From positions 15,604,544 through 15,668,543 of the forward strand of contig NC_057746.1 in assembly GCF_004010195.1 (NCBI RefSeq): a stretch of DNA of 64,000 nt, given 5' to 3'. The translations under genes were made by a program, and so were the position numbers. The number at the start of each line of letters is the position of its first letter. The stretch's first letter is position 1. The notes beneath the pieces were generated by a model that saw only the letters and a program-made list of their open reading frames with translations, was not told the origin of the DNA and did no database searches. The DNA comes from Chiloscyllium plagiosum. Lineage: Eukaryota. Of this stretch, positions 1 through 64,000 are shown piece by piece.

Positions 1-700
1 CATTCCAGGGAAAAAAGCCCCAACCAATTCAGCCTCCCCATATTTCAAACCTTCAATTCTGGCAACATCCTTGTAAATAGTAGTGAGACCAGAATTGAAG
101 GCTTTATTTTAAAAGTGGCCTCGCCAATGTCCTGCACAACTGCATCATGACCTCCCGACTCCTATACTCAACGCAATGACCAATAAATGCAAGCCTGTCA
201 AAACTTTCTTCACTACTCTGTCTACCCGCAACTCGACGATGCACTACACCCTTGGGTCTCTTTGTTCGGCAACATTCCCAGGGCCCGACTATTAAGCTGA
301 CAAGCTCTGCTCTAATTTGCTTTTGCAAATTGCAAAACTTCACATATATCTAAATTAAATTGCATTGGCGAATTTGCTCATCCGATCAGGGTCCTGATGT
401 ACATGGACATAATTTTCACTGTCCATGACACCAATTTTCGTGCAAACTTTGTAATTATACCTCCTATATTCACAATCAAATCACTTGTATAAATGATGAA
501 AAGCAGTGGATCCTGAACTGATCCTTGTGGCACAACTCTGGTCACAGGCCTCCAGTCTGAAAAGCAATCCTCTACCACTACTGTCTATCTTCTGCCTTCG
601 AGCTAATATTGTATCCAATTTGTTAGCTCCTCTGGATTTCATGTGATCTAATCTTGCTAACCGTCTACTGTGCGGAACTTTGTCGAACAGCTTGCTGAAG
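1..700 (-). mobile_element. CR1-clade LINE ORF2 (RT) fragment, degenerate
   Basis: Minus-strand ORFs give broken CR1 RT motifs (FSKLFDKVPH, WRPVTRVVPQGSV, PLLFIIY, ITKFA) with stops and frameshifts. Confidence 0.85.
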
Positions 701-814
701 TTATGGTAGGTAGGCATAGATATAGTGTTATTTTTATTCGACTGGAAATTGAGAACCACCTTCACCAAAATTTGGGGATTTGGGCTCCAATCCCAACATG
801 GCAGATGGTGCAAT

Positions 815-1370
815 GTGAACAAAAGAACAAAAGAGGAGTACGGCACAGAAACAGGTCCTTCGGCCCTCCATGTCTGTGCTGATCACCATGCCCTAACTAA
901 ACTAAAAAAGCAAATCTTCTACCTTTATATGGCTTGTGTCCCTCTATTCCCCATTTATGTAACCATCCAGATCCTTCTTAAATGTTGCCAACGTGCCTAC
1001 TTCCACCATCCCTTCTGGGAGCGTGTTCCAGGCTCCTACCATTCTCCGCATGAAAAACTTCCCTCGCATATCTCCCTTAAACTTTCCCTCTCTCACCTTG
1101 AACCTGTACCTCCTTGTAATTGAAACTTAAACTCTGGAAAAAAACCTCTGCCAACTACCTTATCTATGCCTTTCATAACTTTGTAGACCTCTATCAGCTC
1201 TCTTCAGCCACCGTCTTTCCAGTGAAAACAATCATAGTCTTTTTAACTTTTCCTCATAGCCAATGTCCACGAGACTATGTAATATCCTGGTGAACCTTCT
1301 CTGCCTCTCTCCAAAGCTTCCATGCCTTTCTAGAAGTGTGGCAACCAAATCTGCACACAATTATCTGATA
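815..1370 (-). mobile_element. CR1 LINE 3' end fragment
   Basis: CR1 3' UTR and ORF2 end with short-repeat tail (gaacaaaa) at about 817-832. Confidence 0.75.
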
Positions 1371-1791
1371 AAAATCTGCAGTTGAAACAGTGGCCCTAAT
1401 GGTGACTGTGAATGATAGAATGATACTTCTCACCTTGTGCAAAAGAATAGAATGAGGGGTCATACCTTTAAAAATATGGGCCTTCCATTTAAGATGGGAA
1501 TGATAAGAAATGTTTATCTCTGAGAGAGGTATGAATCTTCGGAAAGCTCTTTGCTAGAGAAGAGGGCAGTACAGTGGCTCAGTGGTTAACACTGCTGCCT
1601 CACAATGCCAGGGACATATGTCGGGTGATTGTCCATGTAGAGCGTGCACATTCTCTAACTCTGTCCTCTTGTTCCGTCTGCCCGTTTTTGTTTCTCCCCA
1701 TCACTACTGGCTCTGCACTGCAGCTATGAAATGCACTGTTGAATTTCCCCCGTGAATGACACTCTGTCTCGCAGTTAACATGCACCTTTAG

Positions 1792-2110
1792 GGGTGACAT
1801 GGTGGTTCAGTGGTTAGCACTGCTGCCTCACTGCACCAGGGACTGTGTTTGATTCCAGCCTCGGGCGACTGTCAGTGTGGACTTTACACATTCTCCCTGT
1901 GTCTGTGTGGGTTTCCATGGGGTGCTCCAGTTTCCTCCCACAGTTCAAAGATGAGCAGGGTAGATGGATTGGCCCTGCTAAATTGTGCATAATTTTCAGG
2001 AATGTTAGGTTAGGTGGGCTAGCCATGGCTGATAGAGACAGGAATGCTCCTTGGAGGGTCAGTGCAGACTCAATAAGCTGAATGGTCTCTATCTGAACTG
2101 TGGGAATTAT
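1792..2110 (+). mobile_element. HE1-like V-SINE, diverged copy
   Basis: tRNA-like head (gtggttcagtggttagcactgctgcctcac) followed by the V-domain core. Confidence 0.8.
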
Positions 2111-2724
2111 ACGTTGGAATGGGGTGATTAAAAAATTTCAAGGTAAGGGTAGTTAGATCATTGACTATCAAAAGAATCAAACATTATTTGGGAAATGTGG
2201 TGGTGAGGCTAAAAGCAGATCAGACGTGCTCTTATTGAATGGAAGTGCTGGTAAAAGTGGATGAATACTCTGCTTATTTACATGTTCGCAAGAAAAGATT
2301 CTGAGCGAAGGAGAGATTCCAACCATCACCATTATTAATCAGCATTAATCACTGTTATTAAGTGTTACCAGAGATTCCTATATTTACCAAAGATTCTCTC
2401 GCTTTTGTTTTGTTTTCACTTCACAAACATTTGCAGGCTTCATTCTCATTGTGAACCATGTGATAATTTGCTGGCACATAGTCCCAGCTCAGGGAGTGTC
2501 TGTCTCAGGAGCTTCACTATGAACTGCAAAAGATGTAAAGACTTCACACAGACATTAGCAGAGTGCCGTGAATTATTCGTGGCTTTGTGAAGGTTAATTC
2601 CTGCTGATCATCCATTGGCATGATTCGGATTGTTTCTTTTCCCGTGCGTGAATGTGGAAGATCCCAAGATTAGGTTCCCCGTAAGAGGATAAACCTGCAC
2701 CAAAACTAATATTTCAATATTTGT

Positions 2725-3024
2725 GGGCGGCACGGTGGCACAGTGGTTAGCACTGCTGCCTCACAGCGCCTGAGACCCGGGGTTCTATCCCGCCTCAGGC
2801 GACTGACTGTGTGGAGTTTGCACGTTCTCCCCGTGTCTGCATGGGTTTCCTCCCACCGTCCAAAGATGTGCAGGTCAGGTGAATTGGCCATGCTAAATTG
2901 CCCGTAGTGTTAGGTAAGGGGTAAATGTCGGGGTATGGGTGAGTTGCGCTTCGGCGGGGCGGTGTGGACTTGTTGGGCCGAAGGGACTGTTTCCACACTG
3001 TAATGTAATCTAATCTAATCTAAT
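2725..3024 (+). mobile_element. HE1-like V-SINE, young copy
   Basis: Head gggcggcacggtggcacagtggttagc, V-domain and (taatc)n tail; near-identical to copies at 24651, 32147 and 51739. Confidence 0.92.
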
Positions 3025-3930
3025 ATTGGCAAGGGCTGAAGGCATAGCCCTCAGTCCCCATCACAAATGCAATTCCCTAATCGCTGACTCCTTCCTCTCA
3101 GACTTGATGGGAGAGTTCACAATCTTGAAATTCTTTCTATGCTTCCAATCGCATATTGTCTCCTTGACAAAGACTGCTTACTTCCACTGCTGTATCATGG
3201 TCTGACTCCACCACGATCTCAGCTCATCGACTGAAACCTTTATTCCTGTCTTTGTTACCTTCACCTTTGACTATTCCCATTCTCTGTGGTCCACTTCCCA
3301 CCTTCCCTCAGTTTGAACGCCTTCCAAATTTCGCTGCCATGTTAAAACCCGCACAGCACCCTACTCTCCCATCACCTCCCCACTCTCACAGACCTGCACT
3401 GGCTGCCAGTCAAGCTCCCCCATCATCTCTGAAGAAGGGTTACACCCGAATGGTGATTTCTCCAACTCCTGATATTGCCTGGCTTGCTGTGTTCTTCCAG
3501 CTCTTGCTTATCTACTCTCATCAACTTTGGCATCTTCACGCAAGGTGAAATATTGCAGATGCAGGAAATCTGAAACAAAATTGCTTGCATGTTTGTGCTG
3601 GACTGGCTGTGCTGCTCAAATAAAGCACAACACAAGGCTGAGGAATGTCATCTCATTTTCTGTGCAGGCGCTTTACAGCTTCAACTTCTTCATATTGAGT
3701 TCAAGTTCTTCAGAAGCTGACCGTCATTATGTAGGAGAGACTAGGACCCGAGAGCACAGCCTCAGAGTGAAGGGACAACCCTTTAGAACTGAGATGAGGT
3801 GGAATTTCTTCAGCCAGAGGGTGGTGAATCTGGGAAACTCATTGCCACAGAAGGCCGTGGAGGCCAAGTCATTGAGTGTATTTAAGACGGAGCTAACAAC
3901 ACTCTCACTCCAATTTAACATGCAGTTTTA

Positions 3931-4200
3931 GCAGTGGTACGGTGGCTCAGTGGTTAGCATTGTTACCTCACAGCACTAAGGACCAGGGTTCAATTCCATT
4001 CTCAGATGACTGTCTGTGCGGAGTTTGCGCATTCTGTCTATGTCTGTGTGGTTTTTCTCTGGGTGCTCTGGCTTCCTCCACAATTCGAAGATGTGGATTG
4101 GCTATGGGAAATGTAGGGTAAGAGTGTGGTTCTGGGTGGAATGCTCTTTGGAGGATTGGTATTGGCCAAATGGCCTGTTTCCAAACTGTAGGGATTCTAC
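3931..4200 (+). mobile_element. HE1-like V-SINE, diverged copy
   Basis: Same head, core and tail as other HE1 copies, with many substitutions. Confidence 0.75.
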
Positions 4201-5374
4201 GATTCCTTTAAGTTTAAATGTTTGACCAAGTCCTTAAAACTAAATGTGGTTCCATCTCAGATGATAGTTAACTTTCCACTGAAGCACCTTGGGATGCTTT
4301 ACTGCACTAAAAGTGCTACATAAATGCAGATAAAACACAACAAAGCACTCCGATAGCTTGAAATCTAAAACAAAACCAGGAATTGCTGGAGAAACTCGGT
4401 TGGTCTGGCAGCATGAAGATAAAACATTTTGAATGGTTTTTTAGAACCATCAACAATCCTTTTGTCTGCCTAACCTTTTTGCTGTCTTTCTCTGGGATCC
4501 ATTTCAATGTGTCTCCACTCATGACTTTCTCTATCCCCATCCCATGTTATCAGCATAAATACCACCTTTTCCTAGCTGCTCCCAGTTCTGAGGAATGGTC
4601 ACTGGTCTCGAAACATTACCCTTTAACTCGAAACATTTAAGGGGAGGGAGATGATGGCATAGTATTGTTGCTGGACTGTTAATCTGGAGATCCAGATAAT
4701 ATTCTGGGGACCCAGGTTCAAATCTCACCACGCAAGATGGTGGAATTTGAATTCAATAAAAATCTAGAGATAAGAATCTAATGATCACCATGAAACAATT
4801 GTCACGGAAAGCACCTCTGGCTCACTAATATCATTTAAGGAAGGAAACTGCCACTCTTACCTCATCTGGTCTACATGTGACTCTGGACCCAAAGCAACAC
4901 CATTATCATAGTTCCTGTACAATGTGGGAGCAGGCCATTTGGCCCATCAAGTCCATACCAACCCTCCTACACAGACCCACCCTCATACCCCTGCATTTCC
5001 TATAGCCAACCCACCTAGCCTGCGCATCTCTGAACACTATGGTCAATTTAGCAGCCAATCTATCTAACCTGCACATCTTTGCACTGTGGGATGATACTGG
5101 AGCATCAGCAGAAACCCATGCAGACATCGGGATGGGACCATTTGCCACAGCAGATTCGCCACCGCCGATTAGCCACTGCCCTTTGACCACCGAGCATATC
5201 TAAACCATATAAAATTGTCGTTATATTGGTTAAGGTAGTGTTTGTGTTGTTTCAGTAACAACTTATTTTCGTTACAGGAGAGTTTTTTTCAGCTTGTTTT
5301 TTTTTCCCCATTTACCCTTAAGTCTTGAAAATGGGAACAGAAATTATTAGGAAACGTGGAAATAATAAGTTTTA

Positions 5375-5707
5375 CCACCTTTGCTTCCCCATAATATGTG
5401 GTCAGTCTATGAGACAACAATAAACGATGAAGACCGTTGAAATAATCACGCTGAAGCCGCTCATCGGAGATTTGCTTTTGAACTCGGAGCTCACCACCCA
5501 ACCATATGGAAATTTATTGGAATGTTAATGAAAGTACAAAACGGGCGAGATTTAAATATGGAATAGCTGATAGCGGGTTACCCACTACAAATAAAGATCA
5601 ACAAAAATCGAGAGGCAGACGATAGGATAAAAAAAAGTCTTGAAAATGGTGAAAGAGATTGTTTGGAATATCTTAGAGGAATAGCGCATAACTATCAAAT
5701 GAACTAA
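5375..5707 (+). pseudogene. MULE transposase C-terminal relic with 2 in-frame stops
   Basis: Hand translation: PPLLPHNMWSVYETTINDEDR*NNHAEAAHRRFAFELGAHHPTIWKFIGMLMKVQNGRDLNME*LIAG...DDRIKKSLENGERDCLEYLRGIAHNYQMN*. The W-S-V-Y...R(T)NNxxE-xxH, HPTIWKFI and EYLRGIAHN motifs are MULE-type. Stops at 5438 and 5564. Confidence 0.8.
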
Positions 5708-5830
5708 AAAAATTCATTGTTTAATATTAATGTGAGATTGTACTGCCATCATAAAGATTTTCAAAATATATTTCCTTTTTCTGGTTAAAGTTTGTAACTC
5801 ATTTTTATATATAACCAATAAAATGATATT

Positions 5831-6702
5831 TACAGAGTTACACAGATGGACAGCATGAAACAGACCCTTCGGTCCAACTCGTCCATACCGACCAGACATC
5901 CGAAACTATTTGCCAGGACTTGGCCCATATCACTCTGAACCCTTCCTATTTACAGAAGAACATCGATTATTCGAACTTCGGATTATCCGGACAAGATTGC
6001 AAGGTCTCAATGCTTGACTAAACTCTGTTATCCAGCATTCGAATATCTGAACATTTGATTATCTGAACAAAATACTCCCCACCTGTGTCAACCAGGTAAT
6101 CGAGGTTCCTCTGTATGCCTTTTAAATGCTGTGATTGTATCAGTTTCCACCATTTCCTCTGGCAGCTCATTTCATACACGCACCACTCTCTGTGTGAAAA
6201 AGTTGCCCTTTATGGCCCTTTTATATCTTTCCCTCTCAACCTAAACCTATGCCATCTAGTTCTGGACTTCCCCACCCCAGGGAAAAGACCTTGTCTATTT
6301 ATCATATCCTTGCCCCTCATGATCTTATAAACATCAAAAACGGTTACCCCTCAGCCTCCGATGCTCCAGGGAAAACAGCCCCTGCATATTCAACCTCTCC
6401 CTGTAGCTCAAAAACTCCAACCCTGGCAACATCCTTGTAAATCCTTTCTGAACCCTTGCAAGTTTCACAACATCCTTTTGATAGGAAGAAAACCAGAACT
6501 GCACACAGTATTCCAAAAGTGGCCTAACCTGCAAATGTCCTGCAAAGGTGCAACATGACCTCCCAACTTCTGTACTCAATACTCTGACCAATAAAGGAAA
6601 GCATACCAAATGCCTTCTTCACTATCTTATCTACCTGTGGCTTTCAAGGAAACATGAATCTTTGCTCCAAGGTCTCTTTGTTCAGCAACACTCCCCACGA
6701 CC
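5831..6702 (-). mobile_element. CR1 3' fragment nested in the MULE
   Basis: ORF 6334-6609 gives VRPLLEYCVQFW...FTRMLPGLEFLSYRERL; CR1 3' UTR near 5831-5950. Confidence 0.85.
5953..6113. mobile_element. pogo/Tigger-like MITE nested in the CR1 3' end
   Basis: TA|cagaagaacatcgatta...taatcgaggttcctctg|TA: about 17-bp TIR and TA TSD. Confidence 0.8.
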
Positions 6703-7147
6703 TAATTATTTTACCTCTTTTTTAAATCAATATGTAGTATGTAGTTGTATAAATAAAGGGGACTGAGAAGTATGAAAGAACAGGTCGGAGGGAAAACAAT
6801 CAGTACATATACATATTTCCGGTGGCGGATAGTCTCCAGAGGTCAAACAACCCCATTGGAGAAACGCTGGTGGAGAACTGGCAGTGGCTAATCATCGGTA
6901 GCGAATCTGCCATCACCATCCCGCAGACATAGGGAGAAGGTACAAACGCCACACAGTCACCAAACCTGGAATTGAACCAGGTCCCTGGGGTTGTGAGGCA
7001 GCACTGCTAACCATTAAGCCACCGTGTCATGTGACGTGGTTGACTCTTAGCTGCCCTCTAGGCAGTTAGGGAGGGGCAATAAATTGCACCCTCATCCTGT
7101 GAATGATTAGAAAAAGTCTTTATTGCTTTCCACAGATGCTACTAGAC

Positions 7148-8750
7148 TTAGAGTTATAGAGTCACAGAGATGTACAGCACGGAAACAGACCCTTTGGTCC
7201 AACCCGTCCATGCCGACCAGATATCCCAACCCAATCTAGTCCCACCTGCCAGTATGCGGCCCATATCCCTCCAAACCCTTCCTATTCATATACCCATCCA
7301 GATGCCTTTTAAATGTTGCAGTTGTACTAGCCTCCACCACTTCCTCTGTCAGCTCATTCCATACACGTACCTCCCTCTGAGTGAAAGCATTGCCCCTTAG
7401 GTTTTTTTTATATCTTTCCTCTCTCACCCTAAACCTATGCCCTCTAGTTCTAGACTCCCCCACTTTGTCTATTTATCCTATCTATGCCCCTCATGATTTA
7501 TAAACCTCTAATAAGGTCACCCCTCAGCCCCCAATGTTCCAGGGAAAACAGCCCTAGCCTATTCAACCTCTCCCTGTAGCTCAAACATCCTTGTAAATCT
7601 TTTCTGAACTCTTTCAAGTTTCACAACATCCTTCTGATGGGAAGGAGACCAGAATTGCACAAAATATTCCAACAGAGGCCTAGCCAATGTTCTGTACAAC
7701 TGCATTTCCTCCTCTGTAATATGGACATTTTTTCAAGATGTCACCACCTATTTTCCTATATTCAATATCTTCCACGTCCTTTTCCACAGTAAATACTGAT
7801 GCAAAATACTCATTTGGTATCTGCCACATCTCCTGCAGCTCCACATAAAGGCTGCCTTGCTGATCTTTGAGGGCCCTATTCTCTCCCTAGTTACCCTTTT
7901 GTCCTTAATGTATTTGTAAAAGCCCTTTGGACTCTCCTTTACTCTATTTGCCAAAGTTATCACATGTCCCCTTTATGCCCTCATGATTTCTCTCTTAAGT
8001 ATACTCCTACTGCCTTTATACTCTTCTAAGGATTCACTCGGTCTATCCGATCTATACCTGACATATGCTTCCTTCTTTTTCTTAACCAAAACCTCAATTT
8101 CTTTAGTCATCCAGCATTCCCTACACTTACCAGCCTTTCCTTTCACCCTGGAAAAAGTGAGGACTGCAGATGTTGGGGTACCAGAGTTGAAAAATGTGGT
8201 GCTGGAAAAACACAGCAGGCCAGGCAGCATCTGAGGAGCAGGAGAATCCACGTTTCAGGCATAAGCCCTTCTTCTGCCCAAAACATCAATTCTCTTGATG
8301 CTCATTATCTCATTTCTGAATACTTCCCATTTTCTGTCTGTCCCTTTACCTGCAAACATCTGCCCCCAATCAGCTTTTGAAAGTTCTTGCCTAATACTTG
8401 CCCAGTATATAGATGTGCCTACTTGAGAAGGTGCAAAACTTGACCTACTCTTGGAAAATAAGGTAGGGCAGGTGACTGAGGTGTCAGTGGGGGAGCACTT
8501 TGGGGTCAATAACTATAATTCTATCAGTTTTAAATTAGTGACAGAAAAGGATAGACCAGATCTAAAAGTTGAAGTTCTAAATTAGAGGAAGGCCAATTTT
8601 CATGGTATTAGACAAGAACTTTCAAAAGCTGATTGGGTGCAGATGTTCGCAGGTAAAGGGATGGCAGGAAAATGGGAAGTCTTCAGAAATGAGATAACGA
8701 GAGTCCAGAGAAAGTATATTCCTGGTAAGTATAGAGAATGCTGGATGACT
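7148..8750 (-). mobile_element. Rearranged CR1 (3' end joined to internal ORF2, with an inverted segment at about 8400-8750)
   Basis: ORFs GESRTRGHRFRVR...WNELTEEVVEA and VKESPKGFYKYIKDKR, followed by a plus-strand inverted copy of the adjacent region. Confidence 0.8.
8151..8276 (-). mobile_element. Short Penelope-like 3' remnant with degenerate hammerhead motif
   Basis: Matches the copies at about 17610-17742 and 61007-61140. Confidence 0.7.
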
Positions 8751-9529
8751 GGCTGTGTTTCCCTAGCAATTTCAGCTTTTTGACATTTCTGTTATACTCT
8801 TGCTGTGGCACCAGTACGTATTTTCCTAATTCTTTGATGCGTAACACAAAAGTATAATGTGATTACAAATGAAGAATTATTGTGAGAGAGTGCAGTTGTT
8901 CACTAACAATGATACGAATTTATTCCAAACATTTCAGGAATACTGGATATGGAGACTACATGTCGAGGTAGGCTCTGTGTGGCTCTGCGCTGGATATTAC
9001 TGAGAATGTCAATATTATCAATGCACTGACTATAAATTTGGCAGATTGTGTTAATAGCAATAAAGTTATCAATACAGAGAATGTCTTTCCATTTAACAGC
9101 AGTGGAATATTACACATTATTACTGGAAATAGCCACGGTTGTTTTTCAGTCAATATTCAAGCTAAGTGATCAAGTCCTATCATTCATAGAAATTACCTTA
9201 TTCAGACTGAGATGTTAAATTATGAATAAGATTAGAGGTGTGCTTCCACCAATTTAATAAAAACATTTAATTATTGACACTCCTTGCCAGTTTCCAGAAT
9301 TCCATGAGAAATATTCAACTAACATTTACCCACATTCCAAGCAATTATTCCCAATTGTTGTTTATTTCAGATGCTATTTTATAATGATTATCAGAAACCA
9401 TGCAATGCTTCACATTACAAGTTTAAACTCAGATATTTGCAATGGCTTTATGTCAGTATTTAGATGATTTTCAAGACATTGAAAAGAATGATAAGATTTT
9501 AGTTGAAAAAGTGACCTCTGATTGATAGA

Positions 9530-10075
9530 ACAGAGAGGCTGACTGAAAATCAACGACAAGAAAGGGAGAGAGAAAAAAGGAAAAAGAGGCAGAGACAGAC
9601 AGATACGAGATGATACAAAGATACAGAGGTGACAGAGGCAGAGAGACAGATTTGCAGACAGAAGCAGACACTCAGATAGAGAGACAATATACAGAGACAC
9701 AGACAAACGGGCAAAGAGATGATAGAAACCAGAGGGAGATAGACTCAGGAACATGACTGCAGGCAGACAGACAAATGGATAAACACAGAGACAGACAGAC
9801 ACATGGGCAAACACACACAGACAGTCACATGGACAAAGAAACAGAGAGACAGACACATGAACAAACACACAGACAGAGAGATAGACTCATGGAGAGACAC
9901 TGATAGAGACAGGCACAGACACATGGCCAAGCACAGATAGACAGACACACAAGAAATCAATACATTGACAAACCGATGCACAAAAAAAACAGATACATGG
10001 ACAGGCACACAGACAGAAAGACAGACATGTGGACAAACTGATACACAGTGAAACAATATCTAGACAGACACAGGG
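9530..10075. repeat. AG/AC-rich low-complexity microsatellite
   Basis: Degenerate (gacaca/gacaga)n tract. Confidence 0.85.
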
Positions 10076-12237
10076 AAGAAGTGCCGGATGCAGGTACAGT
10101 CACAATGTTTAAAAGACCTTTGGATAAGTACACGAATAGGAAAGTTTGGAAGAGTGTAGGCCAAACACAGGCCAGTGGAACTCGTTTAGTTTGGGAATAC
10201 AGTCGACGTGGACTAGTGGGACCGAAGGGTCTGGTTCCATTCTGTGTGATTCCATGACTCTATGAGTAGCAGACAGAAATTGAGTATGGGTGAGGCAAGG
10301 GGGTGACCGGTGGGTGAGTGGGTACCGGTGATGGGTAAGTGGTTGAGAAGGTAGGTCAGGTGTCAGTTATGGGGGGTGGGTGTATGAGAGTGAGGCAATG
10401 GGGTAGGCACAATATCAGTTTTATTCCTCTAATCTGAGCAATTCCTGTGGGAAGATGGTTTTCCAAACAAATATTCAGGGATTTCAATATTTGCAATCTA
10501 ACCGTGTAATTCTGCTTCAACATCCTAGATTTCTGTTTGAAGGCACAGTCCCTGTGACCTTCAGTAACATTAAAATCGAACCTGATGACATGGAGGTGAG
10601 AGATGATTATTTTGGAAAGCTTGTTTGCAAACTTTGCTCGAGGATGAAACATGTGTGTGTGTGAAAGGAAACAGCTTCTGATCAAGGTAACCTTGCCACT
10701 TTACAAAGTCAAGTCCATGCCAGCCTCTGAAATTGTTTTGTTTGGTGAGAGAACTCCACATCTCACAGGCAACAGTGCCATCTACTGAGCAATTGCTGTA
10801 ACCTCAGGTAATGCACCCTCTGGAGTACCATCTGATACTGAAGGTGAATCTGTCCACTCTGTCTTTACCTACTTAACATATTTCTCAGTCAATTCACAAA
10901 GTCTATCGATTTTCATCAACAACAGAGTTTAATTGAACACAGACAAAAAAACAACTTTTGTAAATATAGAAAACAGGTTGAATTATCTTAAAACACACAG
11001 AAAGGCAAAGCCTTGAATCTGAAGTGGCCAAATGTCATTTTCATCAAATTTCATGAGGGGTTCCTCTCACGAGTGCTAGCAAGCTTTTTCCAAGATCATC
11101 CAAAACTCACTTCATTTGCAAGGAAGTGTACTCCTCTCATTCAATGCAAGCCCCATTCTCCCACTTGCTTCAACAGAAACACTCGCTCCTGCTGGGACAC
11201 CCTGGGATTTCCTGCACCAATGCCATGTTTGAAAGGCTATTATGCATCCAGTATAATGCTGCCAATCCAGAATTACCCTGCCCTGTTTGTGATATTAACC
11301 CCAGGCATGTTACGTGAGGGGAGCGGGGTGGGGTGAGGTAGTTAGTGCCATCATTTGCAATGAAAGGTACTGGTTACTCCAGAGTGTAACATTATAGATC
11401 AGAATGACACTGTAAGTGGATAGGAGATGTACCATGATGATGAAGTGAGCTTGGTACCTGGCAGATGCCAGTATGACATGTGATGGATGCAGTCAATATC
11501 GATGGAATGTGCCCAGATATGCTGACACCTGGCATCCGAGACAGAATTCCAAAGGATCAATTTGGAATTGTCAGGTCCCTGGTATGACTTTTATTTTGGG
11601 AATGCTATCAAGTCAGCAGTTGAATGGGAGAATGTATATTAATGAAGTAAGATTATGTACTAATGAAGGGGATGATGAAGTCTAATTTTAATAGCCCCCT
11701 CCCTTACCTTAACATCCAACTGTAAAATGCAGCCTTTTTGGTCTCAACATCAAGAAGGTCCTTCCTGGAAATCTCACCTGATCTTCCTGAATTTCTTGCC
11801 ACAGCCCAAGTGATCCATGGGCTGGGAAAACTTTGCCAGCTGTTCCTACCTGTCTCCTGGTGTTATTCATCACTGGACTTACAACCAAGGAAATTACAAA
11901 CCTGTCTTAAGATTCAAATTAACTGATACCCTGTGGTACATTTGCTGTGGACTGTGGAGACAGTTTGATGAGTTCTGTTCAAGATAATCACATTAATATT
12001 TCATACGTCTGACAGCCTTGACTTTCTTAAATCTAACAAACTGTACATTTCTAAGCACTTGGGCACTTTAAAAAAAAATCCTCATTCTGCAACTTCCCCA
12101 GGCTTTTTCAATGTTTTCTATAACTGTAGCATCCTCCAACCCTACGCCCTTCCCTATCTCTGAAACCACAAGGAGCCCAACATCCCTCCCTATCTCAGGT
12201 ATCTTCTCCAACCCAGTACACTTCCCAGTCAGTGCAC

Positions 12238-13148
12238 TCAGTTGCTTTGCTTGTTCTTTAATTCAATAATTGACCTAATTAGGTATTTCACTGCAATCAG
12301 CAGCTGCTCTCTGAACTTGGATTGAGTTACCCCATAAATAAATGCATTTGTGCAGCAATTTAAACTCAGCACCATAACAGCAACTTCTGCAAAGATATAT
12401 AAAGAATCATTGTAGTATGTGGGTTTAATTCCAGTAACGGCATAATATAAGAAGTCTATAACATATAAAAGCCAAAGTAATATGAAACTTCCGGATATGG
12501 TGAAGAGGAAAATCACAGACTTTCTTCTGCTCTCCATCTCCTGATCACTGCAATTCTCTCCTTTGCTCTGACTTCTCAGCCCTTTGCGAACCCGACTGGT
12601 CACCAAAATGTGTCTGATTGTCAGAGCATTCAGTAACAGAATCAAAGCATATGGGAGCAACGGAGTTAAAATCTGATCAAACCAGTCAAACCCCAACCAT
12701 GCGGGGTCAGTATGATAGCTTGCCTTCTTCATACAGTACAAGGGGATATTGTCAATTATCGCTGCAGGTTCATAGGTAAAGTAAAATGGAATGTCTTTGA
12801 AACAAAGTGAAATGCAGGTTGTTGTTAGCACTATAGTTGCGAGCCTCTTGGTACAATATTTTCTTTTCAGATTCTGGCAACATATCATCACAAATCGATC
12901 AAAGGAGAAAGTGACAGTGAACCAGACAGAACATTCTGTTGCTGCATAAAACAGGACAATAATAATGCTGCAGACAGGGGTGACGTTCAGGAAAGATTCT
13001 GGGAAATAGTAAGAATTAATCTGCCACAGTACAACTCCAGTAATAATGACCAGTAGATCTGCCACTACCATGGCCACAAGGTAGAGAGTGATACAAATGG
13101 ATAGGCCACATTTCCCCTGTGTCAGGATCATAATTGCCACTATGTTAA
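12238..13148 (-). CDS. GPR139-like GPCR gene 1, coding exon 2
   Basis: ORF 12238-13140 extends to the acceptor tttcgtttccag|TTAAC at 13148; open to TGA. Confidence 0.93.
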
Positions 13149-16100
13149 CTGGAAACGAAAAGAGATGGCAAATTAGTGATGAAGCTTCTTACCATATCAA
13201 AAGATTTCTGACTCTTCTTGAGTCAGAAATTAAAACATTTAAACATAAAACACATTTCCAAAGTGACTCTAACTTAAATATGCCAATTTTCATGCTTCAA
13301 GAACATGTCTTGGGGTGAGCAACCGGCCTGCTTCAATATTGTGGTGAGGTTGGGAGTCTCTGATTTCACTTGTTTCTGAGTTTGAGTTTAATTGACTTTG
13401 GATTTTTGATTGGAAGAGAAACATGGCCAGAAATATGTGAACATCAAGAATGCAATACTGATCTCAGAATAAAGAAAGGCATGGAGGACAGTAGGTGTAA
13501 CATAAAACAGTTTGTAAGCATTCTGAGTTTGAAAAGGTGAGAAAAAGAAGCAGAAGAAAGAAGATCTGTGGGGGACAGAACTAAACATTCAACTCAAAAT
13601 TGAATTTCCAGAAACTTAGGGACAGAGAATTTGCAAAGTAACAAAGAAGGTAAAGGTTCCACATGTGGATTCACATATTATTGAAATTCATAAAGCAGTT
13701 AAACCCAGTCATAATAAAAATCAAACAAAATAAAACTGATATTCTGAAGAAATTGAGTTGAGAAATCAGAGATGTTATATTGAAGTGTATGAAACAGTTG
13801 AAGTATACCACAAAGGCTTTTTTCTTCATTTTACAGAAATAATTTAAGAACAAAGACATTGCAACATGTTCTACAAAGCTAATATCAGAACTGTGAGATT
13901 GTAAACTATCTGGAAATAAGGAGCAGGTTGGCATTGTTTGGAAAATAGATGGCTGAGGCCAGACCTAATGGAAGCTGTACATTTATGAATGCGTTTGATA
14001 GAGTCCATATTGAGAAGACAGAATTCAGAAGAAGCACCTTAGAATAATTAAGATGTGTAAATAGCTATAGAGCAATTAACTTGAATGCAGTGTAGATACA
14101 TTTAAGGGCTAACTAGCTAAGGACGTTGGGTAGAAAGTCATTATAAATATTCTGATCAGGATAAAATTAATTATGAAGGTCATATGAAGCAGAAACACTG
14201 TGAATTTTGCCATTTGTATGTAATCTGAGTAGTAATTACTCAAAGTAATCAATTCCTTTACTTAGTACACAATATTGTTTATTAATAAGATTCTATGTTC
14301 GCATTGTAGCAAGGCATTGTTCATATTTACTATCCAGGGACTAACATCTGATGCCTGAAAGCCCTATTTAAGTCTTCAATTATCGGTGCCATTGTCCAAA
14401 GAAACACACTTCACTATCTCAGGGCAAAGGCTGCTATAGGTACACGTGTTGCAACTTTGCGTCTCGGGTAATTACTGGTTCATCAAAAAAAATGAATCAG
14501 TTACAGAAGTAACCCATTTAATTACCGTAGGCTGACACTCAGTTCCTACAACAGACAGATCATGAAAATAAGAAATTCATGACCTACAGATTCTTAGGAC
14601 AGTAGTAGATGAAGGGGATTAATCTGCAACAAATTGACAAAAAATATCTCAAATACGTCATTAGCTTGATGAGTTGAATGGTGTAACAGTTCTGTCTTGC
14701 TGTTTACCTGCCAGTAACTTGTGTTTTTATGTATCTATTGATGCTGTTCAAGTGGAATCATTGCGATATGACACTGCACTTCAGAGACTGATTCTGAAAC
14801 TTTAACAAAGAACAAGAATTCAAAGTTTGTGCGAAGATTTGTAGCTCGGGTGCTCGTTGTTGTGGTTCTGTTCGCCGAGCTGGAAGTTTTTGTTGCAAAC
14901 GTTTCGTCCCCTGGCTAGGCGACATCATCAGTGCTTCGCACTGGCTTCGCAGGAGGCTCCCAAGCACTGATGATGTCGCCTAGCCAGGGGACGAAACGTT
15001 TGCAACAAAAACTTCCAGCTCGGCGAACCACAACAAAGAACATGAATATTTCCATTGCCCATTATATTCATATAACAACAAGGCAGCTCCATGGAGTGCA
15101 GTGTTCAGTCATCTGATTGAAAAAAAGAGCAAACTTGTTTTATTTCTATTAGTGAGACACATTCAGTACCGTTCTATTCTGACAGACACCCTAATAATGC
15201 ATACTCTCTAAGCATTGCCTTCCCTGATAATCTGATTCACCAATGCCTAATATTTTTAATTTTAGTTACAAACAAGTTTGCTGTCAATGCAATGGAGTGA
15301 AATGACAAAGGTATTTTGGATACTTGACTTAAAAAATGATATCACAAACTGACTTTGTATATAATGATAAACATTAGACCAGCATATATCATTACCAGTC
15401 TTGAGACTACAACACCAGGAGCAATAGGAAAAGGAATGGCCATTCAGCCATTCAGCTCTTGAGAGTCTGCTCCTCCATTCAGTAGGATCATGGACAGACA
15501 TTCCTCACATCCACTTCCCTGCATTTTCCCTCTTAGTTTACTGGCCAGGAATCTATCTTCCCCTATCTTAAATGTACATAAGGACTCTGCCTCTCAGCTC
15601 TCTGTGACAGGGTGTTTCAAAAACTTACAACTTTTGGAGAAGAAATTCCTCCTCATTTCAGACTTAAATTGGCATCCTTTTATTCTGAGACTGTACTCTC
15701 TGGTCCTAGACTCTCCCATGAGGGGAAGCATCCTTGCAGCATTTACCCTGCCAAGCCCCTTAAGAATCCTGTCTGTTTCAATGTGATCATGTCTGATCCT
15801 TCTAAACTGCAATGAATAGAATCCCAACTTGTTTAGCCTTTACTCAGAAGGCAATCCATCCACATCAGGGATCATCCTCGTGCACTTTCTCTGCTTTGAC
15901 TTCAATGGAATGTTACTTTGCTTTAAGTTCGGTGACTAAAACTAATCCAGGTGCGATCTCACCAACACCTTGTTCAGTGACAGTAAGAATTCCCTCCTCT
16001 TCTTATTCAAACCCCTTGAAATAAGGGCCAACTTTCTATTAGTTTTCCTGATTCCTTGCTGCACCTGTGTGCTAGCTTTCTGTATTTTGTGCACAGAGAC

Positions 16101-19100
16101 CACTAAGTCCCTTTGTGTTGCCACTTTCATTGAATAGAACTAGATAACCACATTCAACTTCAGTGGTTATGATTAATTATCAGAAATACCAACAGCAAGA
16201 ATCATGTCTGTATCTTTCTGATACTATGAAATGCTTTCACACTTTTCTGTGTAAAGTGATCTGTCCCATAGATCTCTGTTAAATTCTTAAAGCGACTCAT
16301 GCTCAGCATATTCACTCACGTGAGATCGCCAGAGTGAATTTGAGATTTTGACATAATTTAAATTCCATTCATTCATTGTAAAAGTTAACTGTCTATGACA
16401 GCAAAATTAACTCCTGCTTGCCATCAAATATATTTGGAGTTGAGATTAAACTGGCAATCTCTAAAGACTGAACAATTTTAATTGCATTTGTTTACTTATG
16501 AAAGGTAGAAGTAATTCACGTCCAACAAAGGTATTGATCATTCGATCACTATCAGCTCCATCTATTGAGCTCCTAATGTCTCTGTGATCATTTTGCTCTG
16601 TTCATTCACAATTCAATTTCAAACTTGCAATATCCTCTTAGGGCTACTCACTGCACTCTAGCTGTGTACTGTAACTGTAGTCCTTCAGTTAAGTAATTCA
16701 AGTAGGGACTTTGTGCCTATGGAGTCCCAGACTAATACAGTCTCTCTCAAATTAAATTGACAATGATAGATATTTTCAAGGAAGCCCTCTGCAAGTTCCC
16801 TGTGCTGATGTCAGATTCAGCTCGACATGATATTCTATTGAAGGAAATAACTTGATAATTCAGATGCACTGTCCCAAGCTAATCCAACCATTAAATCTAT
16901 TACAGCATGTAAATGCAGGATGGAAATAGCAGTTCAGCATTCCAGGTAACAAGATTTACAAATGAGATATCGGACTACCTTTGCCTGTCAGACTATTCCA
17001 GTCTATAGATAGTTTCAAGTCTCCAATGATTATTGCTGTGCCTTTCTGATAAGCTTTCATTACATCTTCCTTTCCTACTATGTAGTTCATGTTACAGGAT
17101 AAGAACACCATTCTCACATGTGCCTTCTTGCCAGTATCAATTCTAAATTCTGCCAAACTGTTTCCACATGTTGGTTTCCTGAACTCAGGCCATTCCATTC
17201 TACTATGCTGATGCCATCATTAACAAACAAAGTCATCCCTTCACCATTTCCTGGTATCCTATCATTCTGACATGCCCTGTACCCTCCAAGATTCAGTCCC
17301 AAATACTTGCCATTCTGCAGCCATGTCTCGGTACTGGCTTCCAGATTGTCTTCGGAACCCTCCAACCACAAGGGATGCACTCAGATTTCTCCAGTTTCCT
17401 CATTTCCCCTCCCCCCACCTTGTCTCAGTCGAATCCCTCGAACTCAGCACCGCCTTCCTAACCTGCAATCTTCTTCCTGACCTCTCCACCCCCACCCCCA
17501 CTCCGGCCTATCACCCTCACTTTGACCGCCTTCCACCTATCACATTTCCAATGCCCCTCCCCCAAGTCCCTCCTCCCTACCTTTTATCTTAGCAAGCTGG
17601 ACACACTTCCTCATTCTTGAAGAACGGCTCATACCCGAAACGTCGATTCTCCTGTTCCTTGGATGCTGCCTGACCTGCTGTGCTTTTCCAGCAACACATT
17701 TTCAGCTCTGATCTCCAGCATCTGCAGTCCTCACTTTCTCCTTATGTATCTATTACTATTACACCAGTTGCATTTCAAACAATGGTTGGTTTCAGACTCA
17801 GAGCATTTAGAGCTATAGAGTTACAGAGATGTACAGAACGAAACAGACCCTTTGGTCCAACTCGTCCATGCCAACCAGACATCCTAAACTAATCTGGTCC
17901 TATTTGCCAGCACTTGGTCCATATCACTCTGAACCCTTCCTATTTACAGAGGAACTTCGATTATCCGGCATTCGATTATCCGAATTATCCGGACAAGATT
18001 GCAAAGTCTCAATGCTTGGCTAAACTGTGTTATCCAGCATTTGAATATCTGAATATTTGATGATCTGAACAAAATACTCCCCACCAAAATACTCATTCGG
18101 ATAATCAAAGTTTCTCAGTATATACCCATCTAGATGCCTTTTAAATGCTGTAACTGTACCAGTTTCCACCACTTCCTCTGGCAGCTCATTCCATACACGC
18201 ACCACTCTCTGTGTGAAAAGGTTGCCCTTTATGGCCCTTTTATATCTTTCCTTCTCACCCTAAATCTATGTCATCTAGTTCTGGACTTCCCCACCCCAGG
18301 GAAAAGACCTTGTCTGTTTATCATATCCATGCCCCTCATGATCTTATAAACATCAAAACGGTTACCCCTCAGCCTCCGATGCTCCAGGGAAAACAGCCCC
18401 AGCCTATTCAACCTCTCCCTGATAAAAGATACTCATTTATTATCTTCACCGTCCCCTGTGGCTCCACACATAGGCTGCCTTGCTGATCTTTGAGGGGCCC
18501 TATTCTCTCCCTAGTTACCCTTTTGCCATTAATATATTTGTAAAATCCCTTCAGATTTTCCTTAACCAATTTTCAAAAGTTATTTCATGTCCACTTTTTG
18601 CCCTCCTGATTTCTCTCCTAAGTATACTCTTACAGCTTTTATACTCTTCTAAGGATTCACTTGATCTATCCAGTCTATACCTGACATATGCTTCCTACTT
18701 TTTCTTAACCAAAACCTCAATTTCTCTCATTATCCAAAATCCCCTACACCTACCAACCTTTCCTTTCACCCTAATGGGAATATACTGCCTCTGGACTCAT
18801 GTCATCTCATTTCTGCCTGCCTTATTTCCCAAGGGTAGGTCAAGTTTTGCACCTTCTCTAGTAGGTACATCCACATACTGGATCAGAAAATCTTTTGTAC
18901 ACACTTAAATGACAGTCCAAGTCTATGTTTGGAAAGTTAAAATCCCCTACCATAACCACCTTATTATTCTTACACATAACTGAAATCTCTTTACAAATTT
19001 GTTTCTCAATTTCTCACTGAATGTTAAGGGGTCTATAATACAATTCCAATAAGGTGATCATCCCTTTCTTATTTCTCAGTCCCAACCAAATAACTTCCAT

Positions 19101-22100
19101 TGATGTATTTCCAGGAATATCCTTTGTACGTGCAGCAGTAATGCTATCACTTATCAAAAATGCCACTGACCACCCTCTCTCGACCCTTTTCTATCCTTCC
19201 TATGGCATTTGTATGATGGAACATTAAGCTGCCTGTCCTGTCCATCTTGAGCATGTTTCTGGAATTGCTATGATATCCTAACATGCCCAAAAGCTGATCT
19301 GCCTTCCCTGTTAGACCTCTTGCATTGAAGTAAATGCAGTTTAATTTATCAGTCCAACTTTGCTCTCTGCTTTGCTCCTGCCTGTCCTGACTTTTTGACT
19401 CGATCAGTTTCCCAACTGTACCAGTCTCAGAGTGAACCTTTTCCTCACTGTTTCCCTAGATCCCATCCCAACAACCACCCAGCCTCCCACACCCCCCTCC
19501 CTCCAACCTTACTAGTTTAAATCCTCCTGAGCAGCTCTAGCAAATCTCGCTACCAATATTAGTCCCCTTCTAATTTGGGTGCAATCTGTCCTTCTTGCAC
19601 AAGTCATTTCTACCCCAGAAGAAATGCTAATGATCCAAAAATGTGAACCCTTCTACCCTGCACAAGCTTCTCAGCCATGCATTCATCTGCTCTATCATCC
19701 TATTCCTATCCTCAGTAGCTCATAGCACCAGGAGTAATGCAGATATTACTACCCATGAAGACCACCTTTTTAAATTCCTGCCTAACTTCTATATTCTCCC
19801 CTTCAGAATCTCATCCTTTTCCCTTCCTGTATCATTAGTTTCAATGTGTCCAATGACCTCCTGCTGGTCCCTCTCCCGTTTGAGAACACTCTGCTCCTTC
19901 TCTGACAAATCCTTAATCCTAGCAGCAGTGAAGCAGCATAACATTCTGATATTTTGTAGTTGGTCGCAGAAACGCCTGTCTGTGCCTCTGATTAGAAAAT
20001 TCCCTATCACAGTTGAGTGCTTGGAACCCAATGTACCCCTCATTACATTACAACCAGTCTCAATATCAGAAAGCTGGCTGTTGGTGCTACATTCCCCTGA
20101 GAGTCCATCACCTGCTACATTTTCCAAAACAACATACTTGTTTGAAATGGGGATAGCCATAGAAGACTCCTGCACTAACTGACGACCCTTACTCGCTTTC
20201 CTGGAGTTTCATTTTCTCATTTAGTTTTATTAATTTACACTTCTTGTAAACATTGGTTGAGTTTTAGATTTATACTGTCTACCTGTTCTTGCGGATAATC
20301 TTTTTTTTTGGCCAAGACTCTATTCTTGCACTTGGTAAAACTTCCCAAATGTAGTATATTACCCGAATTATTTAGTTTAACATTGTCTCTACTTCCCCAG
20401 TCATGCAATTAGTCGTATTACCAGCCCCATAGAGATTATAAGGTCTGCAGATGCTGAAAAGTCAGAGTCGATAAAATGGGGTGCTGTAAGATGCATAGCA
20501 GGTCAAGCAGCATCAGAAGGGCAAGAGAGTCGATGTTTTATGTAGGACCTTCATCAGGGATAAAATGTCCTGCCCAAAATGTTGACTCTCCTGCTCTTCT
20601 GATGCCCAATACCAGCCTCAGCATGATTCAAATGGAGACTAACTCATTTTGCACATCCCATGCTTGTTCTCAGTCTCTCTGTATTAAAGAGTCATCCATG
20701 AACTCCTACATGCTGCTAATGCAACACAGCATCTGCTCAGCTAGCGTAACACATTCTAAGGAACAACTGAATTATTTTATTCAATTATGTCTTTATCATT
20801 GCTAGTTTTCTATATAACTACACTTGCTACAAATAACTCACCAGCTAACTAACTGCCTTCTTTTCAACTTTTGAATCCATTGTGAAAAGAAATTCACAAA
20901 ACCACTGAGATCTGATGTACTCAGAGAGAGAGGGGCCAATTTCCCATTGTGCCTCCACTGGCTCTTCAAATGATCATCAGTGCCTTAACCATTGATTACA
21001 TTCTTATAAGACAGAGGCAATTCCATGGGATGTAGAGATTATCACCTGAAGGAATGATTTAAAAATAGAGCCAAGCTGTTGCACACTGGTTAGCAAGCAG
21101 CAGTCAGCTCAACTATACAGTGACAGATACTATCAGTGATATCTGCCCTGGGGTTCAGTTGGTTGGATGGTTGGTTTGTGAAGCAGTGTAATGTCAACAG
21201 CATGGGTTCAATCCCACATACAGCTGAGGTTAACATGGAGGACTCATTCTCAACCTCTCCCCTTGTCTGAGGTGTGGTGGCCCTCAGGTTAAATCACCAC
21301 CAATCATCTCTCTCCATTGACAGAGCAGCCATATGGTCTGTTAAGACTGTGGCAACTTGACACCTAGCCTCCAAACATTGCCTTAGGTCACCAGATGTTG
21401 GAGTAGATGGCCATTTAGCCCATCAAGTTTGCTCAGCCATTCAATGAGATCACAGCTGAGCTGATAACCCTCAAATCCACATTCCTGCTTCACCCCCCAT
21501 AACCCTTGATTTCCTTAATAGTTAGAAATCTGTTGGTCTTGGCCACAAATGTACTTAACAACACAATGTCGACAGCTCTCTGAGATAAAGAATTTCACAG
21601 ATTCACCACTCTCTGAGAAAAGAAAATTGTACATATTGATGTACGTGATGTACATGAAGAACTCAAATGGGTGACCTCTTGTTCTGAGATCATGCCCTCT
21701 GACCCTAGACTCTCCCACAAGCAGAAACATTTCCACATCCACTTTGTCAAGCCCCCGACAAATCTTACATGATTGAATTTTAATGTCTAGTTCAGTTACA
21801 TACAGCAACTACACAATTCAGAGAAATGTGAGTCACAAAAGTTTATTGCATGTTTAGCAAGTACAATAAAGGCACAGAGGTAATTCAGGACATTTAATTG
21901 AACAGAAAGATGTCACTGTCCCAATTTTTTGCCTGATAGTCACTGCTAGATCAACATTTGACATTAACAGTCAGGTGGAGGCTGAGGGGAGACTTGATAG
22001 AAATCTATAAAAGTATGAGATGCACAGAGAGAGTTTATTGTTAGAATCTCTTTCTCAGAGTTGAAATGTCTAATAACTAGCGCGCATGACTAGCGCGCAT

Positions 22101-22515
22101 GCATTTAAAGTGAGAGGGGAAAAAGTTCAAAGGAGATGTGAGGGGCAAGTTTTTTACACACAGAGTGGTAGGAGTCTGAAATGCGCTGCCTGGGGTGGTG
22201 ATGCAGGCAGATATGATTGGGGCATTTAAGGAACTTTTAGATAAGCACATGAATACGCAAGGAATAGAGGGATGTGGACTAAGGGCAGGCAGAACAGATT
22301 AGTTTAATTTGACATCATGTTCGACATAGCATTGTTGGTAGAAGGGTCTGTTTCTGTGCTATTTTGTTCTATGTTCTAACAGCCATAGCATAAAACAAGG
22401 GACTTGGTCACACACAGCAAATGCACAACTTCAATGGTCAGAGTTTCTTACCAGGAACACCGATGACAGCAAGAATTGTACAGTATATATTCTTGAGACG
22501 GTGAAATGTCTCCAT
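12238..22515 (-). CDS. GPR139-like orphan class A GPCR, gene 1 (join 22515-22452, 13148-12238; 324 aa)
   Basis: Spliced product METFHRLKNIYCTILAVIGVP|VNIVAIMILTQGKCGLS... with 7 TM segments, ADLL in TM2, DRF in TM3 and NAFIY in TM7. Phase-1 GT-AG intron 13149-22451 at the GxP|xN position typical of GPR139/142-type genes. Confidence 0.9.
14820..15031. mobile_element. Penelope-like inverted pseudo-LTR remnant (67-bp perfect hairpin) with hammerhead motif
   Basis: Arms 14870-14936 and 14962-15028 are exact reverse complements. 16-bp TSD aacaaagaacaWgaat (14804-14819 / 15032-15047). CTGATGA...GAAACGTT core. Confidence 0.8.
15415..16130 (-). mobile_element. CR1 3' fragment
   Basis: ORFs GFYSLQFRRIR...GESRTREYSLRIKG...MRRNFFS and QRDLVVSVH...LVRSHLD. 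Confidence 0.85.
17350..17742 (+). mobile_element. Penelope-like element 3' end (GIY-YIG C-terminal relic plus pLTR)
   Basis: Hand translation FGTLQPQGMHSDFSSFLISPPP resembles the Penelope GIY-YIG end motif GTLxPxGxN. It is followed by a C-rich tract and ttgaagaacggctcatacccgaaacgtc. Confidence 0.7.
17810..20205 (-). mobile_element. CR1 element relic: ORF1 esterase-like part, ORF2 endonuclease, internal deletion and 3' end
   Basis: ORF 19789-20175 (IPISNKYVVL...IGNFLIRGTDRRFC...RMLCCF...HIETND) is a CR1 ORF1 SGNH-like relic; CR1 3' end at 17810-18420. Confidence 0.85.
17947..18118. mobile_element. pogo/Tigger-like MITE, second copy
   Basis: TA|cagaggaacttcgattatccg...ggataatcaaagtttctcag|TA; same family and same CR1 site as 5953-6113. 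Confidence 0.8.
20435..20610. mobile_element. Degenerate Penelope-like inverted pLTR remnant
   Basis: gcatcagaagggcaagagagtcgatgtttt is inverted against aaaatgttgactctcctgctcttctgatgc. Confidence 0.55.
21145..21360 (+). mobile_element. Third tRNA-derived SINE family
   Basis: Head gttcagttggttgga...gggttcaatccc; body matches 44830-45050. Confidence 0.7.
22452..22515 (-). CDS. GPR139-like GPCR gene 1, coding exon 1
   Basis: ATG GAG ACA...GGT GTT CCT G|gtaaga; 64 nt, homologous to gene 2 exon 1. Confidence 0.88.
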
Positions 22516-23086
22516 ACTTGCCCCCCTGAAAAGTGAGCCATTCCTTTGTGCATCAAGCAATCACTCTGTATTAAACTCTAAGGTGAGACATTTGCAGAAC
22601 CTTTATTGTTTACCCAGTGGGATCATCAGGAGAGGTTGCCACATCATTTAAATTAGATTCTATATTTTAAAAATAACACAAGTAAACAATTTATGACAGC
22701 TAAATTAGGTCATTCATGTCACTGGATATATTCAGTGTTGAGACTAAATTAAGAAACTCTAAAGATTTTATGATGTTTCTTTATACTGATAAAAACTGCA
22801 AACTATTTTTGTCCAGCAAATATGTTGATCATTTGAACACTCAATCTTTAAATCTCCTATTATTTCAGTTATTATTTTGCTCTGTTCTATTCCCCATTTT
22901 GTGTTGTCCTATCTGGGCCGATCATTGCATTGTGGCTGCCCCTTTATTTGAGATCATTCAATGAACCTAATCAAGTGGAGAAGGTTTTTCTGTGGATTGT
23001 CAAACTTACAGACTTGTACAACACAGAAAAGGACCCTTCGGATCAACTGCTCCAAGCTGACCAGATATTCTCAGTTAACCTAGTCC

Positions 23087-23285
23087 CATTTGCCAGCAAC
23101 TGGCCTTTATCTCTCTTAACTCTTCCTATTCATGTACCCATTCAGAGGCCTTTCAAATGCCCGAAGGGCCTGTTTCCACATTGTAAGTAATCTAATCTAA
23201 TCTAATCTAATCATTTGCCAGCAACTGGCCTTTATCTCTCTTAACTCTTCCTATTCATGTACCCATTCAGAGGCCTTTCAAATGC
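23087..23285 (+). repeat. 51-nt HE1-type 3' tail insertion (23161-23211) between identical 74-bp direct repeats
   Basis: 23087-23160 equals 23212-23285; the insert is ccgaagggcctgtttccaca...(taatc)n. Confidence 0.9.
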
Positions 23286-23709
23286 TGTAATTGTCCCAGC
23301 CTTCACCATTTCTTCTGACATTTCAATCCATACATGCAACACTTACTGCAAGAAAAGATTGCCCCTCAGGTCTCTTTTAAATTTCCCCATTCCCCCTTCA
23401 ACCTGTGCTCTCTTGTTTGGACTTCCCTATCCTGGGAAAAAAGGCTTTGGATATCCAAAGCCCCAGTCTGTTCAGATTTCCCCCATATCTCAAACTCTCC
23501 AACCCCAGCAACATGCTTGTAAATCTTTTCTGCACCCTTTCAAGTTTAACAAGACTACAGCAGAGACCAAAACTGAATAAAATATTCTAAAAGTGGCCAA
23601 CTAACGTCCTGTATAGCCACACTCCTATACTCAATGCACTGAGCAATAAAGGCAAGTGTACCAAACATTATCTTCACAACTTTGTCTACTTGTGACTTCA
23701 AATATTCAT

Positions 23710-24050
23710 AAAAGCCTTACATTGTGGAAACAGGCCCTTTGGCCCAACAAGTCCACATTGATTCTCTGAAGAATATCCCACCTAAACTCATTCCCCATTA
23801 CATTACATTTACCCCTGACTAATGCATCTAACCTACACATCCCTGAAAACTATGGGCAATTTAGCATGGCCAATTCACCTAAACTGCACATCTTTGGATT
23901 GTTGGAGGAAACGGAGCACCCGGAGGCAACCCACACAGTCATGGGGAGAATGTGCAAACTCCGCACAGACAGTCAACCGTGGCTGGAATCAAACCCAGGT
24001 CCCTGACGCTGTGAGGCATTGTGCTAACCAATGAGCCACGGTGCCACTCC
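23710..24050 (-). mobile_element. HE1-like SINE inserted in a CR1 fragment
   Basis: Reverse-complement HE1 head, core and tail within the CR1 relic at about 23000-24330. Confidence 0.8.
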
Positions 24051-24650
24051 AATTTCACCTTCAAGGAAATACAAACCTGCACCTCAAGATCTCTTCGCTC
24101 AGCAACACTTCCCAGAACACTACCATTAAGTGTAGAAGTCCTGTCCTGATTTGCTTAACCCAAATGCAGGACCTCATATTTATGTAAACTAAACTCCATC
24201 TGCTACTCCATGGCCGTTCGGCCCATTTGATCAAGGTCCCATTGGCCTTTGAGATAACCTTCTTCACTGTCCACTACACCACCAATTTTGGCATCATCTG
24301 TAAACTTACTAACTACTCTTCCTGCATTCAGGACTCTCCTGCATCCTGCAAATGCTTTGAGGGCTGCGTGTAGTGTTTGAGTGCTGCATAAGCATTGGAT
24401 TAATTTTCACTTGCCCACATTGTCAGGACAGGTATCATTCCACGTAAGAGTGCCATGCATTAAACTTCCAGGTCTGGCAGACATAGAAGCAGCCCTGTGC
24501 TAGGTGCACCATAGAAGGCTTTGCTTCAGTTCAGTGGTGAGCACTGCTGCCTCACAGTGCCAGGGACCCTGGTTTGATTCCAGCCTTGGGTGACTGTTGG
24601 TGTGGGTTTCCTCCCACAATCGCAGGTTAGGTGAATTGGCTATGCTAAAT

Positions 24651-24967
24651 GGGCGGCACGGTGGCACAGTGGTTAGCACTGCTGCCTCACAGCGCCAGAG
24701 ACCCGGGTTCAATTCCCGCCTCAGGCGACTAACTGTGTGGAGTTTGCACGTTCTCCCCGTGTCTGCGTGGGTTTCCTCCGGGTGCTCCGGTTTCCTCCCA
24801 CAGTCCAAAGATGTGCAGGGCCAGGTGAATTGGCTATACTAAATTGCCCGTAGTGTTAGGTAAGGGGTAAATGTAGGGGTATGGGTGGGTTTCGCTTCGG
24901 CGGGTCGGTGTGGACTTGTTGGGCCGAAGGGCCTGTTTCCACACTGTAAGTAATCTAATCTAATCTA
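24651..24967 (+). mobile_element. Young HE1-like SINE nested in an older HE1 (about 24530-25130)
   Basis: Full-length consensus-like copy interrupting the older copy after gctaaat. Confidence 0.9.
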
Positions 24968-25310
24968 AAAAAAATTGTGAATAGTGTTCAAGAATGTGTA
25001 GGTTAGGTGCATTAGTCAAGGGTAAATGTAGAGAAAAAGGGTAGGGGAATGAATTTGGGTGGGATATTCTTTGGAGGGTTGGTGTGGACTTATGGGGCCG
25101 AAGGGCCTGTTTCCACACTGTAGGGATTCTGTCACATAACATGAATTCTAGAACATTAGCCATGTGCATTGTGGTTTCCAGGTACCTCTTTATGGAATGG
25201 ACTTTAAAAAAGGCCATTTGGTCCATCGCACCCATGCTGTCATCAAACATCTCTCACTTTCCAGCACTTGACTGTACCCTTGTACGCTGAGGCATTTCAA
25301 ATGCTCCTTT

Positions 25311-25641
25311 GAGAATTCCCCGGAGAAATGTGTTTCTTCAGTGCATTTTGGCCTCACAAAGCAGGAGGATTTATCACGTTCTCTTCCAAGCAGACAGCAG
25401 GCACTGAGTTTTTCTTTCAGCAGCTGCCGTCAGTTACTGTTGTGACTGCAGCACATCCGAAAGGCTGAACTCAACTCACTTCATTGTGTTTCCACTGTCA
25501 CTTCCTGATTCAAAACCTTTTCTGCTGAGCTCAGCTGACTTCCGTAATATCTCACAAGTGTCTAAATTCCTGGAGGCAAACCTTGAATAGCCGAGTTCTG
25601 CCAGAGCTTGGTGACTCATAGATTGTTTGAATTGCAATTGG
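25311..25641 (+). promoter_or_regulatory. MHC class I proximal promoter: kB-like, ISRE-like and S-X1-X2-Y module
   Basis: gagaattcccc (25311-25321); agtttttctttc (25407-25418); S aaacct (25578-25583), 16 nt, X1 gccagagcttgg (25600-25611), X2 tgactca (25612-25618), 18 nt, Y attgg (25637-25641). Confidence 0.65.
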
Positions 25642-25783
25642 TCTGGCCGTGGATTTGTCTCCAGTCAGTAAGAGGCTATTCGAGTGATTAGGAACAGAGT
25701 TTCATGGTCGCACGGGATAGAGCATTCCTGGATTGTGGGGGACACTTCTGCAGAAACGATCGCCCCAAAATTCCTCTCCCACC

Positions 25784-25850
25784 ATGAGTAGAGACGGAGG
25801 AATGGAGGGATTGGTATTCCTGGTGCTTCTGTGTGGGGAAGTCTCTGCAA
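25784..25850 (+). CDS. MHC-I exon 1, signal peptide
   Basis: (MSRDGG)MEGLVFLVLLCGEVSA + A|gtgagt; two in-frame ATGs (accATG at 25784, ggaATGG at 25802). Confidence 0.88.
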
Positions 25851-28800
25851 GTGAGTATTCACAGCTGAGAGGGGCAGTGTCAGGCTGGGGTAATGTTAGC
25901 ACAGAGGGAAACCGATAGCCCGAGGTATGAGGGAGCAGTACCAGGCTGGCGATTATATTAACATAGAGGGAAACTAATAGAGCGAGGTAGGGTCAGTGCC
26001 AGACTGGGGGTTGTGTTACAACATCTCAGAGGGAAACTAATAGAGTGAGGTGTGAGGGTGAAGTGCGAGGCTGGAGGTTATGTTAGCGCCGAGGGAACCA
26101 ATAGAGTGAGGTGTGAGGGGGCGGTGCCAGACTGGGAGTTATGTTAGCACAGAGGGAAACTAAATAGGGTGAGGTGTGAGGTAGGTAATACCAGGGTGGG
26201 GTTATGTTAACACAGAGGGAAGCCAGTATAGTGAGGTGTCAGGGGCAGTGCTAGACTGGGGATTATGTTAGCACAGTGGGAAACCAATAGAGTGAGGTGT
26301 GAGGGGGCAGTACCAGGCTGGGGGTTATGCTGGAACATCTCAGTGGGAAACCAATAGAGTGAATTGTTGGGGGCGGGTGCAGTACCAGGTGGACATTGGA
26401 GTTGCAAGATTGAGAAGGGTGTAGGAGAACGGGACGGGGAGGGTGGGGTGCCCGAAACGTCGACTCTCCTGTTCCTTGGGATGCGGCCTGACCTGCTGTG
26501 TTTTTTCCAGTGCCTCACTTTATCGACTCTGACTCTCCAGCATCTGCAGTCCTCACTATCTCCTCGGTTGTGAGGGGGTTAGGCCATGGGTAGCATGCCT
26601 CCACCATTAAATTAAATCATGTCTGATAATTTCCCATCTTCCGATTCCATCAATGTTCCAACAAAAATCCAATTCACTTTTGAAAACACTTGAAACGAGA
26701 ACTCCCCTACCCCCCAACCCAGCCCCCGCCATTGCCTCGACGTTGCCAACTTTTTGAGTTCAGGATTTCCACTATTGCTCAATGTGAGGAGAAACCTGCT
26801 GACTTCCCTTCTGAATGGCCTGTTATTTTATATTGGTGTCGAATTGTTTTATGTTGATTCTGTCAATTACTTGTAACCCTTTAAACGCTTATAAAAATAC
26901 AAAGCAGAAGGATTAGAAGCAGGAGTAGGCCATCCGGCCTTTTGAGACTGCTCCAACATTCAACATGATCATAGCTGAACATCCAACTCCGTACCCTGTT
27001 CCCGTTATTGTCCCACACCCTTCACAATCGATTAGCTGTGAATGTTCTGCACTCAAGGAATGATAAGCTTAAATACAAACAAAAGATGCTGGGGTAACTC
27101 AACAGGTCTGCGGAGAGAGATTAATATTTTGATTCCAATGTGGCACTTCTTCAGAACTGTCAGCATTCCAGGTTCTAACCATTCATTGTGAGAATATGTT
27201 ACCACAAACACCACTGGTTCGTTTAACAATCACCTTAAACTGGAAATCTACAATTTCTAAACTATTCGCCAAAGGAATTGGGTTCCCCTGTCTTGGCACT
27301 GTGTGATATTGAACACTGCTATCAAATCTCCTTGAAGTCTTTTCTTCTCCAAAGGAAACCGCCTGATCTGTGCACATCGTTGTCATTCCTCAACCCTGGA
27401 ATCATTTTAGTTTATCTTTTCAGTAAGCTCTCAAAGAGTATTCTGCATTCCCTACGTAGCTGCACCCAGAATTGAAAACAATACTCTGGTTCAGCCTGCG
27501 CTTTTCTATCTGTAATGGTTCAGCATGAATTCACTATTCCTTTCTTCGGATGCATGCACCTCTGGGACGGCTAGCTTTTGTTTCCCAACCCAAATTCCCT
27601 ACTGGCTTGCCAGGTCATCTCGAGGGGAGTTAAGAATCATACACTCCCTACCATGTGGAAACAGGTGATTCGGCCCATCCAGGTCGACCCCCGCCCATTG
27701 TATCTCTGTAACCCAGCATTTCCCATGCCCACTCCACCTGACCTGCGCATGTTTGGACTGAGAGAGGAAACCAGATGATCCGGAGGAAATGCACACAGAT
27801 ACAAAGGGAGAACATGCAAACACCACACAGGTAGTCTCCCAAGGAGGAAATCGAACCCAGATCCCTGGCATTGTGAGGCAGCAGTGCTAACCACTAAACT
27901 GCCCTGCTGCACAATCCTGTGGGACTGGAGTCACATGTACTCTTGATCTTGCAGATTTCCTCCACTCTGGGATAGGAGTATGAATGGATGTGAAGTTACT
28001 TGCTTTGGAAGAAAAATTGTTTTTTTAAAAAGTGGCATATTACTTCACTGATGAGGTGCCAGGAAGTGTGGGTGTCTGATGAGATTTTGTCTTGAAATCT
28101 CTTTTTTTAGTTTCTTTTTTCCCCTCTGTTATATTATCATGGGAGGACTGTTATTCTGAATTTTTTACCTCTTTATTTTTCTATTTTTTTCCTATGATTT
28201 TATACTTTTGAAGGTCTGTAATGCTGAGTCTGTAAACCTTTTAAAGAGGTTGTACTGATGCTAGTGCTGTAAGTGGTGACTTGTAAACTTTTCACTGTAC
28301 TCAGGTGAGTACATGTTACAATCTAATTCTAATGTGGTATTAAGTGTGTTGGATTGGAAGTCAGACAGAATAGATTAAATGTCACTTTGCATCAGCAGTT
28401 TCATTTGGAAAATTTTAGCCCAACTGGTATTCATCAGTCAGGGCTTCCTCAAAGGTGCAGTGGCTTGCAAAGTATCAATGGGGGAGTTATGAAGTCTAGA
28501 TTAGAGTGGTGCTGGAAAAGCACAGCAGTTTAGGCAGCATCCGAGGAGCAGTAATGAGTTATGAAGTCTGACTGGTCAGCTACATTGGCCCAAACTAGGC
28601 CAGATGTCAATTACAAAGTATTAAGGTTGAAGACAGCGATGAAAACATTCCTTCATTACTCGCGCAAAACATTGAAAAAATTAAAAATAAAGCATTGTGC
28701 TTTGAAGATTTCCATCACTGGGAAACGTCAGGAATATGAAACTTGTTTTTAGTGATTCTTTAAATCGTGCATGTTATCCTTGATTTAGACTACATCACTT

Positions 28801-31800
28801 TCTCCAACTTTACCCCTTGACTTTCTATTTTCTACAATAGTGCTGCCCATCTCTGCAAGCACTCTCGGAGAACTGGTATTCCTAGGTAATAGAGACCATT
28901 TGGCCCATCAAGTCTGCACCAACCCTTTGAAGAGCATCGCACCCTATTCCTGTAACACATACATTTACCATGGCTGACCCACCTAACCTTGATAACTACT
29001 GCGCAATTTAGTTGCTGACTCCCTTTTTAGAAATTTTTTCCCAATAATTTTGCTAAGAAAAATATGACAGCTACATCCTCACTAAGGTTTTCTGTTACTT
29101 ATTTGCTGTTAGCTGCTCTTGATATCTTTTTAGCTTCCCACTAACCTCCTGTACTCGAGAGCTCATCACAATGACTTGCAAAGGAAGCGCAATAGTGCCT
29201 AGGACCTGGGCTCATTTCCAGCTTTGCATGACTGTGTTTTTGGAGTTTGCGCATTCTCCGCATGTCTTCATGGGTTTCCTGCCACAATTCAGAGATTTGC
29301 AGGTTAGGTAGATTGGCCATGCTAAATCATCCAGTAGTGTCCAGGGTACGCAGGCTGAGTGGAATAGCTATGGTAATTGAGGAGTTATGGAGATAGGGTG
29401 GGAGGAGTGGGCTGCTTTTCAGAAGATCAGCGCAGACTCAATGGGCTGAATGACCTCTTTCTGCACTGTCAGGATTTGATGACTCCCTTTTTGAGGTCAA
29501 TTTGTACCATTTGTGGTGTATTAGCTTGTTACCACTCCCAAAACTCAGTAAGGTTTGTTAAAGATTTTGTACCTGCTCTTCTTTAAAAAAAAAGACAATC
29601 TCTGCAGAGTTTCCTCAGTTAATCACATAACTGCAACAACAACAGTTCTTTCTTGCTTATGTGTCGCAGTTTTCCACAGTTGGTATCCCAAAGTTTGTGA
29701 GAGAGATTGAGTGGATTGTAGGGGCACAGGAGGGTACTCAGTGGGACACTGAAAGGGATCTGAAAGCAGGGAGTAAGATTCAGGAGGACCATGGCAGCAG
29801 GGTCGAGAGGGAGAGCAGGGATAGTTTGAATGTCTCATTTTATGTTGGATTGTAAATGTAGTGGCCATGCCTCTCTCTGTTTCAGATTCTCACTCTCTTC
29901 GGTACCTGGCCACTGTTCAGACTGCGACCCACCACCTTCCAGGCTTTGTGATCATCGGCTATGTGGATGATGTCCAGTTTTTCAACTACGACAGCACTCG
30001 GAAGACATTGATCGCCCAGGGGCAGTGGATGGTGGAAAGTAAGAAGCCCCCATTCTGGGAGCGAAGTGCAATGCTGGCACAGCAGAAGGAGAAACATTTC
30101 GAACACTACATTCAAATGCTAGCGGCACGGACCAACCAGTCGGGTGGTGAGCTCATACACCTCAGTTGTTAACATCTTTTGAGAGAAGCTGAGAGTAGAA
30201 AGGGATTTGGATAAGGTCATGGGAAGGAAGGGGTTCCATCTCCTTAGAGCAGGGTCTAGCAAACAATGTGTACATTAGACCTCAAAGTATATTTGAAAAA
30301 AATGCTGTGCCCACCCTACCTGATGTTCCAAGGTTCAGGGGAACACAGATTTCAGGGTTTGACCAAAAAAATGCAGGAAAACCCAGGAAGGGAACCAAGA
30401 GAGGATATTAAAGAGGAAAACCAGGGTATTCTGAGACTGTTTGAAGAGATAGATAGCACTAGTGTAGAGAATAGAACTTTAAGACGTGAAAGTTGGAGTA
30501 AGGGAGAAAATAATGAAATCTAAATCAAGGATACAAAATATGTGGAGTACAGTAAATTAGACTTCAGAGCAACAGGCACAGATTGACTTGTGGAAGTACG
30601 ATGCTGTGACAATAGCAGAGACCTGGCTGAAGGGACTGCGTGTTAAATACCACTGGGTATAAAGTGTTTGGTAAAGATAGGAAAGGAGGAAACAGAAGAG
30701 AAATGGCATTATTGGTCATGAGGAGCATTGGTGGAAAAAGGGCAATTGCATAAATAAGGTTGTAGACAGGACTCTGAACTAAATGGGGCATGAGGAGGGT
30801 TCAGTTAAAGGGGAAATTAGAAAACCCAAATTAAAGGAGGAGGTAAGAGTGCAGAACTCAGGGGAAGTTATTAAAATCTCCAGTACACACAGAAATACGG
30901 CAGTGTATATGGAAAGGGTTAGCAATGAAACTTCAAGCACACTGGGCAAACGAATGACTGTGAGAAAAGGGACCGTTAATACCGGACTTAAGCTGTTATG
31001 TCTGAATGCATGCAGTATGAGAAATAAGGTAAATAAGCTTGTGGTGTAGATCGAAATTGGCAGGTATGATGTGGGCATCATGGAGACTTGGTTATAAGGG
31101 GATTAGGATTGGGAGCTGAATATTCAAGGATTGAAAAGGTAGGTAGTTGGGCAGAGGTGGTGGCTTGCCTTATTAGTAAAGATTAAATTAAATCAATAGT
31201 AAGAAACGAAGTAGGGGCAGATGGCATAGAATCTGTGTGGGTAGGATTGAAGAACCGCAAAGGTAAAAAATCAAACCATAGTTGGAGTTACATACAGGCT
31301 CCAAAAGTAGTCAGGAACTAGGGCACAAGATGCACCAGGAGATTGAAAAGATGTGTAGGAAGGGCAAAGTTACATCGATCATGGGGGATTTCAATATGCA
31401 GATGGACTGGGAAAGTCAGGCTGGAGATAGATTGCAAGAACGGGAATTTGTGGAATGTTGACCAGATGAATCTTTGGAGCAGCTTCTGGTGGAACCCACT
31501 AGGGAACAGGCAATACTGGATTTATTGTTGTGCAATTGATAGGGGAGCTTAAAGTGAAGGAACCATTAAGAGACAGTGATCGTAACATGATTGAATTTAC
31601 TCTGTAATTTGAGAGGCAGAAGACACCATCAGAGGTAACGGTATTATAGCTAAATAAAGACAACTACAGAGGCATGAGGAAGGAGCTGTGTAGAATTGAC
31701 TGTAAGAGGAGTCTAGCAGGAAAAACAGAGGAACAGCAATGGCAGGATTTTCTGGGACTAATTCAGGAGACACAGCAGAGATTGATCCCAGGAAAAAGAA

Positions 31801-34800
31801 TCATGGTACAGGGAGGTTAAGGCAACCATGGCTGACTGGGGAAGTCAGAGGTAGTGTAAAAGTGAAAGAAAAAGCATATAATGTGGCGAAAGGAAGTGGG
31901 AAACTAGAGGATTAGGAACCTAACAAAGACCAATAGTGGGCAACAAAAAAAGCAATAAGGAGGGAGAAGATTAAATATGAGGGTAAGCTAGCCAGTAATA
32001 TAAAGGAAGACTGTTAGAGTTTCTTTAGACATATTAAGGGCAAAAGAGAATCAAAAATGGACATTGGGCCTCTGGCAAATGACACTGGAGAGATAGTAGT
32101 GGTGAACAAGGAAATGGCTGAGGAACTGAATAATTACTTTTATTTTTAGATTAGATTACATTACAGTGTGGAAACAGGCCCTTCGGCCCAACAAGTCCAC
32201 ACCGACCCGCCGAAGCGAAACCCACCCATACCCCTACATTTCCCCTTATCTAACACTACGGGCAATTTTAGTTTTGACCAATTCACCTGACCCTGCACAT
32301 CTTTGTGACTGTGGGAGGAAACCGGAGCACCCGGAGGAAACCCACGCAGACACGGGGAGAACGTGCAAACTCCACACAGTCAGTCGCCTGAGGCGGGAAT
32401 TGAACCCGGGTCTCTGGCGCTGTGAGGCAGCAGTGCTAACCACTGTGCCACCGTGCCGCCCACAAATGTCAGTCAGTCTTCACGGTGGAAGACATGAGTA
32501 ATACCCCAAACATTCAAGTGAGTGAGGGGGCAGAGCCAAGTGTGGTGACCATAACCAAGGAGAAGGTGCTCGAGAAACTAAATGGCCTAAAGGTGAATAA
32601 ATTACCTGAACCAGATGGATTACACCGCAGAGGTACAAGGGAGATAGCGAAGGGATAGTGGATTCATTCGTGGTGATCTTTCAGGAATTGCTAGAATCAG
32701 GAAGGGTGCCAGAGGACTGTTTAAAATGGAGCAAGGCAAAAGATGAAAAATTACATTAAAAGATTAGCCTAACCTTGATTGTGGGTAAGATCCTGGAATT
32801 GATTGTGAAGGATGAGATTTCTGAATACTTGGAAGTTTATGGTAAAACAGATAATGTCAGCATGGTTTCATCAAGGGGATGTCATGCCTGACAAATCTGC
32901 TGGAACCCATTGACGAGGTAATGAGCAGATTAGACAAAGAAGTGCCAATGGATGTTATCTATCTGGACATCAAGAAGGCCTTTGGCAAGGCGCTGCACAG
33001 GAGGCTACTGAGTAAGATAAGGGCCCATGGTGTCAGAAGCAAGGTGCTAGTATGGATAGAAGCTTGGCTACTGGCAGAAAGCAGAGAGTGGGGATAAAAG
33101 GGTCCTTTTCAGGATGGCAGCCAGTGACAAGTAGTGTTCCACAAGGGTCATTGTTGGGATGATAACTTTTCCCTTTATACATTCACGATCCAGACAAAGG
33201 AACTGAGGGCATCCTGGCTAAATTTGCAGATGATACAAAGATAGGTAGAGGGATAGGTAGCATTGAGGAGGCAGGGAAGCTGCACAAGGATTTGGACAGG
33301 TTAAGAGAGTGACAAAGAAGTAGCAGATGGAGTACAATGTGGGAAAATGTGAGATCATGCACTTTGGTAAGAAAAATAGAGGTATGGGCTATTTTCTAAA
33401 TGGACAGAAAATTCAGAAGAATGAAGTGCAAAGAGACTTGGGAGTTCTAGTCCCGGATTCTCTCAAGGTAAACTTGCAGGTTGAGTCAGTAGTTGGGAAA
33501 GCAAATGCAATGATGGCATTTATTTTGAGGGGACTTGAATATAAAAGCAGGGGTGTACTTCTGAGGGTCTATGAAGCTCTGGTCAGACCACACTTGGAGT
33601 ATTGTGTGCAGTTTTGGGCCCCACATCTCAGGAAGGATGTACTGGCCCTGGAGCACGTTCAGAGGAGATTCACAAGAATGGTCTCAGGAATGAACAGCTT
33701 AACATATGAGGAACGTTTGAGGACTCTGCCTTTATACTAGATAGAATTTAGAAGGATGAGAGGGGATCTAATTCAAACATACAAAATACTGAATGGCCTG
33801 GACAGAGTAAATGTTGGGAAGGTATTTCCACTGGTCAGAGAGACTAGGACCTGAGGGCACAGCTTAGAGTAAAGGGAAGACCTTCTAGAATAGAGATAAG
33901 GAGAAACATCTTCAGCCAGAAAGGGGTATTTCTATGGAATTCATTGCCACAGAAGGCTGTGGAAGCTAGGTCATTGAGTGTTTTTAAGACTGAGTTAGGT
34001 AGGTTCTTGAATATCAAGAGGATCAATAGTTATGGGGAGAAAGTGAGAAAATGGGGTTGAGAAACTTATCAGCCATGATTGAATGGTGGAGCAGACTTGA
34101 TGGGCTGAATGGCTTACTTTCTGCTCCTATGTCTTATGGTCACAAGGGACATCCCAGAAGGTTCAAACATAGTATCAATCTGACCTGATTTAACAAATAA
34201 AAAGAGTGCAATTAGTTTGCACATCTATTGGTAACTAGTGAGTGTGTTACAACATGGGGTAAACCCCTCTGCTAATTTAAATCTGACACACAGAGAAGTT
34301 CACCTCATGCCATAATGTGTTAAATTTTGAGAGGCAAAGAACAATCCCAGATGACACTACTTAAAGTAAAAGTAACAAGTTTATTCTTTACGTCCAACAG
34401 AGAACATTAAAACAACAACTATTTACAACTCCTTTCTCTCTAACCTATCTTTTACCCTCCACTGGACAACATTGGTCAGATAAATTTCCTTTTAGATTTA
34501 CGGCAAAATCAATTTCAAACCCAGGTATAGTCTTCAGATGTCAAACTTTCTCTGTAGATTTCTTTCAGTTGACCATAGTGTTCTGCTGCAAAAAATTCTT
34601 ATAGACAGGTACCTTTTGGAGAGTTATTCAGCTGGCAGTCTGTTTGTTGGTGCTTGGTGCTATTCTCCCCCTAACTGTTCAAATTGTCTGGTTTTATACC
34701 ACAAAGCATTGAATCATTTCATTGGTTTAATGCCATCCCAAACAGTAAAATTCAAATTTGATTGGATTTTAGTATCTGTGGCATAATTTAAACTTTGAAT

Positions 34801-37800
34801 TTGTTTTTGTACCATGGCAACACAGTACCAGCTATTTGTGTCAATCAAATGTTAAGTATTTAAATCTTTCAGCCCAATCTGTGCCTCTCTAAGTCTGCGC
34901 CAGCTTCCAGTCTCTCTTAAAGGTACAGTACTCACCTACACCTTCATAACAAGTGGGAAGGATGGAGTGTGACATATCTGGAGGGAAATTACAGAGAGAG
35001 TTGATATTATACAATGGTTATAATTGGGGCTGGGGGCAGAGTGGAGGTGGAAAAGCATATTAGAAAACCAAAGGGAGATTATGAGGAAAGACTGGTGGTC
35101 AACATGAAAGAGTGTCTCAGATTCTTGTGTGGGCATGTCAGTATTAAAAGGTTGGTAAAACTAGGACTTTTTAGGGACCAAAAAGTTTTACACTTGAAGG
35201 TGGGAGACATGGCTGGCATGCTAAATGAACATTTTGCACAAGTCTTTATCAAGGAGGTGCTTACGGCCTAGGCAGGAGGCTCTGGGTGATCAGGGTGAAG
35301 TGTTCATTAGAGTATCAACAGTTAAAGTTGGCACTACGACCGGATAAGATCTATCTATGGATCATGAAAGACAGTGGAATTTTGCAGAGGCACTGGGCAT
35401 GATCTTTCAGTCTTCCCTCGACTCTGGGAGAAGCCCAGAAATTGGAAAATTGTAGATTTTACACTCTTGTTCAAAAAAGCCCAGAAGGTTACAGCCGACA
35501 GTCACAGGCAAATCGGTTTAACCTCTGCATTGCAGATATTATTCAGGATAGAATTCATAGTCAGATGAATAAACATGGCTTGTTTAGGGAAAGCCAGCGA
35601 GGATTTGTAAAGGGGAAATTAAATTTGGCTAAATTGCTGGAGTTTCTTTGAAGAGGTAACAGGAGATTGTGTGTTGTTTTTAAGTTGAGGGGAAGAATGC
35701 ACGGGGAAGGGTGAAGTCCTTAAAACAGCCTTGACAGGAATGGTGTGGAGTTGCAGATTTACTAACAGTCTATTCTGGAATTTGTAGACTTTTCTAATAT
35801 ATGTGATTAAAGCTTTCACACTCCATTAAATTCATTCAATGGATTGCTTCTATTCAGTTAAATCAATCAACATGGTTCAGGAGTTTATTGACAACTTCAT
35901 TGGGAAGTCTCATTTTTTAAATATGGCATATTTTAAACATATTCATGCTTTTAAAGAGCATTTCAAATAGCAAAGTCTCAATGTCTGAGTGTACTATCAA
36001 TAAAATATCAGTGCGCAGGAAGAAAAGTAATTAAGAAAGCAAACAGAATGTTGCTGTTTATTTCAAGGGGAGCAGAAGGCAAAGACTGGGAGGGTATGCT
36101 TCAGTTATCCAGGCCATGATTACTCTACATCTGGAGCACTGTATATGGTATTGGTTTCCTCGTTAATGTAATAGTGTAAATGCATTGGAGACAGTTCAGA
36201 GAAGGTTCACCTGACCAATACCAAGAAGGAGGGTTGCCTTAAGAGGAAATGTTAAGGACGGGCTCGGCTTGTGATTGCTGGAGTTCAGAAAGGTTAGAAG
36301 TGACTTGATTGAACCATAACCGTTCCTGAGGGGTCTGCCAGGGTGGGTGTGAAGAGCAAGTTTTCTCTTGTTTGATGACTTAGATCCAGGTTCACTGTTG
36401 AAATAAAGGAGATCATCTGTTTAAGACCAGGAAAAGGACATGTATCTTTCCTTTGTGAATCCTTTGAACTCTCTTTCTAGCAGGTAGCCTTTTTAAAAGA
36501 GAAAAAGGGTGATGGGGAATGAATATCAGAAATGGAAGGTATTGGGAAGTCATTAGTTCAGCTGAATTGAATGGTGGGATAGTTTCAAAGACCTAATTCT
36601 GTCCAAGTTCTATAAGTTTAAGTACTCCTTTAGAAGGCACCCAGGGTTTGATGCTACTGCCTGCTTCCCAGTGTTGAATCTGATGTGAGGTGCAGGCTAA
36701 TGGGTGGGCTCACTCAGTCCAATGTCTTCTGATTCCCTGAGTCTATCTCACTGACAGGGATCCACTGGTTCCAACTAATGACTGGCTGTGACCTGAGGGA
36801 GGATGGCACCACAGATGGATTCTCACATTTCGGCTGGGATGGGCAAGATTACATGAAATTTGACAAGGATCACCAGGACTGGGTCACCACAGTACGATGG
36901 GGAGAAAAGACAAAGAAATGGTGGGAGGAAATCAAGGCCTGGAATAATCAGCAGTGGACATATTACCTGGAGAAGGAGTGTGTACACTGGCTGAACACCT
37001 ACTTGGACTACGGACAGCAGATGCTGAGTATCAGTAAGTGATGAGTCAGGGAGAGTGAAAGTCTGTAAGTGCGGGTGGGAGTACAAGTCTGCAATGAGGT
37101 GGGAATGAGAGTTGGAGAGTGGTGGGAAAGTGTGAGGTTGTCAGTGTGGGGATGGTGAGGGGGGAAAGAGAGCTAGTAAGTGAATAGGGGAGTTGGGGGT
37201 GCGAGTAAAAGTTGTGGAGTGAGAGGGGAGTGAGTAGGTTAGTGGGGAGGAGCGAGAGTTTTGTGTGAGGGAGAAGAGAGAGGGTGAGTGAAGGGGTAGA
37301 GTCAGAGGTAGTGGGTGAGCGGAGTGAGANNNNNNNNNNNNNNNNNNNNNNNNNNNNNNNNNNNNNNNNNNNNNNNNNNNNNNNNNNNNNNNNNNNNNNN
37401 NNNNNNNNNNNNNNNNNNNNNNNNNNNNNNNNNNNNNNNNNNNNNNNNNNNNNNNNNNNNNNNNNNNNNNNNNNNNNNNNNNNNNNNNNNNNNNNNNNNN
37501 NNNNNNNNNNNNNNNNNNNNNNNNNNNNNNNNNNNNNNNNNNNNNNNNNNNNNNNNNNNNNNNNNNNNNNNNNNNNNNNNNNNNNNNNNNNNNNNNNNNN
37601 NNNNNNNNNNNNNNNNNNNNNNNNNNNNNNNNNNNNNNNNNNNNNNNNNNNNNNNNNNNNNNNNNNNNNNNNNNNNNNNNNNNNNNNNNNNNNNNNNNNN
37701 NNNNNNNNNNNNNNNNNNNNNNNNNNNNNNNNNNNNNNNNNNNNNNNNNNNNNNNNNNNNNNNNNNNNNNNNNNNNNNNNNNNNNNNNNNNNNNNNNNNN

Positions 37801-40800
37801 NNNNNNNNNNNNNNNNNNNNNNNNNNNNNNNNNNNNNNNNNNNNNNNNNNNNNNNNNNNNNNNNNNNNNNNNNNNNNNNNNNNNNNNNNNNNNNNNNNNN
37901 NNNNNNNTGTTGAGTGGGGGGATTGAGAGTCGTTAAGTGAGGGGGAAGTGAGAGTTGGTGAGTGGAGGGGAATGAGGGGGTGAGTTGGGGCTGAGTTGAT
38001 GAGTGAAGGACAGTGAGTGAGGGGCGATTTGAGAGTTGGTGAGTGTCGGGTGGAGTGAGTGTAACAGTGAAGGAGTGAGGGGAGTAGAGTGAGTGAGTGG
38101 CTGTCTCTCTCTCTCTGTCTCTCTCTCTCACTCTCTCTATGTTCGTGCAGTAACTCCTCTTCCTCTCTCTCTCTCTCTCTCAGTTTCCCCCATGGTATCC
38201 TTTACCCGACAGGGTGATTCTAACCGGCTGTCTTGTCTCGTCACTGGATTTTATCCACAAGCCATTGAGGTGACTCTGTGGAGGGATGGAGTGTTGATCG
38301 ATGAGACCCTGTCCACTGGGATCTTACCCAATCACGATTGGACCTACCAGATCCGGAAATGGATAGAGTTTGATCCAAAGGATTGGGCTGAGTATTCCTG
38401 TCGGGTGGAGCACAATGGGCTGGAGGAGAAGTTGATTTATGGTAAGACTGATTCTCACTGTTAGAGAGGAAACAGTCTCAGACCAGAATCATAGGAGGGA
38501 ATGTCAATGATGAGTTTAGGACAGGCTAGGGGCCAGGATGGAGAGTGAGAAATAAATATTCACTTTTAGTATGTCAAAGATGTACCACTTGTTGACAGGA
38601 GTGATTTAGACTGTGTGTGACAGCGTGTCAGGAACCAACGTACCTTGGAGTATTGTGAATAGACTCTAAACTGTTTGGTGAGGTAGAAAGAAAGATACAC
38701 ATCTTCCTTCAAGCACAGAGTTTACTGCGTTGCTCAGTCCTGCCCCTATTAGACTATACCTGGTTTCATAGTTGCTCTGTTAATAGATGGTCAAAACAAA
38801 TTAACATGAACCATTAGGTTCTCTTCACATGAACAATGTGATTCGCCATACCCAGATTCGCTTCTTTGAGGTAAATCTTTTGTTGCCAGTTTTTCTAAAC
38901 CGAATTGAAACAAAATAATGAGCCAGGCTTTCTGGAGAATGCCATTCCACTCCAGTCATCTTTCACAGAACAAAGAGCTTACTGTTTCTGAGAGGCGATA
39001 CTGATCTGAAGGAGATGCGCTCCTTCAGAAACACAGAACCATACTACCATTCTGACCTGCCCATTGAGCCATAGAACCGAAGGCAAGCCATGCTCCTTTT
39101 TCACAGTGGTCAGTATTCTGAGACCAAATATGGCGCCCAAAAAACAGACAGTATGGTAGCTGCTGCAAAAGGTTACGTTTGTTAGTAACCGTGAGACTGG
39201 TGTGCCAGGTGGGGAGGGGAAGTATGATGCCAAGTTAAGTAGGGTGGCAGTTTGGAAGATAGAGTGCCAGGGGATTAAGTGCCATCTGGCTAGGATGGCA
39301 AGTAGATCAGGCAGTCAGGCATTAGGGGACCGTGTAACTGATGGAGTGGTGTGGGTTGTGTAGAGTCATGAGTTAAACTGCATTGAAACAGACCCTTCAG
39401 TCCAACTCGCCCATGCTGACCAGATATCCTAAACTGGTTTGTTCCCATTTGCCATCATTTAGCCAATACCTCTCTGAACTCTTCCTCATCATGTACCCAT
39501 CCAGATGCCTTTCAAATGTTGTTAATGTATTTGCATCCACCATTTCCTCTGGCACTTGTTCAGTATGTGCACTAACCTCTGCGTGAAAAAGTTGCCCCTC
39601 AGGTTCCTTCTAAATCTTTCCTGTCTCCCCTTAAACTGATGCCCTCTCCTTCTGGACTCCTGTACCCTAGGGAAAAGGACCTTGGCTATTCACGCCATCC
39701 ATGATTTTGGAAACCTCAACAAAATCACCCTTCAGCCACTGATCCTCCAGGGAAAATAACCCCAACCTATTCAGCCTCTCTCTATAGCTCAAACCCTCCA
39801 ACCCTGGCAATACCCTTGTAAATCTTTTCTTTGCCCTTTCAAGTTTAACATCTTTTCTATAGCAGGGAGACCAGACTCGTTCCCCTCAGTCCCCTCCACT
39901 CACCAAAACTCACATAGTTTGTCCATCAGGTAGGGGTAGAGTGGTGTCAAATTTAGAGGGATGCTGGGGTCAGTGGGAATTTGCATTCACGGGATGGGAA
40001 GTTGGGTCCAGGGGTGGAGACGGGGTGTTGGGGTTGGATGTATCGAGACTGGGGATTGGGCGGGAAATGTAGGGAAATGTAGGATTCAGCATACGGATGT
40101 GGGAAGCTGCACCTAGAGTGGAATAAGGGAGGGGTGGGATCGTGGGTGGAGAGGAGAGTTGGGTATGAAGGCAAGATTGCAGGAGGAGATGTAGATTTTG
40201 GTCAGAATTTGAGATTTTAAAGAGGCTGTGGGGAGGGGTATTCGAGGTGGTCTGAGGCACATTGCGGGAGTCAACATAATAATTATCTAGGCTTAGACTG
40301 GGCCTTGAATCATGGAATCCCTAGAATGCAGAAGCAGGCTATTTGGCCATTTGAATCCACACCAAACTTCCGAAGAGCATCCCACACTGACCCACTCACC
40401 CTATGTTATCCCTGAAACCCTGCAATTCCCATGATCAACTCACCTAACCTACACATCACTGGACACTGTGGGCAATTGACAGTCTAACATTTCCACTGAG
40501 TCCCTGTGAGTTAGCTGCAGCAAAACTCTCTGAAGGCTCCAATTTCTCTGGAGATCTTCAGAGGGTTCCAGGAGTACAGCAAATCTTCAGTTACCTGGGT
40601 CACATCTTCAGTACTATGGTGCATGGTCCCCTGTGCAAAACTCAAATCGACTCTGCAGAATGAGCAATCTTCCCAAAGGAAAGTCTGGATCGAAATTGTC
40701 TAATCATTGCCTTGTTGCCAGTTACAATGTAGGCCATGAACAAGTGGAGGTCTGTCAGTGAGTGGGCCATGGTCAGGGTGGGTGAGGGTGGTGGGGAAAT

Positions 40801-43800
40801 AGAAATGGAATTCATGGCCAGTCCACATGAAGGAGACATTCGGGTTTGGATCTGGTGGAGGTGACACTCTCAGGCCTGAGTCCTGAGGATTATGTCTGAC
40901 ATGGAGCTAAAGGGGACAAAGGTTTTCAGGCTCTATGGCAGGTTTGGTAGAGGGGAGGTTGGTTTTTTTGATGTGGGAGTTTGAGTGTGAGTGAGCAATG
41001 TGTAGTAGAGTTGGGGAGGTGTGTGTCTTCACGTGCGTGTGCTCGTACATTCGTATCCATGTGCTTGTGTTTTCATATGCATGTCTGTGTGTGTCTGTGT
41101 TCGTGTCTGTGTTTGTAGGTCTCTGTGTGCCTGTGTGTTTGTGTTTGTGTCTGTGTCTCTTTGTGTGTGTCTGTGTGTTCATGTCTGTGTGTGTCTGCAT
41201 CTGTGTCTGCCTGGGTGTTTCTCATGTCAGTTTGCTGCTTCTGGGTTCAATTCCCGCCTCAGGCGACTGACTGTGTGGAGTTTGCATGTTCTCCCCGTGT
41301 CTGCGTGGGTTTCCTCCGGGTGCTCCGGTTTCCTCCCACAGTCCAAAAATGTGCAGGTCAGGTGAATTGGCCATGCTAAATTGCCCGTAGTGTTAGGTAA
41401 GGGGTAAATGTAGGGGTATGGGTGGGTTGCGCTTCAGCGGGTCGGTGTGGACCTGTTGGGCCGAAGGGCCTGTTTCCACACTGTGAGTAATCTAATCTGT
41501 CAGTCATTGCAAGGCTTTGAGAGAGCAGCAGGGTTGAGGATGTTGGTTGTAAAAGTATGAACATAGCATGTCATAATAGCTAAAGACTTTTATTCACAAT
41601 TCATGTGAAGCCTCTTTGATCTTTCTGATATTGTGCATGTTCTTTCATCGTTTGTGCCTACGGTTTGTCAGTTCCCCTCCTTCCTGGCCATTGAAAGCTC
41701 ATTAGCCACCACTATCGGATTTCCCAAACCAACCCAAAACCCCTCTTTTGAGCTCGGCAGTGCATCCCAGGCTTCTAATTTTAATCTGTGCAACCTCCCG
41801 ATGCCTCCTGCATCTCTAATGATATCTCTCTTATTTTCATCCACCCAGAGCTTATCACTCTGAGAGGGATAAAATTAAATGTTGCGTTGTTATAATAAAC
41901 CTGCCTGGAACCTTGGTGAGACTGCATTTAGAATCCTGTGTGAAGATCTGGTCTCTGTGTAATTAAAAAGCAAAAATATAGAGACACTGGAGAGGGGTGC
42001 AGAAGAGATGTATCGGGATGGTAACAGAATTGTGTGTGTCTAAGTATTGGGGCAGGATTGGCTGTCTGGATCTCCTCCGTCAAGGGAGCAAGAGAAGGAA
42101 TTGGTAACGGAGGTCATTAAAATAATGAAATGTTTTAGTAGCATAAATATATTGTGAATGTTTCCTGTTGGGTGGGCATAGAGCACCAATAAAACATTGT
42201 CACCTACACAGTCCAGAGGAAATTCAAGAGAAAGTTCTGCAAGCAAACAGGAAAGTGGTGTCACAACCAGACTGAGTGGTTGAAGTGGATAGCACAGATG
42301 GGTTAAAGGAGAAACTTGGCAACAATATGATGCAGAAAAAAATGGATGGCTATGACAACATGGTTCTGATGATGGTGGTATGGTGGCTCAGTGGTTAGCA
42401 CAGCTGCCTCACAGCGTCAGGGACCCGTTTTTGATTCCAGCCTTGGACAACCATCTGCATGGAGTTTGCATGTTCTCCTGTTTCCTCCCACAGTCAAAGG
42501 ATACGCAGGTTAGGGTGATTAACGATGGGAATTTGTATCTGAGTGAATTGCTTTTTGGAAGGTCGGTGCAGACTCAATGGGCCAAATGACCTCTTTCAGC
42601 ATTGTAGGGATTCTACCATAAATTGACATGGGTTCAGATGGGAGGAGGCTTGAGTGGAGCATTGTCACCAGAATGGAATAAATGAGCTGAATGGCCTGTG
42701 TAATCTCACACTTTCTCTTTCTCGCTGTCTCTGAAAGTACACACACTTTTTATTTCTCCTTACTGTCTTACAGTGCCAGAGTCTGACTCCCATGTTCTTG
42801 TTGCTGTTATGGTTTCACTTGGAGTCTTCATGATCATCACTCTCCTTTTAGGGGCTTTCGCTATCTTTTGCAAGAAAGGTAAGATTCCATGCAGCTCTCC
42901 AATGGAGGACCTATGGATATGTGGGGTGAGCCCAGGGCCATGGAAGTAAAGGGCTCATGGTGTTTGTGGAGCTGTTCGGGGAGAGTCCTGAAGAAACTTG
43001 GTGGTGGGGGATTGGCTCAGTCTGTGGGGTCCTGAGTCCAGGGAGGTGACTGTAGCACCTCATCAATGTTTAGAGGCATTGAAGGGTCCCAGGGTTGGCC
43101 AGTGAAGGCTTTGTAGGTGTTCAGGGTGGGAGAGCGGATCTCGCTGTCTGTGGAGAGAACTTAAGTGTGGAGTGCGCTTACCAATTCTGGAGGTCTCATC
43201 GCATGACTTAGCCACGCTCCAGCCAATGTTTTGGCCAGTCCATCAACCCAGTCGACTCCCTGCCTTCCCACACCAATCAGAATGCAAGGAGACATCATAC
43301 CAATTGGATAATGGAACATAGAACATAGAACAATACAGCACAGAATAGGCCCTTTGGCTCTCAATGTTGAGCTGACCTGAGACCTATTCTCAGCTCGTCC
43401 CCCTACACTATCCCAAAGTCATCTGTGTGCTTATCTAAGGATTGTTTAAATCTCCCTCATGTGGCTGAGTTAACTAAATTTGCAGGTAGGGCATTCTACG
43501 CCCTTACCACTCTCTGCGTAAAGAACCTGCCTCTGACATCTGTCTTAAATCTATCACCCCTCAATTTGTAGTTGTGCCCTCTCGTACAAGCTGACATCAT
43601 CATCCTTGGAAAAAGACTTTCACTGTCCACCCTGTCTAATCCTCTGATCATCTTGTATGTTTCTATCAAATCCCCCCTTAGCCGCCTTCTTTCCAATGAG
43701 AACAGACCCAAGTCTCTCAGCCTTTCCTCATAAGACCTTCCCTCCAGACCAGGCAACATCCTGGTAAATCTCCTCTGCACCTTTTCCAATTCTTCCACAT

Positions 43801-46203
43801 CCTTTCTGTAATGGGGCGGCCAGAACTGTACACAATATTCCAAGTGTGGCCGCACCAGCTTTTTGTGTAGTTGCAGCATGATATTGCGGTTCCGGAACTC
43901 AATCCCTCTACCAATGAAACCTAACACACTGTATGCCTTCTTAACAGCACTATCCACCTGGGTGGTAACTTTCAGGGATCTATGCACATGGGCTCCCTCT
44001 GCACATCCTCTGCACATCCACACAACCAAGAATCTTTTCATTGACCATGTACTCTGCCATCCTGTTATTCTTCCCAAAGTGCATCACCTCACATTTAGCT
44101 GCATTGAACTCCATTTGCCACCTCTCAGCCCAATTCTGCAGTTTATCCAAGTCCCCCTGCAACCTGTAACATTCTTCCAAACTGTCCACTACTCCACCGA
44201 TTTTAGTGTGATCTGCAAATTTACTAATCCATCCACTTATGTCTGCGTCTAAGTCATTTGTAAAAATGACAAACAGCAGTGGTCCCAAAGCAGATCCTTG
44301 TGGCACACGACTAGTAACTGGACTCCAGATTGAATATTTTCCATCAACCACCACTCGCTGCCTTCTTCCAGAAAGCCAATTTCTAATCCAAACTGCTAAA
44401 TCACCCTCAATTCCATGCCTCTGCATTTTCTCCATCAGCCTACCATGTGGAACCTTATCAAAGGCTTTACTGAAGTCCAAGTATACCACGTTAACTGCCC
44501 TACCCTCATCTACATGCTTGGTCACCTTCTCAAATAATTCAATGAGGTTTTTGAGACATGACCTGCCCTTGATGAAACCATGTTGACTATCTGAAATCAA
44601 ATTGTTGCTTGCTAGATGATTATAAATCTTATCTCTCATAATCCTTTCCAAAACCTTTCCTACAATAATGCTTGACCTTCTGTCAAAAACTGCCCACCCC
44701 TCCATTTTTCCCTTTTATTTCTGATATTTTAACACCTGATTAAAAATAAATGTGTAAAGGAAGTGATCGATGAAGCCAATCTTTGATACTAATGGCCCTC
44801 TCCACTTCCTTCGGCGTTATAGACAATTGGAAATTGGTTCAGCTCAATTGACTGGATTGTTCATTTGCAGAGAAGTGTGATGCCAACAGCGTGGTTTCAA
44901 TTCCCATCACTGGTTTGAGGTTATCATAAAGGACTCTCTTTCTCAACCTTTACCTTGCCTAAGGTCTGGTGGCCTTCAGGTTAAATCACCACTAGGCACT
45001 TTTCTGTAATGAGAGAGCAGTCTTTATGATCCGATACGACTATGGTGACGGAACAGAAACAAGAGACATTTGGATGTTGGTTGTATGGTCCTCATCTCCC
45101 ACAGACTCCAAGGCAGTCCTGCTATTTAGTCAATGCTGTATATTGGGCCTTGGCGGTGATATTGGGTGGGTGGAAGTTGCAGAGGCTGAGGGTGTCCCCA
45201 TGCTGCTCAGGTCCTGGTGGAGGGTCGCAGGTCAATGGAGGGAGTACTGAGTGTGTGTGAGAGCATCAGGCTGTAGGTTGAGGGCCTTATCTTTGAGGCA
45301 GAAGATGCTACAGCCAGAAATGGGTTTCAGTTTGGGAGAGGCTCTCAGTTCGCTCAGAAGGGTGGGAGGGAATGACGGGGGAGTTGAGGTAAGAACTTTG
45401 GGTGAGTGTGGGAGCGAGAGGGTCAGGTGAGTGTGGGAACAAGGAGCTTGGTTTCAGGTTTGGAGTGAAGTGTTACAGGATGGAGTTAGAGTGAGTCAGA
45501 ATGAGGATTTGGTGGGGAATTTGCTAATTAGGTTATGTGGGAGTGAGAGGGAGCAAAGAGCATTAGGATAAGCAGGAGGAGTGAGAGGGAGCCAAGGAGA
45601 TTGGAGGGGGCAGTGGGAGTAAGAGGGCATGGTGGGAGAGAGAAGGAGCGGGGGCAGTATTTATGTGGGACTGATCTAATGAGAGAAGGGTCAAAACATT
45701 TCGTTTGACTGGGAGTCCTACTCAGTTTTCTGCCTTAATTTTTTTTGTCAGTATATTGTCAATCAGTGAATGCTCCTTGTTTTCACAGTGAGAAGGAAGA
45801 GTGACTACATCCATACACACAGTAAGTTAAATTATCCTCTGGATCCTCTGTCCATTGTGTGACTGATACACTGACCAACTGGTTGCTCCCTCTGTTGGTG
45901 TGTCTCTATCTCTATGTCTCTCATTGACTCTCTTTGTATGGTTCACTATTTGCATTGTGGCTGTGTGAGTATGAGTGTGTGTATCTGACTCTGTGTCTTT
46001 GTGTTTGTATGTATGTGTGCCTCTGTGACTTTCTCGCTCCCTATATTTTATCCTCACCCTTTGCCCTGTCTGTATCCCTCTCCCTGTTTACCCTGTATGT
46101 TTTGTGTGCTTGGTGTGATATTGAACAGATTTTAATGCCTCTCTTTCCACGAACAGCTTCTGATGATGGGATATCCTCAGCCAGTTCCACTGCCAGTTCC
46201 TAA
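25784..46203 (+). CDS. MHC class I heavy chain, probably a non-classical U-type lineage (7 coding exons; 342 aa from ATG 25802, 348 aa from ATG 25784)
   Basis: join(25784/25802-25850, 29886-30146, 36758-37033, 38184-38441, 42774-42878, 45789-45821, 46157-46203). All introns are GT-AG phase 1; the 1029 nt from 25802 are open to TAA. Confidence 0.93.
25865..26390. repeat. About 61-bp minisatellite (about 8.5 units) at the start of MHC intron 1
   Basis: Unit approximately tgtgaggggcagtgccaggctgggggttatgttagcacagagggaaaccaatagagtgagg. Confidence 0.9.
26445..26565 (+). mobile_element. Short Penelope-like 3' remnant
   Basis: gcccgaaacgtcgactctcctg...ccagcatctgcagtcctcact, same family as 61007-61140. 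Confidence 0.7.
27635..27910 (-). mobile_element. HE1-like SINE, diverged
   Basis: Reverse-complement HE1 head and V-domain. Confidence 0.75.
29886..30146 (+). CDS. MHC-I exon 2, alpha-1 domain
   Basis: ctctgtttcag|AT...; (N)SHSLRYLAT...GYVDDVQFFNYDS...FWER...RTNQSG G|gtgagc; 261 nt. Confidence 0.95.
30783..34140 (+). mobile_element. Near-complete degenerate CR1 ORF2 (endonuclease + RT) in MHC intron 2
   Basis: LKLLCLNACSMRNKVNKL, SCLTNLLE...DVIYLDIKKAF, FADD codons at about 33223-33234, LVRPHLEYCVQFWAP and the 3' UTR; many stops. Confidence 0.9.
32147..32461 (-). mobile_element. Young HE1-like SINE nested in CR1
   Basis: Full-length copy interrupting the CR1 EELNNYF...SVFTVED coding stretch. 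Confidence 0.9.
34245..34951 (-). mobile_element. Solo LTR (probably Ty3/Gypsy type)
   Basis: TGTTA...TAACA termini, 4-bp TSD agtg (34241-34244 / 34952-34955), minus-strand AATAAA at 34380-34385. Confidence 0.75.
34960..36610 (+). mobile_element. Old CR1 ORF2 fragments
   Basis: DMAGMLNEHFAQVF, LFRESQRGFVKGK and a degenerate 3' region. Confidence 0.65.
36758..37033 (+). CDS. MHC-I exon 3, alpha-2 domain
   Basis: ctgacag|GG ATC CAC...; GIHWFQLMTGCDL...GWDGQDY...YLEKECVHWLNTYLDYG...SI A|gtaagt; 276 nt; C101/C164 pair. Confidence 0.95.
37040..38180. repeat. GA/GT-rich low-complexity intron 3 containing an assembly gap (N 37330-37907)
   Basis: Purine-rich degenerate repeats flank 578 Ns; (ct)n tract before the exon 4 acceptor. 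Confidence 0.9.
38184..38441 (+). CDS. MHC-I exon 4, alpha-3 (C1-set Ig) domain
   Basis: (ct)n cag|TT TCC CCC...; LSCLVTGFYP...LPNHDWTYQ...YSCRVEH...KLIY G|gtaaga; 258 nt. Confidence 0.95.
39360..39875 (-). mobile_element. CR1 3' fragment
   Basis: Same 3' UTR and ORF2 end as the copy at 7148-7700. Confidence 0.75.
41020..41215. repeat. GT-rich microsatellite
   Basis: Degenerate (gtgtct)n. Confidence 0.85.
41243..41498 (+). mobile_element. Young HE1-like SINE, 5'-truncated
   Basis: Begins at the B-box gggttcaattcccgcc; has the V-domain and taatc tail. Confidence 0.88.
42774..42878 (+). CDS. MHC-I exon 5, connecting peptide and transmembrane domain
   Basis: tactgtcttacag|TG CCA GAG...; VPESDSHVLVAVMVSLGVFMIITLLLGAFAIFCKK G|gtaaga; 105 nt. 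Confidence 0.9.
43314..44665 (-). mobile_element. Relatively young 5'-truncated CR1 (RT C-terminal half) in MHC intron 5
   Basis: ORFs 43980-44705 and 43496-44077 (QHGFIKGRSC, YLDFSKAFDKVPH, VPQGS, FADHT, LVRPHLEYC); a frameshift; catalytic FADD changed to FADH; (gaacata)n tail. Confidence 0.92.
44830..45050 (+). mobile_element. Third tRNA-derived SINE family, second copy
   Basis: Matches 21145-21360. Confidence 0.7.
45789..45821 (+). CDS. MHC-I exon 6, cytoplasmic 1
   Basis: ttgttttcacag|TG AGA AGG AAG AGT GAC TAC ATC CAT ACA CAC A|gtaagt = VRRKSDYIHTH; 33 nt. Confidence 0.85.
46157..46203 (+). CDS. MHC-I exon 7, cytoplasmic 2 with stop codon
   Basis: ttccacgaacag|CT TCT GAT GAT GGG...TCC TAA = TSDDGISSASSTASS*; donor g|gtacaa directly after the stop. 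Confidence 0.85.
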
Positions 46204-47501
46204 GGTACAAATAGTTTTAAACAATATTGGGAGCAGATCATTCTCACTGGGATACTGGAGCAAGTATTAACTGTACATTCTGGACGGTGGACTCTAAGCT
46301 CAGTCTCTCTCTCCCTGTGTGATGACTGAAGATCAACTCATACAGTTCAACACTGAGCTTTCAGACTGCCCTTCAACAGATAGTTGCCTGGTACTCACCT
46401 GAGATTTCTGAGACAGGTGAGATTTGGTTATAGAAATATCTGGAAATATGGCATCGTGGATATGGCCTTCTGTCAGCTGCTCGACTTCCTTAAGGGATTC
46501 GGTATTGCGAGCTTTCTCAACATAGTTATTCACGAGTTTAGCATTGGTCTCCCGGGATTCTGAATTTTTGGGTGTTTGCGGAATGCTGTGTGGTAGATAG
46601 GGTCTGGATCTGATGGGGAAATCACTGCAGTTCAGAAGATCAGAGCGTGCGGAGTCATGCAACACGGAAACAGAAACAACTTGTCTGTGCAGACCAATTT
46701 TCCCAAACCAAGCTATTCCCATTTGCTGATGTTTGCCCATATCCTGCTAATCCCTTTCTTATTAATGTACCTGTCCAAATGTCTTTTAAATGTTGTAACT
46801 GTACCCTCATCCATCACTTCCTCTGATGGTTCATTTCACATATGAACCGTGATCTTGGAGAGAGTGCAGTGTAGATGGACCGGAGTGAAACCTGGACTTT
46901 TAGAGTTTAGTCATGACGAGAGATTAAACAAACCTGAAGTGTTCTCTTGAAATTTGGCAGGTTAAGGGCTGATTTGGTTGATGTTTTTTGAGATATTAAA
47001 GGAAGTAGCCAATTTGATGGAGGCAAACTTTCTGTTGATTGGGGAGTCTCAAAGGCATGTTGTAAAAGTTAAAGCCAGACACATCGGGTGTGTCGTTAAG
47101 AAACTCTTCCACATTGAAAAATGGTTGAAATGCTATTGCCTAATAGATAATTGGTGTTAAATTGACTGTTAATGAGTTTGATGAGCAGAAAGCTGCAAAT
47201 CTCCAAAAGGAGGAGATCAGGGGAAAGTCAGTAAATGGGCAGTTTGGCCACAAGTCCTCCACAGTGACAATATATTCAGGGGCTAAGTGGCTTCCTGGTG
47301 TTCCCTGCCCTGTGCATTTTGCAAATATTATGTATGTTGGTCAGCTGGCTTGTTCCCAGTGAATTTTGTTCTGATTTCAATTTTTATTTATCAGCCATGT
47401 GGCGTCAATTGCCCATCCCAGATTTTGATTGCACTTGGTGAGGTCTGAGGTCTGCTGTTTATTCCCTGAGTCTGTAACTATCATTTCTTTCTTTTCCCCA
47501 G

Positions 47502-48456
47502 TGGTCTACCATATCTGACTGGGAATCTACAGACATCATTTCCCAAGATCAGCGTCTGGAGGGGAGAAGAGATTAAGATAGGATTGACTCCTGCTCACTC
47601 TCAAATTCTGGCGCATTTTGAAAATCTGATTCCTGATTCATGGCAACATTAATATTTTGTTCACTGAAATCTGACCTGCTAATGCCGGAGCTGTATAATC
47701 AAAATGTGACTTCTATTCCTGGAAAGTAACCTCACCTCCAACTGGTGACCACTCCCCCACCAGTTACTGTGCAAATGGCACTACCCTGTCAGTGATGGTG
47801 ATGTGTACATGTTTGACCCCCTTCACAGATCATTCACCAATGGGATAGCCTTGGACCTCAGATCCTTGCACTTTCAGTACTTAGTTAACCTTTACCTTTA
47901 CTTGTATTCATAACAATTCTTGTCAAGACTGATTGAACCCAGTAATTGCCTGACTGTGATATAAACTGTCCAACTGCAGGAGAGGACCAGACAGCAGCAC
48001 CTGTGGATAATGGGCCACAAGTTTAAGACTAAGATGAGGAGGAAAATCTGCTCTCTGAGGCTTTGAAATTCTTTCCACAGAGAACTGTGCAAGCAGAGTC
48101 CCTGTGTACATTTAAAGATAAAATGGATCCATTCAGATGGAATCACAGCTGAAAGGGAAGAGGAAAGGGCTCACGTGGAATGGCAGTTCAACCGTGATCC
48201 AACTGAGTGGCAGAGCAGGCTGGAGGGGGAGAATGGCCTACTTATTAAGCTCTTATAGTCTGCATCACAAGCTCATCTCCCTTCCCTGGTATAATCGTTG
48301 TCTTGGAATCTCTTGACTTCAGATGTTCCCTATGTTCAGGTTGTGAGCGCAATGCACTGTCTGACTCTAAAACAGGGAAATAGTGGTGTACTGTACTCCC
48401 AATCATTCTGTCCAGGCCTCTGAGATTCTACTAACGATCTTATCTTTTTTAATAAA
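47502..48456 (+). other. Candidate MHC-I non-coding terminal (3' UTR) exon
   Basis: Strong acceptor tcatttctttcttttccccag ending at 47501; candidate AATAAA at 48451-48456. Confidence 0.45.
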
Positions 48457-48700
48457 AGCAAAGTACTGCGGATGTTGGAAATCTGAAGCAAACAGAGGGA
48501 ACACTGGAGAAACTCAGATCTGGCAGCATCTGTGGAGACAGTGAACAGAGTTCACGTTTCAAGTCCAGTCTGACTCTCCTTCAGAACAATGAATTCTTCT
48601 GTTTGGCAGTATAGTCATGCCTGACTCGAGACGTTATCCGTGTTTCTCTTTCATAGATGTTGCCTGACCTGCTGAGTTTCTCCAGCATTCTTTGTGTTTG
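48455..48700. mobile_element. Penelope-like inverted pLTR remnant
   Basis: ctggagaaactcag...ggcagcatctgtgga is inverted against atagatgttgcctgacctgctgagtttctccag; degenerate ctgaag...gaaacgt core on the minus strand. Confidence 0.6.
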
Positions 48701-49140
48701 ATTCTTATCTTTTTTTTGTTCTCAGAGGGCTGTCTGCTTCATCTTCCATTCCTGACAGATACTTTTTTCATTTTTCATCACTTGAGAGCTTCCAAAATCG
48801 ACGCTGTCTCTATATTGTTTTGTCAATAAAGACCTCAAACTGTGTTTGGTTTGCACTGCTGCCTCACAGAGGCAGGTTCGATTCCAACCTCGGGCGACTG
48901 TGTGGAGTTTGCACATTCTCCCTGTGTGCGCGGGTTTCCTCTGGGTGCTCCAGTTTCATCCCACAGTCCAAAGATAGATGAATGGGCAATGCTAAATTGC
49001 CTCATAGTAGCTAGGGATGTGCAGGCTAGGTGGGTTAGGATAGGATAGAGGGGTGGGCCTGGGTGAGCTGCTCTTCAGAGGGTTGGTGTGAAATCAAAGG
49101 GCTGAATGGCCTACTTCTGCACTCAAGGGATTCTATGTTT

Positions 49141-49146
49141 CCCAAC

Positions 49147-49182
<36 letters not shown>

Positions 49183-49228
49183 CCCCCCCCCCCCCCCCCC
49201 CCCCACACCACACCACACCACACCACAC
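49141..49228. repeat. Poly-C tract plus (cacac)n after an old HE1 copy (about 48850-49135)
   Basis: Long C homopolymer runs. Confidence 0.9.
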
Positions 49229-50526
49229 TTGCACCTCGGCTACTTTACTGAGGGCAGAATGCATACAGGATTTTTCTTATTAAAAAGTGCAATATGGCCA
49301 AGATTTAGCAGGGTGATAAATTCTGAACCCATATCAATGAGAATTCTTGCCGCTCTGACTCCTGGAGACCAGCTTTTGTCTCCAGATTCTTGAGGGGCAA
49401 ATGACTAGGGGATCACAGGAAGAGGGTGAGGGACTTCAGGGGATGGGAAGGTAGGGTTCAGAAGCAATAGCTGAGTGGTGACCTTCAGCAAGCATCTTCT
49501 GGCCCTTTCCCTCTAGTCCTTGCCATATTGGATCCAAAATGGGGACTCCGACACTGCACTTAAACCTAGCAAGCATGTTGACCTAGTTCTCCATCTGGGA
49601 GACCAGCCACAACTCTTAGCTGCTGGGAAGACGGTTAACTGAGCTCTTGGTTAAGGCTGTTAGTTGGTCATTGATTGATTGATGGCGAGTGAAGACGTCA
49701 CCCAGAGATATTGCTACTGAACCTTTAATCATCGAGTTGGTGAGAAGCTTGTTTCTTGGGTTAAAGTGCACAAGTATTTGCCCTTCCTGACTCCTTCCTC
49801 ACTACTCCAAGGCAGTCTGCAATCAAACATTATAATTCCAGAGTAAGAATCAAATATTCAAATTGCAGCTCATGAAAACTAATTTAGAACTGTCCTGAAA
49901 GTCATTTCACAAGACTGAAACACGTGAATCAGGTGTCATGAAATTGAAGGAGTTTGCAGTCCTTAAATTAGCTCTCTTTAATAAGTCAATGTTGCATTTT
50001 CAAGCTTTTTAACAGAAATAGCCTGTGCAATGGATATTTGGCTTGCACTTTTTCAAATCAAGGTTTTGTTTCTCCCTCGTAAGTTTGGCTTCCCATACTT
50101 CTTTCTCTCTCTCAGTAACAGAGCTTCTTCGTAAGCATGCTGTCTCTGCAGCATTATCGGGTCAAAATCCACACACCTTCTAGGAAGGTTATGATTATTT
50201 TTATGTTCAAATTAGCAAGAAGCATTAATAACAATTAGCAAACAGTTTGCAGAGATTTCAAAAAGCAAGTTGGTGCTTGAAAAAGGACCCTAATAATCTT
50301 TGAGGAGGTAGCAGAACTGTTTACAGGAAATTGTGTTAGGTGCAGAGCAGAGGAAAGTTAAGAACATAATGACAAGTTATCACACGGGTGTGGATTAGAG
50401 AACATTACGTAAGTACTTTGTATTAGTCTTCACACAAAAGAAAGTTCTAACTGTAGCACGATATCCTTATACCATTCCAACCCATCATTCAAGGTTAGGA
50501 CCTGGAACGAAGAAAGCTGACAACAT

Positions 50527-50773
50527 GTTACCTCAGAAGTTCCTGTCCAGTACCTCAAGCAGTGGTTCCTATTTTTGATATTTCAATTATTTATGTGGAG
50601 AAGTCGGCCAAGCTGGGCAAGCGGATCCGAAGGGCCTGTTTCCACACTGTAATCTAATCTAATCTAAAAAAAAGTTACCTCAGAGGTTCCTGTCCAGTAC
50701 CTCAAGCAGTGGTTCCTATTTTTGATATTTCAATTATTTATGTGGAGAAGTCGGCCAAGCTGGGCAAGCGGAT
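50527..50773 (+). repeat. 47-nt HE1-type 3' tail insertion (50627-50673) between 100-bp direct repeats
   Basis: 50527-50626 and 50674-50773 differ at one base; the insert is ccgaagggcctgtttccacactg(taatc)n plus an A-run. Confidence 0.9.
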
Positions 50774-51738
50774 GAACTGAGGCAATGTAACTAATCCCAT
50801 TTTCGAGTTCAGATAGGAAGAGGAAGAAGTTTGTGTGCACAAATTTCTAGAGGTGTCACAAGACGTTGAGAATAACTGCTTAAAAATGAAGTACTGTGAG
50901 CTTCTGAACTTTAAGATCTCCAAGAAAATATGGAGGGAAAGACCATGGCCTAATGGTATTATCACTAGTTATTAATCCAGAAACTCAACTAATGTTCTGG
51001 GGACATGAGGTGCTGCAAATCCTGCCACGGTAGAATTTGAATTCAGTAAAGCTTTTTGTAATTTACATAAATGATTTATGTGTGAATATTAGTGATGTAG
51101 TGGGCAGTGAAGAAAGTTATCTCAGAGTACAATGAAAGCCTGATCAGATGGGTCGAGGAGTGTGAGGTTTTGGGCAAGCAAATCAGGGCAGGACATGCAC
51201 ACTTAATAGTAATATCAGTGGGAGTGTTGCCTACTAAAGAGACTTTGGAGTGCAGGTTCATAGTTCCTTGAAAGTAGAGTCGCAGGTAGACAGTATGTTG
51301 ACAAAAGTGATCTGTTCCCTTGCCTTTATTGATCAGTGCATTGAATATAGGAATTAGGATGATATAGCTATATAGGACATTGTTTAAACCACTGTTAGAA
51401 TATCCAATTCTGGTTCCCCAGTTTAAAGGAAGTTTTTTTGAAAAAATTCATTCATGAGATGATCGCTGACTAGGTCTGTATTTATTGTCCATCCCAAATT
51501 GCTCAGAGCACAAGTAAGAGTTTCTACTGGTCTGGAGTCACATGCAGGCCAGACCAGGTAAGGATTGCAGGTTCCTTCCTAGAGAACATGAGTCATTAAG
51601 ATGGATTTTTCGCAAAATGTGTCAATGGATTCAGCGTCATCATGAGACTCTTAATTCCGCTCTCTGTGGCGGGATTCAAACCCAGATCCCCTGAAGATTA
51701 CCTAGGTCACTGGATTAACAAACCAGCAATTAAATTTA

Positions 51739-52055
51739 GGGCGGCACGGTGGCACAGTGGTTAGCACTGCTGCCTCACAGTGCCAGAGACCCGGGTTCAA
51801 TTCCCGCCTCAGGCGACTGACTGTGTGGAGTTTGCACATTCTCCCCGTGTCTGCGTGGGTTTCCTCCGGGTGCTCCGGTTTCCTCCCACAGTCCAAAGAT
51901 GTGCAGGTCAGGTGAATTGGCCATGCTAAATTGCCCGTAGTGTTAGGTAAGGGGTAAATGTAGGGGTATGGGTGGTTTGCGCTTCGGCGGGGCGGTGTGG
52001 ACTTGTTGGGCCGAAGGGCCTGTTTACACACTGTAAAGTAATCTAATCTAATCTA
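51739..52055 (+). mobile_element. Young HE1-like SINE inside a SINE/CR1/SINE nest (about 50935-52805)
   Basis: Full-length consensus-like copy; the flanking SINE and CR1 halves rejoin across it. Confidence 0.9.
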
Positions 52056-54526
52056 AAGCACAAGGCCATTGTCTCCTCATGCTGTTGAGCATGAAAGGCT
52101 TCAGAAAATATTTACAAGGATGTTGGTAGAATTGGAGGGTTGGAACTACAGGGAGAGTCTGAATAGTGGGGCTATTTTCTCTGGAGTGTGGGAGGCTGAG
52201 GGAGCTATAGGAGTTTATAAAATCTTGAGGAAGCATGGATAGAATGAATAACCAAGGTCTTTTTCCCAGGGTAGAGGGGTCCAAACTTAAAGGGCTTAAG
52301 TTTCAGGTAAGACAGGGAAAGACATAAAAGACCTAAGTGGCAACTTACTCAAGCAGAGGGTAATGCATATATGGAATGAGCTGCCAGAGGAAGTGGTGGA
52401 GGCAATATTTAAAATTCATCTGAATGGGTGCATGAATTGGAAGGATTTAGATGAATGTGGGCCAAATGTTAGCAAATGGGATTAGGTGAATTTAGTATAC
52501 CTTGTTGGCATGCATGAGTTGGTCGAAAGGATCTCGAACCGTGCGAGATTACAACTCTATAGTTGCAATCTGAAAGTCAGGCTCTACTGGCAGTCATGAA
52601 ACCATTGTCGATTGTCAGACAGATATCTGGTTCACTGATGTTATTTAGGGAAGGAAACCTGCCATCCTTACTTGTATGGCCTACATGTGACTCCAGATGC
52701 ACAGCAATGTAGTTTCCTCTCAACAGCCTCTATGCAATGAGGAATTGGTAATAAATGCTGGCCTAGCCAGAGCTCTCCACATTTCATGACTGAATAAGAA
52801 AAAAAATACAATATTCCTATGTTAAAATACAAAACACTCTGGATGTGGAAGATCGAAAATTAATACTGAAAATGCTGGAGAAACTCTGCATCTCTAGCAG
52901 TAAGAGTCAAATATGGCGCTTCAGAATTGAGAGCTAAAAAGCCAAATGAAATAGAAGAATTGAACTCGAGATGAGTTAAGAGTATCTGCTCTTGACACCA
53001 AAATAACATTTGACTGAGTGTGGCAACAAGGGAAACAAAAATGAAGTCAATGATATGGGGTGTCCATCAACCGAGGACAATGGTTGCTTTTATTTGAGGT
53101 CAAATATCTCAGTCTGACCACGTTGCTACAGGAGCTTCTCAGAGTAATGTCCTAAAACCAAATGCCTTAAGTTGATTCATGAATGACCAGTTCTCTGTCA
53201 AAAGAACATTATGGACATATTACCTAAAGATTGCATGATGTTTAGCACCATTCACAATTCCTCATACATTGAAGTAGTCCTATCCAACAGGCAGTAAAAC
53301 TGGACCATATCCAGGCATGAGTGGCAAGAAGTAGTCAAGCCAGGAATGACCATATTCATGAAGAGAAAATCTAACCATCTCCCTTTGACTATCAATGATT
53401 CTACTATCAATGAGTTCTCCAATATCCACATTCTGGGTATTTCTAGTGAACAGAAAATGAAGTGGAGAAGCCATGCAAATACTGATGCCTAAAGAATAGG
53501 TTAGAGGCTACAAATTCTAAAGCAGACAACTCACTTCTTAATTCTCCAAACACTGGTCATCATCACTAATCAGAAATATGCTGAAATAGCCTGTATTTTC
53601 TTTCAGCCAAAAGAAAGTATTGTGGTGAACTTGGTGGTGGAAAGTTGCTCAGTTGCGCGTGACAGCACTTATGGGTAAAAAGGAAAATAAAAGGTGCAGA
53701 CTTGAAGGAACAAGATCAGTTTCGATCTGCAGCAAAGTAAATGAAGCCTGGAAACAGTTATTATTTCCTGACATTTTTACTGTTTACTGTTGCCTGTAAT
53801 GAGTGACTGTGAAACTGAACAATTAGTGTGTAAGTCATCCATGTCTTTGGCAAAGAATGGAAAGAATTTGGAAGGAAGGAACTTGGAGAACAAAGGATTT
53901 TGAGGATCCAGAATAGCACCTCATCAAGAAGCATGGCTGGTGGTTATTGAATTGCATTTTCCGAGCGTATTTTCCCTGAACCATAATGCTTGCTGTAACT
54001 TCCATTGTCTTTTTTTTAGATATGTGCATGTTTTTGAAGGCAGTTAAGTTTTATCAGGTGAAGGTATGTGTCCACAGTTCATAGTTTTATTTACTTTTTT
54101 TGAGAACTCATTTATTTCTTAAAATCAGTAGTCTTGTTGAGTACAGGAAGGCAAATTTGGAGCTGTGTGTACATTGCTTAGATCAGAGTGGGTCTTGGCA
54201 ATAAGTGTACTTTCCCAAAAAGTGTCAGAACAAATGTAAATTTTCAACAATGTTTTTTTATGTTTCAGTGAGAGACCACCTCATTCAAACAAAAGCAAAA
54301 CAAGATTTGATCGAACAAGCCAGTTTTCAGTCTGAGATCTGACTTGTCCCATAACAACATCAATTGAGATTAAAACACATGTATAGCTGAGGATGTTTGC
54401 AAGAAAAATCTATAATTCAGCATCTATAATTCTTCAGTTATTTGAAATCTGGAGAAGTATCTCATTCATACTAAGGAAACATTAGCAACTCATCTCCAAG
54501 TTGTTCTCCATTGTTTTGCTTATTAA

Positions 54527-55416
54527 TTATTTAATTTTAAATTTGACTATATGTTTCACCATGCTCTTCAATTGTTCCCTGAACTTGGACTGAATCACCC
54601 CATAAATAAATGCATTTGAACAACAATTTAAACTGAGCAGCATAACTGCAACATCTGCAAAGATATGCATCGAATTATTGTAATATTCAGGACTAATTCC
54701 AGTAATGACAAAATACAAGAAATCTATAATATATAAAAGCCACAGGAGTATGAAGCTGCCAGATATGCTGAAGAGTAGCACCATAGACTTCCTTCTATTC
54801 TCCATCTCTCGGTCATGGCAATTCTGTCCTTTGCTCTGATCCCTCAGTGCCTTCCGGACTTGACTGGTCACTAATATGTATCTGACTGTCAGAGTGTTGA
54901 ACAACAGAATTAAAGCATACGGGATTAATGGAGTTATGACCTTATCAAACCAGTTAAATGCCACCCATGCAGGATCAGTGAAGAAGCTTGGCTTTAAACT
55001 GCAGAACCAGGGTATATTGTCAATTATTGCTCTATGTTCAATGGTGAAGTAGAAGGAAATATCTTTCAAGCAGAGAAGAATGCAGATAGTTGTCTGAACC
55101 AGCACTGCAATTTTTCCACTGCAATATTTTGTTTTCAGCTTCTGGCAACAAATGGCCACAAATCGATCAAAGGAGAAAGTGACAGTAAGCCAGACTGAAC
55201 ATTCTGAGGATGCATAAATCAGGACAAAGTTAATATTACACACAGGGGTGATGTTGAGGAATGATCCTGGGAAATAATATGATTTAATTCTCCATAGTAT
55301 AAATGCAGTGATAACAACCAGTAGATCCGCTGTTGCCATGGCTATCAGATAACGAGTGGTGCAGGTGGAGAGTCCACACTTTCCTCGTGATAGAATCAAA
55401 ATTGCTAATAAATTAA
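54527..55416 (-). CDS. GPR139-like GPCR gene 2, coding exon 2
   Basis: Acceptor ctgtcttgtag|TTAAT at 55416; ORF 54527-55399. Confidence 0.93.
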
Positions 55417-58400
55417 CTACAAGACAGACAAAAGAAACAAACTGAATATTACTGATAAATCATTATCTATGTTGACCTGGGAAGTCAGACATTTTATATG
55501 TAGAATAATAGATTGGGAAGGGGAAAGACTAAATATTGATGGAAAAAAAAGGACAACATAACCTTGTTAAAGGAGCAGCATCGTCACAACATCAATGTTT
55601 AGAATTGGGGAAAAGGTAGACAAACAGCTGCACCCCAAAATATGATGACAATATTAACATTTGAAAAAGGTAAAAAAAAAAGAGTTTGCCTGAGCTACAG
55701 GATTAATCCTGTCAGCCAGAGTTTTCTTCATTTCATTACAAATTCCAGACAAAGATACCCAAGATTATAACAGGAAATGACTCCGGCAACAACCCAAGAT
55801 CACACTCTTAGAAAGTGGATTATGTGGCTAATCCAAAACCCTGTGTTTGGACGTCCTGGGGATTCAGTAGGACAATTGAAGATTAGTCAAGAGAAACATG
55901 AAGCTCATTATTCTAGAGTGCATGGTAAGAGATCATACAAAGGGGAAAATTAGAGATTTAAATCAATTAATCAAGTTAGAAAAAAGAGGAATCTGTGAAT
56001 TCAAATTATTAAACAAATTCTATAAAACAAAAATTCTATAAACAGATATATAAATGTAGCACTATAACAGAAATAGGTTTAATACTGGATAGACAGTTCA
56101 AGATAGAGAGCTGGCAGACATACTAAAGGATCGTTTGTTTGACCTTGGACGGTACGAGAGACCTAAAGATATATGATCATATTAATGAATAACAAGACTA
56201 GCAATAAGATAAAAGTATTATATATAAAAAGAGGATATATGGGAATAAAATAAACAAACTAAACGAGGAAATAAAGACTGTGGTTTTCACAGGTTACAGT
56301 TGAAAAGAACCTAGACAAGATGTAGCAGTTATAATGCTTCACATACTTAACAAGTTTTAGCATAGAGGACTAACACACAGATAAAATAATTCCTGTACTT
56401 AAGAAAGAGGAATAAATATGCGTAGAGAATTACAGACCAGTGAGCCTAATTTTGATGATAGGAAAATAATGGAATTCATAAGGAATGAAATGAAGATTAT
56501 CTAAAAATAGGAAGTATTACAATTAATAAAATGGCTTTCAAAAGGGAGAGCCCAACTTATCTGTAGAAGCATAGAAAAAGGAGCAGAAGTAGGTCATTCG
56601 GCCCTTAGAGCCTACAACGTCATTCAATATGGTCATGACTGATCATCCAACTCAGTATCTTGCTTGTGCTTTCTCCCCTTCCTTTTGATCACTTCCGTCC
56701 TAAGAAATATACGTAACTTTTTCTTGAAATCATTCAATGTCAGTAAGATTTCCTACTAACTGAATTAAAGGCAACTTGTGGTCATTTACCTACAACAATT
56801 TACTATTGTATTTTTAAAAGGAACTTGGAATTTTCCCCACTCTAATGTAAGACTGACTAATTCCCTGTTTTTTCTCTCTATATATTTTAAAAAACTAGAT
56901 GGTATACATTAACCTTGAACCTTGATTAACCTCGAATCCATCGGAACTATTCCAGAGTCAATAGAACTTTGAAAGATGACCACCAATGCATTGAACATTT
57001 CTGTGACCACTTCCTTAAGCGTTCTTTGATGTATATCAACAGGGTTTGGAGATTCATTGTTCTTTAATCCCATCAATTTCAGCTCTGATCTCCAGCATCT
57101 GCAGCCCTCACTTTCTCCTCAACCCCATCAATTACCCTAACAACATTTCCCTACTAAAACTGACTTTCTTCAGTGCGTTCTTCTCATTAGGCACTGTGCT
57201 CCACAACATTTTTGGGAGTTTATTGAGTATCCTTCATAAAGGCAGAATCAAAGTATGTACTTAATTGGTCTGCCATCTCTTCATTACCAATTATAACTTC
57301 TGCTTTTGGCTGTCAGGGGCTTCCATTTGTCATCACTTAATCTTGTTCTTCTATTCACATATCTATAGATGTTTTTACAATTTGTATGAATGTTCCCAAA
57401 AAGTTTACTCCTGTACTATATTATCCTCCATCTTAATAAAATGATAATACCATAAGGATAGGTGCAGGAGTAGGCTGTTTGGTCCCTCAAACCTGCTCCA
57501 CCATTCAATAGGATCATGGCTGATCTGGCATTCCTCATGTCCATTTTTCTATCATTTCCCGTAACTCTTAACTCTCATACTGATAAAGACATCTTATCTT
57601 TAAATATCCATAAGGACTCTCCCAACACAGCATTCTGTTGCTTGCCTGACCAAAACTTTTTGTTAAAACAGTGACAGAGATAACAGAAGATATGACTTAT
57701 CTGGGTTTTTTAATCATCCTTGGTATTGTGCACAAGAGTGGATGAATGAGTAAAATGAGAGAATGTGGAGTCACGGGGCAAATGGCAGATCAGGATGGAA
57801 TCATTGCTTTTCACAATATACATTAATGATCAGGCAGTGCATCCAAAAACTAAAGGGTGGAGATTTAAGGTCAGAGGGATCAGTTGTAAAAGAGACCTAG
57901 GAGACAACTATATCATGCAGAGGCTGGTGCATATATGGAATGAGCTGACAGAGGAAGTGTGGAGGCGAGTAAACTTACAACAGCTAAAAGGCATCTGGAT
58001 GGATAGTTGAATAGGAAAGGTTTACAGGGACATTGTCAAAATACTGGCAAATGAGATTAGATTAATTTAGGATATCTGGTCAGCATGGACGAGTCGGATC
58101 CAAAGGTCGGATTCTGTGCTGTACAACTCTATGACTCTAATGGTTTTGATACTGGAATCAAGAACACAGTTTCTAAATTTGCAGCTGTCAAATAATTAAG
58201 GGGAAGCTCGACAAGTATGTGAGGGAGAACAGAGTAGGTGGCCATGACAGCAGGCATTGATGAGAAAGGAAGCAAGGAACCTTGAAAGAAGAAATAATAT
58301 TTACATTGTCTGTTTGGAACAAATTCCCACTTTCGTTGTGCTGTATGTGTGATGTCATCAATATTTACTTTGAAAGCATCATCAACAGCAAAATGCTTAC

Positions 58401-58947
58401 CCTTTGTTGTTGATTATGTCTGAAAGGGAAGGCGGCAGTTTCATTGAGAAAAAAGCAACGCAAACAAAACAAAGAGAACAATTCCAGGGACTGACCAATT
58501 TCAATACTGACTCTCTGAGTGTCTCCTGTACTGATCACTGACTCGGCTGTACATAATGTACCACTAAAGGAAACAAGTCGAAGACAATCAATGAGACTGA
58601 GAGTTATGAACATGTTTATTGTCTTTCTAAGCAAATGAACAAAACTGGAAATGTAATTCAGGATGTTTAACTTAAAAAAAGTGCCACTGATCCGAATCTG
58701 ATCAGATAAAAAGCATAATTATTAATCAAGACTAAAATGACAGAATGATTCCCTATCACTGATTTACAGATTTCAACTCTAAGAAAAAAATTCCAGAAAG
58801 AACAAAAAAGGAATAAAGAAATCTTTTTTTCACTCCAGGAACTGACTCAATCTCCGAAAAATGCAAGAGTGACAGATACTTACCAGGAACACCAATTATA
58901 GCAAGAATTGTGTAGTATGCTTTCTTGATGCTGAAAAATATTTCCAT
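54527..58947 (-). CDS. GPR139-like orphan class A GPCR, gene 2 (join 58947-58884, 55416-54527; 317 aa)
   Basis: MEIFFSIKKAYYTILAIIGVP|VNLLAILILSRGKCGLS...; 7 TM segments, DRF, NAFIY; same intron position and phase as gene 1; about 70% identical to gene 1 by eye over TM1-ICL2. Confidence 0.9.
58884..58947 (-). CDS. GPR139-like GPCR gene 2, coding exon 1
   Basis: ATG GAA ATA...GGT GTT CCT G|gtaagt; 64 nt. Confidence 0.88.
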
Positions 58948-59984
58948 ATTTTTCTTTGTGATGTGATCTGTCCCTTGCTGCTGCCGACAATCCCTGTAAA
59001 TTGGACTCTGAAGCAATATATTTGCAAAACCTTCTATTTTTAGTCTTTGGGACCTCCATAGGGGAATTGACATTACGGGATTGCTCAATATAGTTTCTTT
59101 AGTGATAATGAGAACCTGGTAATTATTTTAAATAATTATAATGCCAGGTATGACTTATTTGTTAGATTGAATAAGCGAATCAAAGAAACTAAACAACTTT
59201 CATTTCATGAATTTGTTAGCTGAAATTACAAGCTGTAATCAACTAGCTATGGTATTAATCAGCTCTTCAGCGTGCACAAGAGGCCAGAATTTAAGGAAAT
59301 CTGATAACTTGGAAGGATTTGGGACTCAAGATAAGAGCAGATTTGAAGATTTGAGACAAAGTTTGACCAAAATTTGACAGAGTAGAAATTAAAAACATAA
59401 CTGAGGCCTGAGAGAAAGAAATATTTGGGGGAAAAGAAGTTCTATTGCTACAGGAGCAAGGAATCTGCTTGTACTATTAAATGACGTCAGTTATGGAGGA
59501 AAATGAGACATGAAATGAAAATAAAAGAAATGGTTGATATGAGGGTTCAGAATAGGAGTGAGCCGATAGACTGAGCAAATTATTTTTTAATATTCAGTCA
59601 CAGAATATGGATGTCACTGGCCAGCCCAGTGTTTAGTACCCATTCCTCATCACCCAGAGGGCAATTGAGAGTCAATCACATTGCTGTTGGACCAGAGTCA
59701 CATGTTGGCCAGATGGGTAAAGATGGCCAAGTTCCTAAATCCAAAATGGTTTTAGATTTAAAGATCATTAGTAAATCAGAAGGGTTTTTCCTACACTCAG
59801 AATAGACACCCATACACATATAAGTCTATGGGGTGAATTTGAATTTGCAGAATTATATTTGCAGATACATTCTTTTTTGCTCAAAAAGTGCACAGTCTGC
59901 AGGCAGTCAATGCAGGTAATCAATCCATGTAATATTTTATGAATTCTTATTTTGGAAATAGCACATGTCTGATTCAAGATTGGG

Positions 59985-60365
59985 ATACATACAGACGGAC
60001 TCTAACCTCACAGCTTTAATGCATTGTCTGAGCTGAAATGCCACCCTTTTTTAAAATATAAAACCTTGCTTTCTTGAGAATGCGACTAAAAAGAAGTTCT
60101 GGGATTTACGTATTAATGAACTGAAACCTGCAACCCATTCCAAAAGACGAAAGACTTAACAACAGTCTAGGTTTGTTCAATATAGCATTTCACTGTCATC
60201 TTTTGTGATAAATTCTGCGTCTTTTGATTCTTTTTCAAAGTTACCAAATGAAGGATCAGCAGTCCAAAAGCTAGTGCTTCCAAATAAACCTGTTGGATGA
60301 AAACTTAGTGTTGTGTGATTTTTAACTACGTCCACCCCAGTCCAACATCGGCACCTCCACATCAT
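59985..60365 (+). mobile_element. Probable Penelope-like 3' remnant of another family
   Basis: atgaaggatcagcagtccaaaagctagtgcttccaaataaacctgttgg, an eroded hammerhead-like core followed by AATAAA. Confidence 0.45.
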
Positions 60366-60402
60366 GATAAAAGGGCATTGAATTATCATCACAGACAAAA
60401 TA

Positions 60403-60835
60403 AGCACTTCCTCAGTACTAACTCTCTGACAATGAAGCACTCCCTTATTACTTAATTTCTGACAGTGCGGCACTCCCTCAGTACTGACTCTCTGAACTTT
60501 CAGCACTCCCTCAACATTGACCCTCTGAAGCACTCCCTCAGTACTGACCCTCTGATATTTCGGCCCTCCCTCAGCATTGACCCTCTGACAGTGCAGCACT
60601 CCCTCAACACTGACCCTTTGACAGTGCAGCAGTCCCTCAGTACTGTCCCTCTGACAATGTAACATTCCTTCAGTATTGACCCTCTGACAGTGCTGCACTC
60701 CTTCAGTACTGACTCTCTGACAGTGCAACATTCCCTCAGCACTGACCTTCTGATAGTGCAGCACTCCCTCAGTACTGGCCCTCTGACAATGCATCAATCC
60801 ATCACTACTGACCTACTGACAGTGCAGCACTAGTA
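60403..60835. repeat. 33-bp tandem repeat (about 13 degenerate units)
   Basis: Unit gcactccctcagtactgaccctctgacagtgca. Confidence 0.9.
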
Positions 60836-61006
60836 CTGAAGATTGGACAGTACAGCCATCTGTTACTACTGATGCCACGACAGTGTTAGTGTTGCCTCAA
60901 CATTGACATTCCCATAATTCATGATTCCTCAGTGTTCTACCTCTGTTAATGCAATACTTCCCAATGATGCGCTTGTGACAGAGTAACCCTGTCCAAGGAG
61001 TACTGT

Positions 61007-61140
61007 GAGAAAGTGAGGACTGCAGATGCTGAAGACCAGAGTTGAAAAATGTGGTGCTGGAAAAACACAGCAGGCCAGACAGCATCCGAGGAGCAGGAGA
61101 ATCGACGTTTCGGGCATAAGCCCTTCTTCAGGAATGAGAT
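61007..61140 (-). mobile_element. Short Penelope-like remnant with intact minimal hammerhead motif and TSD
   Basis: TSD tccaaggagtactgtgag (60992-61009 / 61141-61158); minus strand reads CTGAAGA-A-GGGC-TTAT-GCCC-GAAA-C-GTC (61131-61104). Confidence 0.75.
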
Positions 61141-64000
61141 TCCAAGGAGTACTGTGAGCAGTTTTGCTCCCCTTAGTTCAGGAAAGATGTCATTTCACTG
61201 GAGGCCAATGAAGAGAAGATTCAATGGAATAATCGCTTTCGGCAATAAAGTCTAAACTCTAGTAACTGGATTTTAGAAGAACGAGAGGTGATTTCATTAA
61301 ACATGTCTGATTTTTAAGGGCTTAACATGGTAAATGTTAAATGGATGGTTCCCCGCATGGAAGAGTCTAGGAGTAGAGGACTGAGTCTCAGAATAAGGCA
61401 AAGCAAATCTGAGACTCAGATGAGGACAAACTTCTTCTCGAGGAGGATTGTGATTGCTTGGAACTCCTTTCTGCAGAGAACTATGGGGGCAGTGTCCTTA
61501 TTTATATTTCAATCTAGGATAGAGAGATTAATGATCAATCAGGGAACAAGGCTTATAGGGAAAGTGCAGGAAAGTGGAAGTGAGAAATATTGGTTTGCTC
61601 ATTTTGTTAATGAATGGTTGTGAGGTTTGATGCGCCAAATGGCCTACTCCTATTCCTGTTTCTCATTCTCTTAAAACTGATAGTAACAGGCTCCACTATC
61701 AATAATAATTCTGCATCTGGTGACAGCATGTTAATGGGCATTACATTTGCTGAAATAAGCATATCATGCTGTATTTCAAAAATGGTTTTCTTATTTCAGT
61801 TTGAATTCTGGTAAAATACAAATACGTTTCTGACCACATGGAACAGGGATCATCTCTGAGTCATAGAAATTGACAACATACCATTCAACCACTGTCAAAG
61901 TGCTACGCTGCCTCATTTCCACTTCTCAGCACTTGGTGTTTAGCTTGGAAATTTAGGACATTTCAAGTGTATATTCAATTATTATTTAAAAATACAATTA
62001 GGATGCTTGCCTTTGTCACCCTTCATGTTTAGGTTTCTAGACTTCCAAAATGCTCTCTGTGCAAACATCTTTCTCAATTCCCCTTTAATCGCCCAGATTG
62101 CTGATATTAATTTGTTCAAGGATGTCTGTCTTTGTCTCCATTCATTCTACATCATCAGGAATTGCACTCACCTCCATCCAATTTCTCTGCAGCATCTTCT
62201 GTTCCATACAAAGTCTGAAAATCTTATCCTCCCCTTCTGAATATGCTTTGGCCCTGGCGAGTCCTCATGAATCTCCACTATACTCACTCCCATATTAGCA
62301 CATCACTCCCATGCCAGGCGCTGTGTGCAGAATCTATGGTCCAGCTCTTAGTTCATTTTGCTCTTGCATTAAATTCCTGCTATCTCCAGGCAGTTCCCAG
62401 CTTATGAACATGTTTCAGAGTATGTTTGTAAGTCAATAAGTTGGAAACAATGTGGTACTGTGAAAGTACAAGTGAACATTTACATGCCAGCTCCTTCAAC
62501 TTCTGAGTAACATAGGATATCTTGCAAGTAAGATCACACATTCCATATTCATAAGTCAATCATGAGCTGGAAAGGTTCTTCCCATGGATTTTAATTATCT
62601 TCACTGGCAATGGTGTATAAGCTGTTATACAACCCATTATGCGGTTATACGTACTTATTTTCATGCAGTCATCAATCTCATTCCATTCTAAGATATTTTC
62701 CTCAATACTATTCCCCAATATTTTTCCCAATGCTGTAATTCTGTACAAAACTTCTGTTGTGACATTGTATTAAATACTTGTTGAAAATCCAATTACAGAA
62801 AAAGCATGTGCATCTCTCTACCCACTGTATCAACTTTAAAATGTGTACAAATCTATCAGATATAGTCCTTCTAACAAATGTATAGATTTAAACTTTTAGA
62901 CTGGGCTTTCATATCATCCACAGGCTTCTTCTCACATTCTGCTGCTCTTTCCGCATTGTTGTTTTTATTTTCCCTATTTCTCCCAATCTGAGGGATTTGC
63001 CTTATGCTATGCTTTTATTGTAGTTCTTTCTTTAGCTTTGATTCTGTGTCATACTCATATAGGTAATGCTAAGTATTTGTTGGTAATCTATTGGTGAAAG
63101 CCCTGTTGAGAAATAAAGAGCATTATGCTGAGGGAAGATTGTACTTTTGTACATCCACACTAGTTGATGGCAAAGGATAATTACTCTGTTTCTCAGGTGT
63201 CAGCCATTTTCTGATTCATTATTACGGACAATGTATTGATGAAATCAGGGGCAACATTTCTGATGGATAAGTTAATCAAGGTTTGGCAGTTAATTGACAG
63301 GATCTGCTAACTGGTGCACTTTCCATGGCCAAACCTCTAAGAATCAGAGTCCAGTTACTTAATAACCATCCCGTCATCCCTTGTCTAGTCCTGTTAGTCT
63401 CATTTCTATGAGATCTCTCCTCATTCTTCTAAGTTCTCGTGTATTTAGCCCGAAATGATGCAGTCTCTCTTCAGAGCGATTCCACATGTGGAAGAATTCA
63501 AACCTCAACGCCATAAATGCAAAGCATTACTAATAGATCCCTTGGAGGTCATCAGGAGCAGACTTGTCGGGTGGTTACAACGTGGAACTAGCTTCCATGG
63601 GGAGTTGATGAGGCAAGTTGTTTAAATGCTTTCAAAGTAAAACAAGAGAATGTTTATTTGGAAAAGGGGAGGGACTGATGAACTGAATAATTGAGATGGC
63701 GTCAATGGGATGAAGTTAGTTCTACAAGCAGAATAAAATTTAAGACAGAGCAGATTGTTTACCTGGCCATTTCTCTTCTCGACATTGTCTATTAAATAAA
63801 ATTCTCTGTATCTGTATATGTCGAGGAAGATCCAAATTTTGAAGTTACAAAAGACCTGCTCCACTGAGCTAACTCATAATAGAATACCTCAAATATAATG
63901 CAGTGATCCAGTGGCATTGCCTGGCAGGAAATATTGGTTTGCAGCATTGTTATGACATTGTCACAGCACACATGACAAGTGAATCAACTGTTGCTATGCA

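What the first reader, a model, noticed from the sequence alone, without database searches (positions are those of the whole stretch)
12238..58947. A divergent MHC class I gene embedded inside a tandem array of GPR139-like orphan receptors
Seen: two intact paralogous 2-exon GPCRs on the same strand bracket one intact MHC-I gene on the opposite strand. The MHC gene is head-to-head with GPCR1 (ATGs about 3.3 kb apart) and tail-to-tail with GPCR2. No TAP, PSMB or tapasin exons were recognised in the window. Known: in mice, non-classical H2-Mv (M1/M10) class Ib molecules are co-expressed with V2R receptors in vomeronasal neurons, and olfactory receptor clusters adjoin the mammalian MHC. Inference: this may be a shark receptor-plus-class-Ib module (co-duplicated or co-regulated, chemosensory or immune). 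It could also be a simple MHC translocation into a receptor cluster.
Basis: partly seen in the sequence, partly recalled or inferred. Interest (0 to 1): 0.78.

Follow-up and report, generated by a model that had tools for sequence, protein, structure and literature searches.

The report
Orphan receptor cluster inside shark MHC
A non-classical immune (MHC class I) gene really does sit between two orphan receptor genes in this shark, most likely because an old, little-noticed cluster of such receptors lives inside the shark MHC, and nothing yet shows that the two kinds of gene work together.

Summary
The layout is confirmed: two intact class A receptor genes (68% identical) on the minus strand flank one intact seven-exon class I gene on the plus strand. 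The class I protein is identical to a Chiloscyllium plagiosum record and belongs to the known non-classical UBA lineage, as a distinct carpet-shark subgroup. It did not leave the MHC: published work places all elasmobranch class Ib genes there. The receptors belong to a very large GPR139-like family, which this scan had already noted in a ray. The new point is that they fall in a subfamily whose 16 chromosome-placed members, from five other sharks, all lie on the class I-bearing chromosome. A published sawfish gene table also shows a ten-gene array between class Ib groups. A repeating receptor-plus-class-I module is not supported: there is one class I gene, no shared flanks, and no matching trees. 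Co-expression could not be tested. Best reading: two birth-and-death families interleaved in the MHC, working independently (about 0.65). An H2-Mv-like partnership remains possible (about 0.1).

The parts
12238..13148 (-). GPCR1 coding exon 2 (rest of TM1 to stop)
   Evidence: Open frame, AG acceptor, Pfam 7tm_1 E 4.6e-20
16174..16291 (-). Dead copy of receptor exon 1 inside the GPCR1 intron: start codon and splice donor lost, small deletions
   Evidence: blastn 74% over 99 bases; nhmmer E 1.3e-8 and three-way alignment
22452..22515 (-). GPCR1 coding exon 1 (21 codons, phase-1 GT donor)
   Evidence: tblastn with GPCR2 exon 1, 62% identity; spliced frame open
22516..25783 (.). Head-to-head interval, 3,268 bases; 2,205 match sequence elsewhere in the window (about 95 of these are receptor 5' flank, the rest interspersed repeats)
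   Evidence: Self-blast cover
25312..25641 (+). Candidate class I promoter: kappaB-like site (-472), TGACTCA (-172) and inverted CCAAT (-147); the motif labels are recalled, not from a call
   Evidence: The TGACTCA-spacer-ATTGG pair occurs once in the window; 17 of 100 shuffles give at least one somewhere; the pattern was chosen after seeing the sequence
25784..25850 (+). Class I leader exon
29886..30146 (+). Class I alpha1 exon
   Evidence: Pfam MHC_I E 7.8e-17
36758..37033 (+). Class I alpha2 exon (92 codons, one more than other shark class I rows)
   Evidence: Pfam MHC_I E 2.1e-20
37330..37907 (.). Assembly gap (578 N) in a purine-rich simple-sequence intron
38184..38441 (+). Class I alpha3 exon
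   Evidence: Pfam C1-set E 6.7e-18
42774..42878 (+). Class I connecting peptide and transmembrane exon
   Evidence: Hydrophobic exon scan; 100% match to P0125
45789..45821 (+). Class I cytoplasmic exon 1
46157..46203 (+). Class I cytoplasmic exon 2 with stop
54527..55416 (-). GPCR2 coding exon 2
   Evidence: Pfam 7tm_1 E 3.1e-20
58884..58947 (-). GPCR2 coding exon 1

Best explanation
The window is a piece of the non-classical class I part of the shark MHC. An old array of GPR139-like class A receptors lives in that region. A duplicate of the multicopy UBA class I gene came to lie between two already diverged receptor genes by a local duplication or inversion, before bamboo, zebra and whale sharks split. 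It then specialised its groove and has been kept since. The genes most likely work independently. The class I gene makes a membrane-anchored, beta2m-type non-classical molecule with a partly altered, tryptophan-rich groove end and its own immune-type promoter. The receptors are signalling GPCRs of a family whose ligand pockets have diversified; they probably do not read Trp/Phe as human GPR139 does. Shown: gene structures, lineage, orthologues, chromosome-level linkage, purifying selection. Inferred: exact place in the UBA cluster, order of events, independence, ligands, cell types.
For: Class I: inside the clade holding nurse shark UBA (AAC60347, labelled UBA in the supplement of PMC10751288) at 100/100. 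It forms a five-row carpet-shark orthogroup at 100/100 on a long stem (0.53 and 0.73). [quoted passage not shown] Receptors: both lie in a 19-row clade at 99/85; all 16 chromosome-placed non-window rows are on the sequence that also carries that species' class I genes, and one row is unplaced. On the 124-row tree the MHC/other label needs 11 changes, against means of 29.2 (global shuffle) and 22.9 (within species); 0 of 500 shuffles were as low in either. Zebra shark has orthologues of all three genes on one 31.9-Mb sequence, the two receptors with consecutive accessions. The sawfish chr34 table lists 13 GPR139-like genes, all at 10.1-13.7 Mb of about 19.8 Mb, ten of them in an array between two class Ib groups. 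No co-duplication trace: no second class I exon, no shared flanks. dN/dS between the receptors is 0.21. Pocket-facing columns vary more than other TM3/5/6/7 columns (1.83 vs 0.65 bits, P 9e-7).
Against: No expression data were obtained, so independence is assumed, not shown. Gene order in relatives is not shown, only shared chromosome. The triad seems to have stayed together across carpet sharks, and the head-to-head gap is short for genes spanning 4-20 kb. The receptor sample is the best 120 hits to GPCR1, so it is biased, and the 19-row clade was picked after seeing a first tree. Linkage is not family-wide: 27 of 70 horn shark hits and 0 of 5 Mustelus hits are on the class I sequence. I could not place the sawfish receptors on the tree, so their orthology to this subfamily is untested.
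Confidence: 0.65

Rival explanations
1. Selected linkage: the receptors are MHC-resident immune or chemosensory genes kept in the MHC so that they are co-inherited with class Ib haplotypes, without direct contact, as has been argued for olfactory receptor clusters beside the mammalian MHC (recalled).
For: Persistence of a receptor subfamily on the MHC chromosome in three shark orders and of a GPR139-like array inside the sawfish class Ib region. No 'receptor 139' row appears in the named reedfish sheets of the same supplement (all 13 occurrences are sawfish rows).
Against: Shark chromosomes conserve synteny generally (recalled), so persistence needs no selection. The family also sits on 14 other large horn shark sequences. 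TRIM, butyrophilin and CEACAM-like families crowd the same interval.
Confidence: 0.14
2. Functional module like mouse H2-M1/M10 with V2Rs: the divergent UBA molecule is co-expressed with, and escorts or modulates, the neighbouring receptors, possibly from shared regulatory DNA in the 3.3-kb gap.
For: Head-to-head layout; one-to-one retention of all three genes in carpet sharks; strongly altered, conserved groove; the mouse precedent as stated in PMC2375909.
Against: The receptors are class A, not class C. About two thirds of the gap is repeat-derived and the class I gene has immune-type motifs directly upstream. One class I gene faces a family of 1,515 database proteins. In catshark the described olfactory repertoire is V2R-dominated (PMC11979771; that text does not mention this family).
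Confidence: 0.1
3. [quoted passage not shown]
For: Both families are multicopy on the same chromosome. The mouse precedent exists (Amadou 2003; title seen only in a reference list).
Against: Two receptors and a relic but one class I gene; no class I relic by nhmmer or hmmsearch; no homologous flanks. The receptor split has basking shark and catshark members on both sides (support 93/86 and 82/36, weak), while the class I subgroup has carpet sharks only. In sawfish the ten receptors form a block with no class I gene among them.
Confidence: 0.07
4. The class I gene was translocated out of the MHC into an unrelated receptor cluster, or the arrangement is an assembly mis-join.
For: A 578-N gap lies inside the class I gene; no MHC framework gene was recognised in the window.
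Against: The identical RefSeq protein lies on the same 35.0-Mb sequence as other C. plagiosum class I genes, with accession numbers three apart from a UBA paralogue. Identity is even across the gap. The same three orthologues share one chromosome in zebra shark.
Confidence: 0.04

Closest known systems
Elasmobranch UBA non-classical class I lineage (Gici-UBA AAC60347; horn shark AAC60348); PMC10751288, PMC12562908
   Same: Same clade by alpha1+alpha2 (100/100); alpha3 82-83% identical to the two references; multicopy; on the class I chromosome.
   Different: Alpha1 and alpha2 only 48-56% identical to them; a separate carpet-shark orthogroup; keeps T143 where most UBA rows have Ile; has W146 and a one-residue insertion in the alpha2 helix.
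Human GPR139 (PDB 7VUG, 9M42; pocket residues from PMC5430874)
   Same: The only solved-structure match at E <= 1e-8 for the zebra shark orthologue of GPCR2 (E 1.1e-13); class A motifs; W6.48 kept.
   Different: Distant. F109, H187, R244 and N271 align with Tyr, Asp, Tyr and Val in both window receptors. P6.50 is absent. A TM3/ECL2 cysteine pair is present in 123-124 of 124 rows but not in the aligned human chain. The family is massively multicopy.
Olfactory receptor genes interleaved with class Ib genes in the mouse H2-M region (Amadou 2003, title only) and the receptor cluster beside the mammalian MHC (recalled)
   Same: A multicopy class A receptor family physically mixed with non-classical class I genes in the MHC.
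   Different: Different receptor family; two coding exons; no evidence here of joint duplication.
Mouse H2-M1/M10 with V2R pheromone receptors (PMC2375909 passage)
   Same: A divergent class Ib gene and a large putative sensory receptor family.
   Different: V2Rs are class C receptors (recalled), and that system is defined by co-expression and association, neither shown here.

Membership tests
UBA non-classical class I lineage | Groups with nurse shark UBA in alpha1+alpha2 trees, apart from classical-type sequences | tested here: met
   100/100 in a 57-row tree; 100/99 in a 54-row sharks-only tree
UBA non-classical class I lineage | Alpha3 domain close to UBA | tested here: met
   76-88% to paralogous UBA-clade rows (65% to one sawshark row) against 48-60% to the ten classical-type rows
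UBA non-classical class I lineage | Lies in the UBA cluster flanked by c4 and rxrb | tested here: inconclusive
   Same chromosome-scale sequence and near-adjacent accession to another UBA gene; no coordinates, and no genome is held
Classical class Ia (UAA) | All eight peptide-terminus anchor residues | tested here: not met
   6 of 8 kept (Y7, R84, T143, W147, Y159, Y171); Y59F and K146W in all five orthologues; 9 of 10 classical-type rows keep all eight (HLA numbering recalled, positions set against 6LUP)
Classical class Ia (UAA) | Tight linkage to TAP and PSMB8/9 | tested here: inconclusive
   None recognised in 64 kb; the class Ia region spans 87 kb to 1.9 Mb in published species
Classical class Ia (UAA) | High allelic polymorphism, broad expression | not testable with these tools
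   No population or expression data; 98% identity to the C. punctatum orthologue in alpha1 and alpha2 hints at low variability
GPR139 orthologue | Agonist pocket F109, H187, W241, R244, N271 | tested here: not met
   1 of 5 identical, 1 conservative
GPR139 orthologue | Single-copy gene (recalled) | tested here: not met
   1,515 proteins at E <= 0.001 among 2,266 candidates; 70 of the best 120 are from one species
H2-Mv/V2R-type partnership | Partner is a class C V2R | tested here: not met
   Both receptors match only Pfam 7tm_1
H2-Mv/V2R-type partnership | Co-expression in the same sensory cells | not testable with these tools
   No read data obtained; the catshark expression supplement could not be read
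H2-Mv/V2R-type partnership | Physical association of class Ib and receptor | not tested
   No complex prediction run; adjacency alone did not justify it
Co-duplicated receptor/class I module | Repeated units containing both genes, with shared flanks | tested here: not met
   Within the 64-kb window only; the sawfish receptor block holds no class I gene
Co-duplicated receptor/class I module | Congruent gene trees | tested here: inconclusive
   The receptor duplication looks older than the class I subgroup, but the deep branches are weakly supported

The most novel reading that the evidence does not exclude
A GPR139-like receptor subfamily has been resident in the elasmobranch MHC since the shark-ray split and is functionally paired with UBA class Ib molecules. 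The carpet-shark UBA variant here is co-expressed with its flanking receptors and escorts them or hands them ligand: a shark counterpart, evolved independently, of the mouse H2-Mv/V2R system.
Probability: 0.1. Interest if true: 0.85.

Novelty: new variant of a known kind. Interest (0 to 1): 0.47.

Why it matters
The elasmobranch MHC is used to reconstruct the ancestral MHC, yet the paper that mapped it does not mention this receptor array: 'GPCR', 'G protein' and 'olfactory' have 0 occurrences in its main text, although its own sawfish table lists 13 such genes. A conserved MHC-linked subfamily gives a concrete entry point into a very large orphan receptor family with variable pockets. It also parallels, with a different receptor family, the receptor clusters in the mammalian MHC, so one can test whether that association is selected or a by-product of duplication-prone DNA. 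The conserved carpet-shark UBA variant is a tractable class Ib molecule for ligand elution in a species kept in laboratories.

Tried and rejected
Whole-genome search: no genome is held for this window, so flanking DNA could not be read. Expression: the run search listed no RNA holder, which is no evidence either way, and no reads were laid, so expression is open. The catshark sensory-organ paper has no 'GPR', 'G-protein coupled' or 'MHC' hit in its text, and its supplement was too large to read; it may bear on expression. Almeida 2021 on a complex shark class Ib lineage (PMC8454915) is not held and may already describe this UBA subgroup. White shark and catshark gene tables carry no gene names, so receptors could not be placed there; I did not try to map accession numbers to gene IDs. 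Accession order was used only as a weak hint. Searches for further class I or receptor exon-2 relics found none of weight (two nhmmer hits at E 0.025 and 0.44, set aside). The structure model (mean pLDDT 77.7, pTM 0.61) and fold search confirm an ordinary class I fold, best match shark class I 6LUP, and say nothing about ligand. The ESM Atlas gave GPR139-like chordate clusters first. The representative search gave 109 clusters at E <= 1e-30 without names and was not used further. The first FastTree supports were replaced by IQ-TREE runs. Rows left out: two thirds of the horn shark and sawshark rows (68 of 125 kept); six outgroup, three long-branch and one duplicate row, plus rows under 140 residues. 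No complex prediction was run.
Full report
Observation. GPCR1 (exons 22515-22452, 13148-12238) and GPCR2 (58947-58884, 55416-54527) are intact minus-strand genes of 324 and 317 residues, 68% identical, each with a phase-1 intron after codon 21. Both match Pfam 7tm_1 only. Between them, on the plus strand, is a complete class I gene of seven coding exons and 348 residues. The ATG-to-ATG distance to GPCR1 is 3,269 bases and the stop-to-stop distance to GPCR2 is 8,324. A third, dead copy of receptor exon 1 lies in the GPCR1 intron at 16174-16291. The only gap, 578 N, is in the alpha2-alpha3 intron. Identity to orthologues is the same on both sides of it, so the gene is not a chimaera.

The class I gene. 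Its protein is 100% identical to Chiloscyllium plagiosum XP_043533912.1, 97% to C. punctatum, 94% to Hemiscyllium and 78-79% to whale and zebra shark. Alpha1+alpha2 trees place it in the clade that holds nurse shark AAC60347, labelled UBA in the supplement of PMC10751288, at 100/100. Its five carpet-shark orthologues form their own 100/100 group on a long stem, outside the main carpet-shark UBA radiation. Alpha3 is 76-88% identical to paralogous UBA rows (65% to one sawshark row) while alpha1 and alpha2 are at most 57% identical. Six of eight peptide-terminus anchors remain; Y59F and K146W are fixed in all five orthologues, and the alpha2 helix has a one-residue insertion and extra tryptophans. 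An AlphaFold2 model gives a normal class I fold, closest to shark class I 6LUP. So 'divergent' is right, and it is a member of a known non-classical lineage. My inference is a specialised, low-variability molecule that still anchors a ligand at the A-pocket end.

The receptors. GPCR1 retrieves 1,515 proteins at E <= 0.001 among 2,266 candidates. All of the best 120 are shark records; 116 are named 'G-protein coupled receptor 139', three 'neuropeptides capa receptor-like' and one uncharacterised. Human GPR139 is the only solved-structure match at E <= 1e-8. Of the five pocket residues discussed in PMC5430874 only W241 is identical; F109, H187, R244 and N271 align with Tyr, Asp, Tyr and Val. The DRF motif, W6.48, N7.49, Y7.53 and a TM3/ECL2 cysteine pair are nearly invariant in 124 rows, whereas 18 pocket-facing columns are far more variable than the rest of TM3/5/6/7 (1.83 against 0.65 bits). 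dN/dS between the two window genes is 0.21, with dS 0.91. These are working receptors of a ligand-diversified family, not GPR139 orthologues. An earlier scan note (e1-7813824) had reported this family in a ray; that note is unchecked AI output, and I confirmed only the family's size and shark membership.

The neighbourhood is conserved. Using contig length as a chromosome tag, 42 of the best 120 receptor hits lie on the sequence that carries that species' class I genes, 41 on other large sequences, and 37 are unplaced or unassignable. Both window receptors fall in a 19-row clade (99/85) whose 16 placed non-window members, from basking, zebra and whale sharks and two catsharks, are all on the class I sequence; one whale shark row is on an 8.9-kb scaffold. 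The label is clustered on the 124-row tree (11 changes; shuffled means 29.2 and 22.9; 0 of 500 as low), though near-copies inflate this. Zebra shark carries orthologues of all three genes on one 31.9-Mb sequence, and whale shark carries the class I and GPCR2 orthologues on one 25.1-Mb sequence. Against a family-wide link: 27 of 70 horn shark hits and 0 of 5 Mustelus hits are on the class I sequence, and horn shark members occupy 15 large sequences. Independently, the sawfish chr34 table of PMC10751288 lists 13 GPR139-like genes, all within 10.1-13.7 Mb of about 19.8 Mb. Ten form an array between two groups of class Ib genes, and two sit among C4 genes 0.44 and 0.56 Mb from the second class Ib cluster. 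[quoted passage not shown] TAP and PSMB genes are 3-5 Mb from the sawfish class Ib clusters, so their absence from 64 kb means nothing.

Is it a module? The window holds one class I gene and no class I relic. The two receptor genes share only their exons and about 100 bases upstream of exon 1; all other matches between the two halves look like interspersed repeats. The receptor duplication appears to have basking shark and catshark relatives on both sides (weak support), while the class I subgroup was found only in carpet sharks. About two thirds of the head-to-head gap is repeat-derived, and the unique DNA next to the class I leader has a kappaB-like site and a TGACTCA/inverted-CCAAT pair at -172/-147. 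These resemble an ordinary class I promoter (labels recalled; pattern chosen after the fact). In sawfish the ten-receptor block contains no class I gene. I obtained no expression data, so co-regulation is neither shown nor excluded.

How it most likely works. An old receptor array in the MHC class III/class Ib interval gained a UBA duplicate between two members by local rearrangement, before the carpet-shark radiation. The class I gene then fixed a new groove. The receptors signal on their own, probably to ligands other than Trp/Phe. I give this 0.65, selected linkage without contact 0.14, an H2-Mv-like partnership 0.10, co-duplication 0.07, and translocation or mis-join 0.04.

Literature seen. 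PMC10751288: passages, part 2 of 7, section 9, five supplement searches and supplement parts 4, 10, 18 and 19. PMC12562908, PMC5430874, PMC11979771, PMC2375909 and PMC7677710: passages only (plus one supplement search for the last). bioRxiv 10.64898/2026.03.23.713620: a term search with no hits. Amadou 2003, Loconto 2003 and Ishii 2003: titles in a reference list only. Searches for a description of this receptor family or its MHC link: 'GPR139'+'shark' gave 4 papers, none on it by their listings; 'receptor 139'+'shark'+'expansion' gave 1, on a snail; none of the 40 listed of 3,102 papers held either GPR139 term; two searches gave 0. Subscription journals are mostly absent from this library, and Almeida 2021 was not held.

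Verdict. The feature is real and conserved, but it is better described as an overlooked orphan receptor cluster within the elasmobranch MHC than as an MHC gene captured by a receptor array. It is a new variant of a known arrangement (receptor clusters mixed with class Ib genes). Interest 0.47.

Noticed in passing
one search hit list: No Chiloscyllium or Hemiscyllium protein is among the best 120 hits to GPCR1, although orthologues should rank first. The two intact window receptors may be missing from protein annotation.
   Followed up: no
window 58948-59127 (-): The frame upstream of the GPCR2 start is open for at least 60 codons, with an in-frame ATG 42 codons upstream, and the zebra shark model has a similar N-terminal extension; GPCR1 has stops there. 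A longer N-terminus is possible.
   Followed up: partly
window 47496-47573 (+): Matches (85%) the different C-terminus of an older C. punctatum model of the class I gene (P0123): a possible alternative last exon or a prediction artefact.
   Followed up: no
window 25866-26362: A 61-base minisatellite (about 8 copies) starts 15 bases into class I intron 1.
   Followed up: no
window 60403-60831: A 33-base tandem repeat (13 copies) lies in an open 211-codon minus-strand frame about 1.5 kb upstream of GPCR2; probably a minisatellite.
   Followed up: no
window 43499-44714 (-): Two overlapping open frames that look like a LINE reverse-transcriptase fragment in the class I TM-cytoplasmic intron (label recalled, not tested).
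   Followed up: no
PMC10751288 supplement, sawfish chr34 10.07-11.85 Mb: Two lone GPR139-like genes each follow a TRIM39-like gene, and one lies between two C4-like genes; receptor copies are scattered through the class III-like interval.
   Followed up: no
tree: A second classical-type class I group (P0181, P0185, P0183, P0229) with seven or eight anchors intact is conserved across catsharks and carpet sharks; it may correspond to the 'MHC-Ia-like' genes mentioned in PMC10751288.
   Followed up: no
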